Shown here: in pieces, positions 1-64,000 of the stretch
Layout of the letters: every line of letters begins with the position of its first letter
How positions within the stretch are numbered: the stretch's first letter is position 1
Virus record (IMG/VR): IMGVR_UViG_3300047476_000704
Location: 64,001-128,000 of that record
From: a virus
Direction: 5' to 3' (one strand)
DNA: 64,000 nt
The notes under the pieces: generated by a model
Database searches by the model: none
What the model saw: only the letters and a program-made list of their open reading frames with translations
Told to the model about the DNA's origin: nothing
Program-made: the position numbers and the translations under genes

Positions 1-609
1 TAATGTAATCTTTTGTCTACCAATCACATTTGTGATTTTACGCATTGCCTTTGAAATGATGATTGCTTTATCAGTTGCGTAACCATCTTTATCGTAATCA
101 GCTTCTAGCTCTCTTTTTGTAGATGCTGCTGCAACTGAATCCACTACGATAGTTACTAACTTATCCTTATCACCTTTTCGTACTTGCTCAATGATTGTAT
201 CAATTGTTTCAAATATATCCTCAACGGTATCAGCCGTAATATATAATAGTTTGGATACATCTACACCAATTGCATCAAAGAACTCTCTACTTACAGCAGT
301 TTCAGTATCAATCAATACTGCAACACCACCTTGCTTTTGCGTTTCTGCTAGCACGTGTGCTGATAATAATGATTTACCACTCTGCTCTAAACCAGTGATT
401 TCCGTAATTCTACCAACCGGAAAACCTCCGAATGGTCTATTGGAAACCGCCACATCCAACATTGTTGCCCCAGAAGAGACCCACCCACTTATATTAGTGG
501 GTGCGTCCTCCGAGTCATCATCTAAAAAGAACGCAACCTTTTGGTCTTTGTATTTCTTGTTTAGATTATCGGCAATTTGTTGTGCTAAATCCGCTTGAAC
601 TTTTGCCAT
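1..609 (-). CDS. recA: RecA/UvsX-like recombinase (3' end runs off window)
   Basis: Not in the ORF track. My translation from ATG at 609 gives MAKVQADLAQQ...GRITEITGLEQSGKS (Walker A)...AVLIDTE...IVVDSVAA (Walker B); open to position 1; AAGGAG 5 nt upstream. Confidence 0.93.
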   Translation of the reverse strand, partial: MAKVQADLAQQIADNLNKKYKDQKVAFFLDDDSEDAPTNISGWVSSGATMLDVAVSNRPFGGFPVGRITEITGLEQSGKSLLSAHVLAETQKQGGVAVLIDTETAVSREFFDAIGVDVSKLLYITADTVEDIFETIDTIIEQVRKGDKDKLVTIVVDSVAAASTKRELEADYDKDGYATDKAIIISKAMRKITNVIGRQKITL

Positions 610-626
610 TGTAACTCCTTTTTATT

Positions 627-1487
627 TTATGAATTGAATAAATCTTCAAATGCCGATGCAACATCAACCTTTGTAGAAGCAGGTTTTTCATCTTCTGCAT
701 CCCAAGGTAGGGTTGTAACTGGCTCTGCTGATTTAGGTACTGCAACAGGTTGCGGTGCTACTTGCTCCTGAACCGATTGTGGTTTAGGTGATAAAGTTTC
801 AGATGAAACAGATGGAGCAGGTGCATCCTCATCATCATGCGATGCAGTTGGGTTTAACCAATTTTCCAAAACACCCTTTAATTCAGCGTAAGATAACTCA
901 CTATAAATGTCAGTAATTTCTGTCTGCTCATTTAATAATTTGTTTTCTAACTCTGCGTTATCAGTTAATTTTGTAATGTTTGGTTTTACTCTGATACGAG
1001 TATCTGGATATGTTTTACCAGCCTCTTCTACGATTTCAATTACCACATCACGACCTTCTGTTGGGTCAGTAATATCACCATAATCAGGGTCTGCAATGAT
1101 TGCAAGAATCTCTTGATATACAGTTTTACCAAATCCCCAAAACTTAACACCTTCGTTTTCTTGTCCACGGATAACCACAGGCGCAAATGTACGCAATTTC
1201 GGCTCCATCTTCTTACCTGCTTTCCAATTTTCAGTATCACCCAATCGTTTTAACTTTTCGGCAAACTCTAAAATCGGGTCAGGACGCTGGAACGATGCTG
1301 GTGATAAATAAGTTTTGTTGTTGATATTGTAATGAAATAAAAGTTCAATGAATGGATTTTCTTTGTTGAACTTATAAGGAACTATGCGTAATACATATTT
1401 TCCTGGTTTTGGTTTCCATAAAGCATCTGTCTTTTTGGAAGTGTTTTGCAACGAATTGAGACGTTGCTTGATTGCATTAATGTTCAT
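627..1487 (-). CDS. Single-stranded DNA-binding protein, T4 gp32-like
   Basis: WKP...LRIVP...FIELLFHY, FWGFGKTVY, YGDITDPTEGRD motifs; acidic tail ending FEDLFNS; next to recA. Confidence 0.85.
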   Translation of the reverse strand: MNINAIKQRLNSLQNTSKKTDALWKPKPGKYVLRIVPYKFNKENPFIELLFHYNINNKTYLSPASFQRPDPILEFAEKLKRLGDTENWKAGKKMEPKLRTFAPVVIRGQENEGVKFWGFGKTVYQEILAIIADPDYGDITDPTEGRDVVIEIVEEAGKTYPDTRIRVKPNITKLTDNAELENKLLNEQTEITDIYSELSYAELKGVLENWLNPTASHDDEDAPAPSVSSETLSPKPQSVQEQVAPQPVAVPKSAEPVTTLPWDAEDEKPASTKVDVASAFEDLFNS

Positions 1488-1555
1488 AATGTACGCTTTT
1501 TGTTTTTAAGTTTTATTTAATTAGATTTTAAGATTATCGCGATAAATCTTTCAGG

Positions 1556-1564
1556 TATAAATAT
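1556..1564 (-). promoter_or_regulatory. ATATTTATA motif (putative late promoter) upstream of SSB
   Basis: Exact copy of the recurrent intergenic 9-mer. Confidence 0.5.
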
Positions 1565-1585
1565 CGGATTCCTAAAATGTTGAAA

Positions 1586-1617
1586 CAAAGATACGAAGAT
1601 TATTTCGTATCTCCAAA
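1586..1617 (-). promoter_or_regulatory. Bacteroidota sigma70-type promoter for SSB
   Basis: TTTG-20 nt-TATCTTTG; contains the 9-bp inverted repeat AGATACGAA/TTCGTATCT (1589-1612). Confidence 0.75.
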
Positions 1618-3153
1618 TTATTTGAGGATAATTTCATAATTTTTTATTTTATCAATAACCTGTTGATGTGAAATTGCAATTGATTCGGCATAGTCTATAT
1701 TTTTTTCATATTGCATAAACCATTCAGCTAATTTATTATCCAAATCATATTCTAAATTTTCGTAATTATATACTGATTCGTCAATTACACCATTACCATA
1801 TGCAACTAAAAACCAATTATATTCTTCAAATTGCGTAAATAAATTATCCGTATCAATATTAGTTGGAGTCCTTCTTTTCCAACTATTCAATCGTTTTTTC
1901 ATTTTTGCACTTAATGAAGTTGTACGATTGTAATCTTTCCAGAAACTCGTATCATTTCTATCGGTGTTATAATGAAATTGTAAAAAATCAGTTATACAAT
2001 CGGATGTATCTGCTATTAATTTATTATAATCTAAAATTTCTTCTTCATTTATATTATGAATAGAATCGGAAGTTAGGTTTCTCAATTGTGTTATTATTAG
2101 CCAAATAGATGTTGCTTCAATCGGCTCCGTAAACATTGAACTTAAACCAACTGCTACACAATTTTTTACCCAAGGTGTAACATATCTACCAGCATCAAAT
2201 GGAATAACTTTGTTAATTTTTATTATTTGGCCAACCATTTCCTCAGCCTCTTTCTTTGCTTCCTCTACATTTATATATCTATCATCAAATACATAACCAC
2301 ATCCCCAACGATTTTGTAATGGTATTTGCCACATCCATCCATATTTCATAGCAATTGCTTTGGTATATGGTGGTAGGGTATCACTTTTTGGTAAAAAGAA
2401 TGGTATGGCTGTATTTACTTTTAGTTTATCCTGATATGATTTCCATTCTACACCAAAGTGCTTTCCAATAAATAATCTTGCAAATCCAGTACAATCAAAT
2501 ACAAAATCCGATTTTACTTCAACATCGCCACATTTAATAAACCCAAGTCCACCACTTTCATTTGAAATAATATCGGTTATTTTACCCTCAATCCGTTTTA
2601 TACCACGTTCTTCGGCTTTCATTCGTAAAAACTTTGCCAATAAACTTGCATCAAAATGATAACTATAATTTATAGTAGAACTTATATTACCATTTTCGTT
2701 TATAAATGATGATTTATTATTGTATGCTAATTTAGAAGCCAAATTAACATCACCAATCATTTCGCCATTTGCTATTGCATTTATATATGCATATTGCTTT
2801 CCATTATCGTTTAACCCAATTGTTAAATTATTATCTTTGGATGTAAATTTGTGAGGACTTAATTTTGATTCCGAAACTGAAAAATTATGTAAATATTTAT
2901 CACCCGTTCCTCTCCAATTTTCAAAACTAATTCCTATTTTGAAAGTTGCGTTGGTATATTGTATGAGTTCGTTTTCCTTAATTCCCAAACCACGCAGTAA
3001 CCAAGGTAATTGTGGAGTAGAACCTTCACCTGCTCCCAATATACCAACTTCTTCACTTTCTATAACTGTTATGGTATCTTTTGGACAAATGCGCTGTACA
3101 TATAATGCAGTCAACCATCCAGCAGTTCCACCCCCAGCTACAACTATATTCAT
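1618..3153 (-). CDS. Flavin-dependent (tryptophan-type) halogenase
   Basis: GGGTAGW FAD motif, GAGEGS, ATFKIGI (catalytic Lys region), WMWQIP (WxWxIP), FTEPIEATSI. Confidence 0.88.
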   Translation of the reverse strand: MNIVVAGGGTAGWLTALYVQRICPKDTITVIESEEVGILGAGEGSTPQLPWLLRGLGIKENELIQYTNATFKIGISFENWRGTGDKYLHNFSVSESKLSPHKFTSKDNNLTIGLNDNGKQYAYINAIANGEMIGDVNLASKLAYNNKSSFINENGNISSTINYSYHFDASLLAKFLRMKAEERGIKRIEGKITDIISNESGGLGFIKCGDVEVKSDFVFDCTGFARLFIGKHFGVEWKSYQDKLKVNTAIPFFLPKSDTLPPYTKAIAMKYGWMWQIPLQNRWGCGYVFDDRYINVEEAKKEAEEMVGQIIKINKVIPFDAGRYVTPWVKNCVAVGLSSMFTEPIEATSIWLIITQLRNLTSDSIHNINEEEILDYNKLIADTSDCITDFLQFHYNTDRNDTSFWKDYNRTTSLSAKMKKRLNSWKRRTPTNIDTDNLFTQFEEYNWFLVAYGNGVIDESVYNYENLEYDLDNKLAEWFMQYEKNIDYAESIAISHQQVIDKIKNYEIILK

Positions 3154-3512
3154 TATTTACCCCACTTTTTGTTTTGAACAATTTGTGCGATGATTCCATA
3201 CACCGATAAATCTTGGTATGTATCTGTTAAGGATTCACCAACATTATCTTGTGCACCAATAATAATCATTTGTTTTAACCGATTGATTTTATCGTTGATA
3301 CGAAACCATAATCCCGTAAGAGATAGTTTAATATCACCATCACTTCTACATTCAGTTCCTACTGAAATGTTACCCGGTCCGTAATTTGATTGTTTTTTGC
3401 AGAATAGTTCATATTGTTCTACCATAATGCGTTTGTATTCCGCAGTAGTTTCAGGGTATTCTTTTTCCGCTTGAGCCACAATTTGTGGGTCTTTGTAATC
3501 GTTCTGTAACAT
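3153..3512 (-). CDS. Nucleotide-modification-associated domain 1 (DUF1599/Nmad1-like) protein
   Basis: KKQSNYG...RINDKINRL...ESLTDTYQDLSVYGII, a MazG-like helical pattern. Confidence 0.75.
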   Translation of the reverse strand: MLQNDYKDPQIVAQAEKEYPETTAEYKRIMVEQYELFCKKQSNYGPGNISVGTECRSDGDIKLSLTGLWFRINDKINRLKQMIIIGAQDNVGESLTDTYQDLSVYGIIAQIVQNKKWGK

Positions 3513-3524
3513 ATTTATTTGGTT

Positions 3525-3938
3525 TTAATTTATTTGTACTCCTTCAATCTCAATCACATCAAATACTCTTGTTGTTATCTTTCTAACTCCTTCTGCATTT
3601 GTAAGTAATATACAATTTCTATACTCTTCCCAATCTACCTCATACTTATCATCTAACATACCACCCGTTTTTTCCATTACTAATTGGTTTAGAGCGTTGA
3701 TTGTATATAAGGTATTTGTTTGTTTTTTTCTATGAACTAAAATAGTTTTTAACTCGCTTTCTGGATGCTGTCCTTCCACAACCACATTATAAGTTACAAA
3801 CAAATCGTTAGGGACGTTTTTGTTCTGCAATACATAAATGTAATTATATGCTAATTTATAACTTTTTTTTATAAAATCCAAATTATTCTCAATATCTTTT
3901 TTTGTTGAGAATGTACATAGTAACTGCGTCTTTATCAT
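3525..3938 (-). CDS. Hypothetical protein
   Basis: Intact 137-aa ORF in the operon; no family recognised. Confidence 0.75.
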   Translation of the reverse strand: MIKTQLLCTFSTKKDIENNLDFIKKSYKLAYNYIYVLQNKNVPNDLFVTYNVVVEGQHPESELKTILVHRKKQTNTLYTINALNQLVMEKTGGMLDDKYEVDWEEYRNCILLTNAEGVRKITTRVFDVIEIEGVQIN

Positions 3939-3978
3939 ATCTTCATTTTATACTCCTTATAAGTATAATAAAAACGGA

Positions 3979-5571
3979 TTATTTAGTTATATGTCTAAAC
4001 AATAATTTAAGACTTCCAGCATCTTCAGTTTTCATATCTATTTGTAAATATGAATCACCCTTACCACCCATATTAATTACCAATTTAACACCATCAAATT
4101 TAACACTAAAAGGCGGCTTTGGTTCACAATAGTAGTTAGGTGCTTTTATTTGTACATCGCCTGTATTTTTGTTTATAATTTGCGTATAAACATCTTTACC
4201 ACAACCATGTACATCTTTCCACATTTTAACTAATTGTTTTTGTCCTTCTGGACTATTAGCCAATTCTTGCATTTTTTGAGAGAATTGTTGTAAATATTCT
4301 TGCTTTAGTCCTTTCTTTTTAGCTGCCTTTTCCTCATCACTCATAGTATTATCCCAACGATATTTCTTTTTAAGAGCGTCAACTGATGCATCAATTGATT
4401 TTCCAATATCGCCTAAATAAGTAGCTCCAGCACTACCAACCCCAGCATTTTTCATTGTAATATTTTTAGGGTCTGTATATGTTTTTGCTGATACTTTTAT
4501 AATACCCTCTTTACCATTTTCGTCTGTATAGTACAATATTAAATCGGTAGGGTCTACTTTTGGGTCTATACCCAAAGCTTTTAATGCGTTTTTACCAATA
4601 CCACCAACTTGTTGTGCTCCAGTTATTTTAGAACCTTTTGGTAATAATGCTTTTATAGCATCTGCTGCTTTTTTATTTATTTTATCAAATTTAGCTTCAT
4701 CTCCACCTAAACTTTTGAATGTATCTTGTGTTGATTTATATAAATCTAAATTTTCTTTTGTTGGTGATAAGTATGCAACTACACCGGCTTCATTATGTTT
4801 ACCACTCATATCAGCTAACGCTCTATCAGCCGCACCACCTCGCATCGGAACTTCAATACCCTCTTCTTGTATAATTTTGTTCATATCAATTGTAATAGCG
4901 TTACCATCACCAGAAAGGTGTTTATAAGGTAATGCTGTATTAGCAGATAGATAGATTTTTTTACCACCAGCATGCGCTTCTATTAGATTATTACTAGCTA
5001 ATTCTCTAACAGCTGCTACACGCTCTTCACGAGTAGTTGCATTTATGAATTTATTCCAATTGGTTTTTAATATATCAGTTCTTTTTTTAGTATCAGTATC
5101 TGCATTTTCTACAAATTTATCAATTTCATTAATTTTTTGTTCTGTTGCTTTTACAGTTGCAGGTTTATATTGAGATAAACTTTGTGTTGATTTTTTTTCA
5201 GGTTTATCAGATTTTGTTTTTGGTTTTTCTACTTTTGGTTTTTCTACTTTTGGTTTATCACCTTTTTCTTTTGTTTGGTGCTTTTCTATCTCTCCCGATG
5301 TAGCAGCAGTGTGAATTGAATTATCAAAGTTTCCTTTTTGAACTTGATAAATATTTCCACTATCTTTCTTTTTTACCCAAATTTTACCAGCATCATCTGC
5401 CTCACATAATGATTGTATTACTATATCAGAATATGGTGCTAATTTACTTTCCTTTACAATATCATTAAATATTGCAAAATGGTATGCATCTTTAAGATTT
5501 ACTATACCTACCCTATAAGAAAGTTCTTCTAAAACTTCTTCATAAATCTCATCTAAATTATCTAAAATCAT
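3979..5571 (-). CDS. Hypothetical protein, possible C-terminal PD-(D/E)xK nuclease-like domain
   Basis: ATG at 5571 preferred over GTG at 5580; Lys-rich linker; DPTDLILYY...KVSAK resembles D...SxK. Confidence 0.55.
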   Translation of the reverse strand: MILDNLDEIYEEVLEELSYRVGIVNLKDAYHFAIFNDIVKESKLAPYSDIVIQSLCEADDAGKIWVKKKDSGNIYQVQKGNFDNSIHTAATSGEIEKHQTKEKGDKPKVEKPKVEKPKTKSDKPEKKSTQSLSQYKPATVKATEQKINEIDKFVENADTDTKKRTDILKTNWNKFINATTREERVAAVRELASNNLIEAHAGGKKIYLSANTALPYKHLSGDGNAITIDMNKIIQEEGIEVPMRGGAADRALADMSGKHNEAGVVAYLSPTKENLDLYKSTQDTFKSLGGDEAKFDKINKKAADAIKALLPKGSKITGAQQVGGIGKNALKALGIDPKVDPTDLILYYTDENGKEGIIKVSAKTYTDPKNITMKNAGVGSAGATYLGDIGKSIDASVDALKKKYRWDNTMSDEEKAAKKKGLKQEYLQQFSQKMQELANSPEGQKQLVKMWKDVHGCGKDVYTQIINKNTGDVQIKAPNYYCEPKPPFSVKFDGVKLVINMGGKGDSYLQIDMKTEDAGSLKLLFRHITK

Positions 5572-6901
5572 AATTTTCACCTGTTACTATTGTTGCTGGA
5601 AATTCCTTTGAATCTATTATTTTTTCGTATATCTCTTCATATAAATATGTGATTTCGTAATTAGGAACATCAAATACGAATGCATCATAGTTATACATTA
5701 TTAGTTTCCCCAAGCCTTTATACTTTTCTTTTATTTGTTTTAAAATTTGGATGTTTCGTTCTGTTTCGTATGCTTGTATTACATAGTTTAATACTTTTGC
5801 TGGTGGTGGATTATCTTCACCAAACTTTTCTTTTGTGATTTGAATATTATAATGGGGTGTCATTACAAACCCATATCTATCCAAATCTGCTTTATATTTT
5901 AATGCTAATAAATTTACCTCATTAAAGAATGGTAACTCTTGCATTTCAGAACTTACACCACCATATATAGATTGGAATACTAATTGCTTTGCCGCATCCC
6001 TTGCTCCATCTAAATCAGCTACACCACATATAGCAGAAACCCAATCGTAGAAATCTAATTGAGAATTGAATTTACTCATCCATTCTTTAACTCCGATTTG
6101 ATTTTTAATCAATTCAATAAGTAAATGCGGGTGATATGCTGAATAATCTATACTTACCAACTTACCATCTTTGAATCTACTAACGAATGCTTTACGCATA
6201 TCACTCTTTTTTGGTATAGCCGAGTAGTTTACCCCACCATGTCTATTTGATGGACGTAGAGTGGAAGTAAATAGGTTATATTCGGTAAATACTAATCCGT
6301 CTTTATTGATGTGTTTTGATGGTAATAAATCCCTCAACTTTTCATCTACAAATATGCCTGCCTTTTCTATCCATTGGAATACTTCGGTTATTTCTTTCAC
6401 AAACTTAAAAGTTGGGCCATTAAAACCATCTTTTAATTCGTATTGTAATATGTTTTTTATTATACCAACTTGCTTTGATAATGGGATACTATCGTTTAAG
6501 TTGTTTTGATATTGGTTAGGTGTGCTTCGTTTGTAGAATGATTGGATTTCTCTAAATGGTTCTTCTTCGTTTTTTACATTTGTAATGAATTTGTATAAAT
6601 CAATATCAATTGTTTGTTTAAATTCAATCAAATGCCCCACACTCTTACCATTTATAAGAGCTTTGGGTCTTTGTGATTCCTCTAATAGTTTTAATGCATC
6701 TTCTCTTAAACTCAACCCATCGGTATGGTTTATATTGATTACATAGAGTTTCTGCATACAACTAACCACAATAAATGATATACGATTGTTTAACGCATGC
6801 TTATCCGTATCCGAAAGTTGGATGTATATTCTACTTGGACGAGTATTAAACTCTAATAAAAAATCATTGAACGATTGAGAATCTTCTATGTATATAACCA
6901 T
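5558..6901 (-). CDS. Short family A DNA polymerase-like protein
   Basis: Motif A SIDYSAYHPHLL, motif B AKQLVFQSIYGG, NYVIQAYETE, motif C YNYDAFVFD; TSTLRPSN. Confidence 0.8.
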   Translation of the reverse strand: MVIYIEDSQSFNDFLLEFNTRPSRIYIQLSDTDKHALNNRISFIVVSCMQKLYVININHTDGLSLREDALKLLEESQRPKALINGKSVGHLIEFKQTIDIDLYKFITNVKNEEEPFREIQSFYKRSTPNQYQNNLNDSIPLSKQVGIIKNILQYELKDGFNGPTFKFVKEITEVFQWIEKAGIFVDEKLRDLLPSKHINKDGLVFTEYNLFTSTLRPSNRHGGVNYSAIPKKSDMRKAFVSRFKDGKLVSIDYSAYHPHLLIELIKNQIGVKEWMSKFNSQLDFYDWVSAICGVADLDGARDAAKQLVFQSIYGGVSSEMQELPFFNEVNLLALKYKADLDRYGFVMTPHYNIQITKEKFGEDNPPPAKVLNYVIQAYETERNIQILKQIKEKYKGLGKLIMYNYDAFVFDVPNYEITYLYEEIYEKIIDSKEFPATIVTGENYDFR

Positions 6902-6905
6902 TTTA

Positions 6906-6937
6906 CAAATATAAGAAAAAGATTTGGCTTATCCAAA
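6906..6937 (-). promoter_or_regulatory. Bacteroidota sigma70-type promoter for the PolA-like gene
   Basis: TTTG-20 nt-TATATTTG, ending 4 nt before the ATG. Confidence 0.75.
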
Positions 6938-7294
6938 TTATTCTTTATAAAATTTTGTAAGATTTTGTACATATGTATCTATATTACTTACAGTTTGTTG
7001 AGTATATTCTATTGAGCGTTGATTCATTTGCTCAACTTCAAATTTATTTGAACCAGTTATTTTCCAACGCATTTTTACTGCTATAAAAAATGGACTATCT
7101 AAAAATTTATCATACATTTCTTTATTTATTTCAGAAATAATACCAAATGGCTCGTTCCTTCTTCTTACGAAATACCGATAAATAAAACCAATTTTGTAAT
7201 CTTGCTCATTTGGTTGAGCTTCAAATGATGGAAATTTGGATTCCATTCGTTTCCAATTGGTATTTAATGAATTATATACATCTACACTAGTCAT
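6938..7294 (-). CDS. Hypothetical protein (end of baseplate operon)
   Basis: 118-aa ORF directly following the hub-like gene. Confidence 0.7.
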   Translation of the reverse strand: MTSVDVYNSLNTNWKRMESKFPSFEAQPNEQDYKIGFIYRYFVRRRNEPFGIISEINKEMYDKFLDSPFFIAVKMRWKITGSNKFEVEQMNQRSIEYTQQTVSNIDTYVQNLTKFYKE

Positions 7295-7298
7295 ATAT

Positions 7299-9350
7299 TT
7301 AGTTATTATCAGGTCTGTATCTAAATTTAATCGTTGTTTGCCAAGTATCTGTTACAGAATGTGTTACTTCTGTAACCTGAAATATTCCTCTTTTTTCAAA
7401 TGGTACTCTATTTACCTTTACTACTTTACCCATAGTAATTCCAGATATACCCAATACTGTCAATTCTAATTCTATTGGTAATAGGGGATTATTTTTATTT
7501 ACCGCATTATCACCAAAATACAAATTTTTACATAAAGCGGTATCTTTTATTATGGCATATGCATCAAGTGTATTATTATCAAATGAACCATAATCCAAGT
7601 ATTTAAATATAATACAATTATCATCAATCAATGCCGTTTCCGTTGAGGATGGTAATTTTATAACGGCACCATATCCTCTACCATACTCATCTCCAGTTGC
7701 AGCGGCAGCGGCAGCTCTTGCAGCAGCTTCTGCCGCTCTACGAGTTGCTCTTCGTTTTCTGGCCGCATCTTTTCTTTGTTCTACTTTTACAGCATCTCTA
7801 TATTTTTTTAAATCCAATATATCATATGCATCATCTTGGTATTCAAAAAATAAATTTTTACCAACTTCTCTACTTTTTTGATTCGATAACATTGCCATTG
7901 CAATAATTTCTTTTGGTAAATCTGCTGTAAAATTTATATTAGTTATTGTAGTTCTCGGTGAAAACAAATTTATTTCAGTAACTGCTTGTACTTCTCTAGG
8001 TACTAACGCATAATCAACTATTGTATAAATCATAACACCATTAACATTTCCTTGAACCTGCGGCGCTAAATCCATTAAACCGCATGCGGCTATGTTTATT
8101 TCATCACATAATTTTTGTACAAAATCATTTATTTTTCCAGCTTCTCCCATACTCTTTGCAACATCCAATACAAAATCAACTTTTAGAAATATATTTTTTA
8201 TATATCCCCACTTACCTGCTTCATATTCGTTTTGAGCACTATTATAAATGTTTGCACCTGCGCTTGATGTTTGTTCTGGAAATTGTTTTCCAGATTTTTG
8301 ACTAAAGTTTTGGGTTTCATCCACACTTAACGCCAAATTTGCACCATCTCCAGATTTTTCAATTAATGGTCTAGCCATTTTTGCGTTTGGAAATACTACA
8401 TTTTCAGAATTACTTAACATATTAGGATGTGCAGCCGCTATTGCGTTTCGTATATCCAATTTATAATCAACTTCGGTTGCACCATATTTTTTATTTATAG
8501 TATATTCTGTTATATATTCCATACTAACATATACATCTTCTGTATATCCATCATGTTCTTTTGTAACCCAATCCCATATATTTGTAAAAAGATGTGTAAA
8601 AAAACTTTGATTTGCATACTGATAGTTTATAACATGGTCAGCTAATTGTGGTTTTATGTTTAAAAATTCTTCATTTTCCAATTCTAATAATCTACACAAA
8701 CGATTATCCAATATTGAATCTTTATTTGATGAATTGGTAGTATCTTTGGTTTGTGAAGTAGTTCCCAAATATGCTGGTATTTCATTTTTTGTACCTATTA
8801 CAAATGTTGCATCTATACTTGCATCATTATTTATAGTGTAACTAAAATCAATAAGTGGTCCTACCATTACATCTTTACTACCATCTCCACAATACCTTTC
8901 CCATGCTGCTATATTATCAGCCAATGATTTTGCTAATGATGGAGATAGTCCTTGTGGTACTACAATATCATTACCAGTAGCTCTATTTTTAGTCCAACCC
9001 CATACAATACCCTTTGGTGTACCAATTCTAAAAAATTGAGTATATTTTTCCATTTGTATCATTGATGCAAACTTAATAGTAATATGACCCTCACGTAATA
9101 CACCCATACTACCACCAGGTTTTACTTCTAAACCAATAACTAATGGTGGAAATCTTTCTCCATCAAGTTTATTGGGGTCGTATATATAACTAGCATCTGC
9201 ACCAATTACGACTTCTTGTTTATTTTGATAGGATACAAATCTAATAAATGTTGTTGCACCTGAAAACTTTGATTGAAATGCAGCAGGTGTATTTGATATT
9301 GCATTAACTTTATCCAATGGTAGTGGTGCAAAAAATGGAAAATGATTCAT
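7299..9350 (-). CDS. Putative baseplate hub protein (gp27/VgrG-like)
   Basis: C-terminal LELTVLGISGITMG...FQVTEVTHSV..WQTTI beta pattern; position after TMP and LysM genes. Confidence 0.55.
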   Translation of the reverse strand: MNHFPFFAPLPLDKVNAISNTPAAFQSKFSGATTFIRFVSYQNKQEVVIGADASYIYDPNKLDGERFPPLVIGLEVKPGGSMGVLREGHITIKFASMIQMEKYTQFFRIGTPKGIVWGWTKNRATGNDIVVPQGLSPSLAKSLADNIAAWERYCGDGSKDVMVGPLIDFSYTINNDASIDATFVIGTKNEIPAYLGTTSQTKDTTNSSNKDSILDNRLCRLLELENEEFLNIKPQLADHVINYQYANQSFFTHLFTNIWDWVTKEHDGYTEDVYVSMEYITEYTINKKYGATEVDYKLDIRNAIAAAHPNMLSNSENVVFPNAKMARPLIEKSGDGANLALSVDETQNFSQKSGKQFPEQTSSAGANIYNSAQNEYEAGKWGYIKNIFLKVDFVLDVAKSMGEAGKINDFVQKLCDEINIAACGLMDLAPQVQGNVNGVMIYTIVDYALVPREVQAVTEINLFSPRTTITNINFTADLPKEIIAMAMLSNQKSREVGKNLFFEYQDDAYDILDLKKYRDAVKVEQRKDAARKRRATRRAAEAAARAAAAAATGDEYGRGYGAVIKLPSSTETALIDDNCIIFKYLDYGSFDNNTLDAYAIIKDTALCKNLYFGDNAVNKNNPLLPIELELTVLGISGITMGKVVKVNRVPFEKRGIFQVTEVTHSVTDTWQTTIKFRYRPDNN

Positions 9351-9355
9351 AACTA

Positions 9356-9634
9356 TTATATTTTATTTGTAATTTGTGTTGGGTCAATTGGTATTCTTAA
9401 TTGTAACCCTGGTTCTAATTTTAAATCAATATCTGTTAAATTATTATATACCGCAATTACCCACCATAATCCAGCATCTTTATAAAATATACCCGCCAAT
9501 ATATCCAATCTATCATCTTCTTGAGTCATTATTAAAATATCAGAATCGGATGCTTCGAAATATGGCATAAGGTTTGAATGATATATCAAACCTTTTGTTT
9601 TTTGTTGAATATTAATATTATCGTATCTTCCCAT
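9356..9634 (-). CDS. LysM-like/gp53-like baseplate wedge protein
   Basis: DDRLDILAGIFYKDAGLWWVIAVYNN...LEPGLQLRIP. Confidence 0.75.
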   Translation of the reverse strand: MGRYDNINIQQKTKGLIYHSNLMPYFEASDSDILIMTQEDDRLDILAGIFYKDAGLWWVIAVYNNLTDIDLKLEPGLQLRIPIDPTQITNKI

Positions 9635-9645
9635 ATTATTTTATT

Positions 9646-11886
9646 TTATTGAGGTGCCCCACCTAATGCAGTAGTTGATGATTTTGCTTTTGTTGGGTCA
9701 GTTGTTGGTAGTTGTTCACCAAATCCAGTAGCTTCTAAATTAACTCCAGAACTACCCTCACCAAATAGATTAATATTTTTAATTGTTCCATCGGGGCCCA
9801 AAGTTATTGTTCCAGTACCAACTTTTTTAATAATATCAGCATTACCTAACTTTGGATTAAGATATGCCTCAACATCATTTCCATCCGTTTGTTGTTGTAG
9901 TGTTATTGTATCACCACCAGTATCAACTGATAAAAATGGACTTTCTGCTAATGAACCATTAGGAAGTAAAATTTGTGGTGATAATGCCCCTATAAGTACA
10001 TCAGGAGCTGGTTTTTGGAAACTTATACCACTTGTTGTAGATATATCAACAGATTTTATACCAGAATAAGAATTGGATTTAGATTTTATAACCTTATAAG
10101 TTACATTAATTTCACACATAAATGGTGCTTGAGAAGATTTGTGAATTTCCCAAGGAGAATTATCAGGTATACTAACATCAAAACTACTTAAAAATCCATA
10201 ATTTTCATCTATAATATTACCAATTTCCAATCCAATTATCTTTCCTTTTAATCCACCTAAACCACCACCTTGTGGTAAATTAAATGAATGAATTTTTTCT
10301 ATTTTATTCCACAATAATTGTAATTGTAAAGAATTTTTTGCATATAATTGTGCTTTGAATGATATTTCTCTTTCATATGCTTCATAAAAATAAAATTTAT
10401 AAGGAGAACCAATTGGTTTTGCTTCACCCCAAGTTACAGTTGGTGTATCAGTTAAACCAGTTAAATTTGACATTAAAAATATATCACCAATTTTTATGTT
10501 TATTAAATCAGAATCTGTGTTTAATAGTGCTTTAGTTGATAATTCAGCATGAGTTCGTACTCTTTTTTTTCCTCTAGCAGTTACAGTTGCATCATTTAAT
10601 AATCCACCCTCTTGTAACGCATCTTCACCTTTACTACCCAAAGAAGCTTTAGCAGCTTTTTCTATTTTGTCTTCCAATTCAGCATCTGTTCCTTTTAATT
10701 TAGTGGCATCATCGAAAACTTCTTGTCTATCTACAATTAAATCATATTGTATTCCAGCGGTATCTACTTTACGATTTTTGTATATTTGGTCACTAAAAAG
10801 TTTTGGTGCTTTTTTTTCTGCTATATTAGGAAATTTATATACGGGGGTAGCATCCGGTTCGTATGGATTATCTTTATATTGTACATAATCAGTAAATTGT
10901 GTACTTTCCGTATTAGATGTAATTCGTTTTTGTAAATCAGAAGTTGTATTATATATTTTATGATAACTACTAAATGATATACCATTTTGCCTACCATCCG
11001 TAGTTAATTTTAAGGTTTTTAATTCGTCTTCGGCATTTATTCCTTCATATTTTTTATAAAAATCACCACCACTTCTTAATAATTGAATTTGGCCCGTAAG
11101 TATTCCATCTATTTTATCAACAGATGCATTTTCAATTGCATATTGTGAGGGAAATTTTGGTGCCGCATTTCCTATTGTTGGATTATTTAATGGATTATTT
11201 ATTTTATTTACCGATGGATTTCCGCCACCTCTTTTAGCATTTAATCCCGCAGCACCACCAATCGCTTGTAAAGCGTTAAATCCAGCATTTACTGCTAAAT
11301 CAATAGCAGCTCCACCTATCTGAACTTTACCCGTTGGTTGTATGTTTGCTATATTTTGAGTAAATTGAGCAGGAGTTAGAAATGATGTTAATGCATTTGC
11401 TATTGAATTTTTACTATTACTTACACCACCATTATATAAGCTACCATACAAACCATTTTTTGTAGATGGGACAAACCCGGGTAAATTATTTACTTCATCG
11501 CTTGGAAATTGTGGAACTGTAAATGAGTTTAGGGCGTTTCGAACAAAACCACCAACTTTGGTATTATTACCAAATGTACCAGCCAATAAACCTCTTGAAA
11601 GTCTATCTACCCCACGCTTTGCTAATTGTAATGGTTCTACTGCTCCACGAGTTAAAATTCTAGCAGAATCGGCTCCATATATGTTAAGAACATTTTGTGC
11701 CAATTTTTGATATTGTCTATCATATGGCAAACTTACACCTTGAATATTTAAACCAAGTACTGTTACAGGTCCAGTAGTTGGACCAACTTCTTTAGAAGAT
11801 AGCATATCTGGTGTAACCTGTCTTGGATTAAACTGTGCTTCTTTAAATTGAAACTCTCCCAATAAATCTTTTAATGCCTTTGCCAT
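9646..11886 (-). CDS. Putative baseplate tail-tube initiator (gp48/gp54-like domain)
   Basis: TDTPTVTWGEAKPIGSPYKFYFYEAYEREISF tube-fold segment; follows TMP. Confidence 0.5.
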   Translation of the reverse strand: MAKALKDLLGEFQFKEAQFNPRQVTPDMLSSKEVGPTTGPVTVLGLNIQGVSLPYDRQYQKLAQNVLNIYGADSARILTRGAVEPLQLAKRGVDRLSRGLLAGTFGNNTKVGGFVRNALNSFTVPQFPSDEVNNLPGFVPSTKNGLYGSLYNGGVSNSKNSIANALTSFLTPAQFTQNIANIQPTGKVQIGGAAIDLAVNAGFNALQAIGGAAGLNAKRGGGNPSVNKINNPLNNPTIGNAAPKFPSQYAIENASVDKIDGILTGQIQLLRSGGDFYKKYEGINAEDELKTLKLTTDGRQNGISFSSYHKIYNTTSDLQKRITSNTESTQFTDYVQYKDNPYEPDATPVYKFPNIAEKKAPKLFSDQIYKNRKVDTAGIQYDLIVDRQEVFDDATKLKGTDAELEDKIEKAAKASLGSKGEDALQEGGLLNDATVTARGKKRVRTHAELSTKALLNTDSDLINIKIGDIFLMSNLTGLTDTPTVTWGEAKPIGSPYKFYFYEAYEREISFKAQLYAKNSLQLQLLWNKIEKIHSFNLPQGGGLGGLKGKIIGLEIGNIIDENYGFLSSFDVSIPDNSPWEIHKSSQAPFMCEINVTYKVIKSKSNSYSGIKSVDISTTSGISFQKPAPDVLIGALSPQILLPNGSLAESPFLSVDTGGDTITLQQQTDGNDVEAYLNPKLGNADIIKKVGTGTITLGPDGTIKNINLFGEGSSGVNLEATGFGEQLPTTDPTKAKSSTTALGGAPQ

Positions 11887-11889
11887 CTT

Positions 11890-14460
11890 TTAATTATTCT
11901 TTAAAAATTTACGCATTCCTCTTGCAATCTCTCTACCATCTATGTTTACTACCAACTCCTCTCCCATTATTGCATTTGTTAATTTTTTAACTTCTTCAAT
12001 TAATCCAACAACATCTGTACTTCCGCCAGCTGTTTGGGTTGTGGTTTGATTGGTAGTACCATTAACGGATACTCCCGCCATACCCATTGCGTTTAATCCA
12101 GTCAAAATAGGTAATGCTAAAAGACCAGCTGCTGCTACTAACCCCAACGAATACGCCAATGTTGTTAGGGCGGCCGCCATAGAATATATTGGTGTAATAT
12201 TTAATGCAGACATAGATGTTAATGTAGTTGTTATTTCTGCAAATGGTCCGTTAATAGATGATAATCCCGCCCCAAGTAGTAATAATGATGCGCCAAACAT
12301 TGCTATCGCAATAGATGCAATACCTAAAACAATTGCTCCAGGTAAAATAACTTCTGCAAGTAATCCAAATGCAGCCAATGCTAACCCAACCACTACCAAT
12401 GCCCCAGCCATTGATAAAATTTCACTTACACCAACTTCTTTAAATTGTTGTAATGCCAATCCCAATACATATATAGCACCTGCCGCTATCAATAATGCTG
12501 CCGCACCTTTAAGTATAGCAGTTGCATCTATGCTAGAAAACGCACTACTTGTAGCACCCGCAGGTGAAGTAGTAGCTGATGGTATTGTTGGCTTATTTGC
12601 ATTATATCGCATATCAGGTTTACCAGATTTCGTTAAAGGACCTGCCATACTTGTTACAGTAGATGAGCTATCTATTGTTTGTTGTATTCCTTTTGCTTTA
12701 AATAAACTTGCTATCCAATCAAAGGTCTTTTTTGTAAGGTCACCCAAATTAATTCCTATTTGGTTCAATCCCATACCAACTTGTCCAAGTGTAGAAAGAG
12801 CACCACCTAATCCACCAATCCATTTACCCATACCGGTCGTACCAATATAATCAATTAAAGCTTTTGTTGAATTAAATGATGATGTCATTGCATCAACAGG
12901 TTTTAGTGCTTCTTTTTCATTGGCAATCATTTGGGTTAATTCCGAATTTGATACACCAATTGCGGCTGCCAATGCCTTTCTTTCGTATGGTCCCATTGCT
13001 TCTAATTCAGCTAAAGTACCAGCGGAATGTAATGCTTCTTTCATAGCGCCTTGCAAATCGCCAGCATATGCTAACTCACGTGCTTTTTGTAAATTTAAAT
13101 TCTTACCAAGTATAACAGATGCCTCCATTTCAGCAGCAACTGATGATTGATAATCAAGTAAACTATCTGCAACTTTTCCAGCAGTTCCCAAATCTACACC
13201 TAATTGTGCTGCACTTATAGCGGCATCTCGTATATTTTTACCACCATCTTTTGAATATACCGCGAATAACTCCGTATTTTGCGCCATATCAGTAAATACT
13301 TGAGATGATATTACACCGCTAGCTGATGCTAGCTGTGATGTTGCTTCTAATGAATTTAAAGCAAATTCGTTTGATTTACCAGCTAAATTACCAAATTGGT
13401 TTAGTAATTTCCCAGCTTCTTGCCCACTAACACCCAAATGAGTTGGTAGCATTGATAAATCAAAAGCTAAACCATTTGATATTTTATTTACATTACCAAT
13501 TCTAGCACCAAATTCAGTTACTGCACCAACTGCCTCATCCCCTAATAATAAAGATATTGCAGTTAGTTGTGTTTTAAAACCAACTAAATTAGTAAAACCA
13601 CCACCTATTTTTGCATTTATTTTTCCAAATTCATCTGCTATATATCCTGCCGCAAATCCTATTACAGTCATTGCTCCTGTCCAACTACTTAAAAATACTT
13701 TTCCATAGTTAATCATTTTTTGGAAAAGTTTATTTCCGGTGTTTAACTCCTCATGCATTTCTTCATACAAAGCTTTAACATCACCTTGTAAATTCGCAAA
13801 TTTAGATGCTTTTTGGAATGCACTATCCAAATAAGCAGCTTGTGCTTTTAATTCAATCAAAGCTTGTTTTTGGGCTTTACCTTCTTTTGTTCTCCCATCC
13901 AACTTTTGAGCTTCTACTTCTTTAATTATACCAAGCAATTTAGTATATTCACTAGTATAATTGGAACTATATTCGGCAATTTGAGCAGAATCTTCTCTAC
14001 TTAATGCAGATAATGATGTAATTGCACTAATTGCTTGGGCTCCCGCCTCATTAGCACTTTTATATTTATCTCTTTGTACATCTGCACTTTTTGAAATTGA
14101 ATCTGTAAACCCTACTCCTAATTTTGTAACATTTCTTAAATCATCTTTCAAAGAACCCATTGCTGAACTTATTGAACCTATTGATGATTCTACATTTGAA
14201 TAATAACCAATTTGAGTTTTTAATTCATCTCTTTGTTTTTTTATAGATTCCGCATATATTTTTTGTTGGGATGTTAAATCTCCAATTTTTTTATTTAAAT
14301 CGGTTAGTTGTTTCTTTTGTTCTTTTGTTAATTTATTTTCTTCCGCAAGTAATTTAAGCTGCGTTTTTCTTGCAGTATTTATTCCTTCAATAACCTTTTT
14401 TTGTTCTTCTAAAAGATTATTTAATGAAAGAGCATCGGCATTTTCTTGATTAACAGCCAT
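11890..14460 (-). CDS. Tape measure protein
   Basis: 856 aa, coiled-coil N-terminus, Ala/Gly-rich helices, hydrophobic C-terminal segments; downstream of tube and chaperone. Confidence 0.85.
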   Translation of the reverse strand: MAVNQENADALSLNNLLEEQKKVIEGINTARKTQLKLLAEENKLTKEQKKQLTDLNKKIGDLTSQQKIYAESIKKQRDELKTQIGYYSNVESSIGSISSAMGSLKDDLRNVTKLGVGFTDSISKSADVQRDKYKSANEAGAQAISAITSLSALSREDSAQIAEYSSNYTSEYTKLLGIIKEVEAQKLDGRTKEGKAQKQALIELKAQAAYLDSAFQKASKFANLQGDVKALYEEMHEELNTGNKLFQKMINYGKVFLSSWTGAMTVIGFAAGYIADEFGKINAKIGGGFTNLVGFKTQLTAISLLLGDEAVGAVTEFGARIGNVNKISNGLAFDLSMLPTHLGVSGQEAGKLLNQFGNLAGKSNEFALNSLEATSQLASASGVISSQVFTDMAQNTELFAVYSKDGGKNIRDAAISAAQLGVDLGTAGKVADSLLDYQSSVAAEMEASVILGKNLNLQKARELAYAGDLQGAMKEALHSAGTLAELEAMGPYERKALAAAIGVSNSELTQMIANEKEALKPVDAMTSSFNSTKALIDYIGTTGMGKWIGGLGGALSTLGQVGMGLNQIGINLGDLTKKTFDWIASLFKAKGIQQTIDSSSTVTSMAGPLTKSGKPDMRYNANKPTIPSATTSPAGATSSAFSSIDATAILKGAAALLIAAGAIYVLGLALQQFKEVGVSEILSMAGALVVVGLALAAFGLLAEVILPGAIVLGIASIAIAMFGASLLLLGAGLSSINGPFAEITTTLTSMSALNITPIYSMAAALTTLAYSLGLVAAAGLLALPILTGLNAMGMAGVSVNGTTNQTTTQTAGGSTDVVGLIEEVKKLTNAIMGEELVVNIDGREIARGMRKFLKNN

Positions 14461-14465
14461 TACTA

Positions 14466-14678
14466 TTATTTATGATTTTGTCTAATTTGTTTTAATAAAT
14501 CACCATACTCATCTTCAATATTTTTCATAGCTTTTATTGCTTCGGGATGCATACCAGCTTTATCAGCTGCTGCGATATAACTATCCGATACACCTTTTTG
14601 TAATGCTTTGAAAAAATTATCAACAATTTTATTTAGTAGTCCTTCTGATAATACGGCTTTATTTTCTTTTAATTTCAT
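14466..14678 (-). CDS. Small hypothetical protein
   Basis: 70-aa ORF with its own ATATTTATA motif upstream. Confidence 0.65.
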   Translation of the reverse strand: MKLKENKAVLSEGLLNKIVDNFFKALQKGVSDSYIAAADKAGMHPEAIKAMKNIEDEYGDLLKQIRQNHK

Positions 14679-14697
14679 AATGATGTGATTTATCTTA

Positions 14698-14706
14698 TAT
14701 AAATAT
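14698..14706 (-). promoter_or_regulatory. ATATTTATA putative late promoter
   Basis: Lies between a terminator and the next start codon. Confidence 0.65.
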
Positions 14707-14718
14707 CCATAAACAGAA

Positions 14719-14744
14719 AAAGTTAGGATTTATCTCCTAACTTT
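14719..14744 (-). terminator. Intrinsic terminator
   Basis: AAAGTTAGGA-GATAAA-TCCTAACTTT followed by TTCTGTTT; overlaps the stop of the frameshift ORF. Confidence 0.7.
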
Positions 14745-14945
14745 ACTGTTTGCTCTATCAATTTGTTCCTTCTCTTCTTTTTTAATTTTAATCAACTGAT
14801 TCACATATAATCTTCGTATATGTAGCGGTAAATTATATACATCCGAAAATGTGAATCCACCACCTCCTCCCATTATCAAAAAGAATATCTCTTCGTGAAG
14901 TTTTAGACTATAATCAATTGGCAGGGTAAAAAAAGCTAATCCCAA
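14730..14945 (-). CDS. Frameshifted C-terminal extension of tail assembly chaperone (GT-like)
   Basis: No ATG start; overlaps the chaperone stop across a T7 run; ORF encodes LHEEIFFL...FTFSDVYNLPLHIRRLY. Confidence 0.7.
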   Translation of the reverse strand: MGLAFFTLPIDYSLKLHEEIFFLIMGGGGGFTFSDVYNLPLHIRRLYVNQLIKIKKEEKEQIDRANSKVRR

Positions 14946-15762
14946 ATGGGATGTCTAGCGCCTCCGTTTCGCCGGTAATTTCGGAAGTGAAATTATATTT
15001 AAGGTTCAAATCAGGTGAAATTGATTTAATATATTCTCTAACTGCTCTTGTATCTCTTGCTAACATATTTTTAGCAAACTTATTGATACTACCTTTATCG
15101 GTATCACCCTCTACCGATGTAATCATATATTTTAAACGTGTAGATACATCCGAAGCATTATCTTTATTTTTAGATAATCTTTCCATTGTTTGGATTTCAG
15201 CATTTATATCTTTTTCATCTTTATGAGTTAATATCTTAAATGTTATTTTCTTTTTAGATGCTGGTAATTCAAACTCATAACGATTTTCCGCATTAAGAAT
15301 TGATAAATCAATATCTTTTGTTTCAATTTCGGAAAGGTCAATTGTTACTTTTTGTTTTTCACCACTAAATGGGTCGGTAACTTCTACCTCATAATCAGGC
15401 CCATATCCTAAAATACGAGTTGCAAGAAATACTGCATTCTTATCACCAATTACTAAATCATCACAATTTACATCTGGTTGTACAATAACAGATTCAAATA
15501 ATTTATCCAACACTACACCTTTACGAATTAAATTTTGAGAAGAAAGAATATCTTCTTCCTTTGCTGTCATATATTTAATTTCCAAAGTTCCTTTACTTAA
15601 AGGATTTGATGGTGGATAACATTTACCTTCCGACGGTAATGAAATAATTTGAGTTGGAAAATCAAATGTTCTCACCGGAGTTGGTTGCGGTGTTTGTTCT
15701 GTTTGAGGTTGTGGTGCTTGAATTGGCTGTGTTCCTCTTGAAATGTTTAAATTTTCTTCCAT
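14914..15762 (-). CDS. Tail/baseplate assembly chaperone (T4 gp26/gp51-like)
   Basis: LPSEGKCY...IKYMTAKEEDIL...GDKNAVFLATRILGYG; between tube and TMP. Confidence 0.75.
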   Translation of the reverse strand: MEENLNISRGTQPIQAPQPQTEQTPQPTPVRTFDFPTQIISLPSEGKCYPPSNPLSKGTLEIKYMTAKEEDILSSQNLIRKGVVLDKLFESVIVQPDVNCDDLVIGDKNAVFLATRILGYGPDYEVEVTDPFSGEKQKVTIDLSEIETKDIDLSILNAENRYEFELPASKKKITFKILTHKDEKDINAEIQTMERLSKNKDNASDVSTRLKYMITSVEGDTDKGSINKFAKNMLARDTRAVREYIKSISPDLNLKYNFTSEITGETEALDIPFGISFFYPAN

Positions 15763-15767
15763 ATAAC

Positions 15768-15992
15768 TTATAATAAATTGTTTTTTATTCCTATTTGTTT
15801 AATACAATCGGGTCTTGAACATAGTTCATTTGGTAAATTACCACAAGAACATCTATCCTCATCTATTTTAGATGAAAATTTTTGTACACTATCCAAAAGT
15901 AATTGCTTGTTTGAGCTAGTTTGTTGCTCTTTTAGTAAATCTCTAATTTCAGTTAGTAGATTTTTGATTACTGCAAATTGTTCTAATTCCAT
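15768..15992 (-). CDS. Small Cys-containing hypothetical protein
   Basis: Start moved to MELEQF (ATG at 15992); CSC-x7-C-x4-C near the C-terminus. Confidence 0.6.
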   Translation of the reverse strand: MELEQFAVIKNLLTEIRDLLKEQQTSSNKQLLLDSVQKFSSKIDEDRCSCGNLPNELCSRPDCIKQIGIKNNLL

Positions 15993-16009
15993 AACATCAT
16001 TTTTGTATA

Positions 16010-16018
16010 TATAAATAT
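16010..16018 (-). promoter_or_regulatory. ATATTTATA putative late promoter
   Basis: Immediately after the tube-gene terminator. Confidence 0.65.
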
Positions 16019-16025
16019 ACCAAAA

Positions 16026-16057
16026 CAAAAAAAGTGTGTAAAAAATTACACACTTTT
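16026..16057 (-). terminator. Intrinsic terminator after tail tube gene
   Basis: AAAAGTGTGTAA-TTTT-TTACACACTTTT plus T-run. Confidence 0.85.
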
Positions 16058-16080
16058 CTTAAATTACCAATTATTCACTT

Positions 16081-16569
16081 TTAGTATTCTAATACACAAT
16101 AATCCATTGATAAAGTAACCGTAATATTTACGGGGTCATTTGAACTCCAATCCATTTCACCAAATTCAGCTGCTGAAATGAATGCTCCAATCAATTTCCA
16201 CTCTTCTACTTTATCACCAACCGGTCCTAATGCGTAAATACTAATATCTTTTTTATAGAAATCCGCATAACCATCACGACCTGTAATTGATTCGTGTGAT
16301 GTTCTAATCCATTCCATAACCGCTTGTGCGCCAGATGGAACGATTGGGTCATACAATGTGATTGTTAAATCAGACCAATCAGATTTTCCTTTAATCTTAC
16401 GCTTCACGTTGATGTGGTCTAATACTACAGTTTCACTTGTATATTTTGGTCTATTAGCTGCTTTTACCATAAATGATGGGATACCACCCGCTTCCATTAC
16501 GAATCTACTAGCTAATTTGGGTTCAAAATTTTGATAAAAAACCTTATCATACCCTAATACGTCTGCCAT
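16081..16569 (-). CDS. Tail tube protein (gp19-like)
   Basis: FEPKLASRF...W.DLTITLYDPIVPSGAQAVMEW...YKKD...GPVGDKVEEWKLIGAF; follows sheath; AAGGAG upstream. Confidence 0.92.
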   Translation of the reverse strand: MADVLGYDKVFYQNFEPKLASRFVMEAGGIPSFMVKAANRPKYTSETVVLDHINVKRKIKGKSDWSDLTITLYDPIVPSGAQAVMEWIRTSHESITGRDGYADFYKKDISIYALGPVGDKVEEWKLIGAFISAAEFGEMDWSSNDPVNITVTLSMDYCVLEY

Positions 16570-16595
16570 TTTTTATATTCTCCTTATATCTTTTA

Positions 16596-16604
16596 TATAA
16601 ATAT
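16596..16604 (-). promoter_or_regulatory. ATATTTATA putative late promoter
   Basis: Intergenic, upstream of the tube gene. Confidence 0.65.
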
Positions 16605-16620
16605 ATCGTTTTTTAATTTA

Positions 16621-18903
16621 TTATGCTCCAAAAGTTGCGCCAGTTGGTAAAATATTGAAGTCAATTTGGATAAATTCAGCAGTTTTAGTAGGTTGTAAGA
16701 AAATTGCTCCTTGTAAGATGTTTCTATCAATCACATCCGGTGTGTTATTTGAATCATCCATTACCACTCTAAATGCGTATAAACCTTGTCTTTGTTGGAT
16801 ACCCTCTAAATATGGGTTTACAGTATTTAAGAATCTTCTTCTAGTTTCAGTAGTATTTTGTTCAAACACTAAATAACGAGATGTAGAAGCGATGTATTTC
16901 TTAACAGTGATTAACAATCTTCTTACATTGATTCTATCTAAAGCGGATGGTTTAGATTGTAAAGTCTTTTGTCCGAATGCTACGATACCTTGTCCTGGGA
17001 ATTGAGCGATAGGATTAACTTTTCCTTCGTATAATGTATCTCTATCAGAGTGAGTTAAACGATTTACTACACCAATTGCTCCAGTGATACCACCACGATT
17101 TAAACCGGCTGGTGCGAACCATTCTGCTGCTGAATTATCATTAGCTGCGTAAACTGCTGGCATCAATACTGATGGTGGAACTGATACTAATTTGTTTGTA
17201 TTCAAATCAATTGTCTTAATCCAAGGGTAGTAAGTTGCTGCGTAGTTAGTATCTAATGATTCTGCTACTTCAACTGCTCCAGCGATTGTACCATCTTGTG
17301 CTACTGAATCCATAATATAGAAACAATCAGTACGAGATTCACACAAATCAATACCAGCTTGTGCTACCGATGGGTGTAATGTTTGGATAACACCTGGCAT
17401 AACTACCAAATTAATATCGTATTCGTCTTGATTAGATATTGCATCCAATGCTTTTTGATATGCTACTGAACCACTTTTAGCCGAAGTTGATAAATCAAAT
17501 CCTTGTGAGTTAGTTGCTGTAATAGATGTACCCTTTGTAATTGTTATTGCCGGGCTCATACCATCAAAACCACCTTGTAATGCTATTGCGAATGTTCTTT
17601 TAGCAACGTCTGCTGCCGTAGAACCAGTTAAATCTAAACTAGCACTTACATATCCAGTACCACCGGCATCTAATGCGAAACCAGATGTAGTTGTTGCACT
17701 TGCAGGAATTGGTTTTAAGAATTGAGTGTTATCAGCTGAATATGTACCTTCATAATCAAATCCACTTACATAAGATGCAGTAGTTGCTGATTTTGTTTGG
17801 TAAGAAACATCAACTAATGAACCAGTGTATAAACCTGCCCAAATTGGGTGTGAGTAACCAGCGTTTGCGTAAGGTGCAGCTGTTACTGGAATTGTATCTG
17901 GGTTCGATGGTGTAATGTAGATATAACGAGATTTGTTAGAATAATCACCATATTCGGTAATTTTTCCATTTGCATCAGATGTTACATATCTATCACCAAT
18001 TGCTCTTGCAATATAGTTTGGAGATGTTGGGTCTAAATTTAAGTTAGAGAATGTTTCTAATACATATTTTCTCTTATCAGTATCAGAGTATTTTCTAACT
18101 TGCAATGTAAATGTTGCGTAATCAGTACCAATAACCGAACCAGCAGCTTTAACATCTGAAATTACAATCTTAAATCTTGTGTTTTCAGCGTTACCATCTG
18201 AAATTGTATTTACCTTAAACAAGTTATAACGGCTACCACCAATTAATTGTGATTGGATGTATGGAGTTGAAGCTCCAACCGCATCATCGTTAAAGTTTTG
18301 TGCTGGTAAAATTACAGCCGAAGCAGTATAGTGTGAAGTTCCCAAAATACTTTCAAATGCAGTATATGCATATGCATTTTTAGAACCTAATGCCGATGTA
18401 CCAAATACCTTTGTTACTGCGTATGGGTCTGTTGGTGTAATTGAAAATTGGTTAGAATCTCCAAATTCTCCAATTTGAGAACCACTAATAAACATAACAT
18501 CTTCTCCAGATGGAGTAAATGTAGAACCAGTAAATGATGCAGATGTATTTGAGTTTTCGGTATTGTTTAATGTATAAACTAATTTTTGAAAACCACTACC
18601 AGATGCAATTACACCAATTGGTCCTAATTCTTTATATCCACCCAATCCAGCAACTCTTACGATTGTTACTACACCAGTTTCTCTTAAATAGTTTTGTACT
18701 GCATTTTCAGTATAATAAGTGCTATCAACAACACCAAAAATATCTTCAAATTCAGATTGAGTGTTTACAATTGTAGGTTTGAATGCTGGTCCTTGTTTGA
18801 AAGGTCCGATGAAAGCTCCACCGATTGCACCAACACCCTGTGCTATAAAAGATAAATCATTCTCTCTAGTGAAAACACCAGGTGATACGATTTTTTCAGC
18901 CAT
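16621..18903 (-). CDS. Tail sheath protein (gp18-like)
   Basis: SPGVFTREND, WFAPAGLNRG, ALDRINVRRL, IFLQPTKTAEFI; AAGGAG upstream. Confidence 0.96.
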   Translation of the reverse strand: MAEKIVSPGVFTRENDLSFIAQGVGAIGGAFIGPFKQGPAFKPTIVNTQSEFEDIFGVVDSTYYTENAVQNYLRETGVVTIVRVAGLGGYKELGPIGVIASGSGFQKLVYTLNNTENSNTSASFTGSTFTPSGEDVMFISGSQIGEFGDSNQFSITPTDPYAVTKVFGTSALGSKNAYAYTAFESILGTSHYTASAVILPAQNFNDDAVGASTPYIQSQLIGGSRYNLFKVNTISDGNAENTRFKIVISDVKAAGSVIGTDYATFTLQVRKYSDTDKRKYVLETFSNLNLDPTSPNYIARAIGDRYVTSDANGKITEYGDYSNKSRYIYITPSNPDTIPVTAAPYANAGYSHPIWAGLYTGSLVDVSYQTKSATTASYVSGFDYEGTYSADNTQFLKPIPASATTTSGFALDAGGTGYVSASLDLTGSTAADVAKRTFAIALQGGFDGMSPAITITKGTSITATNSQGFDLSTSAKSGSVAYQKALDAISNQDEYDINLVVMPGVIQTLHPSVAQAGIDLCESRTDCFYIMDSVAQDGTIAGAVEVAESLDTNYAATYYPWIKTIDLNTNKLVSVPPSVLMPAVYAANDNSAAEWFAPAGLNRGGITGAIGVVNRLTHSDRDTLYEGKVNPIAQFPGQGIVAFGQKTLQSKPSALDRINVRRLLITVKKYIASTSRYLVFEQNTTETRRRFLNTVNPYLEGIQQRQGLYAFRVVMDDSNNTPDVIDRNILQGAIFLQPTKTAEFIQIDFNILPTGATFGA

Positions 18904-18940
18904 TTTTAATTTCTCCTTTTAATAATAATTTTTATCTTTA

Positions 18941-18949
18941 TATAAATAT
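18941..18949 (-). promoter_or_regulatory. ATATTTATA putative late promoter
   Basis: Intergenic, upstream of the sheath gene. Confidence 0.65.
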
Positions 18950-18978
18950 ATAAGATTGTGATGAAAAGATATATTTGT

Positions 18979-19221
18979 TTATTGCTTTGGTGTAAATTCT
19001 CCAGTATCAATATCTAAATCGCCTTTACCATATTCGGTTTCGATTTTAGTTAATAATTCTATTTCTTCTAAACCAAATTTTTGATATTGTTCTTGTAAAT
19101 ATTTTTCATCTCGTTCTATTGTGGCTTTTTGAATTGCTAATTGTCCTAATGTAATTACAATTTGATTGAAACTATCACGTAATTCAACAATTTTTGTTTT
19201 GTATTCTTCTTTAATTTGCAT
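18979..19221 (-). CDS. Small coiled-coil hypothetical protein
   Basis: 80-aa helical ORF ending YGKGDLDIDTGEF. Confidence 0.7.
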   Translation of the reverse strand: MQIKEEYKTKIVELRDSFNQIVITLGQLAIQKATIERDEKYLQEQYQKFGLEEIELLTKIETEYGKGDLDIDTGEFTPKQ

Positions 19222-19245
19222 AACTTATATTGTTTATTTTATATA

Positions 19246-19254
19246 TATAAATAT
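19246..19254 (-). promoter_or_regulatory. ATATTTATA putative late promoter
   Basis: Intergenic copy. Confidence 0.6.
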
Positions 19255-19280
19255 ATGGGTTTATACTCAAACATCAAAAT

Positions 19281-20123
19281 TTAACCGATTTTTTTCTGAA
19301 TTTCTTCAATTTGCTTTTGTTGTTCTTTTATTGCTTCAATTAAAAGTGCTACTATTTTTTCATAGTGAACTGCAAGGTATCCCGAATTTCTTTCTACTAC
19401 AATTTCAGGTAAGATTTCTTGTATCTCTTGTGCTATTACCCCAATATCTTTACCTTTTTGATTGTGTACTTCATCAAATCCTTCTTTCCAATCAAATGTA
19501 TTTCCACTAATTTTATTTATTTTAGCTAACGCATCTACAATTGGTTCAATTTTTTCTTTCAATCTTCTATCAGATGAAAAATATGCGGTAATATCACCAG
19601 TTGCGGTTATTGCTCCTTGTACTGCTATACCTCCCGTAAATGTTCCTCCACCAAATGGGTTTCCAGTTGGTCCAGTTGGCCCCTGCGGTCCAGTTGAACC
19701 AGTTGGTCCTTGATTACCCTGCGGACCGTTTGGTCCAGTTCCACCTTGATTTCCTTGTGGTCCTTGGTTACCTTGCGTTCCAGTTGGTCCTTGATTACCT
19801 TGCGGTCCAGTTGGTCCAGTTCCACCCTGATTTCCTTGTGGTCCTTGAGCGCCAGATGTTCCCGATGTAGCTGCTGTATATGATGTACCATTTATACTCA
19901 AAGGACCTGTAACTGATAATGAACCAGTAACACCCATTGAACCCGTTATACTATGAGTATCATCTAATGAATTACCAAATTTGCTTGAACCTGATATAGA
20001 TGATTGTGTAACATAATATATTGAGGATGATATAATATATTGTTCAGCGGTAAGGTTTCCTTTTACCACCAAACTACCCGTTATATTTAATGAGCCAGTA
20101 AGTGAACTGCTGTGTATTTCCAT
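19281..20123 (-). CDS. Collagen-like fibre protein with peptidase S74 (intramolecular chaperone) domain
   Basis: GPQGNQ/GPT triplets; SSDRRLKE...DIGVIAQEIQ...YLAVHYEKIVALLIEAIKE. Confidence 0.88.
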   Translation of the reverse strand: MEIHSSSLTGSLNITGSLVVKGNLTAEQYIISSSIYYVTQSSISGSSKFGNSLDDTHSITGSMGVTGSLSVTGPLSINGTSYTAATSGTSGAQGPQGNQGGTGPTGPQGNQGPTGTQGNQGPQGNQGGTGPNGPQGNQGPTGSTGPQGPTGPTGNPFGGGTFTGGIAVQGAITATGDITAYFSSDRRLKEKIEPIVDALAKINKISGNTFDWKEGFDEVHNQKGKDIGVIAQEIQEILPEIVVERNSGYLAVHYEKIVALLIEAIKEQQKQIEEIQKKIG

Positions 20124-20125
20124 TA

Positions 20126-23100
20126 TTAACTATTTTTTAATTTTTCTATTTCGTTTCTTAATTCTACAATTTGAGATTGTTGTTCTTTCATTGCTTCTAT
20201 CAATACAGCAGTTAAACCTCTTTCTCTCACTGTCAAATATCCATTATCACCCATTCTCACTAATTGTGGGAATACTTGTTCTACTTCCTGTGCAATAACA
20301 CCTATATCTTTCTTAACACCCATAAAGGTTGCATGGATTGCTTTACCATTCCACTCATATTCGTATCCATTCAATCCCATTATCTTATCTAATGCCCCAA
20401 CTATTGGAGTTAGATTATCTTTTAATTGAATATCAGATGGAGTACCAAACGATGCAACATCACCACTTGCTACAATTGAACCAGAAACTTGTAATCTATC
20501 CGTATTATTATCAGATGAAACAGGTCCAATTAAAACATTAGTACCATTATCAGTAATTTGAGTTGCAACTGTAATAGTAGTTGATGATGCGTATTTAACA
20601 ACTTTATTTGTAGTACCACCAGTTATAGTAGTTCCACCGGGTCCTTGATTACCTTGCGGTCCCTGTGCCCCTTGTGCCCCACTCACACCCGATGTACCAA
20701 TTGTACCTTGCGGTCCTTGTGCACCCTGTGCTCCCGTAACACTTAAACCACTCGTACCACTTACACCGGATGTACCCGAAGTACCATTTGCGCCTGATGT
20801 ACCACTTACCCCCGATGAACCAGATGTTCCATTTGCACCACTTGCTCCTTGATTACCTTGTGGTCCTTGATTACCTTGCGGTCCGCTTGTACCCGAAGTA
20901 CCAAAGAATGTACCATCTATACCAGAAGTTCCCGATGTACCCGATACACCAGTACCTACACCGAATGTAAACATTGCATATCCAGCCTTTGCTACACTAA
21001 ATGTTATAGTTGTTTGGTTTATTGAATCTGATTTTATAGATTCAGGTATTATTACATATCCATTTTCATCATATACTTCTATCGCTGGATATAAGTTTCC
21101 TAAACTATGTGTTATTACCCAAGTTGTATTTGCTACGGATTGAGTATGTGTATATGCCGAACCATTTGTTGTACCCGATGTACCAGTTGTACCCGATGTT
21201 CCACTTGCACCTTGATTACCTTGCGGTCCTTGTGCTCCTTGTGCTCCAGTATTACCACTAGTACCAGTTGTACCCGATGTACCACCCGTACCAGATGTTC
21301 CGTTTGTACCATTTGCACCCGATGTTCCGTTTATACCACTTGTACCACTTGTACCATCTACACCAGTTGTTCCCGATGAACCCGATGTTCCAGTTGTACC
21401 CGAAGTACCACTTACACCACTTGTACCATTTATACCGGAACTACCACTTGTACCATCGGTTCCCGAAGTTCCATTATTACCAACATTACCTTGGTTACCT
21501 TGTGGTCCTTGGTTACCCTGTGTACCTTGATTACCTTGCGGTCCTTGATTACCTTGTGCTCCGCTTGTTCCACTTAAACCTTGATTACCTTGCGGTCCTT
21601 GGTTACCTTGTGAACCAGTTGTACCTTGATTTCCTTGCGGTCCTTGATTACCTTGTGTACCTTGATTTCCTTGCGGTCCTTGGTTACCTTGTGAACCCTG
21701 ATTACCTTGCGGTCCTTGATTACCTTGTGCTCCATTTGTACCATTTGAACCCTGATTACCTTGTGGGCCTTGATTTCCTTGTGTACCTTGGTTTCCTTGT
21801 GTACCTTGGTTTCCTTGCGGGCCTTGATTTCCTTGCGAACCAGTGTTACCTTGATTACCTTGTGTACCTTGATTTCCTTGCGGGCCTTGATTACCTTGCG
21901 TACCTTGAACACCTTGTGTACCTTGTACTCCCTGATTTCCCTGCGGGCCTTGATTACCTTGCGGTCCTTGTGCTCCTTGTACACCACTTGTACCAGTTGT
22001 ACCCGATGTACCACCACTACCAGATGTACCTGATGTAGAACCAAAGTATGAGTCTATTTGTTTAGCAGTTACAATTACTGATGGTGTATCAGGACGAGTT
22101 GGTGTTGTTAAACCACTATATGCTACCATTCTTGCAGTATCATCCGCAGATGAAAACGCAAATTCTACATAATCGTTTGCATTCAAATCAAAAAAGAATG
22201 AAACAAATGGTAATATTTCTGCGTTTGCCGATGCAAGTTGTACTATACTTGTACTGCCACTAACCGCTTGTCCATTTACTAATGCCCAAAAAGAAAAATC
22301 ATCTGTGTTTGAACTTGTCTTTGTTATTTGTGGTGATATAGCAAATTCATATGTTGCACTTGTAGATACTTTTAAATGAGAACCACTCTCTATAACGATA
22401 CCATTGGATTGTCCAGTAGTATTAAACGTCATAATTGTTGCTATGTTTGAACCAGAAACAATTTGAGTTTGTGTTGAACTGAACTCGCCAAATAAGTTAG
22501 TTAATACAGGTGCGTTTATACCCGATGTACCAGCCGTACCAGATGTACCGTCTATACCAGATGTTCCACTTGCTCCTTGATTACCTTGTGTACCTTGAAC
22601 ACCTTGTGTTCCTTGAACACCTTGTGTACCTTGGTTACCTTGCGGGCCTTGATTACCTTGTGGTCCAATATCTCCTTGATTACCTTGTGTACCTTGGTTA
22701 CCTTGTGTACCCTGATTTCCTTGTGGTCCTTGGTTACCCTGCGAACCCGTATTACCTTGATTTCCTTGCGTTCCTTGAACACCCTGCGTACCCTGCGTTC
22801 CTTGTGTACCTTGATTTCCCTGCGGGCCTTGGTTACCTTGTGTACCTTGATTTCCTTGCGTACCCTGATTTCCCTGTGGGCCTTGGTTACCTTGTGTACC
22901 TTGAACACCCTGTGTTCCTTGTGTTCCTTGTACACCCTGCGTCCCTTGATTACCTTGTGGTCCTTGGTTACCTTGAAAACCTTGCGTACCTTGCGGTCCT
23001 TGATTTCCTTGTGTTCCTTGTACACCCTGCGTACCTTGATTACCTTGCGGTCCTTGGTTACCTTGTGGTCCTTGGTTTCCTTGTGTACCTTGATTACCTT

Positions 23101-23707
23101 GATTACCTTGAGCTCCACTTGTACCAGATGTAGCCGAAGTACCTGATGTTCCAGATGTTGCCGATGTTCCGGATGTACCATTTGAACCAAATGAACCCTG
23201 CGGTCCAGTTGCACCCTGTGCTCCCTGTGCTCCTAATGGAACAGTCTTATAACCTATACGATTTTGAGAACTTGCATCAATAACCAAATATGTATCAGTT
23301 GATACGGCTGGAATATTTTCTAAATATAAGTAAGTATCTAACCAAACTGAACCAGTAAATTCATGTTTATCATCAGTTGTATTACCAAATCTAGTTGAAC
23401 CTGATGTTTGTAAAACCGATGATGATACATATGTTACATAATATTCATTTGCAGTTAATCTACCACCAACTACAACATTACCACTAAAAGTTGCGCTTGA
23501 TGCGGTTACATTTCCAGTAAAAGATAATGAACCAGTATTACCTCCAATTGTAACTAATGTTGCTTCACCACCGACACCGTCAGTTCCGATTTCTAATGTG
23601 TTCTTTGTGGTGTTTAAGTATGGTTCACCTTGCTCTAAATAGCCAGGAGATGTATTTAGTTTATCACTTTGACTACCACGTCTTATCTGAAAAGTTGTTA
23701 CTGCCAT
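20126..23707 (-). CDS. Long collagen-like fibre with internal globular domains and C-terminal S74 chaperone
   Basis: Mtd-N-like start (FQIRRGS...GEPYLNT); several long Gly-X-Y tracts; internal C1q/BclA-like domain; PSDIQLKDN...IGVIAQEVE. Confidence 0.88.
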   Translation of the reverse strand: MAVTTFQIRRGSQSDKLNTSPGYLEQGEPYLNTTKNTLEIGTDGVGGEATLVTIGGNTGSLSFTGNVTASSATFSGNVVVGGRLTANEYYVTYVSSSVLQTSGSTRFGNTTDDKHEFTGSVWLDTYLYLENIPAVSTDTYLVIDASSQNRIGYKTVPLGAQGAQGATGPQGSFGSNGTSGTSATSGTSGTSATSGTSGAQGNQGNQGTQGNQGPQGNQGPQGNQGTQGVQGTQGNQGPQGTQGFQGNQGPQGNQGTQGVQGTQGTQGVQGTQGNQGPQGNQGTQGNQGTQGNQGPQGNQGTQGTQGTQGVQGTQGNQGNTGSQGNQGPQGNQGTQGNQGTQGNQGDIGPQGNQGPQGNQGTQGVQGTQGVQGTQGNQGASGTSGIDGTSGTAGTSGINAPVLTNLFGEFSSTQTQIVSGSNIATIMTFNTTGQSNGIVIESGSHLKVSTSATYEFAISPQITKTSSNTDDFSFWALVNGQAVSGSTSIVQLASANAEILPFVSFFFDLNANDYVEFAFSSADDTARMVAYSGLTTPTRPDTPSVIVTAKQIDSYFGSTSGTSGSGGTSGTTGTSGVQGAQGPQGNQGPQGNQGVQGTQGVQGTQGNQGPQGNQGTQGNQGNTGSQGNQGPQGNQGTQGNQGTQGNQGPQGNQGSNGTNGAQGNQGPQGNQGSQGNQGPQGNQGTQGNQGPQGNQGTTGSQGNQGPQGNQGLSGTSGAQGNQGPQGNQGTQGNQGPQGNQGNVGNNGTSGTDGTSGSSGINGTSGVSGTSGTTGTSGSSGTTGVDGTSGTSGINGTSGANGTNGTSGTGGTSGTTGTSGNTGAQGAQGPQGNQGASGTSGTTGTSGTTNGSAYTHTQSVANTTWVITHSLGNLYPAIEVYDENGYVIIPESIKSDSINQTTITFSVAKAGYAMFTFGVGTGVSGTSGTSGIDGTFFGTSGTSGPQGNQGPQGNQGASGANGTSGSSGVSGTSGANGTSGTSGVSGTSGLSVTGAQGAQGPQGTIGTSGVSGAQGAQGPQGNQGPGGTTITGGTTNKVVKYASSTTITVATQITDNGTNVLIGPVSSDNNTDRLQVSGSIVASGDVASFGTPSDIQLKDNLTPIVGALDKIMGLNGYEYEWNGKAIHATFMGVKKDIGVIAQEVEQVFPQLVRMGDNGYLTVRERGLTAVLIEAMKEQQSQIVELRNEIEKLKNS
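21150..23230. repeat. Degenerate 9/18-bp tandem repeats encoding Gly-X-Y (GPQ/GNQ/GTQ/GTS)
   Basis: Repeated ccttgattacc/ccttgcggt units; approximate bounds; a non-repetitive domain interrupts at about 22040-22520. Confidence 0.85.
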
Positions 23708-23728
23708 TATATTTGTATTTCTTTCTTA

Positions 23729-23756
23729 TATAAATATCTATACATTCTATAAATAT
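23729..23756 (-). promoter_or_regulatory. Two tandem ATATTTATA motifs
   Basis: Copies at 23729-23737 and 23748-23756 upstream of the long fibre gene. Confidence 0.65.
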
Positions 23757-23761
23757 ATAGA

Positions 23762-26278
23762 TTATGTTAATTTAACTCTAATAACCGAAGTATATGTTCC
23801 CCATGTACTTACCAAAACCTGTTTGTTGTTTACAGTAGGTAATCTTAAACTAAAATCAGTTTTTTTATATCCATTGTTAGTACCATGTTGAGTTAAAATC
23901 AATGCCTCCGTACCATCGGCCGAAACTTTGTATGCGGATATTGGTGCATTTCTATTATAGAGATACACTGGATAATTATATTTACCCGTCTTCCACTCAT
24001 TATTCCAATAAACGTGTGGTTTAACCCAAGGAGTATTTGCTTCAATAATATCTTTATGTTGTACAACTTGTAAGTATCCAGCATATAACCAATCCATGCC
24101 ACTATTATCAACATGCGAAGTATCACCATACATATAAGCAAGGTTACCAGTTATACTACCATCTTGACCATTCCAACCATATTGATGCTTCCAATAATAA
24201 TCAGCTCCCTTATCATCATCCTCACCAATCGGTACTTCATTCCACACAAATAATCCATCTGCATATGCAAAGGACCAAACGGCTAACGATTGTAGTAAGC
24301 TTGGGCAAACAAAAAGTCTATCTCCAGGATTACCACCCGTTCCAGGTAAAAATCCGTTATATGCAGTACCTGTTCTTTTGTAATATCCATCTGAACCAGC
24401 AACTGGCTCATGTCTTCTCCAAAAATATCCTGCACACTGCATTGTAGATGCGGTAGCTTCATTATAAACTTCATTTATTAACTTTCGTGCAATATCATAA
24501 TTATGAACCAATGCGTAAATATACCAAGGATTTGATACATCATTTACATAATTTGTTATAAAGGAATATTTAACATACTCACCAAATCCCCTATAAAGAT
24601 TATTTCCAATTATTTGGTCTGCTGTTTTAGAACTACTAATATAATATTCATCATAAAATTTAAATAATTCATAGGTTTCATTTACCGCAGAACCTGTTGG
24701 GAAATAGTACCAACCAGCTCCTTCTGCTCCAAACTTTTCTGCTTTATAAATACCCATAGCGTATATAGACCATTCCAAAAAGTCAGCTTTTGATGTTAAT
24801 TGAGCGGTATTTATTCCATATTCTACTACACTATCATAACAAGCTTTTAATGATTGAGCCACATAATAGTCTTGATTACCATTATAAACTTCATAATCTT
24901 CTTGTAAGTGGTCGAACATATATAGTGAAACTGGGCTATCGTATCCACTACCCTTTCCTAAATAGGTTAATAATTGATTTGCAGGACCCGAACTTTGGTA
25001 TGCAGTTCCTGAGTTCAATTGATATGTCCAATGGTATGGGTTTATATCTTTATATGCAAACCCATAATAAGAACCATTATTCCAAGTTTCATCATCTACA
25101 ATTAAAGAACGAATCAATGCAGATATTTCTTGTCCTGGAGGCCATGCATTACCAATATCAGGCCTAGCTACAGCCATTGCATCTCTTACTGGAAAATCAC
25201 CACCAAAATAAAATTTACCAACATCACCATTTTCTTTGTTAAAATCTTCTTCGGTATTCCAATATAAATTTAAATCATAAATCTTTTTGTTTGTATATCT
25301 ACCCCTTTGAGTTATGCCCTTATTACCTGCTGTTGGTATTCTCCAATCTGTATTTTTAGAATATGGTGGTGTACCATCACTAACAGGAACTCTATCAGCT
25401 ATTGGATATGCCATATCAATAAACAATTTATCTTTTCCCCATTTATCTTTAATACGAGGAATATGAGGCATCCTTCTTATATAAGTTGGTGATTCATAAT
25501 TTTCCAAAGCATACCAATAATCAGGTCTAAACGTGTAAGTTAAACTACCAGTTGTAACTACCCTATCAGGGTCAGCTGCTAAATGAACTACACCTTGAAC
25601 AATACTACCTTCCGCGTATCCCCAATTATAGTTTGGAGTATCGTAATACTGAAAGGCCTTATTACTACCAGTATGATATTCGCCATTTATTACACGAAGG
25701 TCATAACCCTTCATATCAGTAATATCCAAACCTTTTAAAGATTGAGATATATTAAAACGTCCAGCCTCTTGTGGTCCACCACCGGCCGAATGTAAAGGTC
25801 CATTTTCTATATGATACCCCTTAAATCCTTGACCAACCGATTCACGAAATCTTGCCTTTGTAGTATCCCAATAATCATCGGTTAAATATATTCTACCATC
25901 TACGGATTCGGATAGCGATAATTTCATACCCATCCAAGAAATGTTTTCAGTACCATCCCAATAAGATGCCGTTAGGTCCATTTTAGCTGAACCGCTGTAA
26001 CCAGTACAATCTGTCCAGTTTGTATCAAAACTACCAGTCATTAATTCCAATGGTTGCGTTTCAAATCTACCATTAGAACCAATTGTTGCATAATATGTTT
26101 TATAATGAGTTGGAATTACATAATTACCAGCTGGTGCTAGAATTGATTTGGAAACATCCGTATAAAATGTTGTACCTAATGTAAAAAAATTATCACTTGC
26201 ATAAAGAATAGATGAACTATTATCCAATCTTGGATTGGTTACTCTATTTTTTGCTTGTATAAATGATGTATATCCCAT
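23762..26278 (-). CDS. Large hypothetical protein, probably virion-associated
   Basis: 838 aa, Tyr/Trp/Gly-rich; N-terminal TTFYTD...APAGNY module; lies among fibre genes. Confidence 0.6.
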   Translation of the reverse strand: MGYTSFIQAKNRVTNPRLDNSSSILYASDNFFTLGTTFYTDVSKSILAPAGNYVIPTHYKTYYATIGSNGRFETQPLELMTGSFDTNWTDCTGYSGSAKMDLTASYWDGTENISWMGMKLSLSESVDGRIYLTDDYWDTTKARFRESVGQGFKGYHIENGPLHSAGGGPQEAGRFNISQSLKGLDITDMKGYDLRVINGEYHTGSNKAFQYYDTPNYNWGYAEGSIVQGVVHLAADPDRVVTTGSLTYTFRPDYWYALENYESPTYIRRMPHIPRIKDKWGKDKLFIDMAYPIADRVPVSDGTPPYSKNTDWRIPTAGNKGITQRGRYTNKKIYDLNLYWNTEEDFNKENGDVGKFYFGGDFPVRDAMAVARPDIGNAWPPGQEISALIRSLIVDDETWNNGSYYGFAYKDINPYHWTYQLNSGTAYQSSGPANQLLTYLGKGSGYDSPVSLYMFDHLQEDYEVYNGNQDYYVAQSLKACYDSVVEYGINTAQLTSKADFLEWSIYAMGIYKAEKFGAEGAGWYYFPTGSAVNETYELFKFYDEYYISSSKTADQIIGNNLYRGFGEYVKYSFITNYVNDVSNPWYIYALVHNYDIARKLINEVYNEATASTMQCAGYFWRRHEPVAGSDGYYKRTGTAYNGFLPGTGGNPGDRLFVCPSLLQSLAVWSFAYADGLFVWNEVPIGEDDDKGADYYWKHQYGWNGQDGSITGNLAYMYGDTSHVDNSGMDWLYAGYLQVVQHKDIIEANTPWVKPHVYWNNEWKTGKYNYPVYLYNRNAPISAYKVSADGTEALILTQHGTNNGYKKTDFSLRLPTVNNKQVLVSTWGTYTSVIRVKLT

Positions 26279-26285
26279 ATTATTA

Positions 26286-27656
26286 TTAAATTCCAGTTAA
26301 TGTAAAGTAAACACCAGGTCCAAATGTATTTAAGCAAGGTACAAAACTACCTGTTGCATCTAATTGTATTGTTACATATACATTTGTATTAGAACCTATT
26401 ATTTGATTTGATGCCCCGCATCCAAATGAACCGCTATTTTCAGTATAATATGCGGTTATATTACTACCACTAACATCCGATGCAAAATATGATAGATTAG
26501 AACCGGATGTAATAGTCATTGAACCCATATTTACATAGGTTGAACCAGTTACAGCCGAACCCGTCATATATCCACTTGTAGTTGATGCATAAACATCACC
26601 AGCCGAACTCCAATAGATTTTAGGATTTGTATATGTTGGCGATGCACTACCACTAACTCTTGCAAAAAATGTAACGGTTTGTTGTGATGGTTTTACAGGT
26701 GAACTTAAAGTAAATCCAAAATCAGTTGTACTTATTGGCGATTGTACAATTACTACCGAACTCGTTATAGTTGATAATTTTGTAAAACTCATAGTACCAG
26801 TTGCTGAACCTGATATTCCATTTATTTTACCACGTTTTTTTAATGCTTTATTATGTAATGTACTACCTCTAAATCCAGTATCAATTACATTTGAACCAGA
26901 ATATTGTACTATAAATCTATCTGGCAATTCGCCAGCACCATATGTAAGTGTAACTTCACCAAATTCAGAACCCAAATTTACAGAATATGAATATGAACCA
27001 GTTACACCAGCTAAATATTTAAGTTCAGCCGTATTTGTTTCTAATGTAGTTAAAGAACCGGTTGCTGGTAAATTATATTGAGATGTATATGTATAAACAT
27101 CATTTGGAGCATCTACATAATAATAATACCCATCGGGTGTGGGAAATGTACCACTATCAGGAGCAACTAGTCCTCCAAATGAAGATGATACCCATCCAAA
27201 ATATGGAACTAATGTACCATAAGATGCACTATATAAAGTCATTGCACCATTTATAAGCATTTCCGCACCTCTTGGTAAGAATGCATCCACACTTGAAGAA
27301 TATGCGCTTGCTATATTTGCAAATCCAAGGCCCGCTTGTTGCTGGCACATCCACCATTTATTATGGAATCGTCTTACTTTGAATGGTACATTTGCTCCCA
27401 ATACATTCCAATATCCCAAAACTAACCCATCATACATAACACCTTGTCCATCAGATGCAGATGTATGATTATATCCACCAAATTCTCCAATTTTTACGGG
27501 ATAAGTATCGTTTGCATTTGGTGCACCTATTATGTTTAGATTTGTATAAACATCATTTTGAGCTGCTGTAAGTGAAAATGGGGCTTGTGAACCAAGTCCC
27601 ATCTCCGTTCTAATGTCTCCTAGTGATATTTTTGAACCTGATGATGTTAAAGCCAT
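26286..27656 (-). CDS. Putative fibre-tip/adhesin protein
   Basis: N-terminal MALTSSGSKISLGDIRTEMG resembles the start of 35722..36681; Ser/Thr/Gly-rich beta domains. Confidence 0.6.
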   Translation of the reverse strand: MALTSSGSKISLGDIRTEMGLGSQAPFSLTAAQNDVYTNLNIIGAPNANDTYPVKIGEFGGYNHTSASDGQGVMYDGLVLGYWNVLGANVPFKVRRFHNKWWMCQQQAGLGFANIASAYSSSVDAFLPRGAEMLINGAMTLYSASYGTLVPYFGWVSSSFGGLVAPDSGTFPTPDGYYYYVDAPNDVYTYTSQYNLPATGSLTTLETNTAELKYLAGVTGSYSYSVNLGSEFGEVTLTYGAGELPDRFIVQYSGSNVIDTGFRGSTLHNKALKKRGKINGISGSATGTMSFTKLSTITSSVVIVQSPISTTDFGFTLSSPVKPSQQTVTFFARVSGSASPTYTNPKIYWSSAGDVYASTTSGYMTGSAVTGSTYVNMGSMTITSGSNLSYFASDVSGSNITAYYTENSGSFGCGASNQIIGSNTNVYVTIQLDATGSFVPCLNTFGPGVYFTLTGI

Positions 27657-27679
27657 TTGTAAAAGTATTATTCAACTAA

Positions 27680-27688
27680 TATAAATAT
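27680..27688 (-). promoter_or_regulatory. ATATTTATA putative late promoter
   Basis: At the junction where enzyme genes end and structural genes resume. Confidence 0.6.
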
Positions 27689-29781
27689 CAGTTTAATACC
27701 TTTTTCAATTCTTTAATTACATCTTTATAGTCTATTGACTTTGAACACTCAAATTGCCTTTCTGTACCTTTGTGGTCAGGACACCAATTCCAATCACCTG
27801 GGTCCAATTTATAACGATTGAAACATCCACTACATTTATCTTTTTTTGCGGTTATTCTATATGTATCCAATTGAGTTTCGGAATATGCTTCGGAAAACCC
27901 TGATATTAAAATTGTGGGCGTTTTAGTTGCCCAACTTACCCAACTCAAACCACTACCTATTCCTATAAATGCTTCACTTTTTTGCAATTCTTCAATTACA
28001 TTTTCTATTGGTCCGTTTGGTAATTGCCATACACCATTTGGGTGTTTGTTACCCATATATCCATCGCCCTCTCTACTTAAAAGAACAACTCTATATCCTT
28101 CCATATTTAACCAATGAACTACTCTTTGCCAACCATCTTCATTATTCCAATACTTTGATTGAGCAGTACCGTGAATTGCAATTGCTACTTGTTTTTCACG
28201 TTTGATTTCTGAATTTAATTTTAGTAATGGCCTTACTTCATTGTATTCTAAATTTAGAATAGATGTTGCGGTTTGTTGTAATGGTGATTGTCTGAAATCT
28301 ATACCAATTCTAGCGGTATCGTATTCTGTACTATTATCATCTTTATAAAACCAACCAATACGATACATAGCGTATAAGTTTGGTACAGTTTCACCAGGCT
28401 TTATAAATTGTAAATTAGGATATTGTTCTTCAAAATATTCATTTAAAAAAGTAGATACAATAACCTCACAATTCCATTTTTTACGGAACTCTTCTGCATA
28501 TGGAAACCAAGCTAATGTATCACCCAATGATTTGGATTCTAATGCAATATAAACTCGTTTACCATTTGGATTAAAATCATGTTCAAAAATAAGATTATTT
28601 TTATCATATACCTCAACTCTCCAATCTACACAATATCTTTTTCCAGTCTTTGCCCAATATCCATCTTTTAATTTAGTTCCAAATTCTACTTCATTTGTAG
28701 ATTTGTTTATAAATTTAATTTCGTATTCATCATTATTTGGTGATTTAACATCAATATATCCACCATCTACAAAATTTACATTAAATGTTGGTTTTGCTAA
28801 ACTACGTCTTTTTATTAAATTATTATAAATAAATTTTTTTATATTTAATTTTCTTACTAACTTTGTTAAATTTTCTTTCTGATTATCACTTATATATGTT
28901 GCAACATCATCATAGTAATCTTCGTAAGTGTGCAGTTTTTTAAGAAATAGTGGTAATCTATAAGATATTGCCTCTTTAACTGCTAATGGGTTTAGTTCCC
29001 ACTTTGATGGAAAATAAAATAAATCAGCTGCTTTGTAAAACTTTTCAGTATCACTTTGTTCTCCCCATATTATACAATTATCAGGTTTATTTTGCATTAA
29101 AGGTCCCCAATAAAATTGAAAGTTACCAGCTTGATTTCCTACAAAATGAAACTTTACTTTGTAGTTTTCTTTTTCACATAACCTTGCTAACTCAAATATA
29201 TCACCTTGATTTTTACCATCGGTAAATAAACCAACATGAAGAATGTGTTTATATTCTTTATCAAATCCAACTATTTCCTTTGCTTCATCTTTATCACCAT
29301 TCCAATACTCAATAGGATACTCCCAAATATCACATTGGATTTCAGTAAAGTATTTGGCGAATTTCTTCCTACTCCATTCACTAACCAATACAAATTTATC
29401 AGCTGTGTATAATAATTCTTCCGGTTTTGTATAAGATGAATGTGTTGTTATTATAATATTATATGTTCTACCTTCATCAAATATTTCATTCAAATATTGT
29501 TTATCTACAAATGTTTCTGGTGTCTCTTGGAAATGAATAATATCAGGTTGTTCTTTACGAACAATACCAACTATATCACTTTTATGTTCCCCAATTGTAA
29601 TTACTTCACATAATTCTTTTATTTTATTTCTTTGGACTACAAAATCCATAGATACGCAATTGTATTCAACAACAACTATTTCAAATTCATCCTTAAATGT
29701 TTGAATTTGTTTTAATAGATATTGAGGCATACCACCCGTTGAAAGATGTGGAACTATGTATAGTAACTTCTTTTTATGCAT
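27688..29781 (-). CDS. GT4-like glycosyltransferase fused to TibC/AAH-like (autotransporter heptosyltransferase) domain
   Basis: N-terminal PHLSTGGMPQY...FPSKWELNPLAVKEA; C-terminal SKSLGDTLAWFPY, FIGIGSGLSW, CSGC...WCP...FECSKSI. Confidence 0.8.
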   Translation of the reverse strand: MHKKKLLYIVPHLSTGGMPQYLLKQIQTFKDEFEIVVVEYNCVSMDFVVQRNKIKELCEVITIGEHKSDIVGIVRKEQPDIIHFQETPETFVDKQYLNEIFDEGRTYNIIITTHSSYTKPEELLYTADKFVLVSEWSRKKFAKYFTEIQCDIWEYPIEYWNGDKDEAKEIVGFDKEYKHILHVGLFTDGKNQGDIFELARLCEKENYKVKFHFVGNQAGNFQFYWGPLMQNKPDNCIIWGEQSDTEKFYKAADLFYFPSKWELNPLAVKEAISYRLPLFLKKLHTYEDYYDDVATYISDNQKENLTKLVRKLNIKKFIYNNLIKRRSLAKPTFNVNFVDGGYIDVKSPNNDEYEIKFINKSTNEVEFGTKLKDGYWAKTGKRYCVDWRVEVYDKNNLIFEHDFNPNGKRVYIALESKSLGDTLAWFPYAEEFRKKWNCEVIVSTFLNEYFEEQYPNLQFIKPGETVPNLYAMYRIGWFYKDDNSTEYDTARIGIDFRQSPLQQTATSILNLEYNEVRPLLKLNSEIKREKQVAIAIHGTAQSKYWNNEDGWQRVVHWLNMEGYRVVLLSREGDGYMGNKHPNGVWQLPNGPIENVIEELQKSEAFIGIGSGLSWVSWATKTPTILISGFSEAYSETQLDTYRITAKKDKCSGCFNRYKLDPGDWNWCPDHKGTERQFECSKSIDYKDVIKELKKVLN

Positions 29782-30418
29782 TTTGTAAATTTCTTATAGC
29801 TTCTTCGTAGTAGGGTAATTCTTTTTGTATTTCATCATTGTAATCTTTACTTGTTGCACTTAACTCACCCAATGCTTTTAGATTTTCAATAACATATATT
29901 GGTCTTCCATTCTTATCTTTGTTCCACCAATATAAAATATCATCACCAAAGAATATTTTCAATCGTTCATCTATTTTTATATAATTTTCTTTGCGAATAA
30001 ACATCATACATCCAAAACCCAAATATCTACATTCAGCTTCTTTGAACTCAAATACATCTATATTTGTGTTAAAATCTGTACCTAGATTTTTATTTGCATT
30101 AAAACCAATTATTCCAAAATCTAAATTGTTTATTGCATCTAAATTATGTTTTATTGTCTGAAAGTTTATTTCTATATCGTCATTCAATAAGCAAACTATA
30201 TTATTTTTTGCAATATCAACGCCGATATTCCACGATTTATTTACATATAGATTTTCTTTTGCAATTAAAATTGTTAGTTCGGGTTCCAAATAACAACCAT
30301 GATTATTATCAATTAAAATAAATTCTGCATTTGGAATAGCTGCTCTTTTGTAATCATGTATTATATCACGCAATCGCATTGGATTTCTCCACATTGTAGG
30401 TACTATAAAACTTATCAT
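29774..30418 (-). CDS. Glycosyltransferase family 2
   Basis: ISFIVPT, ILIDN, YVNKSWNIG, LLNDD, FFGDD. Confidence 0.8.
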   Translation of the reverse strand: MISFIVPTMWRNPMRLRDIIHDYKRAAIPNAEFILIDNNHGCYLEPELTILIAKENLYVNKSWNIGVDIAKNNIVCLLNDDIEINFQTIKHNLDAINNLDFGIIGFNANKNLGTDFNTNIDVFEFKEAECRYLGFGCMMFIRKENYIKIDERLKIFFGDDILYWWNKDKNGRPIYVIENLKALGELSATSKDYNDEIQKELPYYEEAIRNLQNA

Positions 30419-32235
30419 ATTTTAAATATTTTATGTGCGTTGTTTTCATTTTCTCCAATGTTTGATGGTACATCCAATGGATTGTTTGGGTTTAATCTGT
30501 AACAATAATCATCCAAACCCAATTCCTCAAATCGTTTTGCAATTCTCTCATTGTAGTAATACATAATAGTCCTTACTCTTCGTTGAATATCTGCTCTACT
30601 TAAATCGTGTGTGTTTCGACCAGTTGTGTTATTATAGATAAATTGAACATAACACATTCTCGGTATTCTCATCATTAGTGTTCCCAAAAATGTTCTTACT
30701 AACAATTCGTAATCATCTGCTATTGCTAAATCTCTATTGTGTCCACCGATTTGGAAATACACATCTCTTCTCCAAGCTCTAATATGGTTGGGAACACCTA
30801 CAATGTGGCGAATTGTTTTTGGATTTATTGGTGGTGCTATACACGAATCAAAATTAAATCCATTTACATCAAACTTTTCATATTTACCATATCCAAATGC
30901 AAATCCATCAGGATAATGTAATGAGTTCCAGTTCTCATCACATTCGGCATTATCAGTATAAAAGAAACCAATCTCTGGATGTTCCTGTGATGCTTTGTGT
31001 AAGTAATATGTACAATCAGGCGTTAGATAATCATCGTGGTCTAATTCTGCAAGTAAATATCCTCTACATAAAGTTGCTGCTCTGTATTTACTTTCCCCAA
31101 TAATCCCACCACTCTTTTCTCTAAAATCATATACTTTAACTCTTGGGTCATTTTTTGCAATACCTTCTGCAATTTTAAGTGTTTTACCACCGTCCGTTGA
31201 GTCATTTACCAATACCCATTCCCAATTGTTGTAAGTTTGTTCGTTTAATGATTTGTAAGTGTTTAATAATTTCTCACCAGTATTATATATTGGAGTAAAG
31301 TATGAAACAAGTTGTGAATTATCCATTCTTAACATAGTTTCCATAGCACATTGATATGCATCTTGTCCAGTATTTTGATTTATCTCCGTAAATGCCAACC
31401 ATTTGTTACGAACATTTAATGGTTGTTGCGCTAAATTAGGAAACTTTCTCCAATCATCTGCAATTGATACAATTACATCCGGCTTTTTTTCAGCCAAAAC
31501 TTCACTTATATTGACATCGTTTGTTAAATGAATAGTATCTAAATTGGCATCTTCATAATCAGCTGCTATATAAGATTTTAATTCGGATGGTTTATCACTT
31601 ATTAGTAAAACTTTTGGTAATTTTGCTTTTGGTGTTTTTTCCAAATAATTGTAATAACATAATTCTTTTGTTATATACTTAAACCATTGTGGATTTTCGT
31701 TGTGAATTTTTTCTATTAAAAACCCATCACCAGCATAATGACCTGTAAATTGGTATTGATTAAATATACTATGGTGAAATATCATTTGTGCAATATCTAC
31801 ACCTTGATATTTCATATTTTCGGGTTTAGCTTCTCTTACTTCTAAACCGGTAAAATCTTTACCACCCACAAGTTGATTTACCGCAAATATTTTGTGTTCA
31901 CCATCATTTTCTTTGATTGTAGTATCAACCTCATTAAAGAAATGTGGATGAACTATATTATCATCATCTACAACTACTACATATCCATCATTTAATTTAG
32001 ATGCAATTTCACCCATTTGTGGATAAAGATAATCAGTACCATTACTTTCTACAAAGTGTAATTGTATCCTTTCATCATTTAACCTAAACAATAAATCGGC
32101 AGGAATATCTTTTAATCTAGCCGTATCAAATATGATATGCCATTTTATATCTACACCATAATCCGTAAATATGGATTCTTTTACTTTATCTAAATTATTT
32201 AATCTACTACAACGTGTTATTATATGATATATCAT
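30415..32235 (-). CDS. Tandem GT-A (GT2-like) glycosyltransferase
   Basis: Domain 1 VVDDDN; domain 2 VSYFTPIYNT...WVLVNDS...LAELDHDD...IADDYEL. Confidence 0.82.
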   Translation of the reverse strand: MIYHIITRCSRLNNLDKVKESIFTDYGVDIKWHIIFDTARLKDIPADLLFRLNDERIQLHFVESNGTDYLYPQMGEIASKLNDGYVVVVDDDNIVHPHFFNEVDTTIKENDGEHKIFAVNQLVGGKDFTGLEVREAKPENMKYQGVDIAQMIFHHSIFNQYQFTGHYAGDGFLIEKIHNENPQWFKYITKELCYYNYLEKTPKAKLPKVLLISDKPSELKSYIAADYEDANLDTIHLTNDVNISEVLAEKKPDVIVSIADDWRKFPNLAQQPLNVRNKWLAFTEINQNTGQDAYQCAMETMLRMDNSQLVSYFTPIYNTGEKLLNTYKSLNEQTYNNWEWVLVNDSTDGGKTLKIAEGIAKNDPRVKVYDFREKSGGIIGESKYRAATLCRGYLLAELDHDDYLTPDCTYYLHKASQEHPEIGFFYTDNAECDENWNSLHYPDGFAFGYGKYEKFDVNGFNFDSCIAPPINPKTIRHIVGVPNHIRAWRRDVYFQIGGHNRDLAIADDYELLVRTFLGTLMMRIPRMCYVQFIYNNTTGRNTHDLSRADIQRRVRTIMYYYNERIAKRFEELGLDDYCYRLNPNNPLDVPSNIGENENNAHKIFKI

Positions 32236-33173
32236 TATCTTAAACTAGCTTCAAATCTCCAATTATGCTCTTCCAACTCTTTAAAATCTTTTGTACTATC
32301 GCAAAATGTGCAAAACTCTTCTCTCGGAAAAGTAAAACCATACTTGCAGGTTATAGCAGATTTTGTTTCATACCCACAACCTTTTATTTCTTCAACTACT
32401 TTATCAAAGTTATCATCATATTGCCAATGGTCACAATGAACCATAATACCATTTTTTAACCAAGCTGATTTTAATTGTTTACCCAATGCTTCTGCTGCTA
32501 TTTCAGCTTGTCCCCATTGTGTAGATGTTTTTAATTCAGTTGGATTGCCATCTTCATCATAAAATTCTTTTAGTGGTAATATACCCAAATCATAATATAC
32601 TGAATTTTTACGAATATGTGGATTATTTGTGTAATCTCTTTCTTTTAAAAATACAAATTCATCAGTTACACTTTCAACATTTCTATCAGCAATCCAATAG
32701 CCAAATCCAAATTGCCTATCATCGGTATCGTTTTGGTATTTTCTTAATTGTAGTTGCTCTATACCACCTTCTCCCATCATTTCCAATGAACGATTTAACC
32801 AATCTTTATCAAATCCAGCAATATTTTGGGGTAAAGTAATCCAATCTCCTTCTAAAAATAAAGTATATTTGTAATCTCTACAATAATTATTTAATCGGTT
32901 TATACCAGCTCCAACTCCCAAATTTATATTTGATTGAATTGGGATAATATCTACTTTATCTTTCCATTTAGTACGAAGATTATCACATACATTAAATATG
33001 GATTCACTTTGACCATTGATAAAGATAAACCATTTTACAAATGGAATATTAGTATTTTCTAAAAATGTATTTATTGTAAGCTCTAACTGTGTATCACGTT
33101 TTACACCATCATGTGTTAAAGTTGCTATACAAAAATGTAATTTATTCATATTATTTATATGCTTCTCCACCAA
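32235..33173 (-). CDS. Putative GT-A glycosyltransferase with Cys-rich C-terminus
   Basis: NLGVGAGINRL, LFLEGDW, C-terminal C...C...CxxC. Confidence 0.6.
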   Translation of the reverse strand: MVEKHINNMNKLHFCIATLTHDGVKRDTQLELTINTFLENTNIPFVKWFIFINGQSESIFNVCDNLRTKWKDKVDIIPIQSNINLGVGAGINRLNNYCRDYKYTLFLEGDWITLPQNIAGFDKDWLNRSLEMMGEGGIEQLQLRKYQNDTDDRQFGFGYWIADRNVESVTDEFVFLKERDYTNNPHIRKNSVYYDLGILPLKEFYDEDGNPTELKTSTQWGQAEIAAEALGKQLKSAWLKNGIMVHCDHWQYDDNFDKVVEEIKGCGYETKSAITCKYGFTFPREEFCTFCDSTKDFKELEEHNWRFEASLR

Positions 33174-33744
33174 CCCAAAGAACTAAACTTCTTCTAACTC
33201 CTTTGGTTATTGGTGTTACTCTATGTAATGTAAATGATGGAAATAATATAGCTGAACCTTTTTTCTTTTCCATTGTTCTAAATTCACCACCATGCCATAA
33301 TTCAAAATCACCACCCTCATATTCATCTGGCGATGATAATTGGATAGTTATACTAATTTTACGATGACTTATTGAACCAGGTCCAATATCAGTATGCCAA
33401 CCATAATGCCCACCATTTGCATAATATTCAGTATATTGGATTGAATCTAAAATACTATGCAAATTAAATTTCCATATTGAATTATTTGCTTCTATTGATA
33501 AATCTCTAATTCTATCATATACCCATGCGGATTTTTCGTCGTGATAAATCCATTTTATATTAGATTTACGAATTTCTTCATTTGGATTGGATTCATCGCT
33601 AACAGTTGTAGCAGTTTGAAATGGATATAACTCCTTTAAGTTGTCAATCCATATCAACTCTTGCTCACTAAAACCATTATCAAACGAATAATAGTTTGTT
33701 TGATTTATTGAATCATCTATATTGTAAATGGGTGCAAATCTCAT
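33151..33744 (-). CDS. 2OG-Fe(II) oxygenase
   Basis: YGWHTD, KISITIQLS..YEGGDF, HRVTPITKGVRRSLVLW. Confidence 0.92.
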   Translation of the reverse strand: MRFAPIYNIDDSINQTNYYSFDNGFSEQELIWIDNLKELYPFQTATTVSDESNPNEEIRKSNIKWIYHDEKSAWVYDRIRDLSIEANNSIWKFNLHSILDSIQYTEYYANGGHYGWHTDIGPGSISHRKISITIQLSSPDEYEGGDFELWHGGEFRTMEKKKGSAILFPSFTLHRVTPITKGVRRSLVLWVGGEAYK

Positions 33745-33754
33745 ATATTATATA

Positions 33755-34375
33755 TTATCTAAAAACACTACCACCAACCCAAAGAACTAAACTTTTGCGA
33801 ACTCCTTTTGTTACAGGTGTTATTCTATGCATTAAATAACTTGGAAACAATACTACTGCTCCTTTTTGACGAGGTGCCTTAATTGGTTCTGCTCCACCAG
33901 CCCAAATTTCCAAATCACCACCTTCATAATCGTTAGGGTCTGATAATTGGACTGTAATACTAATTTTACGATGATTTAACGGATAAGCCCCAACATCCAA
34001 ATGCCAATCATATCCACCTTCTTCCTCACCATTATATTCCGTATATTGAATAGCATCTTTCCAATGTGATAAATCAAATCTCCAATAATTAAAATTTGCT
34101 TCTAATGCCATATGCATCATTTTATCATACATCCACTCTGTTTTATCAGCTTCAGGTGGCATCCATTTAATATTTGATTTACGAATTGAGTTTTCTGATT
34201 TTTCTCCATCGTTTTCTTCAATCTCACTTTGTGTAAGTGCTTCTTGAAATTCATACAATTTTGAAAGACGTAATACATTACGAATTTCTACATTACTAAA
34301 TCCTTTTTCAAACCAGTAATAATCTACCTGATTCAATTCACGATTTATTGGAAAGGTTGGGTAAAGTTCTAACAT
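33755..34375 (-). CDS. 2OG-Fe(II) oxygenase (paralogue)
   Basis: YDWHLD, KISITVQLS..YEGGDL, HRITPVTKGVRKSLVLW. Confidence 0.92.
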   Translation of the reverse strand: MLELYPTFPINRELNQVDYYWFEKGFSNVEIRNVLRLSKLYEFQEALTQSEIEENDGEKSENSIRKSNIKWMPPEADKTEWMYDKMMHMALEANFNYWRFDLSHWKDAIQYTEYNGEEEGGYDWHLDVGAYPLNHRKISITVQLSDPNDYEGGDLEIWAGGAEPIKAPRQKGAVVLFPSYLMHRITPVTKGVRKSLVLWVGGSVFR

Positions 34376-34380
34376 AATAA

Positions 34381-35202
34381 TTATATTTTATATTTAAAGT
34401 AATCGTAAAACCATTTATAGTTATCAACTATATATTGGCAAGTGTAATCCCCCAAAACTTCTTTAAAATCTTCTTTTGGTGGAGTAAATGTACTTCGTAT
34501 AGTGTGGTCTGCATATGAACCACCCAATTGGTCATTTTCGTATGTTAATTGCTGTATGTTATTAAAGTCGTGTTCGTAGTAAGGTATTTCCAAATAGTCA
34601 TATAACTCTTCCATAGTTTCCATTGGAAATTTACAAAACTCCTCAAACTTTATAAAATGAATATGCTTATCATTTTTTTGTAAAATACAATCCCAAAGAT
34701 TTTCCAAAGGTATATTAAGCATTGGTTGTTGAACCATATGTTGTAACCTAGTTACTGTTGAATTACCAATTGGATTATAATAATCGGTAACATTAAAATC
34801 TTTTAAAGGATTATTTCTATATCGTTTTTCCATTGAAGAAAAAATACTTCTTAAATCCCTAACCATAACAACTATTTTTGGATTTGGGTCATATGAATTT
34901 ACAAAATTATATTCACCAATCCATCCTCTAAATTTATCTATTGCGTATGGTTTATCTGTTAAACTACCATAATATGAATTTATTCCATTTTTTAAAAAAG
35001 AACTAAATGCTGGTAGTAATTCTGTTTGATTTTGTGCTTGAAAATGTATATGATTTGTAAATATTCTGCGAGTTTCCAATAACATAGTAAACATGCCCGA
35101 TGTGGGAGATGGATATATATCTGGATTCTGTCCTAGTATATTTTGTAATAAAGTAGAACCACTCCTTGGAAAGGATGCATTATAAAACACTCTTTTAATC
35201 AT
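34381..35202 (-). CDS. PAPS-dependent sulfotransferase
   Basis: 5'-PSB loop FPRSGSTLL; 3'-PB VMVRDLRSIFSS; IKFEEF. Confidence 0.9.
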   Translation of the reverse strand: MIKRVFYNASFPRSGSTLLQNILGQNPDIYPSPTSGMFTMLLETRRIFTNHIHFQAQNQTELLPAFSSFLKNGINSYYGSLTDKPYAIDKFRGWIGEYNFVNSYDPNPKIVVMVRDLRSIFSSMEKRYRNNPLKDFNVTDYYNPIGNSTVTRLQHMVQQPMLNIPLENLWDCILQKNDKHIHFIKFEEFCKFPMETMEELYDYLEIPYYEHDFNNIQQLTYENDQLGGSYADHTIRSTFTPPKEDFKEVLGDYTCQYIVDNYKWFYDYFKYKI

Positions 35203-35224
35203 AATTTATTTGATATATTATTTA

Positions 35225-35256
35225 CAAATATACCACATTTTTATGTAATAACCAAA
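35225..35256 (-). promoter_or_regulatory. Bacteroidota sigma70-type promoter for the sulfotransferase-oxygenase-GT operon
   Basis: TTTG-20 nt-TATATTTG. Confidence 0.78.
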
Positions 35257-35270
35257 TTATTTAAGTATTA

Positions 35271-35696
35271 TTATTCAGTTGGTGGTGTATAATCCGGTTC
35301 TTCCCATACCCATTCTAACCTCGACTCAGCCCATACCCAACAATCACGTCCGCCAACAGGTGTTTCAGGCTTTGCATATTCGGGTTTTAATTTCCATTTA
35401 TAATCCGTTGTATCTAAATAATGAGATGGAATCTCTGGATTTGCATATGTAGGTTCTGGTGCATAAAATGCATCTGCTTCATAATCATAATTACCACCTA
35501 CCCAAGCATAATTGTATCTTAAAGCAACTCCACCATCTGGCAATCCATCTTGTCCATAGTGTACACCACCATGTGTATTATATGATGTTTGTATCCACAA
35601 AGCAGGGTCACCAACTGCACCAGAATCTATAAAATCTTGCTCTGCTACAATTATTTCCGTTACTATACCATCTACTACTTTTGCAAAATGTGCCAT
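35271..35696 (-). CDS. Hypothetical fibre-associated protein
   Basis: MAHFAKV...WIQTSYNT...LRYNYA; follows the Gly-rich gene. Confidence 0.65.
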   Translation of the reverse strand: MAHFAKVVDGIVTEIIVAEQDFIDSGAVGDPALWIQTSYNTHGGVHYGQDGLPDGGVALRYNYAWVGGNYDYEADAFYAPEPTYANPEIPSHYLDTTDYKWKLKPEYAKPETPVGGRDCWVWAESRLEWVWEEPDYTPPTE

Positions 35697-35721
35697 ATTA
35701 TATCCTAAACTTTACTATCTA

Positions 35722-36681
35722 TTAAGTCCATCTAATAACAACTCTACCGCTACCACCGGCACCGGCTGGATTTCCACCACCAGTCCAAGCATTTGTTGGT
35801 CCACCGCCTCCGCCGCCGCCGTTATTTGTACCACCCGCTTGTGCATTATTACCCGCTGGGTTATTTCCGTTTGCACCACGGCCGCCACCACCTGGTCCAC
35901 CATATCCGGAGTTGGTGTTGTTAAATCCACCACCTCCGCCTCCGCCGCCGGATGAATATCCAGTTGGGCCGCCGTATGGAAAATAAGGTCCACCACTACC
36001 ACCGGGTCCTCCACCATCTCCTTGTCTTGCATTTCCAGCTGAACCACGTCCTCCTCCACCGGAAGAACCTTCTCCACCGTATCCACCAGGTCCACCAGGA
36101 TTACCCTGCGAACCATTACCAGCTGCCCCACCATATGGTGCTCTACAGCCACCGCCACCTGAACCGCCGTTTCCAGCTGGCTCAAAAAGACCAGCGCCTG
36201 CTCCACCGCCAGTTGCTCCAACATTACCAAATGCTGAACCTTGTCCATTTGCGCCACGACCAGTTCCACCTGAACCTCCACCTCCGCCACCAACGGTAAC
36301 ACCTACTGGAGATGCTGCGTAATATGTAGTTTCAACTACACCACCTGCACCTCCTCCTCCACCTCCAGATGGATTTGAACCCCATCCACCTCCGCCACCA
36401 CCGGCTACCACTAATATACCAAAAGTTTTTCCACCACCAGTTAATAATGTACCACTACTATTCCATTCTGCAAAGTTATGTCCACCTGAATTGTATGTAT
36501 ATGCACCTTGTGCTTGAGCAAAGAACGATGAGTATCCCCAAAACTCACTCATTGAGTCAGGAGTCGTTGTTTTACCTGCTTGCTGCGATAAAGTATGTAA
36601 AGAACTATTTGCCGTAGTTGCTCCACGTCCTAGTTCTACATTTATTTGTGATATTGATATTGTTCCCGATGGTAATGCCAT
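35722..36681 (-). CDS. Glycine-rich putative adhesin/fibre tip
   Basis: MALPSGTISISQINVELG start; VVAGGGGGG, GGGGAGG, GGSGRVVIRW. Confidence 0.75.
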   Translation of the reverse strand: MALPSGTISISQINVELGRGATTANSSLHTLSQQAGKTTTPDSMSEFWGYSSFFAQAQGAYTYNSGGHNFAEWNSSGTLLTGGGKTFGILVVAGGGGGGWGSNPSGGGGGGAGGVVETTYYAASPVGVTVGGGGGGSGGTGRGANGQGSAFGNVGATGGGAGAGLFEPAGNGGSGGGGCRAPYGGAAGNGSQGNPGGPGGYGGEGSSGGGGRGSAGNARQGDGGGPGGSGGPYFPYGGPTGYSSGGGGGGGGFNNTNSGYGGPGGGGRGANGNNPAGNNAQAGGTNNGGGGGGGPTNAWTGGGNPAGAGGSGRVVIRWT

Positions 36682-36701
36682 AATCTAATTACTTTATTTA
36701 A

Positions 36702-37130
36702 CTATAAATATAAAACTTTTTTAATTTCTCTAAATGTTTCACGTGGTTCACCATCTGTACATATTGAAATGAAGTCTTCCAATGGTTCTTCATAATCAGT
36801 AACAAAGTATGATTCTCTACCTCGTTTTTGTTTAGTGTAAAGATATATCTCCTTTACTTTACAATCACGTTTTAACTCCTCTCTTAACTCTCTATATGGT
36901 GCTACCATAGATATGATAACACTATGATTTTCAGAGTCTAAATAACGAGCTACATCAAATGCCTTTTGGATATTTCGTAATCTACCTTCTTTTGTATAAT
37001 CGGTATTTGGAAATATCGTTCTCATCTTATCACCATCTATGTGAAACATATGGTTTCCAAGATATTTTTTTAACATTCCAGCCATTGTAGTCTTTCCACT
37101 TCCCGGCTGTCCTATGAACAAATAAATCAT
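36702..37130 (-). CDS. cysC: Adenylylsulfate (APS) kinase
   Basis: GQPGSGKTT, IDGD, MVAPYRELR, DYEEP. Confidence 0.85.
   Translation of the reverse strand: MIYLFIGQPGSGKTTMAGMLKKYLGNHMFHIDGDKMRTIFPNTDYTKEGRLRNIQKAFDVARYLDSENHSVIISMVAPYRELREELKRDCKVKEIYLYTKQKRGRESYFVTDYEEPLEDFISICTDGEPRETFREIKKVLYL
36703..36711 (-). promoter_or_regulatory. ATATTTATA putative late promoter in the last codons of cysC
   Basis: Positioned just before the Gly-rich structural gene. Confidence 0.55.
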
Positions 37131-37155
37131 AACTCTATAATTTTAATAATAAACA

Positions 37156-37187
37156 TAAAGTTACGATTTATTCTCCATTTTTCCAAA
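37156..37187 (-). promoter_or_regulatory. Bacteroidota sigma70-type promoter for cysC
   Basis: TTTG-20 nt-TAACTTTA. Confidence 0.72.
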
Positions 37188-37191
37188 TTAT

Positions 37192-38091
37192 TTAAGATTT
37201 TAATGAGTCAATTTCAGCTTTTAATTCTTTAATTGCCTCTATAATCAATGGTATAATTTTTTCGTATTTAACAGTTAAATAATTTTCACCAGTCTTTGAT
37301 ACAATTTCACCACTTTCTAATACTAGTCTATCTATTGGTGCTAATACTACTACCTCTGGTAATACCGATTGAACCTCTTGTGCTGATACTCCGACTTGTG
37401 ATTCATTTGTTGTATAACCCAAAGATTTAGCCACATCACTATTTGTATAATGGAAACCATTTAATTGTTGTACTTTTGATAATGCGTTTTCAATATTACC
37501 AATTCTTACTTTCAATCTATCATCGGATGAATATGCGGTAATGTCACCAGTTGCTGTAATAGCACCTTGTACTGCTATACCACCAGTGAATGTACCACCA
37601 CCAAATGGGTTTCCAGTTGGTCCCGTAGGTCCAGTTGGGCCCGTAGGTCCAGTTGGTCCAGTTGGTCCTTGTCTACCTTGAAAGCCTTGTGCCCCAACTG
37701 CTCCCTGTGGTCCAGTTGCACCCGTTGGTCCTTGGTTACCTTGAAAACCTTGTGCCCCAACTGCTCCCTGTGGTCCGGTAGGTCCCTGTGCACCCTGTGG
37801 TCCATTTGCACCATTAGAACCAGTTGCTCCCGATGTACCTGATGTTGCTGCGGTGTATGATGTTCCGTTTATAGTTAAGTTACCAACTACACCAATTGAA
37901 CCACTAACCTCCAAAGAACCAGTAATTGTTTGATTTGCTATAAAATTATTTGAACCAGTTGTTGCAATTGTAACATCGCCAGCATCTAAACCAACTTGCA
38001 ATGTTTGTAATGTTGTATTTACAAACGGCTCTCCGTATGCCAACGAACCTGATTTTTGTGCGGTTGTCCCACGTCTAAATTTAAGTGCCAT
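37192..38091 (-). CDS. Collagen-like fibre with Mtd-N-like start and S74 chaperone
   Basis: LKFRRG...GEPFVNT; GPT/GAQ triplets; SSDDRLK...VGVSAQEVQ...YLTVKYEK. Confidence 0.88.
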
Positions 38092-38121
38092 CTAGTTTAC
38101 CTTTCTTTTAGTATGTATGTG

Positions 38122-38130
38122 TATAAATAT
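38122..38130 (-). promoter_or_regulatory. ATATTTATA putative late promoter
   Basis: Intergenic copy. Confidence 0.62.
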
Positions 38131-38144
38131 AATCTTTTTATTTA

Positions 38145-39371
38145 TTAAATGTTAAAATCCAAATCTCCACTATTATTTATATATTTAGCAAGATGCATAT
38201 AGTTAGATGTAATACTACCAGTTGTTACATTCATCGTATTTGCACTCATAGATAAATAAGTTGTACTTGCAATTATTACTTGCATTGAATTTGTTTGTGC
38301 AACTATTTGAGTGTTTGATGTTAAGTCTTCCACAAACGCAACCGTACCCGCTACCGATGGTTCTAAATTAAAATCAAATGTATTATTGCCACCAGATGAT
38401 GCACTTATAATTCTAGAACTTAATGATGAACTAAAATCTGTTAAGTTACCAACGCCATTAAATGTGGATGCTGATATTGCACCAGATACATATACACTAC
38501 CAGTTATGTTTAAGTTTGAACCATCAAATGATAAATTACTTTCAACCGTTACATTTGGAGATGAACCATTTAATGTAACCAATCCATTATCAGTTGTACC
38601 GGATACTGAAAGTGCCCCAGTAGCTCCTTGGTTTCCTTGCGGGCCTTGGTTTCCTTGCGTCCCATTAGAACCATTTGCTCCTTGGTTTCCTTGCGGTCCC
38701 TGTCTACCTTGAAACCCTTGAGTTCCTTGCGTACCTTGATTACCCTGCGGGCCTTGGTTACCTTGTGTACCATTAGAACCATTAGCTCCTTGATTACCTT
38801 GTGGTCCTTGATTACCCTGCGTACCCTGATTTCCTTGTGGTCCTTGGTTACCTTGGAAACCTTGAGTTCCTTGTGTACCTTGGTTTCCTTGCGGTCCTTG
38901 ATTTCCTTGTGTACCTTGAAAACCTTGCGTACCTTGTGTACCTTGATTCCCCTGCGGTCCCTGTCTACCTTGTGCACCAGATGTACCAGATGTTGCTGCT
39001 GAATACGATGTACCATTTATAACCAAAGAACCAGTTAATTGTAAAGAACCAGTTACACCCATAATATCATCCATAGAATCACCAAATTTTGATGAACCCG
39101 ATTGATATAAAACCGATGATGAAATTACATTTATATTAAATTGCTTCGCATTTACCGCACCCAATACAGTTAAATCACCAGTCAATGATATTGAACCAGT
39201 TGTAACGGAATCCGTTGTTACTAATGTTTGTATGGACTCTACCGAACCTGATTTTTTTAAGAATACTTTACCATCGTAAGTATTTACAGCTAACTCACCA
39301 AGATTTAATGATGAAGTTGTAGGAGTTTTACCACTCTGCGAAGAGCGTTTTAGTATAATAGATTGAGCCAT
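38145..39371 (-). CDS. Collagen-like fibre protein with Mtd-N-like domain
   Basis: IILKRSS...LGELAVNTYDGKVFLK; about 40 Gly-X-Gln-type triplets. Confidence 0.85.
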   Translation of the reverse strand: MAQSIILKRSSQSGKTPTTSSLNLGELAVNTYDGKVFLKKSGSVESIQTLVTTDSVTTGSISLTGDLTVLGAVNAKQFNINVISSSVLYQSGSSKFGDSMDDIMGVTGSLQLTGSLVINGTSYSAATSGTSGAQGRQGPQGNQGTQGTQGFQGTQGNQGPQGNQGTQGTQGFQGNQGPQGNQGTQGNQGPQGNQGANGSNGTQGNQGPQGNQGTQGTQGFQGRQGPQGNQGANGSNGTQGNQGPQGNQGATGALSVSGTTDNGLVTLNGSSPNVTVESNLSFDGSNLNITGSVYVSGAISASTFNGVGNLTDFSSSLSSRIISASSGGNNTFDFNLEPSVAGTVAFVEDLTSNTQIVAQTNSMQVIIASTTYLSMSANTMNVTTGSITSNYMHLAKYINNSGDLDFNI

Positions 39372-39400
39372 ATATAGGTTCTTTGGGTGCTTATATAAAC

Positions 39401-39427
39401 AAAAAAAGGAGTAGTATATACTACCCC
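39401..39427 (-). terminator. Intrinsic terminator abutting a late motif
   Basis: GGGGTAGT-ATAT-ACTACTCC-T7. Confidence 0.75.
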
Positions 39428-39436
39428 TATAAATAT
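39428..39436 (-). promoter_or_regulatory. ATATTTATA putative late promoter
   Basis: Directly 5' of the hairpin. Confidence 0.55.
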
Positions 39437-39460
39437 AAGTTTTTTAATAAAAGATTATTT

Positions 39461-40093
39461 TTAGAACTCTCCAGCATCTGAACCAGCTTCTACTGCCGCT
39501 AATCTACTTGCCACCGAGCCAGAAAATGCTAATACATCACCAATTCCATAAAGAGAACCACTAAATCCATTTGTTATTGATATTTCTGCAAACTTTGTAC
39601 CATCGTACTTTATATCAATCGCAGTTGGTGTTGGTGTGATATTGTGAATATGAGAACCACTATTTTCTAAATATCCAACATACCCAGCAGTTGGGTCTGT
39701 ATTAAAATCATAGTTGTTAGCTGCCGATACTACAACATTTGTTAATCTACTACCATCTCCTACAAAGTAGGAAGCGGTAACCGAACCTCCAAAATCAATA
39801 TCACCTAAACCAACAACATCACCATTTACAAATATACTACCAGTTACATCCAAATCTTGCTTCACAACAAGTTCATCAAATGAACCAGTACCCAATACCG
39901 TAATATTACCAACAGTTTCACTATTAGTAGTTACTAATTGTTCAATACTTTCAGACGAACCCGATTTATGGATGTACGCTTTACCATCGTAAGTGTTTAA
40001 TCCAATCTCACCAACAAATAATGAAGATGTAGTTGGTACACTTCCTGATGTATTCGAACGTCTTTGTAGTATTTTTTGATTTGGTACAGCCAT
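39461..40093 (-). CDS. Fibre-associated protein with Mtd-N-like domain
   Basis: ILQRRSN...GEIGLNTYDGKAYI; ends DAGEF. Confidence 0.75.
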   Translation of the reverse strand: MAVPNQKILQRRSNTSGSVPTTSSLFVGEIGLNTYDGKAYIHKSGSSESIEQLVTTNSETVGNITVLGTGSFDELVVKQDLDVTGSIFVNGDVVGLGDIDFGGSVTASYFVGDGSRLTNVVVSAANNYDFNTDPTAGYVGYLENSGSHIHNITPTPTAIDIKYDGTKFAEISITNGFSGSLYGIGDVLAFSGSVASRLAAVEAGSDAGEF

Positions 40094-40130
40094 TTTAATT
40101 GATGTTTTTCGTGTCTATATAGTTTATCAA

Positions 40131-40150
40131 ATTAGCCCCGAAGGGCTAAT
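40131..40150 (-). terminator. Hairpin with UUCG loop (terminator-like)
   Basis: ATTAGCCC-TTCG-GGGCTAAT followed by TTG; weak U-tract. Confidence 0.6.
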
Positions 40151-40155
40151 CGTTA

Positions 40156-43100
40156 TTAAAATGAACCACCATCAATTGTATTACTCATCACAAAATCAGT
40201 TCCGTTCCATTGTGCAATATCACCAGCCGTTGTAGGTGCTGCTATAAACTCAATGTTATCAGTTAAACCTCTAAACGCCAATCGTTTAGTTGAAGAACCT
40301 CCCGGCACATTTAGTGATGCCGTTACCGCAGGTGCTATAATATTTACAGATGAACTGAATGATGTACTAGCATGCACATACTTCAATGATGCACTTGCCC
40401 CTGCAATCTCAATACCAGCTCCATCGGATGTTGCTGATGATGTAGAACCACTTGCTAATGTGATTAGTTTGTCTTCTACATAAAGTTGTCCAGTATTTAG
40501 GGATGTAGTATCACCTTGTACTATTAAATTACCACCAACTATTACATCATTGGTTGTTGTTAAACTATTAAATGTTACATTATTTTTAGTTCCTACTGCT
40601 TGGATTGAACCAGAACCTTCTAATGTTACAACTCTACCTGCTAACGATGCACTTAAAGTAGTTTCACCAGCTGCACTTGCAGAGAATTGTGTATAAACTG
40701 AACTACTCAAAGTGTTTAACGCAGTTGCTGCACTACCACTATAAGCCGATGCCGATGCAAATGCTCCAGCAGCCGCTTGTGTAGCTATTGTAATGTTATC
40801 AGTTTGAGTGTTGTTCGTTGTTGCGATTGAACCACTCAAAGTGTTTAACGCAGTTGCTGCACTACCACTATAAGCCGATGCCGATGCGAATGCTCCAGCA
40901 GCCGCTTGTGTAGCTATTGTAATGTTATCAGTTTGTGTATTATTTGTTGTTGCTATACTACCACTTAAAGTGTTGATTGTAGTGTAGAACGAACCACTAT
41001 AAGCGGATGCAGAAGCAAATGCCCCAGCTGCTGCTTGAGTGGCGATTGTAATGTTATCGGTTTGAGTGTTGTTCGTTGTTGCAATTGAACCACTCAATGT
41101 ATTGATTGTAGTGTAGAACGAACCACTATAAGCGGATGCGGATGCAAATGCCCCAGCTGCTGCCTGTGTAGCGATTGTAATATTATCAGTTTGAGTGTTG
41201 TTTGTAGTTGCAATACTACCACTTAAAGTTGATATTGATGTTGCCGTTGCCGATGCTACCGAAGAACTTACTGCAAATCCACTTGCCGCAATACTAGCTG
41301 ATAAAGCCGTTTGAGAAGCGATACTTGCAGAGAACGATGTTGCTGAACTTGCTGAGTTAGCCGTTATTGTTGCTATACTCGCAGAGAACGATGTTGCTGC
41401 ACTTGCAGAGTTAGCCGTTACCGTAGCCGCACTTGCACTAAATGATGTTGCTACCGAAGCACTATCGGTATAGTAAGATTGTGTAAATGCTAAATATGAA
41501 CCAGATATAGTTTCTAAATTAGCAACCCGTGTTCCTAATGAACCACCACCACCAATTGAACTTTCAATTGTATCCAATCTACTACCAACCGATTGTGAGT
41601 ATGCGCTTACATTACCAATACCAGTAATTGTAGATGAACTAATTAAACCAGTTGTATATAAATCACCAGCAATATTTACAAATGCCGAACTAGCTGAAAT
41701 AATTGAGTTACCAATATGGTCATCCCCAGTTGCTACTGGAACATATCCAGCAGTTAAACCAACTTCCTGCCCTAATGAACCCGTATTTTTAGGTCCAGCA
41801 ATAAGTATAGCCGAATTATATGGTGCACCACTATCGGCCGGATGTTCGTATAACCAATGATTATTTACACTATCCCACCAAAGAGAACCCGTTCCACCTG
41901 CGGAGCCAGAGTCTCTAACAGATATACCACCAAATCTAATAGCAGGGGAGTCTGTATTTAGTAATACAGTATTTGTACCAATATCAACTGCAGATGCAGT
42001 AATATTTTGTAATGATGATTCACCTTGTACAATTAAATTTGCACTAACATAAAGAGAACCCGTAATAGTTTGAGTTCCAGTAAAAATATTATCACCAGTT
42101 AATTTAGCGAATGTTGAATATGCACTACCACTATATGAATTTAATGCGGTTGCCGCACTACCACTATAAGCCGATGCCGATGCAAATGCTCCAGCTGCTG
42201 CTTGCGTAGCAGTTGTTATATTATCGGTTTGTGTATTGTTTGTAGTTGCAATTGAAGCAGATAGAGCAGTTACACTAGCCGCACTTGCGGAGAATGAAGT
42301 TGCTACCGAAGAACTAAAATTACCAGTTACACTTGCTACCGATGCACTTAATGCAGTTGTTGTAGCAGTTGATGCGGAGAATTGTGTATAAACCGAACCA
42401 CTTAAAGTGTTGATTGTAGTGAAGAAACTACCACTATATGCACTAGCCGATGCAAATGCCCCAGCTGCTGCTTGTGTAGCTGTTGTGATGTTATCAGTTT
42501 GGGTATTATTAGTAGTTGCAATTGAACTACTTAAAGTATTTAATGCAGTTGCTGCACTACCACTATATGCAGATGCGGAAGCGAATGCTCCAGCTGCAGC
42601 TGCCGTAGCAGTAGATATGTTATCACTTTGAGTATTGTTTGTTGTTGCAATTGAACCACTTAAAGTATCTAATGCAGAAGCGGCTGATGCACTATTTGCA
42701 GTTATAGTTGCTAAACTAGCAGATAAACGAGTGTTTACCGAACCAGAGTATGTACCATCAAAATATGATTGAGATGCTTCTAATGCATCTACTCTCGAAC
42801 CAATACCAGTTCCACCGCCACCAATTGATGATTCTAAACTATCTAATCTACTATCAACTGAACTTGAGAATGGTTGGATGTTACCAACTAAATTGATTGC
42901 TTCGTTTCCATCACTACCAAGCAAATATAATGTAGAACTTCCACTTGCGTAGTAAGGAACACCATTTAATAAACCGTTATATACGGAAGCAGAAAATACA
43001 TTTGGATTTCCAGCACCACGTAAGAATCGGTTAGCTGCTACTACCGAACCACTTTCTGGAACGATAAATGCAATTGCAGTACCATTGGTTAGTGTTAGAT

Positions 43101-43203
43101 TTGATGAACCGGTTGCAAATACCAATTCACCTTTTTGTAATGAACCGGTAACCGAACTCAAGTTCTCTAAACTACCGCGTCTGTGTTTAATTATTTGTGC
43201 CAT
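40156..43203 (-). CDS. Ser/Ala/Thr-rich long fibre/stalk protein with 43-aa repeats
   Basis: IKHRRGS...GELVFAT start; repeats of TLSGSIATTNNTQTDNITIATQAAAGAFASASAYSG; ends IDGGSF. Confidence 0.8.
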   Translation of the reverse strand: MAQIIKHRRGSLENLSSVTGSLQKGELVFATGSSNLTLTNGTAIAFIVPESGSVVAANRFLRGAGNPNVFSASVYNGLLNGVPYYASGSSTLYLLGSDGNEAINLVGNIQPFSSSVDSRLDSLESSIGGGGTGIGSRVDALEASQSYFDGTYSGSVNTRLSASLATITANSASAASALDTLSGSIATTNNTQSDNISTATAAAAGAFASASAYSGSAATALNTLSSSIATTNNTQTDNITTATQAAAGAFASASAYSGSFFTTINTLSGSVYTQFSASTATTTALSASVASVTGNFSSSVATSFSASAASVTALSASIATTNNTQTDNITTATQAAAGAFASASAYSGSAATALNSYSGSAYSTFAKLTGDNIFTGTQTITGSLYVSANLIVQGESSLQNITASAVDIGTNTVLLNTDSPAIRFGGISVRDSGSAGGTGSLWWDSVNNHWLYEHPADSGAPYNSAILIAGPKNTGSLGQEVGLTAGYVPVATGDDHIGNSIISASSAFVNIAGDLYTTGLISSSTITGIGNVSAYSQSVGSRLDTIESSIGGGGSLGTRVANLETISGSYLAFTQSYYTDSASVATSFSASAATVTANSASAATSFSASIATITANSASSATSFSASIASQTALSASIAASGFAVSSSVASATATSISTLSGSIATTNNTQTDNITIATQAAAGAFASASAYSGSFYTTINTLSGSIATTNNTQTDNITIATQAAAGAFASASAYSGSFYTTINTLSGSIATTNNTQTDNITIATQAAAGAFASASAYSGSAATALNTLSGSIATTNNTQTDNITIATQAAAGAFASASAYSGSAATALNTLSSSVYTQFSASAAGETTLSASLAGRVVTLEGSGSIQAVGTKNNVTFNSLTTTNDVIVGGNLIVQGDTTSLNTGQLYVEDKLITLASGSTSSATSDGAGIEIAGASASLKYVHASTSFSSSVNIIAPAVTASLNVPGGSSTKRLAFRGLTDNIEFIAAPTTAGDIAQWNGTDFVMSNTIDGGSF
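40700..41225. repeat. Four tandem 129-bp repeats (three more related copies at about 42140-42670)
   Basis: Anchor aat(g/a)ttatc recurs at 40792, 40921, 41050 and 41179. Confidence 0.88.
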
Positions 43204-43236
43204 CTTTGTCTGTTATTCCCAAATTTATTAGTTGTA

Positions 43237-43245
43237 TATAAATAT
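43237..43245 (-). promoter_or_regulatory. ATATTTATA putative late promoter
   Basis: Intergenic copy. Confidence 0.62.
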
Positions 43246-43275
43246 CATAAAAACCTAATAATAATCATTTTATTT

Positions 43276-43548
43276 TTAGAACTCACCAGAGTCCATAACG
43301 GAAGTTGTAACCTCTAATTCGTAATCAGTTGCGTAAGTAGTGTTCAATGATGCGGTAAATGTTCCGTAATCGCCTGCTGCCATCAATTCAACTTGTGCCG
43401 ATGAGGAAATTATACCATCAGGTAGTACACCTACAACCGATGAACTTACAATTGATATTACCGATTGAGAAAAATCCGAACCGATTTCAGCTGCTGCTTC
43501 TAATGAAGAACCACTTTCTATTTGTTTTAATGCTATAAATGTTGCCAT
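43276..43548 (-). CDS. Small structural hypothetical protein
   Basis: LPDGIISSSAQV motif; ends DSGEF. Confidence 0.65.
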   Translation of the reverse strand: MATFIALKQIESGSSLEAAAEIGSDFSQSVISIVSSSVVGVLPDGIISSSAQVELMAAGDYGTFTASLNTTYATDYELEVTTSVMDSGEF

Positions 43549-43550
43549 AG

Positions 43551-44279
43551 TTATATTCCGTAAGTTGATTTTATTGCGTTGTAGTTTTGTGTTATTTCTG
43601 CGCCTGATAATGCTTTATTATATAATCTCATTTGATAAAATACAGGATAGTTTGCTGAATTTGAGTTATTCAGTTTATCAGTTGCACCCGTTCCTGCATT
43701 AGTATGTCTTGCACCAAATAAAAATTCAGATGTAGCATAAGTACTAGGATTATTAAGTGTAGCAGTTGTACCTAATTGACTTCCATTTAAATATAAACTT
43801 TTACTTGTCCCATTTATAACAAATATCCAATGTCTAATAGCATTACTTGCAGTTATAGTTGCAGCAGTAGTATTTGCAGTTGGTGAACCCCATGTTATTG
43901 TAGTTGCATTTGGCATATAAGCAAAATAACCTCTACTAAAACTGTAAGCTTCATTACCCCAAATTGTTGCCCAATGTGATGTTGGATTAAATGATGCTAC
44001 AATTTCAATAGTAGATGTTGTACTTGCTACATTATATGGAACGCTGATATAATCAGTTCCCGTATATGCAGCATTGTTTAATCTTATACCACCCCCATTG
44101 TTTGATACATAAGTTGGAGTTCCTTGTAATGTAGCATTGTATCCATTTCCACTCACATCAGTCCAAGTTGTTCCAGATGATGGTGCAGTTTGTAAATTAA
44201 AAACCAATCCGCTAGTAACAAATGGAGATGATACTACATTTCTTGTTACCGTATATCCATTATCAAATATCAATGCCAT
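43551..44279 (-). CDS. Concanavalin A-like/LamG lectin-fold protein
   Basis: GLVFNL...TTWTDVSGNGYNATL...MRLYNKALSGAEITQNYNA. Confidence 0.85.
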   Translation of the reverse strand: MALIFDNGYTVTRNVVSSPFVTSGLVFNLQTAPSSGTTWTDVSGNGYNATLQGTPTYVSNNGGGIRLNNAAYTGTDYISVPYNVASTTSTIEIVASFNPTSHWATIWGNEAYSFSRGYFAYMPNATTITWGSPTANTTAATITASNAIRHWIFVINGTSKSLYLNGSQLGTTATLNNPSTYATSEFLFGARHTNAGTGATDKLNNSNSANYPVFYQMRLYNKALSGAEITQNYNAIKSTYGI

Positions 44280-44283
44280 AATG

Positions 44284-45063
44284 TTATTTTATATAAACTG
44301 CTAATGTATTAAAGTTTGTTGTAATTGCATTTTGAATTGTTGTTACATTTGCCAAACCATATACAGTATTATTTAATCTGTTTGTCCAACCTCCCGTTCC
44401 TAATGCATTTCCACTTCGACCATAAGGTGCATCAGGATATACATTTGTAGGTCCTGCTACTGTCCACCAGTTTGCCGCATCATACAACCAATCACAAGGT
44501 GCCGCTACATTATATGATGATGCAGTCATAAAAGTATAACCCTTTATAGCAGACCAACTACCAGTTAGTGGAGCCGATAGTTTTAATGTATAAGTACCAC
44601 TACCCGTTGCTAAATCCAATGCGTTTGGATTTGAATAAACAACCGAATGTGCTATACTACAACTTGCCAAATGTGGTTGAACCGATGCGGTTGATGCCAT
44701 TCTCATTACTCTACTACATTGTGCACTACCAGTTGCACTATACCATAATTTTTCAGTATCAGCTATGTGTTTATTAAATGAACCAACACTACCACTAAAC
44801 ATATTTGGATACGGATAACCAACAAATGAAGCATTTGAACCAGATGGATTATATGCTACTAACATCCAACCCCCACCATTATCGGTTTGATTACAATAAA
44901 CTTGCATAGAACTTGTCATCATTCCCGTTTGAATGTAATACCAACCATTTGTAGTTTGCCCATTATTATACAATTGAACTGCCGATGTGGCGGGATTATC
45001 TATTGTACCCAATGTAGTTGTTCTACGAAGTATGTTTACTCCACCTGTAAATGTAATACTCAT
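44284..45063 (-). CDS. Fibrinogen C-terminal-like domain protein
   Basis: PATSA...NGWYYI...QVYCNQTDNGGGWMLV. Confidence 0.78.
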   Translation of the reverse strand: MSITFTGGVNILRRTTTLGTIDNPATSAVQLYNNGQTTNGWYYIQTGMMTSSMQVYCNQTDNGGGWMLVAYNPSGSNASFVGYPYPNMFSGSVGSFNKHIADTEKLWYSATGSAQCSRVMRMASTASVQPHLASCSIAHSVVYSNPNALDLATGSGTYTLKLSAPLTGSWSAIKGYTFMTASSYNVAAPCDWLYDAANWWTVAGPTNVYPDAPYGRSGNALGTGGWTNRLNNTVYGLANVTTIQNAITTNFNTLAVYIK

Positions 45064-45070
45064 AACCTTA

Positions 45071-47968
45071 TTATCCTATATATGCTACCGAAAAATTATC
45101 GTTTGAATCAAATGAAATTTCACCCGTTGCTACTACCATTTTAAGTGTATCACCCACTGCTAATTTGGAAATAGTAGAACCACCCGTATGATTCATAGTA
45201 GTATTTGTACCAAATTCAATCATTACCTGTGGAGTTCCAGTAGTTCCAGTTGTATTATTTTTATATACAATAAGTTGAGATATTGTACCCAAACTATTTG
45301 AGTTTGTTCTACAAACCAAATTAACTTGATATAACCCAGCAATTGGTGCAGTAAAGGTACCTGTTGAATTATCCCAACCACTACCTTGTTGATAATCTAC
45401 ATTTAGATAACTACCCGTTAATGGTGTTACTGCTACTTTTGCTCCACCAGCACCAGTTACCCTAAATGCAGGTCTATTTGGCATTGTGATTGAACCACTT
45501 GCTATACTCAATGAACCTGTTACAAATGTTGAACCAGTTATCAATAATGAACCAGTTATTTGCTGTGAACCACTTAATATAATTGTACTACCACTTGTCA
45601 ATATCAATGATGAGCTTGTTGCTATGATTGATGAATCACTAACAAATGTAGAACTTACAGTCAATGAACCAGTTATACCAACTGAACCACTATATTGAGA
45701 TAAACTAAAAGTTGTACCTTGTACACCCTGTGTACCTTGTACTCCTTGTGTACCTTGGTTTCCTTGTGGGCCTTGATTACCCTGCGGGCCTTGATTACCC
45801 TGCGCTCCACTACCGGTTGCCCCTTGGTTACCTTGCGGGCCTTGATTACCTTGTGTACCATTAGAACCATTAGAACCTTGATTACCTTGAGGTCCTTGAA
45901 CACCTTGTGTACCTTGGTTTCCTTGAGGCCCTTGCGAACCTTGTGTTCCTTGTGAACCTGCTGAACCTGATATATTTCGTATTCTAGTATCTAATGATGA
46001 ACTGAATGATGTTAGTGAACCAGTTAGTTCTGTGAAGTTTGTAGAACCAGATAAAATTAGTGAACCAGTTATTTCTAATGTACCACCATTTTTAATATAC
46101 AAATTACTACCACTTGTCAATGTAAATGATGAAGTGTTTGTTAGTAATGCAGAATCACTAATTCCAATTGAACTTACAGTTAATGAACCAGTAATACCAA
46201 CCGAACCGCTGTATTGCGAAATATTAAATGTTGTACCTTGTGTACCCTGATTTCCTTGCGGTCCTTGATTACCCTGTGGTCCTTGGTTTCCTTGCGTACC
46301 ATTTGTACCATTAGCTCCTTGATTACCTTGCGTACCTTGTGGTCCTTGACTTCCCTGTGGGCCCTGTGAACCACCTGAACCAGATATATTTCGGATTCTA
46401 TTATCTAATGATGCGCTAAATGATTGTAATGAACCAGTTATTTCAGTAAAATTAGCAGAACCAGATACTACCAATGAACCAGTCATAATTTGATTACCAT
46501 CAAAAATATTACTACCTTTTGTAGCTAAATTTGGTGCACCATATACATTACCTGGTACAGTCAAATCACCATTGTTATCAAATTCCCAAGCATAATCACC
46601 ATCTCCGGCATCGGTAGTCAATACAATACTATCGTTGATACCAACTACAATATTTATATTATCACCAGATGCACCAGTTATTTGGTTTATTAACCCGTCG
46701 TGGCTAAACACAACACCACCTACTGATGTGTAAAAATTACCATCATTACCAAATCTATAATTAGAATTGTTTGATGTAACTCTAATATCACCAGATGAAG
46801 ATATATGAATATCATCATCATTTTGATATATTTGAGTTCCGTTATTGAAAATTACACTTCCACTCACATATTGTGAACCACTAAATTGATTTGAACCAGT
46901 AGTTGCTAAATTAGCTATTGATGGTATTGAATTTATTATATTTGTTAAATTGTCTGTAATAGTATAACCCGTTGAATTATTAACCACATTAGTATCACCA
47001 ATAACTCCTGCTAAATATCCATCAGTAATTATACCATTTCCCGCATTAGCAGAACGAAGATAAACATCACCATCTGCATCAAAAACAATATCACCAGAAG
47101 TTGCTACTAATGTTATATCCGAATTTGTAATTGTATCAGTTGTAAAAGTAAAATCCGCAACATCAGCTGCTGTACCACTTGCACCCTGATTACCTTGTGG
47201 TCCTTGACTACCTTGTACACCAGCAGCTCCCGATGTTCCTGATGTACCATTTCCACCTGCAGCACCATCTAAATTAGTTGTCCAATTTGTAAATGAACCT
47301 AATGCATTTATATTCGTAACATTTAATACCAATACACCAGTATTACTATCATAAGATACAACATCACCATGAAAATGTTCTGTTAATGAATGCGCTACAA
47401 TAATGTGTTGAGCTACTGTATATGATAAACCAGCCGATGTTGTTAGTGTTTTATTTACACCCGTATTTAAGGTTGATAAATCAATAGTATCTGTCGATGT
47501 TCCAATATAGATACCACTTTCACCCGATGTACCAGATGTACCAGTAGTTCCAGATGTTCCATTTGCACCTTGATTGCCTTGAGGTCCTTGTACCCCACTA
47601 CTACCAGCAGTTCCATTTATACCTTGAGGTCCAATTGGTCCTTGATTGCCTTGCGGGCCCGTTGCTCCACTTGTCCCACTTGTACCAGATGTTCCCGTTG
47701 AAACTGATGATGAAATTTCGTTTATTCTACTATGGAACGATGCAGAATTTGTATTAAATATTGTGGTAGCTAATTTAGTATCAAGTGAATTACTCAATGC
47801 AGTTGTTACTAAATCCGTTGCAAATGTAGTATCTAGCGAAGATGTTAATTGGTTTATTGAAATTTTATAAGTTGTACTACCAGATATACCAACCACAAAA
47901 GTTGTATCTAATGTAGCAGGACTTAATGCAGGTAATTCCGATATTTTTTTTGTTGGTGTAAATCTCAT
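45071..47968 (-). CDS. Collagen-like fibre with C-terminal C1q/TNF-like domain
   Basis: Gly-X-Y tracts; RPAFRV...WDNSTGTFTAPIAGLYQV...LAVGDTL...FSVAYIG. Confidence 0.82.
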   Translation of the reverse strand: MRFTPTKKISELPALSPATLDTTFVVGISGSTTYKISINQLTSSLDTTFATDLVTTALSNSLDTKLATTIFNTNSASFHSRINEISSSVSTGTSGTSGTSGATGPQGNQGPIGPQGINGTAGSSGVQGPQGNQGANGTSGTTGTSGTSGESGIYIGTSTDTIDLSTLNTGVNKTLTTSAGLSYTVAQHIIVAHSLTEHFHGDVVSYDSNTGVLVLNVTNINALGSFTNWTTNLDGAAGGNGTSGTSGAAGVQGSQGPQGNQGASGTAADVADFTFTTDTITNSDITLVATSGDIVFDADGDVYLRSANAGNGIITDGYLAGVIGDTNVVNNSTGYTITDNLTNIINSIPSIANLATTGSNQFSGSQYVSGSVIFNNGTQIYQNDDDIHISSSGDIRVTSNNSNYRFGNDGNFYTSVGGVVFSHDGLINQITGASGDNINIVVGINDSIVLTTDAGDGDYAWEFDNNGDLTVPGNVYGAPNLATKGSNIFDGNQIMTGSLVVSGSANFTEITGSLQSFSASLDNRIRNISGSGGSQGPQGSQGPQGTQGNQGANGTNGTQGNQGPQGNQGPQGNQGTQGTTFNISQYSGSVGITGSLTVSSIGISDSALLTNTSSFTLTSGSNLYIKNGGTLEITGSLILSGSTNFTELTGSLTSFSSSLDTRIRNISGSAGSQGTQGSQGPQGNQGTQGVQGPQGNQGSNGSNGTQGNQGPQGNQGATGSGAQGNQGPQGNQGPQGNQGTQGVQGTQGVQGTTFSLSQYSGSVGITGSLTVSSTFVSDSSIIATSSSLILTSGSTIILSGSQQITGSLLITGSTFVTGSLSIASGSITMPNRPAFRVTGAGGAKVAVTPLTGSYLNVDYQQGSGWDNSTGTFTAPIAGLYQVNLVCRTNSNSLGTISQLIVYKNNTTGTTGTPQVMIEFGTNTTMNHTGGSTISKLAVGDTLKMVVATGEISFDSNDNFSVAYIG

Positions 47969-47969
47969 C

Positions 47970-48674
47970 TTATATTACTAATCCTAAATCGTTTTCAGTA
48001 TCTATTATATTTGTATTTAATTCAGTTACAAGGAATATATCATTAAATGCACCACAAATTAAAAAGTTATCTTTCACTAACCCATTTATTAATGAAAATT
48101 TTTCCATTGTAACAACCATATTTGATTTATCATTAAATGAAACTTTATAATCAGTTACATCCAATCGCATTCCACTTACATAAATATCAAAATCTTTTGA
48201 TGTCAAACTATCATATCCTTGCATTGGTGCTTTTGTTGTTATAGTTGCAACATAATAAGTATCATATTCAACTAACAAATCCGGATGTAGTTTAGTATCA
48301 CTTGCTATAAAATCAAACATATCCAATTTATAATCCAATATTTTATCCAAATAATTTGGTTGTACATTTGGTATCGGATTACTTTTTGCTTTTGATGGAG
48401 TTGGTAATGGTTTATCTGCTAATACAGAACCAGTCTCATCGTTCAACACCATATTTACAAACATAGTTGTTTTATCTAATTCTTCATTTTTTATTAGATT
48501 TAATATTGGTGCCGCTCCAATCACTTTTGTTTTTGATGGAATTGGTTCGGGTCTTTCTGCCAATGTAGAACCAGTTTCATCATTTAGAACCATATTACGC
48601 ATTTTATCAAGCATATCACTATATTGATTTGCTTTTAGATTTTTTGCTAATATATTTGGTCTGTGTTTCATCAA
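47970..48674 (-). CDS. Hypothetical protein with internal duplication
   Basis: MVLNDETGS motif occurs twice, 141 bp apart. Confidence 0.65.
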   Translation of the reverse strand: MMKHRPNILAKNLKANQYSDMLDKMRNMVLNDETGSTLAERPEPIPSKTKVIGAAPILNLIKNEELDKTTMFVNMVLNDETGSVLADKPLPTPSKAKSNPIPNVQPNYLDKILDYKLDMFDFIASDTKLHPDLLVEYDTYYVATITTKAPMQGYDSLTSKDFDIYVSGMRLDVTDYKVSFNDKSNMVVTMEKFSLINGLVKDNFLICGAFNDIFLVTELNTNIIDTENDLGLVI

Positions 48675-49000
48675 TGTGGTATGTGCTTAAACATTCCAGT
48701 TACTCTTATATCATCTGTCCCATCTATTGTAAATGGAAAATTTGCTCTAATAAATTTTAACAATACTGAATTACCTCTATGATTTTCCAAAATGTAATCA
48801 TTTGGCAATACAGATTGTCCGTTTATATCTACTCTACTCTTTTCAACTACATTTGTAAGAGTTCCTCTTAAACTATCATCAACCAAAATATACCCATCTA
48901 TTATGAATATAATATAAGTTTCATCACTTAAATCGTGAACATCTACTCTATGTGTGCTAGTAGTTACAAAAGGTTTTACTAACTTTTGAAAATTACTCAT
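48671..49000 (-). CDS. Hypothetical protein
   Basis: 109-aa ORF coupled to its neighbours. Confidence 0.65.
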   Translation of the reverse strand: MSNFQKLVKPFVTTSTHRVDVHDLSDETYIIFIIDGYILVDDSLRGTLTNVVEKSRVDINGQSVLPNDYILENHRGNSVLLKFIRANFPFTIDGTDDIRVTGMFKHIPH

Positions 49001-49001
49001 A

Positions 49002-50093
49002 TTAAGCTATTATTTTACCAACAATAGTAACCTCATCGGTTATAGGGTTTAATCCGTATCCCAATTGTCCACCATCAAATGTAACTACATAGTTATTACC
49101 AGTTTGTACACCACTCCAAATAGTTGGTGCTATTTTAACACCATTTATATAAACTTTAACACCATCGGTTGCTGATAATGATAGTTCTTCCGGTGGAGTT
49201 ACTAATCTTGTGTTTGTAAATGATACTACATAAGTATCAGTTATTGTTCCAATCTTACTAGCATACAAATTGATATAATCAAATAGTAATTTATTATCGT
49301 TGTAATCACTCATCGTAATTCCGGCAGTTAATGCATCTCCAACCGATTTGTTTATATCAGTTTCTAATGTAGTAACAATTGCTCTTGTAGATATTGATTT
49401 TTTAATTGTACTTTCGTTATTTGCAGACTCCGGTAAAAGATATGCGTAAGTTGTTAGTGAAAAATTACTACGAACCAATCTTTCTTGATTATCTGTAATT
49501 TCGGTTAAACCCTCAAACCCATCTATTGTGGTTCTAAACTTAAACCCATCACGCTCTCCCCAATACTCTTGACTAGCCCATTGGAATTGCTCAACTATAC
49601 TATTCATATGTTCTGTATAGTTTGTCCAAATCATAATATCGTATGTAACATTTACATAATCTGGCATCGTTATATCAATGATTTCTTTTCTAGGTTTGAA
49701 ATTATTTAACAAAGAAAATTTATCATATCTATTTTTGTTAGAATATCCAACATAAGATTGGTAATGTAATTGACGATTCGGCATTGCCATCGTTTCATTT
49801 GCAGTTTGACCAGTGCGTTTGAACATAACCAATGGTAATTGTATCTTACCCCTTTGGTCACGATATACACCATCTATTTGTGCTGATTTCCATCTTTCTG
49901 CGTTTCCATATATTATAGGAACTGTTATTTCTTTACCATCCAATTTTAATTTTGGAACAATAACATCTCTCATATACGAAAATATTGCCTCATCCACATC
50001 GTATATACTAATACCACGTTTATAGGTAATACCTTCTCTCGGCATTTGTTCTGCACGATTGATTGGTTTGCGTAGTGGATTATTTGTTGCCAT
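49002..50093 (-). CDS. Tail terminator/sheath stabiliser (gp15-like) with C-terminal extension
   Basis: VPIIYGNAERW...LPLVMFKRT...PDYVNVTYDIMIWT...MNSIVEQ. Confidence 0.72.
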   Translation of the reverse strand: MATNNPLRKPINRAEQMPREGITYKRGISIYDVDEAIFSYMRDVIVPKLKLDGKEITVPIIYGNAERWKSAQIDGVYRDQRGKIQLPLVMFKRTGQTANETMAMPNRQLHYQSYVGYSNKNRYDKFSLLNNFKPRKEIIDITMPDYVNVTYDIMIWTNYTEHMNSIVEQFQWASQEYWGERDGFKFRTTIDGFEGLTEITDNQERLVRSNFSLTTYAYLLPESANNESTIKKSISTRAIVTTLETDINKSVGDALTAGITMSDYNDNKLLFDYINLYASKIGTITDTYVVSFTNTRLVTPPEELSLSATDGVKVYINGVKIAPTIWSGVQTGNNYVVTFDGGQLGYGLNPITDEVTIVGKIIA

Positions 50094-50094
50094 A

Positions 50095-50550
50095 TTATTC
50101 TACTCTTGGTTTAATGTTCAATTGAGATAAACGAGTCAAACGTGTTGTACATTCAATACCAAAATTATTTTCCGATTGCATACCTACCAATTGTGTTTGG
50201 TTGGTATTTGTAATTTCATAAAAACTATCATTGAAATAAAAGAAATCACCAATTTCTGGATAAATATCTTTTACAATACAAGTATCTTGATTTACTCTTA
50301 CTACTACTTCTTGCTCCGTATCTTGTCCAAAACCATCATATTGTTGTGTTTCATCACCATATTGTAAAACCGCAAATACGGATACTCCATCATAGTATGA
50401 TTTATCCAACGATTCACCATATAGATTTACCTTTGTTTCACCCACTATCAGTTTATAAAAGAACACTTGTGTTTGGATTACCGAATCCACAAGCTCTCTA
50501 CTTATATTTTGAAAAAAATTGTAATCTCTTGTACCTATAAAACGTGGCAT
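50095..50550 (-). CDS. Neck/head-closure protein (gp14-like)
   Basis: NLYGES..K.Y; YPEIGDFF..FYEI. Confidence 0.7.
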   Translation of the reverse strand: MPRFIGTRDYNFFQNISRELVDSVIQTQVFFYKLIVGETKVNLYGESLDKSYYDGVSVFAVLQYGDETQQYDGFGQDTEQEVVVRVNQDTCIVKDIYPEIGDFFYFNDSFYEITNTNQTQLVGMQSENNFGIECTTRLTRLSQLNIKPRVE

Positions 50551-50554
50551 ACTA

Positions 50555-51721
50555 TTATCCTATATAAAATGGCATTGGTATTTTGTTCAACATCTTTTGT
50601 ACATTATCAGCCTCTTGCATTCTGTATTCCATTTGCTTTGGTCTACTCAACTCTTCCAAATTTTGACGAAGTTGTTCGTACAATCTATCTTTATCGTTTT
50701 GTGCTTCTGCTCTTAATGCTGCACCATCTAGCGAAACCTCACCTTCTGGGATTGGAATGGTTGCATATTTCTCTCTAATAGCACCTAATAGTTCCTTTGC
50801 TAATGCTAATGTATATTTCCAAATCCATTGCTTACCAACAGAATTGATTGTTCTATATGGAATAAAATCGTAATTTACATTTGAGTAAGATGATACTGCG
50901 CCTGGTTTCTTTTGAATTGCATTTTCATCTCTATCTTCAACCACAATATAATCAAACCAAATATTAGCAGGAGTTTTATCGGTAGGAACTGGAAATATGT
51001 GTAATTGATTGTTTACTATATTGAATGAATATGCACTTCTACGAACCTGGTCATTAAACTCAATTGCTTGAATACGAAGTAAATCTTCATAAATGGGCAT
51101 CATTACAAATTGTGCTGCTGGGGAGAATGAACTAAATCCAAACTCGTCCATAAGGTTTAGAGTACCTTTCGCAGAAACTGCGTATGGGTCAAAGAAACGA
51201 GAGATTGCAGGTGTGTTTTCATAATACACCTTTTTTATTTCAATTCGTTTACCACTTTCACTTACCTCTGCCCATAGGTGATTCAAATCGTATTTACCTA
51301 CACCAATCGTAGTTGCAAATGAACCTGATTTTTGTGATGTATAACCACCAACTTCTGCTTCTTGCCCATAAGAGTTTGCAATTTTAATTAAAGAACCCAT
51401 ATTAGTTCCCTCTACATATGTGTTTGTAAAGTTAGAACCAGTGGATTGCCCCATCAAATTAGATAGGTTATTACGGATATTAAATTGATTTACTTGTGCA
51501 GAGTATTCACTAATTGCTTCCTCAAAACAAGCGTAAATGTTTTCCGGTAATAGTTCAATATTTTGTATTGGGTAACCCAATCTTTTTGCAACCCAATCAC
51601 CTACGCGAGGTCCATCGGCTTGAAAGTTTATATCATCATCGTAAATACCAAAAGGTGTTGAACCAGAGATTGCAGAACCACTCCCAGGCCAATTTATATT
51701 AGTTACTAAATCTGCTGCCAT
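50555..51721 (-). CDS. Neck/head-completion protein (gp13-like)
   Basis: LGYPIQNIEL...EEAISEY; W...YTLALAKELLG..R.KY...GEVSLDG..L..EA. Confidence 0.8.
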   Translation of the reverse strand: MAADLVTNINWPGSGSAISGSTPFGIYDDDINFQADGPRVGDWVAKRLGYPIQNIELLPENIYACFEEAISEYSAQVNQFNIRNNLSNLMGQSTGSNFTNTYVEGTNMGSLIKIANSYGQEAEVGGYTSQKSGSFATTIGVGKYDLNHLWAEVSESGKRIEIKKVYYENTPAISRFFDPYAVSAKGTLNLMDEFGFSSFSPAAQFVMMPIYEDLLRIQAIEFNDQVRRSAYSFNIVNNQLHIFPVPTDKTPANIWFDYIVVEDRDENAIQKKPGAVSSYSNVNYDFIPYRTINSVGKQWIWKYTLALAKELLGAIREKYATIPIPEGEVSLDGAALRAEAQNDKDRLYEQLRQNLEELSRPKQMEYRMQEADNVQKMLNKIPMPFYIG

Positions 51722-51742
51722 AATTTGCTGTTATATACCTAA

Positions 51743-51751
51743 TATAAATAT
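51743..51751 (-). promoter_or_regulatory. ATATTTATA putative late promoter
   Basis: After the early-cassette terminator, before the neck gene. Confidence 0.68.
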
Positions 51752-51776
51752 AAGATTTACAAATTAGGATATAAAC

Positions 51777-51807
51777 AAAAAGACTACCCACAAAGTGAGT
51801 AGTCTTT
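51777..51807 (-). terminator. Intrinsic terminator closing the early cassette
   Basis: AGACTACTCAC-TTT-GTGGGTAGTCT followed by TTTTGTTT. Confidence 0.85.
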
Positions 51808-51847
51808 AACAACCAAAATGAAAAATCAAAAAACTCAAACTATACCC

Positions 51848-52207
51848 TTACAACCCCTGCTCTCTACGGAGGTCGTATTCTTCTTTATCATACTCCGAAT
51901 ACTCAACCACTTTTAAATAAGGGTCAAACTTTGTTTCATAGTAGCCACGCAGATTAGCAATATCAATCATCGTATCAATAAACGATTTACGGGCATAAGT
52001 CATATCGGATGAACCAAACCCCTGGTCTTCTGGCCAATCGGAGTAATCTTCTGCAACCTCATTCAACGCATCAAATACCGCATCTACATAAGTAATTACT
52101 CGTTTAGTATAACGTCCCTCAACTGGGAAAGAATTTTTAACAACATCAAACCCCTCCACCAAAGAAGCGGTTTCTAAAACGGAATTAAGATTAAAAGGAA
52201 TACTCAT
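51848..52207 (-). CDS. Hypothetical early protein
   Basis: Start moved to MSIPFNL (ATG at 52207), downstream of promoter copy 1. Confidence 0.65.
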   Translation of the reverse strand: MSIPFNLNSVLETASLVEGFDVVKNSFPVEGRYTKRVITYVDAVFDALNEVAEDYSDWPEDQGFGSSDMTYARKSFIDTMIDIANLRGYYETKFDPYLKVVEYSEYDKEEYDLRREQGL

Positions 52208-52244
52208 AGTAGAAATGTTTAAATGTTTAACTCTCAATGTTTAG

Positions 52245-52276
52245 CAAAGTTACAAATAATAAATGAGAAAGTCAAG
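52245..52276 (-). promoter_or_regulatory. Early promoter module copy 1
   Basis: CTTG-20 nt-TAACTTTG within a repeated module. Confidence 0.8.
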
Positions 52277-52294
52277 TCTTTCTCAAATTATTTT

Positions 52295-52882
52295 TTAAAT
52301 ATTTTGTAATGCTTTCTGAATTACTGCTTCGGTGTAAGAATAACCTCGCAACTTTTCTATTGCCTGTTCCAAACTCAAAACACCCCACACATACTCACCA
52401 GCCATCATTGCCTTCAAACCACGTTTTGCTTCCGGCCAAGTACCATAAGGAGCTTTTCCGTTGAAACTTACATACTTTGCATTGAACTCAATTTCAGTAC
52501 CATTATCGGTTTTACCATTCTCTCCATATTCGTAGATGTCATGCATACCATCGTAATGACCACCTTTGAACATATTACAGAAAGAAGAAATCTCTTTATA
52601 CTCCGGAGTTTCATACTCAATCCCTTCACCATTAGGGTAACAAGCATAAAGGTCAGAAGAAGAACCTCCAGCAAAGGTTTGAGATTTACCCCACACTAGC
52701 ATAGTAGGATATTTAACTTTCATAAACTGTTTGAACATTAAAGGAACTTCTTTACGTCCGATACTGATAACCGGGTTGGAAAGGGGCTCTCCCCAATAAG
52801 ATTTAGTTCTTAAACAAGCGGCTGGTAACTCATATTGAATACCTAATAAGTTGAATTTGATTGTTTTTTTAGAAGAAGCCAT
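52295..52882 (-). CDS. LPD29-like (large polyvalent protein-associated) domain protein
   Basis: KVKYPT...FAGGSSSDLY...FKGGHYDGMHDIYEY...AKYV matches my recollection of LPD29. Confidence 0.5.
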   Translation of the reverse strand: MASSKKTIKFNLLGIQYELPAACLRTKSYWGEPLSNPVISIGRKEVPLMFKQFMKVKYPTMLVWGKSQTFAGGSSSDLYACYPNGEGIEYETPEYKEISSFCNMFKGGHYDGMHDIYEYGENGKTDNGTEIEFNAKYVSFNGKAPYGTWPEAKRGLKAMMAGEYVWGVLSLEQAIEKLRGYSYTEAVIQKALQNI

Positions 52883-52918
52883 ATTATTATCGTTTTATGT
52901 TTAACTCTTATTACATAG

Positions 52919-52950
52919 TAAAGATACGCAATTCAGATATAAAAGTCAAG
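52919..52950 (-). promoter_or_regulatory. Early promoter module copy 2
   Basis: CTTG-20 nt-TATCTTTA. Confidence 0.8.
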
Positions 52951-52961
52951 TCTTTTAGCAA

Positions 52962-53423
52962 TTATTTTTTAAAATTTTTTAAATTTTTTATAATTGCATC
53001 CACTCGGAGTTTTGTTTCCAAATTACCATATCCGGTGTAACTTTTTACAAAACAAAAAGTAGTAATATTACCTCCCCTTACAATACAATATATTTCATTA
53101 CCATTGGATTCACCATTATCATTTGTTAAGGATACCACCAATTGCTTTCCATACGATTCGGATTTAGATGCTTCACTATCAAATTTGGTAGTTGATAATG
53201 GGAATTGTGTAACCTTAATACCATAATCCTTATTAGCTGGAAAATTGGTTTGTTCTATATTAGTTACTATTTCCTTAATCTGATTCTTAATCAAATCATT
53301 CAGCTTAATAGTACCCACCTTTGTATAATTGCCGGTAGTAGTTTCATACGATACTGGCAATTCCGATTGGGTTAATATTCTCTGGTCTAATCTTTCACTA
53401 AAGTGTTTTTTATTTTTCTCCAT
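52962..53423 (-). CDS. Hypothetical protein
   Basis: 153-aa ORF, KHFSERL motif. Confidence 0.65.
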   Translation of the reverse strand: MEKNKKHFSERLDQRILTQSELPVSYETTTGNYTKVGTIKLNDLIKNQIKEIVTNIEQTNFPANKDYGIKVTQFPLSTTKFDSEASKSESYGKQLVVSLTNDNGESNGNEIYCIVRGGNITTFCFVKSYTGYGNLETKLRVDAIIKNLKNFKK

Positions 53424-53664
53424 TTGTTTTTGCTACAATTTCCAAATCACCCTGAACAATTACCGTCCTTCCATATACATCATCAAACATAATACCCTTA
53501 CCATAAATCCTAAATGAATTTGCGTAATATCGTTTACCATTTTCCGATGTGATTTCATATTTTGCTTTATCACTTTTACCAGGAATTGCAAATGTAAGTG
53601 CTACTACAATTGATGCTATTAGTAATGCACCCAATCCAGCCAATATATTTTTAAATGTTATCAT
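53410..53664 (-). CDS. Small membrane-anchored protein
   Basis: Start moved to MITFKNIL (53664); N-terminal hydrophobic helix. Confidence 0.62.
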   Translation of the reverse strand: MITFKNILAGLGALLIASIVVALTFAIPGKSDKAKYEITSENGKRYYANSFRIYGKGIMFDDVYGRTVIVQGDLEIVAKTNGEK

Positions 53665-53788
53665 TCTTATCAAATTTTTTAAAATCGTTAATTAAATAAA
53701 CCAAACCACCAAGATATAGTGATGCTAGTAAGAATAGATATATTCCGTCTACTACATAATCTATTGTACTATAAATGTATCCTAACAT
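53651..53788 (-). CDS. 45-aa hydrophobic microprotein (not in ORF track)
   Basis: MLGYIYSTIDYVVDGIYLFLLASLYLGGLVYLINDFKKFDKNDNI; fills the gap and overlaps the next gene. Confidence 0.6.
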   Translation of the reverse strand: MLGYIYSTIDYVVDGIYLFLLASLYLGGLVYLINDFKKFDKNDNI

Positions 53789-53792
53789 AATT

Positions 53793-54053
53793 TTATAAAT
53801 AACATTGTTTATTTGTAAGTGCTAATAATTTAATAACTCGCAGATTATCACTATCTGCACGAGTAACAGCTCCAACCAAATCATTGGCACATACTGCTTC
53901 AACGAATCCTCCTCCCGCGTAAGAGGTTTTATCTCGCGTAACCATAATTGACACCATAGTATCAATATTATGCTCACTAACAACAGGAAATTCATTTTTC
54001 CAGTCATTGATAAATTCAATAGCTCGCTCTCTATACTTGTCTCTAATATCCAT
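53793..54053 (-). CDS. Hypothetical protein
   Basis: 86-aa ORF in the cassette. Confidence 0.65.
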   Translation of the reverse strand: MDIRDKYRERAIEFINDWKNEFPVVSEHNIDTMVSIMVTRDKTSYAGGGFVEAVCANDLVGAVTRADSDNLRVIKLLALTNKQCYL

Positions 54054-54057
54054 AAAT

Positions 54058-54222
54058 TTATTTTTTAATTAAAATATTTAAATCAAATTGTTTCTGAATG
54101 AAAAAATCTAATTTCCGATGTATGTGGTCTATTTCATAGATGTCTTCGTTTTTAACCGCTTCTACTAATCTAGATGTCCAATACTCAATTTTTTCAAAAT
54201 AACCATTTTTGTAAGTTGCCAT
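54058..54222 (-). CDS. 54-aa protein (not in ORF track)
   Basis: MATYKNGYFEKIEYWTSRLVEAVKNEDIYEIDHIHRKLDFFIQKQFDLNILIKK; fills the gap exactly. Confidence 0.65.
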   Translation of the reverse strand: MATYKNGYFEKIEYWTSRLVEAVKNEDIYEIDHIHRKLDFFIQKQFDLNILIKK

Positions 54223-54225
54223 ATG

Positions 54226-54417
54226 TTATTTGTTTAGGATTAAAATATCAACTAATAATCGTTCTGTCTTTTTGTAAAATGCCTTTCCAATATAATCATT
54301 GAAATACATTAAATCGTTTTTGGTAATCAAATCAACAACCATAGTACGATTAAGAAAACGGAGTTCTAAACCACCTGTTAAAAACTCTAAATAGTGAGGG
54401 AGATTTTTGAATTTCAT
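54226..54417 (-). CDS. Small hypothetical protein
   Basis: 63 aa, first gene after promoter copy 3. Confidence 0.62.
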   Translation of the reverse strand: MKFKNLPHYLEFLTGGLELRFLNRTMVVDLITKNDLMYFNDYIGKAFYKKTERLLVDILILNK

Positions 54418-54450
54418 AACTTTATTATTTTATGTTTAACTGATGTTTAG

Positions 54451-54482
54451 TAAAGGTAAGTATAATAAATGAAAAAGTCAAG
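54451..54482 (-). promoter_or_regulatory. Early promoter module copy 3
   Basis: CTTG-20 nt-TACCTTTA. Confidence 0.8.
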
Positions 54483-54498
54483 TCTTTTTTAAAATATT

Positions 54499-54681
54499 TT
54501 ACAAACTATGTCCAAGTTTTTTGTTGATTGAAATCATATGTTTACAAGGTGAATATCTACGGAACTCTCTAGCTTCACAATTACAGCCGGTAATTTTCCA
54601 ATCTTCAACTGTTACTTTGTAGTATTTTAACTTACCAGTCTTTTTATCCCTACTACCCATTTCTGTATAAAACCATTTCAT
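54499..54681 (-). CDS. SWIM-type zinc finger protein
   Basis: Start moved to MKWFY (54681); CNC-x10-CKH. Confidence 0.72.
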   Translation of the reverse strand: MKWFYTEMGSRDKKTGKLKYYKVTVEDWKITGCNCEAREFRRYSPCKHMISINKKLGHSL

Positions 54682-54692
54682 ATTTTTATTGT

Positions 54693-54758
54693 TTAGTAAC
54701 CTAACATTTTTAAAACTCGCAAACCAAACCAAATTGAATCAAAAATTAAAACTTTCAT
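54693..54758 (-). CDS. 21-aa microprotein (not in ORF track)
   Basis: MKVLIFDSIWFGLRVLKMLGY, first ATG-led ORF of useful length after promoter copy 4. Confidence 0.4.
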   Translation of the reverse strand: MKVLIFDSIWFGLRVLKMLGY

Positions 54759-54780
54759 ATCATTAACTCTTATTACATAG

Positions 54781-54812
54781 TAAAGGTACGCAACAATAAG
54801 CAAAATGTCAAG
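54781..54812 (-). promoter_or_regulatory. Early promoter module copy 4
   Basis: CTTG-20 nt-TACCTTTA. Confidence 0.8.
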
Positions 54813-54848
54813 TCTTTTCTAAAATATTTTTAATTATTTTTTGGGCAT

Positions 54849-54872
54849 AAAAAAACCCACCGAAGTGGGTTT
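54849..54872 (-). terminator. Intrinsic terminator upstream of the early cassette
   Basis: AAACCCAC-TTCG-GTGGGTTT plus T-run. Confidence 0.88.
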
Positions 54873-54891
54873 AGATACTTTGTAAGTCCAA

Positions 54892-55128
54892 TTATTCTAA
54901 AATAATTACTGAACCCGTTACATTTATTAAACCAGCTGGATAGCAAGGGAATATTTGATGATTATCAATTGATGCTAAACTAATACTGCCTCCACCTTGC
55001 AACGATATACTACCACTTGGATTTCCTTCACCTCGCATTACTCCCCAACATTTTGGGTAATTTGAACCAGGTCCTAATGCAACCGAACTACTTACGATTG
55101 ATACTTTGAATGCTCTATATTCTGCCAT
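54892..55128 (-). CDS. Small putative capsid-associated protein
   Basis: 78 aa, beta-rich, SGS motif; in the late unit after the capsid gene. Confidence 0.55.
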   Translation of the reverse strand: MAEYRAFKVSIVSSSVALGPGSNYPKCWGVMRGEGNPSGSISLQGGGSISLASIDNHQIFPCYPAGLINVTGSVIILE

Positions 55129-55140
55129 TTTATTTTATTT

Positions 55141-55398
55141 TTATGATGCTAATGTTACTGCTTTCCAAGCCGTTCCGTTGTAAAAATACAAAGAAGAACC
55201 AGATACTGCCAACGAACCAGTTGTTGCTGATGGTAGTGGGTTTTGTGGTAATAATGTTATTTTATCCAATGATGTATGAATCGCATCCAATGTTGAATAT
55301 GCAAATTGAAATTCATCATCAGTTACCACCATTACTTTGGTGCTACCACTTGGTGCTATAATATCTAAATCGTGTGCTCTATGTAATGAGTTTGCCAT
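55141..55398 (-). CDS. Small putative capsid-associated protein
   Basis: LPSATTGSLAVSGSSLYFYNGTAWK fibre-like motif. Confidence 0.55.
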   Translation of the reverse strand: MANSLHRAHDLDIIAPSGSTKVMVVTDDEFQFAYSTLDAIHTSLDKITLLPQNPLPSATTGSLAVSGSSLYFYNGTAWKAVTLAS

Positions 55399-55422
55399 TT
55401 TAACCCTATTGTTTTTATATTA

Positions 55423-55431
55423 TATAAATAT
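55423..55431 (-). promoter_or_regulatory. ATATTTATA putative late promoter
   Basis: Intergenic copy. Confidence 0.62.
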
Positions 55432-55436
55432 ATAGT

Positions 55437-55997
55437 TTATTTCTTTTTAATAAATCTACCATTTTCATCTTTTTTAAGATTACGATTTTTTAACCACATT
55501 CTACGCTCTTCGTATTTTGTTTCACCTTCATCACCATACTTATCAACAAACCATTCCAATGAATATCTACCCTTTGCTTTTTCTTTTTGTATTTGTTTGG
55601 TTTCGTTTGAATGAGTTTTACCATACATGCCATTTTTTTCACCTTTGGCAATAATTCTCATTTTTTCAACCCATTCCATATATTCATCCGTATCTCGTCT
55701 ACCTTCCCAATTATCGCCACCAGCTCCTCTGTAAGTATCGTTATACCCACCCTTTACTGAATTATGTGCTAGTATCAATTCTTCTTCCAATTTTTGTGCC
55801 ATAGTTGGTTCTACCTCACAAATAATCTCTTTAATCATATTATCCCAACCATATTTACGAATTGCTTTATATAAAGAATTTTTTTTATTTTTGGTATAAG
55901 CATTACATTTGTGAGAAGACATTCTACAATCAAAATCATTTGTTCTACCAATATACACTTTTCCATTTGGTGAACTTATTTTATATATTACATCCAT
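55437..55997 (-). mobile_element. Free-standing GIY-YIG homing endonuclease with NUMOD3-like motif
   Basis: VIYKI-x7-YIGRT...RMSSH...E; KGEKNGMYGKTHSNETK. Confidence 0.85.
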
Positions 55998-56010
55998 AGA
56001 ATTACTTTTA

Positions 56011-56019
56011 TATAAATAT
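56011..56019 (-). promoter_or_regulatory. ATATTTATA putative late promoter of the endonuclease
   Basis: Between the capsid terminator and the endonuclease ATG. Confidence 0.62.
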
Positions 56020-56041
56020 AAGTTTTATGGAAAAATAGCAC

Positions 56042-56073
56042 AAAAAAAGAGAGGATTTCTCCTCTCTCTTTTC
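56042..56073 (-). terminator. Intrinsic terminator after major capsid gene
   Basis: AGAGAGGA-GAAA-TCCTCTCT followed by a T-run. Confidence 0.88.
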
Positions 56074-56094
56074 AGTTTACCTTTGATTGTTGGA

Positions 56095-57741
56095 TTAGAT
56101 ATTAGCCAAACCTTCAACCAAGATTTTCCCGTAAAATTCTGGTCTCACGAGCTTCTTCGCGTAACGAGTCATAACACCTCTACGTGGAGTAAAGTTATCT
56201 GGGTCGTACACTAATGGAGTTAAAATCAATGGTACATATGGAGCGTAAACCGCACCTGTCTCAAGGAAGTTGTTTCCTTTGTAACCTAACAAGATTTCGT
56301 TAGAAGTCATGTATGGGTTTTTGTAAACAGTGTAGCGATTTGCCAATGAACCTACTTGAGTTACACCAGCTGCAAATTGTTTAGCATCTTTATCAGCGTT
56401 TACAGAGAAAGCTGGGATTGATTCTAAAATAGTACAAACGTCAGGAGAAGCAACGATAAAGTTAGCTCCACCACGCATTGTCAATTGGTGAATCTTGTTA
56501 GATACTTTGTTCAATTTAGTTCCCAAAGTCTGGAACCAAGTGTTTTTAGTGTAAGCACTTGCGTTAGATGAATCAGAATCAATTGCGAATGCTGAACCAT
56601 TCCACTCATTACCAATCTTTGTAGACCAGTATTCAGTAGTCAATGCATTTCCTTTCAATAAATCCAAGATTTCCAAGTCAATCTCTAATGAGATATATTC
56701 AGATAACATAGCAGTCAATTCAGCTTCTGCATCAATTGAGTGGTATGCGTTCAAATCTTGTGCTAATTCAGGAGTCCACACTGCTTTCAACTTACGAGTT
56801 TTAGCAACGATTGCTTCCGATTTCAATTCTAAGTCAACTTGTGGGATGTTCAAGTTAGTACCTGAAGATGGGTTAGAGATTGGGTCTCTATCTTCGAAGT
56901 CACCACGAGAAGTTGCAGTTGGTTGTACAGAGTAAACCAAACCTACAGTTGCAGAAGTTGAACCTGATGCCAATACTGATGAACTTACGATTAACGAAAC
57001 AGTTCCGTTAGAAGAGTAAGTAGTCAATGCTGGGTAGTAAGTGTTGATTGAACCAGAAGTTCCACCTTGTAATGAACCAGATACATAGAATGAACGAACT
57101 GCGTTAGTATCAGCAGATAATGCTGCTACTGAAGCAGATGCTAAAGTAATTTTGTACAAGTTACCAGCAGCCATAGATGCAGATAAAGATGTATCAAAAT
57201 TCAAATCAGACATTGCAGTAACTTTAGCTGCAGTAGCGAAAGATACGATAGCAGATTGGTCATTAACCGAATATGCATAACGACCATCGCCATAAAGACC
57301 GTTTTGAGGAGCGTTAGTTGAACCTAACTTCGCTGCTGATGTTCCACCATACAAAGATGTGCTAGATGCATCACCATATCCTTTTCCAGTTGTACCATAT
57401 TTGAAATCCATGTAGAAAATCAAACCTGATGGTAAGTTCATTGGTTGTACCGAAACAAATTCCTTTGCTGCGATTTCACCGAAGATACGGCGAACCAATG
57501 GTAAAGCTACACCAGACCATTCTTCTGAACCAGCAGAAAAACCTGTCTTTGTAGTCTCATCTAATAATTGTTTTGCTTGGTTTTCCAAGATTACAGCCAT
57601 TCCGTGCTCTTCTGTTGCACCAGCTAAACCTTCCAATAAACCAGTTTTTTCCCACTTGTTTTTCAACCCGCGAGTTTGCTCAAGCATAACCGCAGTTGGG
57701 TTTTTGCCTTCCATAAGCTTGTTTAAATCAAATTGTGCCAT
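56095..57741 (-). CDS. Major capsid protein (T4 gp23-like)
   Basis: KWEKTGLLEGL, LPLVRR, VQPMNLPSGLIF, KTRKLKAVWTPELAQDL, YAPYVPL, GVMTRYAK. Confidence 0.97.
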   Translation of the reverse strand: MAQFDLNKLMEGKNPTAVMLEQTRGLKNKWEKTGLLEGLAGATEEHGMAVILENQAKQLLDETTKTGFSAGSEEWSGVALPLVRRIFGEIAAKEFVSVQPMNLPSGLIFYMDFKYGTTGKGYGDASSTSLYGGTSAAKLGSTNAPQNGLYGDGRYAYSVNDQSAIVSFATAAKVTAMSDLNFDTSLSASMAAGNLYKITLASASVAALSADTNAVRSFYVSGSLQGGTSGSINTYYPALTTYSSNGTVSLIVSSSVLASGSTSATVGLVYSVQPTATSRGDFEDRDPISNPSSGTNLNIPQVDLELKSEAIVAKTRKLKAVWTPELAQDLNAYHSIDAEAELTAMLSEYISLEIDLEILDLLKGNALTTEYWSTKIGNEWNGSAFAIDSDSSNASAYTKNTWFQTLGTKLNKVSNKIHQLTMRGGANFIVASPDVCTILESIPAFSVNADKDAKQFAAGVTQVGSLANRYTVYKNPYMTSNEILLGYKGNNFLETGAVYAPYVPLILTPLVYDPDNFTPRRGVMTRYAKKLVRPEFYGKILVEGLANI

Positions 57742-57761
57742 TTGTTTTTGTTCCTTATTTT

Positions 57762-58895
57762 TTATTTAATTAGTCCTGCCAATTTTTTGAATCTATCAGA
57801 GTAAGCAGAATTTTCGCTGATGATTTGTTTTTTAACACCTGTACTTTTTTGTGGTTTAGAAGCTCCTTCTGTGATTCTTTTTACAGATTCTACTTTCTTA
57901 ACACTTCCACCCATTTTCATAGATTCGGCGATTGTTGAGTAAACCAATTTAACTTCACGAATTGTTCCAGTTCTATCGAATGAATCAATAACTTTAGATT
58001 TTTGTTCGTTAGTTAAGTTGTATCCTCTAAATAATTTGTTAGAATATAAAAGTTTAGCGTTCAACAAGTTAATCTCATTGATTGTAGACTTCAAAGTTTT
58101 GATTACAGAAATTGCTTGTGCTAATTCATTTTTCAATGATTTTGCTTCTGCCACTGCTGCTTTCTCTTCTTCTTCTGCTGCTTCTTCATCTTCTAATTCT
58201 TTGATGATTGCTTCGATGTTTAATTCTTCTTCGCCATCTTCTTCTTCTTCCATTGAATCTTCTTCTTCATCTTCTTCGGAGATTGATGAATCTGAATCGT
58301 CAGCGTTCATGTAAGTATCAACATCATCTGCATCCTCTTCCATTTCTTCTTCCTCTTCTTCTTCCATTTTCTCTGCGCCCAATTCGTCTTCTAATTCACG
58401 AATGATAGCTTCTAAATCTAAATCATCGTCAGATGGTGCATCCATTTCGTCTTCACCTTCTTCCATTTCATCTTCGCCATATTCACCTTCTTCCATTTCC
58501 ATTTCGTCTTCACCTTCTTCCATTTCCTCTTCCTCTTCTTCTGTGATTGATTTAGCGAAATCATAATCTTCAACCTCATCCTCTGGCTTACCAGAAGTTT
58601 TAGTTACGTCTGCTGCACCCAACTCATCTTCATCAGCTGCTGAATCTAATGTTGGTTGTGCACCACCCCCAATGTTAGAAGAACCTAATTCTTCTTCCAT
58701 TTTCTCTTCTTCTTCTTCCTCATGCATTTCATCAGCTTCCATATCTTCAGCTTCTGCACGCAATTTTTGAGAAAGAATGTTCTTCAAACGAGGAGTAAAT
58801 GCTTCCTCTAATTGAAGTTTTGCGTTTGCTAATGCAGTTTCTCTAACAGCTTTAGCATCGGCGATTGCTTCTTTTAACAATTTTGAACTTGCCAT
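57762..58895 (-). CDS. Prohead core scaffolding protein (gp22-like)
   Basis: Highly acidic repeats plus C-terminal coiled coil (EINLLNAKLLYSNKLF...EVKLVY); directly upstream of MCP. Confidence 0.88.
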   Translation of the reverse strand: MASSKLLKEAIADAKAVRETALANAKLQLEEAFTPRLKNILSQKLRAEAEDMEADEMHEEEEEEKMEEELGSSNIGGGAQPTLDSAADEDELGAADVTKTSGKPEDEVEDYDFAKSITEEEEEEMEEGEDEMEMEEGEYGEDEMEEGEDEMDAPSDDDLDLEAIIRELEDELGAEKMEEEEEEEMEEDADDVDTYMNADDSDSSISEEDEEEDSMEEEEDGEEELNIEAIIKELEDEEAAEEEEKAAVAEAKSLKNELAQAISVIKTLKSTINEINLLNAKLLYSNKLFRGYNLTNEQKSKVIDSFDRTGTIREVKLVYSTIAESMKMGGSVKKVESVKRITEGASKPQKSTGVKKQIISENSAYSDRFKKLAGLIK

Positions 58896-59062
58896 TCTTT
58901 ATACTTGATTTTTCTAAACCTATTGATTTCAGGTTTAATAGAATTTTGTTAGATTTTCGGTGAGTTTATATACGGATAAACTATTCATCAACTAACAGGA
59001 TATTAACCAAATGATATTGGTATTACATAATATACATATATACTTTTTGAAAAAAAAGTAAA
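58896..59062 (-). other. Structured non-coding leader of the scaffold-capsid operon
   Basis: Nested and serial inverted repeats (see findings); variant late motif ATATGTATA at 59031-59039. Confidence 0.5.
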
Positions 59063-59305
59063 TTATTTGTATAAACTACGGAATTTTTTTGGAATTTCTT
59101 TTAATTTTTTACCTCTGTAAAGGTCTTTTTGCTGAATTAGTTGTTTTCTTTCAGCTTTTTCCATCATTTCTCTTTTAGTAACCGATGGTTTTGTAAATTG
59201 TTGTCTATCTCTTAATTCTTTAACAACACCAATTGCATCAAACTTTTTCTTTAATTTTTTTAATGCTCCAGCAATATTGCCGTCTTTTACTTCAATGTTA
59301 ATCAT
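59063..59305 (-). CDS. rpsU: Phage-encoded ribosomal protein bS21
   Basis: I.VKDG.I..ALKKLKKKF...GVVKELRDRQQFTKPSVTKR. Confidence 0.92.
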   Translation of the reverse strand: MINIEVKDGNIAGALKKLKKKFDAIGVVKELRDRQQFTKPSVTKREMMEKAERKQLIQQKDLYRGKKLKEIPKKFRSLYK

Positions 59306-59310
59306 AACTT

Positions 59311-59847
59311 TTACTTTTGTTCTACTTTTGTATATCTTTGATTTGTATCGTTTTGGATTCTTTTCTTTGTTGATTTTACTTTATCATAAGATGGAGCACC
59401 ATTGATATATCCACCAGGTAATGATAAACCTACACCAGCTCCACCTGGAAATCCATCTTCCGAAACTACACCCTCCAATCTACCAGTCTTTTTTATTTGG
59501 TCTAATTTAGATAGTGTATCGTTTTTAATTTTAGTATATCTACGAACTTCATTATCGTTTGTAGCTTTTTTTATTTGATTAGTAACCCATTGTAATTGCT
59601 TCATCAATTCTTTCTTCATAGATTCCGCACTTTCTTTAACTACGGATTCAGAGCAACCTATTGCATTATAGAATTTACTATAATCAAATTTGATTCCTTC
59701 ATCTTTGAATTGTCTTACCATATTATCGGCAATAGATTTACGATTTTCTACATCTAATACTTGATTTAGAATATCAATAATTCCGTCTACCATTTCGTAT
59801 TCGTTATTATCTAACTTTTCGTTTAATATAGTTTTTAACTTTATCAT
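59311..59847 (-). CDS. Putative internal head protein (MIKL leader)
   Basis: Starts MIKLKTILNE; internal VVKES and VVSED motifs. Confidence 0.65.
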   Translation of the reverse strand: MIKLKTILNEKLDNNEYEMVDGIIDILNQVLDVENRKSIADNMVRQFKDEGIKFDYSKFYNAIGCSESVVKESAESMKKELMKQLQWVTNQIKKATNDNEVRRYTKIKNDTLSKLDQIKKTGRLEGVVSEDGFPGGAGVGLSLPGGYINGAPSYDKVKSTKKRIQNDTNQRYTKVEQK

Positions 59848-60245
59848 TATCCTATTTTATTTAAATCCTTTAATATAGAATTTACTTCACTATTACTAAA
59901 ATTATGTTCCGATGCTATTTGTGACCTAGTTATATTTTTCCATATGGGATTTCCGTTTACATTTATATCAGATAGTATATCGTTTTTACTTCTACATCCG
60001 TTATAATCGCAATATTTACCATTATACAAAATACAAACGTGAACCATTGCTTTTGTTTCAGGTTCAATTACAGCTACATATTTACCTTTATTTCCTAAAT
60101 ATTTATTTAATGCATCGGCAAATGTATAACACCCACCACTCATATACCAATCTGTCCAATTGGTATCCTTTCTATATTGCTCTAAAACATCATCTAAATC
60201 TGATATAGATTTTACACCCTCTACCAAATCCTTTAACTTTATCAT
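59847..60245 (-). CDS. Putative internal head protein, papain/transglutaminase-like triad
   Basis: Starts MIKLKDLVE; GGC...VHV...CDYNG. Confidence 0.6.
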   Translation of the reverse strand: MIKLKDLVEGVKSISDLDDVLEQYRKDTNWTDWYMSGGCYTFADALNKYLGNKGKYVAVIEPETKAMVHVCILYNGKYCDYNGCRSKNDILSDINVNGNPIWKNITRSQIASEHNFSNSEVNSILKDLNKIG

Positions 60246-60667
60246 TATAGTTTCTTTAATAAACTATCCATATCAATTTCAAATGCGTAACCTGCTCCAC
60301 TATGTCTCTTATCTACAATGACTTTCAATCCTAATTTCTTTTCCAAATGTTGTTTTAATAATTCTAAAAAATCAGCATCTCCACCTTTACCCATTCCCTT
60401 TTTAGATAATGTATATTGAGTAGCGTTTCCACCTAACTTTTGTTTTATTAAATCAATACCATCTACATCTTTCATTGAGCTAGGAACTAAAATAATTTTA
60501 CCATCTTTTGATGTTGGTGTAAATTTTACATTTCCAGACCAATGTGGGAACTCAAAGCCGGTACTTTCTTTTATTTGCGATTTGAATGCAGTATGATATG
60601 GATTAGAATAAACAACTCCTTGTTCAAACTTACCATGTCCTTTGACTAAATCCGTTAATTTTATCAT
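60245..60667 (-). CDS. Putative internal head protein (MIKL leader)
   Basis: Starts MIKLTDLVKG; QIKES downstream. Confidence 0.6.
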   Translation of the reverse strand: MIKLTDLVKGHGKFEQGVVYSNPYHTAFKSQIKESTGFEFPHWSGNVKFTPTSKDGKIILVPSSMKDVDGIDLIKQKLGGNATQYTLSKKGMGKGGDADFLELLKQHLEKKLGLKVIVDKRHSGAGYAFEIDMDSLLKKL

Positions 60668-61176
60668 TAGTTAATATAGCAGTTAAGTTCGTATCCGTTT
60701 TTCATTCCATATACCTGAATGTGTAATTGTTTGTTTGATGGTTTTCCACCTTTGGTTAATTCAACTGAAACTTTAACAGTCTTTCCTTCCGATGGTTTAC
60801 GAGGTCCCATTCCTATCTTTCTAAATGAGTCATCATCATCTACCATATACCCTTTCTTCAAAGCGTATTCTTTTGCAGTTTGTATTGCTTCCGTATATGA
60901 TTTGTGATATACCTTCAAATCGTTTGCTTCGTTTACCGATTCACCTCTCAATTTTCCTAAATGATTGATAGCTTGCTTTTCGTTCTTCTTAAAGTAATCT
61001 TCAACTTCTTTTTTTGTATCAAATGATAATTGACCTTTACCCTTTGTAACATCATCTACCCAAAATGAATCAGAATCTCTATCAAATTCGTAGTATCCTA
61101 CAAGTTTGCCGTTTGATAATACCTTACCATCTTTAGCAACTACACTTTCGTTTAATAAATCGCTTAACTTTATCAT
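60667..61176 (-). CDS. Putative internal head protein (MIKL leader)
   Basis: Start moved to MIKLSDLLNES (ATG at 61176); two domains joined by ESVNE. Confidence 0.62.
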   Translation of the reverse strand: MIKLSDLLNESVVAKDGKVLSNGKLVGYYEFDRDSDSFWVDDVTKGKGQLSFDTKKEVEDYFKKNEKQAINHLGKLRGESVNEANDLKVYHKSYTEAIQTAKEYALKKGYMVDDDDSFRKIGMGPRKPSEGKTVKVSVELTKGGKPSNKQLHIQVYGMKNGYELNCYIN

Positions 61177-61180
61177 CTTA

Positions 61181-61906
61181 TTATTTACTAATCTTAAAAA
61201 ATTTATTAAACTCATCTCGCATTACATCCGCCTGGTCTTGCTTTGTATGGTTTTGTTTTATAATAAGCTCCAAACCTTTTTTCATTTCAGGTACATTATT
61301 ACTATATTTTTGCTTTAACATTCTAAAAATGTTTTTAGCTTGAATACGAGTGTTTGCCCACTCATCATATTCGTTTATGTTTTCATCCGTTTCTTTACCT
61401 GCTCTTAAATCTGCTAAATCATCTGCTCCAATATCACCATCTTTATCAACATCCAATTTGTGTTGATTACCAACTAAATCTTCACTACGAATACCCAATC
61501 TTTGGTTTACTTCTTCTTCACTCAATTCACTAACACCATAGTATCTACCTATAATATGTCCCATATCTTCGTATAGGTTTTCCATTTGTGAATGTAATGA
61601 TTTTGCTTCGTTTGCAATCTTTTCAAATTGAGCAGATAATTTACCCAATTCATTCATATTGCGTTTTACAGTTGCTTCGTCAAAGTGATTACCAGCTTCT
61701 TTATTAGCAAACTCACTAGCTGCATCTGTAATTGCACCCAATGTTTCAGCAATTTGTGCTAAATCATTTTCATTCTTTAACTTTGGTCCAAATGAACCAT
61801 AAGTAGAAATGATTTCTAAAAAGTGTCTTCTTGCTTCGTTGCTTAAAGTTTGTTTAGGTGCCTTTTTATCTTCACCTTCTCCTAATAATTTCTTTAACTT
61901 TATCAT
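61181..61906 (-). CDS. Putative internal head protein (MIKL leader) with EF-hand-like loop
   Basis: Start moved to MIKLKKLLGE (ATG at 61906); DVDKDGDIGADD. Confidence 0.62.
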   Translation of the reverse strand: MIKLKKLLGEGEDKKAPKQTLSNEARRHFLEIISTYGSFGPKLKNENDLAQIAETLGAITDAASEFANKEAGNHFDEATVKRNMNELGKLSAQFEKIANEAKSLHSQMENLYEDMGHIIGRYYGVSELSEEEVNQRLGIRSEDLVGNQHKLDVDKDGDIGADDLADLRAGKETDENINEYDEWANTRIQAKNIFRMLKQKYSNNVPEMKKGLELIIKQNHTKQDQADVMRDEFNKFFKISK

Positions 61907-61907
61907 C

Positions 61908-62132
61908 TTATTTTGCTTCAAATTGTTCTATAAGTTTGATTGCCATATCAATATGCTTTATTGCTTCTTTACTATAAGGTGCAATGTTGTGCTTAACCTC
62001 TTTCAATCTATCTAATGATTTTTCACGAGTCATTGCGTGCATTGCTGCTTCTAACAATTCTCTTCTTTGCTGTTCATCCGATTTGGCTTTAATCTTATTA
62101 GAAGCCATATATTTTGTTATATCAAATGCCAT
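61908..62132 (-). CDS. Small hypothetical protein
   Basis: MAFDITKYM..NKI; follows the protease. Confidence 0.6.
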   Translation of the reverse strand: MAFDITKYMASNKIKAKSDEQQRRELLEAAMHAMTREKSLDRLKEVKHNIAPYSKEAIKHIDMAIKLIEQFEAK

Positions 62133-62139
62133 ATTTTTA

Positions 62140-62724
62140 TTAGTTTAATTCTTCTATTATTTGCATCATTAAATCTTGTGCTTTACACCACTTACCACAC
62201 TCTTCAATTTCTCTTTTAACACTTTCATTCATAGCAGTTGGAGACATAAATGCTCCATGTGTAGATGGGTTAGATACAAAATCCCAACCAATTAGTTCAA
62301 AATCTTCTTGTACCATTACAGTATTCTCTCTCATAGGTTTAACTGAACCCATGCCTCTACTGCTAATACCCAAACGGATATTGTGTTTGAATAATTCTTT
62401 TAAGATGTTACCAGATGGAGTTGAAAGAACTTCTACTGTCCCACATAAGTCTTTACCATCCCACCAAATTTCTTTGATGTTGTGTGATACATTCTTTAAG
62501 TTAATAACAGTTGAATCTGGATGGTCTAACTCACCCAATGCTCTACGCTCTTGTATTAGTGTTTCGTATTTCTTTGCTTCCCTTTGTAATATATTATAAG
62601 GATAGATACGATGATTTTGGTTAGGAGCGTCCGCGCGTTGCAATACACCTTTAACCAAAAATTTGCCATTTGCATCTTCCTGTATAGTTCCTTCAAAAAG
62701 GTTATGTTCTATTAATAATCCCAT
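62140..62724 (-). CDS. Prohead core protein protease (T4 gp21-like)
   Basis: NQNHRIYP, ALGELDHP, VSHNI, LGISSRGMGS, WDFVSNPSTHGA. Confidence 0.95.
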   Translation of the reverse strand: MGLLIEHNLFEGTIQEDANGKFLVKGVLQRADAPNQNHRIYPYNILQREAKKYETLIQERRALGELDHPDSTVINLKNVSHNIKEIWWDGKDLCGTVEVLSTPSGNILKELFKHNIRLGISSRGMGSVKPMRENTVMVQEDFELIGWDFVSNPSTHGAFMSPTAMNESVKREIEECGKWCKAQDLMMQIIEELN

Positions 62725-62727
62725 ATC

Positions 62728-63603
62728 TTATGCTAATAAATGATAATACTCTCTAAAATGTTTCTGTCTGTCAGCCAAACCAATTGTACCGCCATTTACT
62801 CTTTTTGTAATCTTTGTTACTACTGCATCAGAACTACCTTCATCTGCTATTTTGTTCAATCCGTTTTTAGAGAAGAACCAAGCTGCTGATAATAATGCGT
62901 ATGCTCCAGCTACTTTATCTGGATTTGCTACCATATCTTCACCGATAGATTTACCAAATGCAGTATAGTTTTCTTTACCTGTCAATTGGATATATCCTCT
63001 ACCTCTGAATTTGTATCCCTCACGAGATGCTTCGTTTCCGTTACCCATTCTACTTGCATATACTCTACTTGCAATAAGTTCTGGCTTTCTTTCGTATTGT
63101 TGTGCTAATGCTACTGTTGGAAAGTATTTCTTAAATATACCCAACAAACCTTTTGCTGAATAGTTTAGATTTTCTTGTGTTGCTCTAAATCCACCACTTT
63201 CGTGTCCACATTGTGCTAAAAAGTGTGCTAATCTTAAAGGTGTGTTGATGTTAAACTTTGCAGCCGTATCAGGAATCATTGCTATTACATTAGCAGGAAT
63301 GTGTCCTTTTAATTTATCTAACTTTAAGCCAGGATACGATGCTAATGCCGGAGTAGGTGCTACAACAGGTGCAGGAGTTGGTGCAGGTGTTGGTTGTGCT
63401 ACTGGTTTAGGAACTACGGTAATACCCATAATCTTATTCCAAGTATTAGGTCCAACTATACCATCAGCTGCTAAACCATTTTTGGCTTGCCATGCTTTTA
63501 CTGCATCTTCTGTTTTTGGTCCAAAATTACCAACTGGGTCTAATCCCAATTTAACCTGTAATTTCTTTACATCTTCGTTATTATCACCCCTTTTTAACAA
63601 CAT
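62728..63603 (-). CDS. Endolysin: peptidoglycan-binding domain + GH19 glycoside hydrolase
   Basis: LKRGD...DGIVGPNTW; RLAHFLAQCGHESGGF, RGRGYIQLTGKENY, KRVNGGTIGLADR. Confidence 0.92.
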   Translation of the reverse strand: MLLKRGDNNEDVKKLQVKLGLDPVGNFGPKTEDAVKAWQAKNGLAADGIVGPNTWNKIMGITVVPKPVAQPTPAPTPAPVVAPTPALASYPGLKLDKLKGHIPANVIAMIPDTAAKFNINTPLRLAHFLAQCGHESGGFRATQENLNYSAKGLLGIFKKYFPTVALAQQYERKPELIASRVYASRMGNGNEASREGYKFRGRGYIQLTGKENYTAFGKSIGEDMVANPDKVAGAYALLSAAWFFSKNGLNKIADEGSSDAVVTKITKRVNGGTIGLADRQKHFREYYHLLA

Positions 63604-63605
63604 AA

Positions 63606-64000
63606 TTATTTTCCCTCACTTTTAGCTTTCCAAGCTGCATCTACTTTATTAAAAAATGCTTTCTTTTCATCATCACTCATAGATGGAATAGATTTACCAG
63701 CTTTATCCAATACTTTTTGGAAAAACTTTTGGTATTCTGCTTCCTCTTGCATTACTTCTCTTACGATTGATTTTAATGCTTCTCTCTTTAATGATTTTTG
63801 CTTACCCATAGTTTGTGGTAACCCATTTGCTACATTTTCAATATCTTCGCTGATTTTATATTTCATTCCCAAATGCCCTTTACCCATATCTTTTACATTA
63901 AACTTTTGGTGAAATGTAGATTGTTGTGCTGCTTTTGGTGTAATATCTAAAATCCAATCATTACCATCTTTTGATAAATAGTATGCATTTTTATCACCAG
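63606..64000 (-). CDS. Hypothetical protein (5' end off window)
   Basis: The frame of the 63606..63887 ORF stays open to the window edge (GDKNAYYLSKDGNDW...); contains LKSIVREVMQEE. Confidence 0.7.
   Translation of the reverse strand, partial: GDKNAYYLSKDGNDWILDITPKAAQQSTFHQKFNVKDMGKGHLGMKYKISEDIENVANGLPQTMGKQKSLKREALKSIVREVMQEEAEYQKFFQKVLDKAGKSIPSMSDDEKKAFFNKVDAAWKAKSEGK

Follow-up and report, generated by a model that had tools for sequence, protein, structure and literature searches.

A candidate protein-modification island built into the tail-fibre module of an uncultured T4-like lake phage

TibC and Aah are bacterial autotransporter heptosyltransferases (BAHTs) of the adhesins TibA and AIDA-I (TIGR04414; PDB 4RAP/4RB4; eLife 2014, PMC4358343), and known BAHTs glycosylate serines in repetitive fibrous proteins (PMC4358343). 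Here, we describe a member of this family in a 195-kb uncultured T4-like lake phage whose enzyme genes are embedded among tail-fibre genes. Known BAHTs act in the cytoplasm, before export of their substrates. Besides, Freeman and colleagues are said to have found that mycobacteriophage glycosyltransferases encoded beside structural genes modify the phage's own virion proteins, the targets reportedly being the C-termini of capsid and tail-tube subunits in siphoviruses of Actinobacteria. The lysyl hydroxylase-glycosyltransferase L230 of Mimivirus modifies collagen-like proteins of viral origin, and a prolyl 4-hydroxylase is encoded by chlorovirus PBCV-1. BclA of the Bacillus anthracis exosporium carries collagen-like GPT repeats with O-glycosylated Thr; we know of no sulfation of this protein. 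CysC makes PAPS, the sulfotransferase donor.

Between positions 19281 and 47968 of the window (the whole 64,000-nucleotide stretch of phage DNA analysed), 13 fibre-like genes on the minus strand surround eight enzyme genes, with domain E-values far beyond chance across the island. The original prediction had named an APS kinase, a sulfotransferase, two 2OG-Fe(II) oxygenases and four glycosyltransferase genes with six domains, and all of them are present on the minus strand at the positions given. The six domains are a GT4 and a BAHT, one GT2, two further GT2, and a GT2-like domain recognized through homologues:

27688-29781, minus strand: 697-aa fusion of GT4 (residues 163-312; Pfam Glycos_transf_1 6.5e-15) and TibC/Aah-type protein O-heptosyltransferase (residues 337-695; TIGR04414, TibC structures)
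29774-30418, minus strand: 214-aa GT2-type glycosyltransferase (PF00535 8.7e-5, 23.0 bits against a cut-off of 23.3)
30415-32235, minus strand: 606-aa protein with two GT2 (GT-A) domains (Glyco_tranf_2_3 at 52-110; Glycos_transf_2 at 313-446, 8e-19)
32235-33173, minus strand: 312-aa divergent GT2-like protein with a Cys-rich C-terminus (PF00535 on homologues)

By curated sequence score, the C-terminal 360 residues of the 697-aa enzyme belong to the protein O-heptosyltransferase family (TIGR04414 3.2e-85, 286 bits; NCBIfam cut-off 200 bits), and they match the TibC structures 4RAP/4RB4 at 2e-51. As in TibC/Aah, the catalytic Asp, the iron finger with its four Cys, and the Thr/Lys and Trp that contact the ligand are kept (D110, T226, K230, W305, Cys339/342/358/370), as they are in 81/81 phage orthologues. 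The phage enzyme is likewise soluble, and its presumed substrates are likewise long, repetitive, Ser-rich fibrous proteins. In contrast to TibC/Aah, it is fused to a GT4 domain and comes from a phage that encodes no autotransporter domain, and its acceptor would be a fibre with collagen-like or beta structure instead of a beta-helix passenger domain. Furthermore, Arg286, which binds the sugar and whose mutation kills TibC, is Val throughout the phage clade, and Gly replaces Pro300, which governs stereoselectivity; therefore, the donor may differ from ADP-heptose. HldE-like genes and GmhA are absent from this genome, which does hold, as a possible donor supply, genes for an isomerase, a kinase, a phosphatase and a nucleotidyltransferase whose combination follows NDP-heptose-type logic.

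Among the other glycosyltransferases, the 214-aa protein shares 32% identity with a genomic GT2 paralogue (171649-172287) that scores 33.5 bits, and the best solved relative of the 606-aa protein is the two-domain chondroitin polymerase K4CP (1.4e-11, second domain only). The 312-aa protein has no direct match in Pfam, NCBIfam or PDB; it has homologues with PF00535 at 39-43% identity over about 95% of its length, and in the atlas it lies near clusters of viral GT2 proteins (score 0.98). The arrangement resembles that of the mycobacteriophages in that phage-encoded glycosyltransferases adjoin structural genes, but the families there are others, with no BAHT, sulfotransferase, PAPS supply or oxygenase. 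Upstream of the glycosyltransferases lie the remaining enzymes and two companion genes:

33151-33744, minus strand: 197-aa 2OG-Fe(II) oxygenase of P4H/PKHD type (PF13640, 2OG-FeII_Oxy_3, 4.3e-16)
33755-34375, minus strand: 206-aa 2OG-Fe(II) oxygenase (PF13640 2.6e-14)
34381-35202, minus strand: 273-aa PAPS-type sulfotransferase (Sulfotransfer_3 1.3e-16; Sulfotransfer_1 1.6e-10)
35271-35696, minus strand: 141-aa protein, no function assigned (phrog_7759 1.5e-13)
35722-36681, minus strand: 319-aa protein, 37% Gly, first gene of the enzyme operon (composition; phrog_2295 8e-27)
36702-37130, minus strand: 142-aa APS-kinase-like P-loop kinase, short form (Pfam APS_kinase 1.1e-13)

Like TPST1/2 and the heparan 3-OSTs, the phage sulfotransferase has the sulfotransferase fold (predicted model, pLDDT 90; nearest TPST1/2, CurM ST and heparan 3-OSTs) and the PAPS-binding loops, with PR-G-ST invariant in the family and R115/S123 retained. 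It shares only 11-21% identity with these enzymes, at a TM of about 0.45-0.57 (only about 0.55 to the nearest folds, the tyrosylprotein sulfotransferases), values too low to assign an acceptor class. The best solved-structure matches of the 142-aa kinase are all APS kinases (7e-10), with the P-loop, DGD and following motifs aligned. It differs from CysC in its minimal form: the Pfam match spans residues 4-97 only, the lid segment is shortened, and the score lies under the curated NCBIfam APS-kinase cut-offs. This phage has no ATP sulfurylase, so APS must be host-supplied. The two oxygenases are paralogues (about 48% identity) with HxD...H...R present; the 206-aa copy aligns with structures of PiuC/PKHD hydroxylases (1.5e-8), including at HxD, the distal His and Arg, and the 197-aa copy has PRK05467-type NCBIfam matches under cut-off. 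The 141-aa gene, between those of the Gly-rich protein and the sulfotransferase, recurs in 7/80 sulfotransferase loci.

The fibre-like and neighbouring genes flank these enzymes on both sides:

19281-20123, minus strand: 280-aa fibre, collagen repeats and S74 intramolecular chaperone (Peptidase_S74 2e-17; Collagen 5e-9)
20126-23707, minus strand: 1193-aa fibre, Mtd_N-like N-terminus and S74 chaperone (Collagen 1.5e-86; S74 2.8e-14)
23762-26278, minus strand: 838-aa protein, no function assigned, co-transcribed with the 456-aa fibre-like protein (motif)
26286-27656, minus strand: 456-aa Ser/Thr/Gly-rich all-beta protein (composition; precomputed PF26940 on homologues)
37192-38091, minus strand: 299-aa fibre, Mtd_N, collagen with GPT runs, S74 chaperone (domains; co-transcribed with the APS-kinase-like gene)
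38145-39371, minus strand: 408-aa collagen-like fibre (Collagen 1.3e-20)
39461-40093, minus strand: 210-aa fibre-like protein, shared N-terminal anchor motif (phrog_17885, tail fibre, 2e-6; N-terminus comparison)
40156-43203, minus strand: 1015-aa Ser/Ala/Thr-rich repeat fibre (18% Ser, about 44-aa repeats, Mtd_N start)
43276-43548, minus strand: 90-aa Ser-rich protein, no family match (composition)
43551-44279, minus strand: 242-aa LamG/concanavalin-like protein (Laminin_G_3 9e-7)
44284-45063, minus strand: 259-aa protein, short fibrinogen-C-like match (Fibrinogen_C 1.6e-5, residues 30-76 only)
45071-47968, minus strand: 965-aa collagen-like fibre (Collagen 1.1e-32; weak C1q-like end, C1q 0.006, under cut-off)

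More than ten Ser/Thr/Gly-rich fibre genes had been noted, and the 13 counted here contain 32-53% Ser+Thr+Gly, against 9-22% in the enzymes. Collagen repeats occur in 5/13, S74 self-cleaving chaperone ends in 3 and an Mtd_N-type N-terminus in 5. Specifically, the 1193-aa fibre has 207 G-X-Y triplets and four G-[ST]-[ST] tracts (residues 566, 767, 809, 836), and the 965-aa fibre has two such tracts (residues 92, 137). The 280-aa and 299-aa fibres share with BclA the Gly-Pro-Thr runs of a prokaryote-world collagen-like fibre; BclA, however, is non-viral and is modified by other glycosyltransferases with other sugars. Collagen triplets in the phage, mostly G-(T/N/P)-Q, have Pro at X and almost never at Y, and the repeats are therefore not classical prolyl-4-hydroxylase sites. 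As in Mimivirus and PBCV-1, one virus encodes collagen-like proteins, a 2OG oxygenase and a glycosyltransferase; those, however, are giant viruses of eukaryotes that glycosylate through hydroxylysine, whereas the phage repeats have almost no Lys. The gene for the 456-aa protein lies directly downstream of the GT4-BAHT gene; its model is weak overall (pLDDT 54), with residues 200-440 all-beta at pLDDT 70-89. The 838-aa protein matches no family in Pfam, phrog or NCBIfam and is conserved only in the five closest relatives. A separate candidate acceptor motif, [ST]-G-S, is equally enriched in a Flavobacterium phage without a BAHT or sulfotransferase match, which counts against fibre glycosylation.

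Enzyme and fibre genes are co-transcribed from late-type promoters. The late-promoter-like motif ATATTTATA occurs 39 times on the coding strand of the genome versus 5 on the other, and 30 of the 39 copies fall in the intergenic ~6.5% of the DNA, most of them 12-40 nt upstream of a start codon. The motif also stands ahead of the sheath, tube and fibre genes. Every island enzyme gene belongs to an operon headed by it:

23729-23756, minus strand: two ATATTTATA copies heading the 1193-aa and 280-aa fibre genes (motif scan)
27680-27688, minus strand: ATATTTATA heading the 456-aa and 838-aa genes (motif scan)
36703-36711, minus strand: ATATTTATA heading the Gly-rich gene, then sulfotransferase, oxygenases, GT2 genes and GT4-BAHT (motif scan)
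38122-38130, minus strand: ATATTTATA heading the 299-aa fibre and APS-kinase-like genes (motif scan)

The copy before the 319-aa Gly-rich gene lies 21 nt upstream, and this operon has no further motif or convincing terminator down to 27688.

We infer, at a probability of roughly 0.55, that the island enzymes attach O-linked glycans to fibres of the phage itself and that sulfation and hydroxylation come on top; the inference extends to the acceptor and the sugar, to the sequence of steps and to a single product served by all enzymes. In the host cytoplasm during late infection, the BAHT domain would add a first sugar, by family a heptose from ADP- or another NDP-heptose, to serines of the fibres; the best candidate sites are in the two collagen-like fibres of 1193 and 965 aa, at their Gly-Thr/Ser-Ser triplet tracts. 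This sugar would then be lengthened by the GT4 domain of the same enzyme together with the three GT2-type proteins, the APS-kinase-like protein would convert host APS to PAPS, with which the sulfotransferase would sulfate the product, and the two P4H/PKHD-type oxygenases may hydroxylate fibre residues or the glycan. An O-linked, hydroxylated and sulfated virion coat, as originally proposed, agrees with the BAHT family membership, the soluble enzymes, the late co-transcription with fibres and the fibre-sheath linkage; its hydroxylated part sits less well with the triplets described above, and its tie to collagen fibres is only partial.

This tie was followed across phages. The TibC-like gene occurs in at least 251 viral contigs and the sulfotransferase in at least 566, and 80 contigs with each were sampled. 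Gly-[ST]-[ST] tracts occur in 5/13 sulfotransferase loci with a TibC-like gene versus 1/67 without (Fisher p 3e-4; small numbers, 10-kb flanks, loci not independent), and the five stem from distant lineages. TibC-like genes tend to sit near Gly-Ser/Thr triplet tracts of the kind present in two fibres here. Most other phages, however, have the TibC-like gene beside the terminase, outside the fibre module (75/80 sampled contigs), and beside a giant Ser/Thr/Gly-rich protein; therefore, the strict collagen-fibre link holds only in part. In 75 other contigs, the BAHT adjoins this giant protein (30% Ser+Thr+Gly) together with a PfkB-kinase gene and a cytidylyltransferase-like gene, which correspond to the two HldE halves in ADP-heptose synthesis. 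In distant phages, GT4 and BAHT are again either fused or encoded side by side; the cultured Microcystis phage Mel-JY01 carries the fusion. We found no publication on this cassette.

The same survey bears on an unlikely but serious alternative, a mosaic of separate accessory genes in which BAHT-GT4-GT2 glycosylates some phage protein and the sulfotransferase/APS kinase and the oxygenases have substrates elsewhere; these might be, for instance, tyrosines of a host or fibre protein that become sulfated, small molecules or host factors. No TibC-like gene lies within 10 kb of the sulfotransferase and APS kinase in 67/80 loci, the TibC-like gene lacks a sulfotransferase in 75/80, and oxygenases accompany the sulfotransferase in only 11/80. 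The closest folds and sequences of the sulfotransferase are tyrosylprotein sulfotransferases; these prefer acidic flanks, however, and the fibre tyrosines have few acidic residues nearby. Moreover, the island genes of this phage share one late operon in which reading frames overlap or abut. In the wider set of loci, the sulfotransferase retains GT2, GT4 and a sugar-type FkbM methyltransferase as neighbours, pointing to a glycan as acceptor.

Remodelling of the host surface (LPS, capsule or a host adhesin), causing a superinfection block, keeping progeny off debris or changing serotype, appears quite improbable. Phage glycosyltransferases that alter host O-antigen are well known and have been reviewed, GT2 and GT4 families are mostly polysaccharide builders (NCBIfam best names), and known BAHT substrates are bacterial autotransporter adhesins. 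However, this phage has no autotransporter domain, the island enzymes are all free of membrane segments, and genes for a flippase, polymerase or lipid-carrier transferase are missing from the block. Exclusion usually operates early in infection or in lysogeny, whereas these genes lie in late operons with fibre genes. Hypermodification of DNA or RNA is highly improbable: although phage glycosyltransferases building glycans on hydroxymethylated bases are known, the block holds, as originally noted, no DNA-modification gene, including base hydroxymethylase, the genome's sole thymidylate-synthase homologue lies about 83 kb off and is a true ThyA (TIGR03284, 312 bits), and BAHT enzymes are protein-specific as far as known.

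Modification of the phage's own fibres is also favored by gene order in other phages. Among the 80 sulfotransferase loci, an APS-kinase homologue adjoins the sulfotransferase in 42, and sheath and tube genes occur in 39 and 32. The order is fixed: fibre, GT2, GT4, FkbM methyltransferase, sulfotransferase, an unknown 320-aa gene, APS kinase and sheath. In dozens of distantly related phages, the pair of sulfotransferase and APS kinase has fibre genes on one side and sheath genes on the other, and this fixed place fits a virion role rather than a host-surface one. The block is best explained as an expanded fibre module with a protein-modification island built in.

The source IMG/VR record, a phage genome of 194,856 bp (here G000) of which the window is bases 64001-128000, is rated complete by CheckV, and the minus strand carries all long reading frames of the window. 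The block of fibre-like and enzyme genes at 19281-47968 occupies the interval from the neck genes to the sheath gene, with the following T4-type structural neighbours.

14914-18903, minus strand: baseplate protein, tube and tail sheath
49002-50093, minus strand: gp15-like sheath stabiliser

In the nearest sequenced phages, namely an uncultured 484-kb phage, Microcystis phage Mel-JY01 and Flavobacterium phage immuto, the tail sheath shares 41-44% identity with that of G000. These relatives are distant, and a DNA-level search of phage records returned no near-identical match. The same interval holds about 12 kb of fibre genes in immuto, with no annotated modification enzyme, lysozyme aside, and is almost empty in Mel-JY01.

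All the gene classes that the original prediction had listed for the block were found there. The fibre-like genes are as follows.

19281-20123, minus strand: collagen repeats, then a Peptidase_S74 self-cleaving chaperone
20126-23707, minus strand: collagen repeats, then a Peptidase_S74 self-cleaving chaperone (1193-aa fibre)
37192-38091, minus strand: collagen repeats, then a Peptidase_S74 self-cleaving chaperone (299-aa fibre)
38145-39371, minus strand: collagen protein
40156-43203, minus strand: Ser/Ala/Thr repeat fibre, 1015 aa
45071-47968, minus strand: collagen protein, 965 aa
minus strand: 210-aa protein with a fibre-type N-terminus
minus strand: 456-aa Ser/Thr/Gly-rich beta protein
minus strand: 319-aa protein, 37% Gly
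minus strand: LamG protein
minus strand: protein with a short fibrinogen-like match
minus strand: 90-aa Ser-rich protein

Three of these genes encode a C-terminal Peptidase_S74 domain after the collagen shaft (E values 2e-17, 2.8e-14 and 1e-11). Ser, Thr and Gly together make up 32-53% of the fibre-like proteins versus 9-22% of the enzymes. Furthermore, five fibres (20126-23707, 37192-38091, 38145-39371, 39461-40093 and 40156-43203) have in common an Mtd_N-type N-terminal anchor (R-R-G/S ... G-E-L/P). The likeness of these five starts marks the fibres as paralogous, and the common anchor suggests interchangeable fibres docking onto one adaptor. Just beyond the block lies a 234-aa protein without a family match (47970-48674), in which some 40 residues close to the N-terminus are directly repeated (N-M-V-L-N-D-E-T-G-S ... 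P-S-K).

The enzyme genes span 27688-37130, interrupted solely by a Gly-rich protein and a 141-aa protein without assigned function. They encode a fusion of a GT4 domain to a TibC/Aah-type O-heptosyltransferase (BAHT) domain, a GT2, a double GT2, a divergent GT2-like protein, two 2OG-FeII_Oxy_3 paralogues, a sulfotransferase and a 142-aa APS-kinase-like protein. The prediction of four glycosyltransferase genes bearing six domains is correct, two of the six domains being weak; the divergent GT2-like protein gave no direct match, and PF00535 was detected on homologues of about 40% identity.

The BAHT region comprises residues 337-695 of the 697-aa fusion protein. It scores 286.3 bits against TIGR04414, the Aah/TibC equivalog model (cut-off 200), over profile positions 16-374 of 374, and the TibC crystal structures match it at 2e-51. 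Functional residues for the comparison were taken from the TibC structure paper (PMC4358343). The catalytic base Asp110 and the ligand contacts Thr226, Lys230 and Trp305 (TibC numbering) are identical in the BAHT region, and about 81 phage orthologues retain them. The iron-finger cysteines 339, 342, 358 and 370 all align and are invariant across the orthologue set; they are missing from a divergent second paralogue. Two residues differ from TibC, both here and in the orthologues. Val takes the place of Arg286, a residue that contacts the heptose and that, when mutated, leaves little or no heptosylation of TibA and AIDA-I (PMC4358343); an alignment shift is possible at this position. Gly replaces Pro300, the stereoselectivity residue of TibC (PMC4358343). 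Since about 81 orthologues have both changes, they are a feature of the clade and no sign of a broken copy. Thus, on its profile and structural matches, the C-terminal domain is a member of the BAHT family, and its donor sugar is uncertain because Arg286 concerns donor binding.

The two oxygenases score 60.1 and 54.4 bits against PF13640 (cut-off 27). Their HxD...H iron site and 2OG-binding Arg are intact and align to structures of the PiuC/PKHD hydroxylases, the nearest solved relatives. The collagen repeats read G-(T/N/P)-Q, with Gln, Ser, Thr or Asn at the Y position. In the five collagen-type fibres, Pro occupies Y in 2 of 375 triplets and X in 70, so the X-Pro-Gly substrate of collagen hydroxylation is nearly missing. 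Therefore, if the fibres are the substrate, the oxygenase chemistry would not be classical collagen 4-hydroxylation.

The sulfotransferase (34381-35202) scores 62 bits for the PF13469/PF00685 family (cut-off 27). Its structural model (pLDDT 90) matched 51 solved sulfotransferases with E values up to 1e-3, and P12, R13, G15, S16, T17, R115 and S123 of the 5'-PSB and 3'-PB loops are invariant in the family. Either a sugar or a tyrosine may serve as its acceptor. Tyrosylprotein sulfotransferases (TPSTs) are the top matches by sequence (5e-4) and by fold (TM 0.51-0.57), with the CurM sulfotransferase and the heparan 3-O-sulfotransferases only slightly behind as folds, all at TM about 0.5. No acidic Tyr motif was seen on inspection of the fibres, and the GT2, GT4 and FkbM neighbours of the gene in other phages favour a sugar.

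The APS-kinase-like protein (36702-37130) is short. Pfam PF01583 gives 51.9 bits against a cut-off of 21.1, covering profile positions 6-107 of 152 only, and the NCBIfam scores of 47-52 bits fall below the cut-offs of 127-139. The P-loop, the DGD motif and the segment that follows align to solved APS kinases; the lid is shortened. The sulfotransferase family comprises more than 1000 environmental clusters and at least 566 viral contigs, from which 80 loci were sampled. An APS-kinase homologue lies within about 1.6 kb in 42 of these, the tail sheath is present in 39, the tube in 32 and a baseplate protein in 25, all of which are lower bounds as many loci are incomplete. The conserved order runs from an S74/collagen fibre through a GT2-like gene, a GT4, an FkbM methyltransferase and a 114-aa gene to the sulfotransferase, and then through a 320-aa gene, the APS kinase, a 131-aa nucleotidyltransferase and two small genes to the sheath. 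This conserved linkage supports the APS-kinase assignment of the 142-aa protein. Through it, the sulfation pair is linked to the tail/fibre module even in lineages only 44-50% identical to that of G000. The gene of about 320 aa is the commonest sulfotransferase neighbour in other phages (65 of 80 loci; L087-L161); it has no Pfam match, no homologue in G000 and no significant hhalign match to the BAHT domain, and a language model gave only a hint of GT9. The 131-aa gene, with weak cytidylyltransferase and ATP-sulfurylase matches, may encode a minimal sulfurylase. A search of G000 found no ATP sulfurylase; APS would therefore be host-derived.

Relatives of the BAHT domain were found at 53% identity or more on at least 251 IMG/VR contigs, and 80 loci were sampled. 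The enzyme island is common to only the five closest. The remaining 75 loci (L007-L081) encode a stand-alone TibC-like protein of about 383 aa. Directly upstream of it, a 724-aa protein combines a GT4 domain with a TylF-type O-methyltransferase. Beyond that one is a giant protein (about 2300 aa) in which Ser, Thr and Gly make up 30%, versus a background of 17%, and which has weak CBM5/12 and intein-like matches. Downstream are a cytidylyltransferase-like and a PfkB-kinase gene, which between them correspond to the two halves of the ADP-heptose enzyme HldE. The terminase and portal genes are close by, on the other side. Fusions of GT4 and BAHT occur in distant phages too, as 1160-aa methyltransferase-GT4-GT9 and 768-aa GT4-GT9 proteins. 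Mel-JY01 (PP395634.1) encodes a 1226-aa protein annotated as 'methyltransferase FkbM' (L162:4750-8430), with a GT4 domain inside and, at its end, a TibC-like domain 47% identical to that of G000; its gene adjoins an annotated structural protein. That GT4 and BAHT are fused or adjacent time and again argues for a shared substrate, and the HldE-like neighbours argue for a heptose nucleotide as donor.

G000 has no homologues of these HldE-like genes, and neither GmhA nor a sugar epimerase was found in it. A second sugar locus lies outside the window (G000:C1:169301-172865, also L166:5301-8865) and encodes the following.

sugar-1-phosphate nucleotidyltransferase fused to an RpiB-type sugar-phosphate isomerase
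PfkB-like kinase
KdsC/HAD-IIIA phosphatase
GT2, 32% identical to the 214-aa GT2 of the block
Vat-like acetyltransferase

This set matches the four steps of NDP-heptose synthesis (isomerase, kinase, phosphatase and nucleotidyltransferase), with non-orthologous parts. The locus may thus supply the donor in place of the HldE-like genes of other phages. A comparison across genomes showed no link between this locus and the TibC-like gene, with one match among five records, two of them incomplete.

DNA as the substrate finds little in its favour, as the block contains no DNA-modification gene, in agreement with what had been predicted, and the sole thymidylate-synthase homologue of the genome, a true ThyA, lies at a distance from it. 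That 370-aa enzyme (G000:C1:32-2365, locus L168) has its family match split into two or three stretches. After it come two reading frames, each about 200 aa long, that resemble the 2OG oxygenases of the block.

Known BAHTs accept only serines of repetitive fibrous adhesins (PMC4358343). G000 has no autotransporter domain, and its own fibres would hence be the obvious candidate acceptors. The motif [ST]-G-S flanked by hydrophobic residues is about 5-fold above the composition-shuffled expectation in fibres and tail sheath, at the following genes.

16621-18903, 26286-27656, 39461-40093, 40156-43203, 44284-45063 and 45071-47968: hydrophobic-[ST]-G-S-hydrophobic

In the model of the 456-aa protein, which is weak (pLDDT 54, too weak for a fold search), the motif sits at beta-hairpin turns. 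As a specific sequon it was rejected, for it is equally enriched in the virion proteins of immuto, a phage without a BAHT or sulfotransferase match. [ST]-G-S is a structural motif of virion proteins in this phage group. Gly-[ST]-[ST] tracts are a feature of the 1193-aa and the 965-aa fibre. Among sulfotransferase loci, they were seen in 5 of 13 with a TibC-like gene versus 1 of 67 without (Fisher p 3e-4), a count of small numbers from 10-kb flanks and non-independent loci in which the five positives are distant lineages. This association supports a link between the TibC-like gene and the tracts.

None of the eight block enzymes has a hydrophobic stretch of membrane-span length, and genes for a flippase, polymerase or lipid-carrier transferase are absent from the block. 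When the upstream sequence of every gene was read, ATATTTATA was found to recur on the coding strand. Genome-wide, this strand has 39 copies and the opposite strand 5. Intergenic sequence, about 6.5% of the genome, contains 30 of the 39, mostly 12-40 nt before a start codon. Examples are given here.

16596-16604, 18941-18949, 23729-23756, 27680-27688, 36703-36711, 38122-38130, 43237-43245 and 51743-51751, coding strand: ATATTTATA

The genes downstream include tube, sheath, fibre and head-cargo genes, from which ATATTTATA is probably the late promoter of G000. The classical T4 late promoter TATAAATA is not enriched on the coding strand; the actual motif is ATATTTATA. One copy heads the 299-aa fibre and then the APS-kinase-like gene. 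The next heads a run of the Gly-rich protein, the 141-aa protein, the sulfotransferase, both oxygenases, the three GT2-type genes and GT4-BAHT, whose genes abut or overlap and within which no further ATATTTATA and no convincing terminator were found. From this arrangement, the enzymes are predicted to be made together with the fibres.

Taken together, the enzyme families, solubility, late co-expression and conserved linkage to fibre and tail genes point to proteins of the phage particle itself as the targets of modification. The idea that the phage glycosylates, hydroxylates and sulfates its fibres stands as far as the families, solubility, late co-expression and fibre/tail linkage carry it; a single pathway, the sugar, the acceptor and the sulfation site are what we infer beyond these. 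We put at about 0.3 the probability that the collagen-like fibres of T4-like freshwater phages receive a phage-built, proteoglycan-like coat, BAHT-primed, GT-extended and sulfated. Under this tentative reading, the phage BAHT would prime serines in the Gly-Thr/Ser-Ser tracts. The fused and neighbouring glycosyltransferases, including the two-domain GT2 reminiscent of glycosaminoglycan polymerases, would extend the chain, and the phage sulfotransferase, supplied by the phage APS kinase, would sulfate it.

The closest known systems for the priming enzyme are TibC-TibA and Aah-AIDA-I; mycobacteriophage virion glycosylation is closest in concept, and mimivirus collagen modification is closest for the combination with collagen and oxygenases. 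Our literature search returned no paper tying TibC-type enzymes or sulfotransferases to phage particles, and no mention of Mel-JY01. A virion glycan bearing sulfate would be new. The fibre-modification idea can be tested directly, since the cultured Mel-JY01 has the GT4-BAHT fusion.

To our knowledge, virion glycosylation has so far been shown for mycobacteriophages only. If the fibre-modification reading is right, fibre glycosylation and sulfation would be widespread in environmental T4-like phages; hundreds of viral contigs carry the two core enzymes. Viral sulfotransferase and cysC genes are usually counted as helper genes of sulfur metabolism, and they would then need a different reading. 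Furthermore, receptor binding, stability and protease resistance would not be predictable from the fibre sequence alone. The proposed proteoglycan-like coat would be without precedent as a sulfated glycan on a virion, and would give viruses a counterpart of the hydroxylated, glycosylated and sulfated extracellular matrix.

Follow-up and report, generated by a model that had tools for sequence, protein, structure and literature searches.

SD-led sheath and tube genes and a Bacteroidota-type bS21 without Tyr54 in a lake phage: a possible case of virus-driven ribosome retuning

The role of phage-encoded bS21 has been an open question since genes of this kind were discovered. Here the question is asked of one such gene in a lake phage of about 195 kb. 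Could a virus change which mRNAs a ribosome chooses by supplying its own form of one ribosomal protein? The IMG/VR virus record of 194,856 bp is complete according to CheckV, and the window, the stretch of 64,000 nucleotides that was analysed, comprises its bases 64001-128000. The genome has 33% G+C and about 234 genes, nearly all of them on the minus strand. A preliminary description of the window had proposed that its bS21 lacks the tyrosine that clamps the 16S anti-SD, so that ribosomes carrying it could be redirected to late mRNAs with SD sites.

The proposal builds on work with Bacteroidetes ribosomes. Two features set bS21 of this group apart, a Tyr at position 54 and a C-terminus of lower basicity (Jha et al., 2021; PMC7797042). 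Tyr54 stacks on A1534, where the 16S tail turns toward bS18 and bS6, and Ile55 adds a van der Waals contact (Jha et al., 2021). In F. johnsoniae bS21, the Y54A substitution leads to 3-fold more product from an SD-led reporter and a C-terminal deletion to 4-5-fold more (McNutt et al., 2023; PMC9976891). This 3- to 5-fold rise is seen both in vivo and in vitro, SD-less reporters are largely unchanged in vivo in the bS21 mutants, and Bacteroidia ribosomes without any bS21 also gain SD recognition (McNutt et al., 2023). A point against the proposal is that bS18 and bS6 also hold the 16S tail and the phage replaces neither; no gene for bS18 or bS6 was found in the phage genome.

The features of the phage gene and its surroundings are as follows, in window coordinates.

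59063..59305, minus strand: rpsU, encoding a bS21 of 80 aa with a Bacteroidota-type N-terminal core (Pfam and TIGR profiles, structure matches)
59147..59149, minus strand: AGA codon of Arg53, in the column of the anti-SD-clamping Tyr54 of Flavobacterium johnsoniae bS21
59066..59140, minus strand: basic C-terminal tail, residues 56-80, reaching about 16 aa beyond bacterial Bacteroidota bS21
59081-59083, minus strand: F75 of the IPKK[F/Y] motif, in the tail of the window bS21
57762..58895, minus strand: scaffold-like acidic protein, between the bS21 and capsid genes (ORF and translation)
62140..62724, minus strand: prohead core protease (PF03420, 93 bits), upstream member of the head-gene run that contains bS21

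The open reading frame at 59063..59305 is a genuine bS21 gene. Its product scores above the curated cut-offs of both PF01165 (Ribosomal_S21; 54.5 bits, cut-off 27) and TIGR00030 (47.6 bits, cut-off 28.95). The bS21 motifs ALK..K.K and F.KPS are present, with invariant columns that include A14, L15, K16, K19, K21, F37, K39 and S41. It is also clear which kind of bS21 the N-terminal part resembles. When PDB chains were searched with phmmer, the best two matches were Bacteroidota-type bS21 (9i5v_9, 46 bits; 7jil_z, 44 bits) and the remaining bS21 chains reached 23.5 bits or less. Over residues 1-55, identity to bacterial Bacteroidota bS21 is 60-65% and the alignment scores are 154-156, compared with 133-162 against the phage's own sister phages and 83-106 against phage bS21 of the non-Bacteroidota type. 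The top 80 matches in bacterial genomes (50-67% identity), which include Flavobacteriales, Bacteroidales and Marinilabiliales, are almost all titled Bacteroidota.

Bacteroidota are thus probably the host of the lake phage. Besides the bS21 core, the genome is poor in SD-led starts: a core SD, defined as AGGAG, GGAGG or GAGGT at -20 to -5, precedes only about 3% of its genes. The nearest cultured relative, as judged by capsid and sheath, is Flavobacterium phage vB_FspM_immuto. Finally, intergenic DNA is enriched about 2.5-fold in TAnnTTTG, the Bacteroidota -7 promoter motif: 20% of its coding-strand copies fall within the intergenic 8% of the genome.

The surroundings of the gene suggest when it might be expressed. 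The order on the minus strand is protease, five small genes, bS21, scaffold, capsid, and TerL lies about 9 kb upstream of bS21. The capsid gene (Gp23-type) and the prohead protease were identified by Pfam, and the sheath, tube, UvsX-like and TerL genes by PHROGs. The open reading frame at 57762..58895 has no Pfam match, but orthologues occupy the same place in relatives, and it is called a putative scaffold from its position and composition. The placement of rpsU just upstream of scaffold and capsid genes, as first described, is therefore borne out by the gene order and the capsid call. A bS21 gene beside capsid genes was also said to be known from freshwater phages, and such phages have indeed been published (Chen et al., 2022; PMC9723584). 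The late-promoter-like element described below has no copy on the minus strand from 56020 to the window end at 64000, a stretch that includes the protease-to-capsid run; its absence suggests that these genes are co-transcribed. A scan for sigma-70 promoters and terminators around bS21 did no better than on shuffled sequence. Directly 5' of its start the rpsU leader is A/T-rich and has no SD, again in line with the preliminary description.

What, then, has happened to the anti-SD lock? The correspondence of Tyr54 with Arg53 proposed at the outset is confirmed by two alignments. In the phmmer match to 7jil_z, the F. johnsoniae bS21, phage A51-E52-R53-K54 stands opposite A52-A53-Y54-I55, and this HMMER alignment is ungapped from the invariant K-P-S onward. 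Aligned by MAFFT with bacterial Bacteroidota bS21, Arg53 falls in the same column as Tyr54. Among the 80 nearest bacterial bS21 this position is Tyr in 78, Phe in one and His in one, and never basic. The window bS21 lacks this signature aromatic and has Arg instead.

Arg53 does not look like an accident of one genome. Closely similar bS21 (88-99% identity) occurs on many viral contigs. A sister group (L012, L013, L019, P0007, P0010 and P0037), with proteins of 78-79 aa and 50-60% bS21 identity, keeps the Arg together with a C-terminal extension bearing IP[K/T]K[F/Y]; the Arg is conserved in L012, L013, L019, P0007 and P0010. These comparisons support the view that the change is phage-specific and conserved, and no stray mutation. 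Arg is the commonest non-aromatic residue at the position, found in 17 of the 184 bS21 relatives tallied. Comparison with Firmicutes allows only the statement that the position may be basic and not aromatic there, the aligned residue being Lys inside a basic run in Lactococcus lactis bS21 and a gap in Staphylococcus aureus bS21.

A Tyr at the clamp position would have argued against this assignment, and Tyr63 was considered as a displaced clamp. It was rejected: the alignment puts Arg53 there, and Tyr63 comes 10 residues later, where the predicted helix 40-62 ends, and is not shared by the sisters. Nevertheless, an aromatic does occur 10-12 positions after the Arg, as Y63 in the window bS21 and as a Phe two positions later in the sisters, and in principle it could compensate structurally for the lost Tyr54. 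Arginine often stacks on adenine and other bases, and Arg53 itself might stack on A1534 in place of Tyr54.

The change is not confined to one residue. Host Ile55 is Lys in the phage protein, and the short, weakly basic C-terminus typical of Bacteroidia bS21 is not found in it. Counted from residue 48, the tail of the window bS21 has 33 aa and a net charge of +8, and tails in the clade of phages that share the Arg and the extension (the Arg/extension clade) have 31-33 aa and +7 to +8. The 80 bacterial Bacteroidota proteins average 15 aa and -0.4, and in Tyr-type phage bS21 the tail charge is +1.7. The basic C-terminal extension noticed at the outset is thus real by both length and charge. AlphaFold2 (mean pLDDT 79) predicts helices at 11-25, 27-35 and 40-62, then a break and a helix at 73-79, which would place Arg53 in the middle of helix 40-62 and Tyr63 at its end. 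A Foldseek search of this model against the PDB gave only weak bS21 matches (E 0.25 or worse), without residue-level information. As read from the sequences, the phage clade reverses the Tyr54, Ile55 and weakly basic tail features of Bacteroidetes bS21.

The other half of the proposal concerns mRNAs that carry an SD. The candidate sites in the window, and the promoter-like elements upstream of two of them, are these.

18913..18920, minus strand: SD AAAAGGAG, 9-nt spacer to the start of the tail sheath gene (CDS 16621-18903)
16580..16585, minus strand: SD AAGGAG, 10-nt spacer to the start of the tail tube gene (CDS 16081-16569)
57752..57756, minus strand: weak SD-like AAGGA, 10-nt spacer to the major capsid (MCP) gene (CDS 56095-57741)
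615..621, minus strand: SD AAAGGAG, 5-nt spacer to the UvsX/RecA-like recombinase gene (CDS running off the window start, 1-609 inside)
18941..18949, minus strand: late-promoter-like ATATTTATA, core of ATATATTTATATA, upstream of the sheath SD
16596-16604, minus strand: second copy of the late-promoter-like element, upstream of the tube SD

The four SD sites first reported, before sheath, tube, capsid and recA/UvsX, were all recovered, spacers included. Are they more than chance? Core SDs precede 8 of 234 genes, where shuffling gives 2.6 (P 0.002); for matches of at least 7 nt the figures are 4 genes and, in shuffled leaders, 0.65 (P 0.005). Shorter matches, of 5-6 nt, do not exceed their frequency in windows inside coding sequence, so the AAGGA of the MCP gene is by itself not above chance. 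The excess over chance is modest, and what the genome has is a handful of genes with real-looking SDs in an otherwise SD-poor setting. The eight core-SD genes include sheath, tube, UvsX, TerL (GGGAGG), a glycosyltransferase-like gene and a gene for a 115-aa protein (genome 147430-147777, outside the window) that has no PHROG, Pfam or credible Atlas match.

The late-promoter-like element is more widespread than the SDs. Its 8-mers are 12-15-fold enriched in gene leaders, and it lies 11-76 nt upstream of the start in about 40 genes, most of which have no SD. These distances mean that many late leaders are probably short. In the alignment of sheath leaders the promoter-like block TATATTTATAT is invariant.

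One way to ask whether the SDs go with the unusual bS21 is to look at relatives. The same gene caller and SD counts were applied to their whole or large contigs, with the following results (core SDs observed, then the shuffle mean where one is given).

G000, the window phage: Arg/extension bS21; 8 against 2.6
G001 (237 kb): Arg/extension bS21; 9 against 2.1
G003 (44-kb tail fragment): Arg/extension bS21; 4 against 0.6
G002 (head-module fragment): Arg/extension bS21; 0
G005 (complete): Lys-type bS21, its gene outside the head module; 3 against 2.7
G004: short Arg-type bS21; 1 against 1.3
G006: Tyr-type bS21; 1 against 2.3
G008: Tyr-type bS21; 4 against 2.6
G007: Tyr-type bS21; 10 against 2.6, its own bS21 gene (AGGAG) among them
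G009: Trp-type bS21; 1 against 1.2
G010 (92% complete): no bS21, intact head module; 2 against 1.3

Core SDs exceed the shuffles in all three Arg/extension genomes that contain tail genes (G000, G001 and G003). The sheath AAGGAG is present in G000, G001, G003, L138 and L140, in leaders that have otherwise diverged. Before the tube gene the same clade has AAGGAG (window), AAAGGAG (G003) or AAAGGA (G001), and the spacers of the sheath and tube SDs are 6-10 nt throughout. Only the promoter-like block and the SD persist in the sheath and tube leader alignments.

The other sites fare less well. The capsid AAGGA is found again in G003/L019 only and is absent in G001/L012 and G002/L013. The UvsX SD has no counterpart in the orthologues of G001, G010, G011 and G012, and the UvsX and TerL SDs are unique to the window phage among the relatives compared. 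The idea that SDs mark the most abundant virion genes thus holds for sheath and tube, but not for the MCP gene, whose weak 5-mer is missing in two of three sister lineages.

The SD-poor relatives without bS21 are also without these SDs. Sheath, tube and capsid SDs are absent in G005, G007, G010 and Flavobacterium phage immuto. This includes G010, which belongs to the same sheath clade as the window phage, has no bS21 and has no SD on sheath, tube or MCP genes, and immuto, which has no bS21 either and no SD on sheath, tube or capsid genes. An observation on the other side is that Tyr-type G007 has as many SD-led genes as the window phage. Counting SDs within the 20 kb around each of 80 viral bS21 genes was not discriminating, the distance from bS21 to sheath and tube being about 40 kb.

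A tree of 81 sheath proteins bears on where these SDs came from. G007, and the pair G005 and immuto, fall outside the main clade, and none of them has an SD at the sheath gene. Within the main clade, every basal lineage has AGGAG in front of that gene. They are SD-rich genomes with bS21 of the non-Bacteroidota type, such as G014, in which 22 of 156 genes have a core SD. Because the SD is found in all basal lineages, the sheath and tube SDs of the window clade are most simply inherited, not invented, and the sheath SD of the Arg/extension clade may be a remnant of SD-using ancestors.

Inheritance does not mean that the SD was kept everywhere. Within a well-supported 57-member clade, the Arg/extension phages and most members of a 29-member clade retain the sheath SD, and it is lost in an 18-member clade, to which bS21-less G010 belongs, and in one of 4 members. 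In the 29-member clade the same genomic slot holds another bS21, 101-113 aa long, with an Arg in the corresponding place and a highly basic tail; this type was assigned to the clade via G030 and G031, the contigs of G011 and G012 being too short. In G030, core SDs precede 15 of 104 genes, including capsid, sheath and tube. The SD-poor, bS21-less lineage of G010 lost the tube SD along with that of the sheath. To judge from these sequences, the sheath and tube SDs appear to have been selectively retained in the window clade, a notable pattern in a lineage that is SD-poor and whose bS21 pairs a host-like core with an un-host-like C-terminal half. Since all Arg/extension phages belong to a single clade, the SDs that they share amount to roughly one evolutionary observation.

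How might these pieces fit together? The phage bS21, host-like over its first 55 residues, would be built for Bacteroidota 30S subunits, and its C-terminal half would lack the host anti-SD lock, with Arg for Tyr54, Lys for Ile55 and a long basic tail. It would be produced with the head genes, late in infection, and would occupy the host bS21 site by exchange or on bS21-free subunits. Sequestration of the anti-SD would then be weakened, akin to the Y54A and C-terminal-deletion mutants of F. johnsoniae, and phage mRNAs with a well-spaced AAGGAG, chiefly those of sheath and tube, would initiate better. Host identity, incorporation into ribosomes, release of the anti-SD and the effect on translation are all steps that we infer. 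That a late-made, Tyr-less bS21 frees the host anti-SD and aids the SD-led sheath and tube mRNAs is our tentative choice among the readings, quite possible on this analysis. A stronger form, in which the swap is a specificity switch that turns SD-blind ribosomes into SD-reading ones late in infection and gives the conserved-SD sheath and tube mRNAs privileged access, is doubtful. Virus-driven retuning of the ribosome in some form is plausible.

Part of the original switch idea has therefore stood. The Arg is phage-specific and conserved, and the sheath and tube SDs are kept in the clade. The link between SDs and bS21 type fails in G004, G005 and G007. Two other lineages have a Tyr-less bS21 without an SD excess, G005 with the Lys type and G004 with the short Arg type, and G007 has the excess with a Tyr.

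These exceptions are what one would expect if the protein were an ordinary phage bS21 with no link to SDs, a late substitute or supplement for the host's, and the sheath and tube SDs were harmless ancestral remnants. Arg53 would then do the job of Tyr54 by stacking on A1534, or the position would be irrelevant here. SDs on sheath and tube do look like the ancestral state of the phage family, Arg is the residue most often found when the aromatic is missing, and the shorter SD matches are no commoner than in coding sequence. However, remnants should decay, yet five diverged leaders still have a correctly spaced AAGGAG, while most other genes lost their SDs and bS21-less, SD-poor sister lineages lost them at sheath and tube. 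Nor does an Arg that simply replaces Tyr54 sit easily with an aromatic at position 54 in 80 of 80 nearest bacterial bS21, a sign that Arg is no equivalent in the host context, or with a C-terminal signature that is altered in its entirety, beyond one residue. Such an ordinary bS21 is possible, though on balance we think it rather unlikely.

Perhaps the ribosome is retuned, but not through the SD. The basic tail or the diverged N-terminal helix could touch the mRNA 5' of the start, or the 30S head, and favour short A/T-rich late leaders in general. The IPKK[F/Y] tail has a terminal aromatic like the RLY/KLY tails, which in E. coli reach h37/A1167 beside the SD helix (Watson et al., 2020; PMC7550191), and attraction of mRNA by the N-terminal helix has been suggested (Chen et al., 2022). 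The promoter-like element would fit too, with its roughly 40 probably short leaders, most of them SD-less. What this leaves unexplained is the retention of SDs specifically in bS21-bearing lineages. Moreover, the conserved leader motifs of sheath and tube are limited to the promoter-like element and the SD, and the likeness to RLY tails is one of composition only. We consider this improbable. Most improbable of all is that the host natively reads SDs with a bS21 of its own that has Arg and a basic tail, so that the phage merely mirrors it without any switch: phage bS21 does tend to resemble host bS21 (Watson et al., 2020; Chen et al., 2022), Chlorobia bS21 lacks Tyr54 (McNutt et al., 2023) and the host is one that we infer, but the 80 nearest bacterial species representatives include no Arg or Lys variant, core SDs precede about 3% of genes compared with 14% in SD-using G014 and G030, and both the enriched TAnnTTTG motif and the Flavobacterium host of the nearest cultured relative speak for Bacteroidota.

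The proposed release of the anti-SD by the phage bS21 would, if true, be a clear case of a virus altering the mRNA choice of ribosomes by replacing a single ribosomal protein. If it is false, the generalisation that position 54 is always aromatic still fails. The sole detailed study of Bacteroidota phages concluded that the anti-SD lock is kept; the window clade breaks this rule in Tyr54 and in the tail, and alongside the change it has conserved SDs on two virion genes of very high abundance. For F. johnsoniae, genetics, reporters, in vitro translation and cryo-EM are in place, so that a direct test would take one gene and a few leaders.

How does this phage compare with known systems? The closest are the freshwater Bacteroidetes myoviruses that encode bS21, for which late substitution into host ribosomes, to the benefit of phage mRNAs, has been proposed (Chen et al., 2022). 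Like the window phage, they carry a Bacteroidota-like bS21 on the reverse strand in a head module with protease, scaffold, capsid and terminase. In their phage bS21, position 54 is Tyr in 54 of 61 and another aromatic in the other 7, and the proteins were inferred to block the anti-SD as the host's does (Chen et al., 2022). In contrast, the window clade combines Arg at 54 and a long basic tail with SD-led sheath and tube genes. Phage bS21 by head genes and late substitution are thus already published. The Tyr-less, Bacteroidota-type form is apparently new: a full-text literature search found no paper on such a phage bS21 or on its link to SD-led late genes. Exchange of phage bS21 has been the subject of speculation, but not with regard to Tyr-less variants (McNutt et al., 2023).

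More distant phages share parts of the picture. Pelagibacter phage HTVC008M is, like the window phage, a T4-like aquatic myovirus with its own bS21, and this bS21 reportedly becomes part of E. coli ribosomes (Mizuno et al., 2019, as cited by McNutt et al., 2023). It is about 50% identical to the window bS21 over 40 residues (E 9e-4), and its host belongs to another phylum and has no anti-SD sequestration to overcome. The long Arg-type bS21 of the sister clade (G030, G031, L062-L065 and L080) has the head-module slot, the Arg and the very basic long tail in common with that of the window, and the sheath, tube and capsid genes of these phages are SD-led. However, it is only about 38% identical to the window's over the core and is not Bacteroidota-like, and the broad use of SDs in these genomes means that their hosts probably read SDs anyway.

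Among cellular proteins, the E. coli type of bS21 has an extension that follows the SD helix and binds to the 30S head (Watson et al., 2020). This type, with its RLY/KLY end, resembles the phage protein in having a basic C-terminal extension beyond the helical core and a near-terminal aromatic. The tails have no detectable homology and are alike in composition and length, whereas the phage core is Bacteroidota-like. The most direct parallel to the proposed release of the anti-SD is with the F. johnsoniae mutants (McNutt et al., 2023), read against the 7JIL ribosome (Jha et al., 2021). They too have a Bacteroidota-type bS21 without the Tyr54 side chain. However, they are laboratory alleles, an Ala or a truncation, whereas the phage protein, as known from its sequence, has Arg, Lys55 and an added tail. 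There is one further difference, in the genes themselves: host rpsU has an extended SD that serves autoregulation (McNutt et al., 2023), whereas phage rpsU has no SD.

The bS21 gene of the window lies in a slot common to several phages, flanked on one side by the scaffold gene and on the other by a gene whose conserved product carries the motif YEDMGH..GRYY. This slot was compared among window positions 59063-61921 and the relatives' loci L218 (genome G018), L219 (G014), L457 (G031) and L458 (G030). The bS21 types found in it differ strongly (38-60% identity) and comprise the Arg/extension, long Arg and Val types. The occurrence of such different types in the same slot suggests that the gene has been replaced in place, or else that it is evolving very fast. 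A further type is encoded elsewhere in the phage genome G005.

G005 (contig of L034) 45250-45447: Lys-type bS21 (KAIKTEKY); head module at 93-97 kb

Here about 50 kb separates bS21 from the head genes, and therefore the Lys-type gene was probably acquired independently. The G005 genome has no SD excess when its core SD count is compared with shuffled leaders.

Two other parts of the window's head-gene region drew attention.

59311-61921, minus strand: five small genes in a row, separating the prohead protease gene from bS21
55437-55997, minus strand: ORF of 186 aa directly downstream of the capsid gene

All five small genes encode MIKL(K/T/S)(D/K/T)(L/I)(L/V)..(E/G) at or near the protein start and diverge afterwards. 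This common N-terminal motif looks like a capsid-targeting leader of internal proteins. A GIY-YIG-like motif (..KVYIGRT..) opens the 186-aa ORF, which has a promoter-like element of its own and may encode a homing endonuclease.

Promoter-like elements are also found ahead of the sheath and tube genes, and SD-led genes are not confined to these two.

18941-18949 and 16596-16604, minus strand: late-promoter-like element ATATATTTATATA, upstream of sheath and tube, respectively
56011-56019, 51743-51751 and 23729-23756, minus strand: examples of 15 further late-promoter-like sites on this strand of the window
147430-147777 of the genome, outside the window (431-778 of locus L086): unknown gene, 115 aa, SD-led

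About 40 phage genes have ATATATTTATATA within 80 nt 5' of the start (range 11-76 nt), and leaders are 12-15-fold enriched in its 8-mers. The layout of the 115-aa gene is that of the sheath gene, with a promoter-like element followed by AAAGGAG and an A-rich 9-nt spacer. Its product, perhaps a late protein of high abundance, matched no PHROG or Pfam family, and the Atlas returned only a poor structure model. A different signal, the Bacteroidota -7 motif TAnnTTTG, forms two intergenic clusters outside the window, with 11 of the 37 intergenic matches at genome positions 40-50 kb and eight at 170-180 kb. Perhaps these clusters mark transcription units of the host polymerase (early or tRNA).

In G007 (contig of L072), where 10 genes are SD-led vs 2.6 expected, the Tyr-type bS21 gene (118532-118726) is itself preceded by AGGAG, 8 nt upstream, an arrangement that resembles the SD-based autoregulation of host rpsU. 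The late-promoter-like element recurs in most sheath relatives, and Flavobacterium phage immuto carries the near-identical GATATTTATAAT ahead of both its sheath and tube genes.

What the first reader, a model, noticed from the sequence alone, without database searches (positions are those of the whole stretch)
59311..61906. Five unrelated cargo genes share a capsid-targeting-like leader (MIKL.x.LLxE)
Seen: five consecutive genes between the gp21 protease and bS21/scaffold start MIKLKTILNE, MIKLKDLVE, MIKLTDLVKG, MIKLSDLLNE and MIKLKKLLGE, then diverge completely. The DNA start ATGATAAA(G/A)TTAA is shared and three use TAATG stop/start coupling. Established: T4 internal proteins carry a 10-aa capsid targeting sequence removed by gp21 after (I/L)-x-E, and are injected with the DNA. 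Inference: this is a portable address tag that lets the phage load interchangeable cargo domains into the head for ejection into the host.
Basis: partly seen in the sequence, partly recalled or inferred. Interest (0 to 1): 0.8.

Follow-up and report, generated by a model that had tools for sequence, protein, structure and literature searches.

The report
Shared head-loading tag on phage proteins
A 195-kb lake phage of Bacteroidota starts at least seven otherwise unrelated proteins with the same 10-residue tag (MIKLKDLLxE), which has the layout of phage T4's "load into the head, then cut off" signal; this marks a large, easily searched set of proteins that the phage probably carries in its head, though packaging and cutting have not been measured.

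Summary
Five consecutive minus-strand genes (window 61906-59311) lie between a gp21-type S77 prohead protease and bS21, scaffold and gp23-type capsid genes. All start MIKL..L; their remainders share no similarity.

The tag is conserved in the 80 protease-related IMG/VR loci I inspected and in two cultured phages. It sits on at least 53 cargo families. Its near-invariant positions (L4, L/I7, aliphatic 8, E10) are the ones shown in T4 to drive capsid targeting (4, 7) and gp21 cutting (8, 10).

Longer tagged proteins are chains of modules joined by S-[VIL]-x-E. The same mature domain starts right after that E, whether the E ends the N-terminal tag or an internal linker (49 of 50 junctions).

Gene and module gains and losses break exactly at these motifs. 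The C4 gene is flanked by a 16-nt direct repeat.

Best reading (about 0.65): a T4-CTS-like capsid-targeting propeptide plus protease-cut cargo polyproteins. Packaging, cutting and ejection are inferred, not shown. The principle is known from T-even phages, so this is a new variant.

Earlier AI notes of this scan describe the same tag (e1-3862018) and the same linker (e1-5702602) on other DNA.

The parts
62140..62724 (-). gp21-type prohead protease (194 aa), the presumed enzyme that removes the tag and cuts the linkers
   Evidence: Pfam PF03420 Peptidase_S77 2.3e-26; PHROG 207 head maturation protease 1.9e-48. It is 31% identical to T4 gp21, E 3e-26, and keeps the LGEL(D/N)HP and (I/V)SSRG(M/L)GS motifs.
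61908..62132 (-). 74-aa ORF between the protease and C1; conserved only in the closest relatives; role unknown
   Evidence: No Pfam or PHROG hit. Orthologues of 82-93% identity lie at the same position in L003-L011.
61181..61906 (-). C1: tag (61877-61906), then a conserved helical core domain (to about aa 140), then a lineage-specific C-terminal part with an EF-hand-like loop
   Evidence: A C1-like gene with the tag follows the protease in nearly every related locus that extends far enough. In relatives its C-terminus carries different extra modules behind ES[VI]xE linkers.
60667..61176 (-). C2: tag (61147-61176), module A, S-V-N-E linker (60928-60939), then module B (about aa 84-169)
   Evidence: Module B starts right after ...SVNE. 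In relatives it is a stand-alone gene of tag plus module B, or is fused behind C1 or other modules.
60245..60667 (-). C3: tag variant MIKLTDLVKG (no E10), then a 130-aa domain
   Evidence: Orthologues are 43-60% identical. In L004 and L150 the same domain is fused behind module A of C2.
59847..60245 (-). C4: 9-residue tag variant MIKLKDLVE, then a YunG-like domain; a cassette absent from the closest relatives
   Evidence: Weak Pfam hit to PF24591, 3.8e-5, below the cut-off. There is no homologue in the 80 protease-anchored loci. Most of its 18 database homologues carry the tag or a close variant of it.
60232..60247 (-). 16-nt repeat TAATGATAAAGTTAAA, left boundary of the C4 cassette
   Evidence: Locus L003 has one copy joining the C3 end directly to C5. 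The window has two copies with C4 between them.
59834..59849 (-). 16-nt repeat TAATGATAAAGTTAAA, right boundary of the C4 cassette
59311..59847 (-). C5: tag (59818-59847), N-module, ...VVKE, a 58-aa inserted module (59458-59631) ending ...VVSE, then the C-module DGFPGG...
   Evidence: The L003 orthologue reads ...SMVKE directly followed by DGFPGG. The window copy has an extra module that starts after that E and ends with its own V-S-E.
59063..59305 (-). Phage bS21 gene (context; it marks the downstream end of the array)
   Evidence: PF01165 9.5e-15; at the same position in the related loci.
57762..58895 (-). Acidic scaffold protein; its N-terminus MASSKLLKE resembles the end of the tag
   Evidence: It has 21 [LIVM]-x-E motifs in 377 aa against a genome mean of 1.68 per 100 aa. 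The start MA(S/N)SKLLKEA is conserved in most related loci.
56095..57741 (-). gp23-type major capsid protein; the first 62 residues (57556-57741) look like a protease-degraded delta region
   Evidence: Pfam Gp23 2.9e-77. It is 35% identical to T4 gp23 over a 232-residue local alignment. There are 5 [LIVM]-x-E in aa 1-62 (8.1 per 100) against 3 in the other 486 aa (0.62 per 100).
9646..11886 (-). 746-aa protein starting MAKALKDLLGE, a possible further tag variant (uncertain)
   Evidence: Found in the N-terminal [LI]-x-E census; no Pfam or PHROG hit.

Best explanation
The 10-residue start M-I-K-L-x-x-[LI]-[LIMV]-x-E is most likely a capsid-targeting propeptide of the T4 CTS type. While the prohead assembles, the tag would bind the scaffolding core and so bring the attached protein inside the shell. 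The phage's gp21-type S77 protease would then cut after Glu10. It would also cut after each internal S-[VIL]-x-E linker of the multi-module proteins. The mature modules would then lie free in the DNA-filled head. By analogy with T4 internal proteins they would leave with the DNA at infection.

Shown here: the tag, its conservation and its portability; the linker pattern with identical mature N-termini; gene and module gains and losses that break at these motifs; and T4-type protease, scaffold and capsid genes beside the array.

Inferred: binding to the core, cleavage, retention in the head, ejection, and what the cargo does. One tagged protein has a Pnkp-like HAD phosphatase fold; most cargo families have no known relatives. 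C1, which is universal in the clade, may be a structural core component rather than cargo.
For: 1. Position. The array lies between the S77 protease and bS21, scaffold and gp23-type capsid genes.

2. Conservation. Taking one tag per cargo family (53 families), the counts are M53, I51, K50, L52, x, x, L/I 51, aliphatic 53, x, E52. DNA conservation starts at the ATG and ends at codon 10.

3. Match to T4. T4 ipII and ipIII start MKTYQEFIAE. In T4 the first 10 residues suffice; residues 4 and 7 carry targeting and residues 8 and 10 carry processing (PMC9026906). These are the conserved hydrophobic, aliphatic and Glu positions here.

4. Portability. In protease-related loci, 1 to 5 tagged genes of varying content follow the protease. 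A DNA-pattern scan raised the total to 208 distinct tagged ORFs in 53 families.

5. Cleavage pattern. Among 120 module-B proteins, 57 of 59 stand-alone forms carry the tag directly. In fused forms, 49 of 50 distinct junctions have E at the same distance from the domain. P3 is V 26, I 13, L 8, F 1, M 1. P1' is Ala in 45 of 49. The HAD-like cargo shows the same pattern behind three kinds of propeptide.

6. Protease substrates. [LIVM]-x-E is 13 times denser in capsid protein aa 1-62 than in the rest of that protein, and is enriched in the scaffold.

7. Placement. Complete tags are almost never internal: 1 regex match in 307,268 aa, plus one degenerate copy in P0148. This fits one N-terminal address plus cut-only linkers.

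8. Disorder. In the AlphaFold2 model of the HAD-like protein, residues 1-7 have pLDDT below 50 and the fold starts at residue 11.
Against: There are no virion proteomics, no cleavage assay and no packaging data for this phage or any relative; I found none for phage immuto and no paper at all on Mel-JY01.

The tag resembles the T4 CTS in pattern only: just M1 and E10 are identical.

C3 lacks Glu10, and C4-family tags have the Glu at position 9 or have degenerated.

Two of the seven tagged genes in this genome, and many in relatives, lie outside the head module. T4's ip genes do too.

Codons 2-4 are conserved at synonymous sites: ATA 64 of 68 Ile codons and AAG 69 of 73 Lys codons, against genome usage of 36-48% and 25%. 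Some selection or copying therefore acts on the DNA or mRNA, not only on the peptide.

S-V-x-E-type motifs are not enriched in this genome as a whole.
Confidence: 0.65

Rival explanations
1. The tagged proteins are assembly-only core or scaffold parts. On this reading the tag and linkers are protease sites of proteins that help build the prohead core. They are then degraded and expelled, as T4 gp22, gp67 and gp68 are. Nothing is retained or delivered.
For: C1 is universal in the clade, helical, acidic (pI 5.2) and sits beside the protease like a core gene. The scaffold N-terminus MASSKLLKE resembles the tag. Scaffold and capsid delta region are rich in the same motif.
Against: Most tagged families are variable, sporadic and often singletons (33 of 53), which is not how essential assembly parts behave. 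They include a folded enzyme-like domain of the HAD/Pnkp phosphatase type and a compact alpha/beta module with pLDDT 86. Five of the seven mature parts in this genome are basic, pI 8.9-9.5. By my recollection, not checked here, T4's DNA-bound internal proteins are basic too.
Confidence: 0.15
2. The tag is a gene-start cassette acting on DNA or mRNA. On this reading the shared ATGATAAAGTTAAA serves translation start or re-start (TAATG coupling in a host without Shine-Dalgarno pairing) or recombination. The encoded peptide has no sorting role.
For: Synonymous sites of codons 2-4 are far more uniform than codon usage predicts. Three junctions are TAATG overlaps. The 16-nt repeat bounds the C4 gain or loss.
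Against: Positions 7, 8 and 10 are conserved as amino-acid classes with varying codons (TTA, TTG, ATG, ATA; GAA, GAG), and conservation stops exactly at Glu10. The most abundant late genes (capsid, scaffold) do not use the cassette. Internal linkers share the P3/P1 rule and give the same mature N-termini. An mRNA start signal does not explain either point.
Confidence: 0.07
3. The tag is a recognition sequence for some other partner. Candidates are a modifying enzyme, the phage's own GroEL, or a host system. One tag would then serve many substrates, as RiPP leader peptides do.
For: The two distal tagged genes lie next to the phage GroEL gene.
Against: In the protease-anchored loci the tagged genes lie immediately downstream of the S77 protease. 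I saw no conserved modifying enzyme beside the array. The tag ends in the protease motif, and the linkers repeat it.
Confidence: 0.05
4. The genes are diverged tandem paralogues, and the shared start is just the slowest-evolving remnant of one duplicated gene.
For: The arrangement is tandem. Mel-JY01 has three true paralogues with the tag.
Against: The cargo parts have different lengths and predicted folds and no pairwise similarity. The same domains occur with other propeptides. Conservation is a sharp 30-nt block, not a gradient.
Confidence: 0.03

Closest known systems
Phage T4 capsid targeting sequence (CTS) on internal proteins IPII and IPIII (MKTYQEFIAE), with related propeptides on IPI and Alt, removed by gp21
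   Same: Both are 10-residue N-terminal tags on otherwise unrelated proteins. Both have hydrophobic residues at 4, 7 and 8, an acidic residue at 6, and Glu10 in an aliphatic-x-Glu protease site. Both genomes encode a gp21-family protease, a gp22-like scaffold and a gp23-family capsid protein. In both, the tag DNA is near-identical between genes: T4 ipII and ipIII share 30 of 30 nt.
   Different: Only M1 and E10 are identical in sequence. T4 has three IPs plus Alt; here there are at least 7 tagged genes in one genome and at least 53 cargo families in the lineage. Five of them form a tandem array inside the head module. Many are multi-module chains with cut-type linkers. No experiment exists for this lineage.
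Polymorphic internal-protein loci of T-even phages (Repoila 1994; Comeau 2007; as cited in PMC3012670, PMC9026906 and PMC2839356)
   Same: Both are hypervariable loci in which only the CTS is conserved and the cargo is swapped between close relatives. T-evens have more than 30 IP variants, thought to be injected defence or adaptation proteins.
   Different: In T-evens the swapping is ascribed to promoter and stem-loop cassettes near the genes (PMC2839356). Here the break points fall inside the tag and linker coding sequences themselves: the 16-nt repeat around C4, and module insertions bounded by h-x-E codons.
Head and inner-body proteins of phiKZ, 201phi2-1 and SPN3US, cut by gp21-related proteases after Glu
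   Same: Many head and ejection proteins are processed after Glu at short motifs. Propeptides are thought to target the proteins to the prohead, and several cuts occur per protein (PMC9026906).
   Different: By my recollection those phages prefer small residues (S, A or G) at P3; the paper passage I read says only that determinants other than the Glu are few. Here P3 is aliphatic in 49 of 49 junctions and 53 of 53 tags, which is T4-like. Those phages have no single shared 10-residue tag.
Encapsulin cargo-loading peptides (functional analogy only, from my own knowledge)
   Same: A short portable peptide directs unrelated cargo proteins into an HK97-fold shell.
   Different: Those peptides are usually C-terminal, are not cut off, bind the shell protein rather than a scaffold core, and no delivery to another cell is involved.

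Membership tests
T4-type CTS / internal-protein system | A short N-terminal propeptide shared by proteins that are otherwise unrelated | tested here: met
   Seven genes in this genome share 6.7 of 10 tag residues, and their remainders have BLASTP E of 0.2 or worse. There are 53 cargo families in the lineage.
T4-type CTS / internal-protein system | The propeptide ends in the gp21 site, aliphatic-x-Glu | tested here: met
   E10 in 52 of 53 family tags and an aliphatic residue at position 8 in 53 of 53. In this window C3 lacks E10 and C4 has E9.
T4-type CTS / internal-protein system | The genome encodes a gp21-family prohead protease with a T4-type scaffold and gp23 capsid protein | tested here: met
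   PF03420 2.3e-26 and 31% identity to T4 gp21; Gp23 2.9e-77; acidic scaffold.
T4-type CTS / internal-protein system | The positions that matter in T4 (4 and 7 for targeting, 8 and 10 for processing) are the constrained ones | tested here: met
   L4 52 of 53, L/I7 51 of 53, aliphatic 8 53 of 53, E10 52 of 53; positions 5, 6 and 9 vary. T4 mapping from PMC9026906. This tests conservation, not function.
T4-type CTS / internal-protein system | Sequence homology of the tag to the T4 CTS | tested here: inconclusive
   Same length and same hydrophobic/acidic pattern, but only M1 and E10 are identical. Ten residues are too few to tell descent from convergence.
T4-type CTS / internal-protein system | The tag is removed by the protease during head maturation | not testable with these tools
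   Support is indirect only: identical mature domain starts follow the E of the tag or of a linker.
T4-type CTS / internal-protein system | The proteins are present in mature heads and are ejected with the DNA | not testable with these tools
   I found no proteomic or infection data for this lineage.
phiKZ-type inner-body / ejection proteins | Cleavage motif with a small residue (S, A or G) at P3 before Glu (motif from my own knowledge) | tested here: not met
   P3 is V, I, L, F or M in 49 of 49 junctions and aliphatic in 53 of 53 tags.
Sec / Tat / lipoprotein signal peptides | A hydrophobic core of about 7 or more residues after a basic N-region, or a lipobox or twin-arginine motif | tested here: not met
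   Read directly from the sequences. The tag is 10 residues with about four charged ones (K3, K5, D6, E10) and is followed by polar residues. There is no hydrophobic run, lipobox or RR motif. No predictor was run.

The most novel reading that the evidence does not exclude
The tag and linkers may form a plug-and-play loading platform. Their near-identical DNA (the 16-30-nt tag and the 15-nt GAATCAGTAAACGAA-type linker) would act as in-frame recombination joints. Any module dropped between two of them would then be expressed, addressed to the prohead, cut free and delivered. On this reading the 50-plus tagged families, including a Pnkp-like phosphatase, are the lineage's injected first-minute arsenal against host defences, and can be listed from sequence alone.
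Probability: 0.3. Interest if true: 0.8.

Novelty: new variant of a known kind. Interest (0 to 1): 0.6.

Why it matters
Proteins that phages carry in the head and inject with the DNA act before any phage gene is expressed. In T4 one of them (IPI*) blocks a restriction enzyme. They are hard to find because they share nothing but a tag, and that tag is known experimentally only for T-even coliphages.

If this tag works as in T4, a 10-residue pattern would identify dozens of candidate injected proteins in abundant freshwater Bacteroidota phages. It would also give a rule for where the mature proteins begin.

The module chains suggest that one address can load several proteins at fixed ratios. The break points suggest how such cargo is exchanged in frame.

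Two cultured phages that carry the tag make the idea directly testable.

Tried and rejected
1. I asked whether tag and linker share a GTTAA(C) DNA site that a nuclease might use. Rejected: the linkers are coded GTAAAC, not GTTAAC.

2. I compared the C1 core with T4 gp68 by profile-profile alignment. No match: probability 0.5%, E 0.13.

3. I searched for the fold of module B. Foldseek against the PDB gave a best E of 0.1, and VIA-align against 48,161 chains gave a best Z of 4.7. Nothing is convincing, so its function stays open.

4. Sequence searches of C4 and the HAD-like protein against PDB chains found nothing significant.

5. The protein Atlas search for C1 returned only unnamed viral clusters.

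6. ESV.E is not enriched in this genome as a whole: 2 observed, about 1 expected. The enrichment holds only within tagged and head-module proteins of the lineage, about 4-fold.

7. A raw k-mer enrichment was swamped by the C1 family and was dropped.

8. The head modules of immuto and Mel-JY01 have no MIKL genes. A whole-record scan then found tagged genes elsewhere in both.

9. Repoila 1994 (PMC395341) is not held, so I cite it only through reviews.

10. No paper containing the tag strings in a phage context was found.

Caveats:
- Loci L086 and higher were retrieved with a DNA pattern that contains the tag. The family census is therefore biased toward that codon choice, and the codon test is valid only on the protease-anchored loci.
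- ORFs were called mechanically, so a few singleton 'families' (for example in L121 and L173) are probably spurious.
- Families were built by single linkage, which chained C1, C2 and C3 through fused forms.
Full report
**What is there**

The window is bases 64001-128000 of a single 194,856-bp contig with 33% G+C. Almost all genes are on the minus strand: 217 of 222 mechanically called ORFs. Read in the direction of transcription, the stretch contains:
- a PG_binding_1 + GH19 lysin-like gene (63603-62728)
- a gp21-type S77 prohead protease (62724-62140)
- a 74-aa ORF (62132-61908)
- the five genes C1 to C5 (61906-59311)
- a bS21 gene (59305-59063)
- an acidic scaffold gene (58895-57762)
- a gp23-type major capsid gene (57741-56095)

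These assignments rest. The protease is 31% identical to T4 gp21 (E 3e-26). The capsid protein is 35% identical to T4 gp23 over a 232-residue local alignment. The nearest named phages are Flavobacterium phage vB_FspM_immuto and 'Microcystis' phage Mel-JY01, with capsid identity of about 50-52%. This is therefore a distant T4-type myovirus, probably of Bacteroidota.

C1 to C5 start MIKLKKLLGE, MIKLSDLLNE, MIKLTDLVKG, MIKLKDLVEG and MIKLKTILNE. ATGATAAARTTAA occurs five times in the window against 0.08 expected. Three junctions are TAATG overlaps. Beyond residue 10 the proteins have no detectable similarity to each other (best E 0.2), while the tags share 6.7 of 10 residues.

The whole genome holds two more such genes far away, next to a phage GroEL gene. 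One is at genome 5751-4948 (267 aa, MIKLKNLLNE). The other is at 4951-4421 (176 aa, MIKLKDLLVE).

Looser variants also exist. MNGNIKLRNIVKE starts a 356-aa DUF5872 protein between terminase and portal. MAKALKDLLGE starts a 746-aa protein at window 9646-11886. Two other ORFs begin MIKL. One is a KdsC-like HAD protein and the other is of unknown function; neither continues with the motif, so I count them as chance.

**The tag is a lineage-wide, portable element**

A search with the protease gave 80 IMG/VR loci of 72-98% identity. In the loci that reach far enough downstream, the order protease, tagged genes, bS21, scaffold (MA[SN]SKLLKEA in most), capsid recurs. The number of tagged genes varies from one to five and so does their content. 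A C1-like gene is almost always present. C4 is found in none.

With those loci there are 316 tagged ORFs, 208 distinct, in 53 cargo families, 33 of them singletons. Of the 193 complete ORFs, the median length is 141 aa and 80% are 200 aa or shorter.

Taking one tag per family gives M53, I51, K50, L52, x, x, L/I 51, aliphatic 53, x, E52. At the DNA level conservation begins at the ATG and ends at codon 10; the upstream sequence is not conserved.

The tag also occurs in the cultured relatives, outside their head modules. Mel-JY01 has four copies, one a remnant with stop codons, next to its gp41 helicase gene. Immuto has one (immuto35A_41).

In relatives, tagged genes cluster at several places: the head and packaging module, the thymidylate-synthase/GroEL region, and others. 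The tag is thus not confined to the head module. The same is true of T4's ip genes.

**Comparison with T4, using the T4 record and the literature**

T4 ipII and ipIII both start MKTYQEFIAE, coded by 30 identical nucleotides. ipI starts MKTFKEF....

The review PMC9026906 reports three things. The first 10 residues of IPIII suffice for incorporation into the head. Targeting depends mainly on residues 4 and 7, and processing on residues 8 and 10. The authors also suggest the CTS may be a general way for T4-like phages to load varied proteins.

[quoted passage not shown] PMC2839356 counts more than 30 variants at two variable loci.

The MIKL tag has the same length. It has hydrophobic residues at 4, 7 and 8, an acidic residue at 6 and Glu at 10. 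Its most constrained positions after MIK are exactly 4, 7, 8 and 10. What is new is this lineage, its scale and its architecture.

**Evidence that Glu10 is a processing point**

This is the strongest new result. C2 consists of the tag, a module A, the linker ...GESVNE, and a module B.

Module B belongs to a family of over 400 database proteins. I analysed the 120 listed:
- In 59 proteins, module B follows the N-terminus directly, and 57 of these carry the tag.
- In 60 proteins it is fused behind other sequence.
- Among 50 distinct junctions of the fused forms, 49 have a Glu at the same distance from the domain.
- P3 at those junctions is V 26, I 13, L 8, F 1, M 1. P1' is Ala in 45 of 49. P4 is mostly Ser.

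The same mature sequence therefore begins after ...LLSE of a tag, ...SVNE of a linker, or ...TVTE of a fusion to C1.

The HAD-like protein repeats the pattern in a family of 1,395 database proteins. Its first strand, KKLRVFDFDDTLV, follows one of three things: the 10-residue tag, a different propeptide of about 45 residues ending P-[MLI]-x-E, or a degenerate internal tag copy.

Long tagged proteins are chains with four or five ESV[NK]E linkers; examples are L055 (579 aa) and L125 (444 aa). The motif ES[VL][NK]E is about four times denser in tagged proteins than in other ORFs of the same loci. Many of the 'other' hits lie in proteins encoded just upstream of the protease.

Complete tags are almost never internal: 1 regex match in 307,268 aa, plus the degenerate copy noted above. 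This fits one N-terminal address plus cut-only linkers.

The presumed natural substrates agree. The capsid protein has five [LIVM]-x-E in residues 1-62 (8.1 per 100 aa) and three in the remaining 486 (0.62 per 100 aa). The genome mean is 1.68. The scaffold has 21 in 377 aa.

**Exchange happens at the motifs**

Against close relatives (protease 89-98% identical) the flanks are collinear at about 84-94% DNA identity. The array is a patchwork, and short matches of about 40 bp occur between non-orthologous tags.

Three examples show the pattern:
- L003 joins the end of C3 directly to C5 through one copy of TAATGATAAAGTTAAA. The window has that 16-mer twice, with C4 between the copies.
- C5 differs from its L003 orthologue by a 58-residue module. 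It is inserted right after ...VKE and ends in its own ...VSE.
- Modules are fused differently in relatives. L006 has the C1 core plus module B. L004 and L150 have module A plus the C3 domain.

Synonymous sites are unusually uniform. Codon 2 is ATA in 64 of 68 Ile codons and codon 3 is AAG in 69 of 73 Lys codons. Genome usage is 36-48% and 25%. Counted by family in protease-anchored loci only, AAG is 6 of 7 (p = 0.0013).

Linkers are mostly coded GAATC(A/G)GTAAACGAA. AAC is used in 8 of 10 Asn codons against 30% in the genome.

I read this as copying of tag and linker DNA by recombination, as with T4's identical ipII and ipIII tags. Selection on the mRNA start is not excluded.

**What the cargo is**

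Mostly this is unknown.
- C4 has a sub-threshold YunG-like hit. Most of its 18 homologues keep the tag or a close variant, often a 9-residue form.
- Module B folds with confidence (pLDDT 85.6) into a small alpha/beta domain with no convincing PDB relative.
- The distal 176-aa protein is an HAD-type DxDxT phosphatase. It hits PF11019 (borderline) and PHROG 415 'polynucleotide kinase' at 4.4e-6. Its model (pLDDT 82) best matches the T4 Pnkp 3'-phosphatase domain, but weakly (Foldseek E 2.4e-3, TM 0.42). Tag residues 1-7 are disordered and the fold starts at residue 11.
- Five of the seven mature parts are basic.
- C1 has a conserved helical core of about 125 residues. It shows no match to T4 gp68. 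Its C-terminal additions vary by lineage, and here include an EF-hand-like loop.

**Verdict**

The tag is real and is conserved across the lineage and the two cultured relatives. It is portable and has the layout of a T4-type capsid-targeting and cleavage propeptide. The linker pattern and the break points add a 'beads on a string' architecture that I have not found described.

Packaging, cleavage and ejection remain inferences. I found no paper on this tag. Chen et al. 2022 on related bS21 phages do not mention it.

Earlier AI notes of this scan report the same tag (e1-3862018) and the same ESVNE-type polyproteins (e1-5702602, e1-5826867) on other DNA. I did not check those notes and do not count them as evidence.

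Noticed in passing
whole genome (G000), window included: There is extreme avoidance of palindromic sites. GATC occurs 0 times against about 675 expected from a Markov model. GAATTC is 0 against 46, GATATC 0 against 66, and CTATAG 0 against 36. GTTAAC occurs once against about 67 expected from base composition. This suggests strong selection against several restriction systems, or a methylation-related constraint.
   Followed up: partly
genome 4421-4951 (L083:4421-4951, minus strand), outside the window: A tagged 176-aa HAD/DxDxT phosphatase lies next to a phage GroEL gene. Its nearest relatives are the T4 Pnkp 3'-phosphatase domain (Foldseek, weak) and PHROG 415. Its family has 1,395 database members, which carry three different propeptide types that all end in h-x-E.
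   Followed up: yes
window 61412-61450 (C1, about aa 153-165): The sequence DVDKDGDIGADDL looks like a canonical EF-hand calcium-binding loop. It lies in the lineage-specific C-terminal part of C1. Relatives carry instead a PCW.GY...VPNCVP motif and Cys/His-rich tails.
   Followed up: no
window 62728-63603: A PG_binding_1 + GH19 (chitinase-class lysozyme) gene sits directly upstream of the prohead protease, inside the head module, and is conserved there in the closer relatives. It may be the endolysin or a virion-carried wall hydrolase.
   Followed up: no
window 63606-64000 and beyond (genome 127606-128382): The ORF that runs off the window end is a 258-aa protein (MRHLQKSG...). Its orthologues carry ESVNE linkers. 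Its C-terminal module is a separate gene with its own tag-like start (MKLNQLKELV...) in more distant relatives.
   Followed up: partly
genome 131610-132680 (L084:3610-4680), outside the window: A 356-aa DUF5872 protein between terminase and portal starts MNGNIKLRNIVKE, that is, the tag with three extra residues. Six of about 60 orthologues match the tag pattern outright.
   Followed up: partly
loci L033-L082 (more distant relatives): A second tag form, M(A)KL[IV]NL[IV]P.KE, heads small 83-99-aa proteins beside the protease. A conserved untagged 123-aa protein (MEQLASLLLH...) also sits in the array.
   Followed up: partly
L207 (Mel-JY01 record 60276-63100): Three paralogous tagged genes (MIKL...E followed by ISDRVWH...) and one remnant with stop codons lie next to the gp41 helicase gene, about 35 kb from the head module. 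The 'Microcystis' phage is close in its capsid gene to Flavobacterium phages.
   Followed up: partly
genome 135646-139641 and 9344-10594, outside the window: The 1331-aa nucleotidyltransferase chain (start ...LVETFLLTE) and a 416-aa protein with ...SESVNE may also be protease-cut head proteins.
   Followed up: partly
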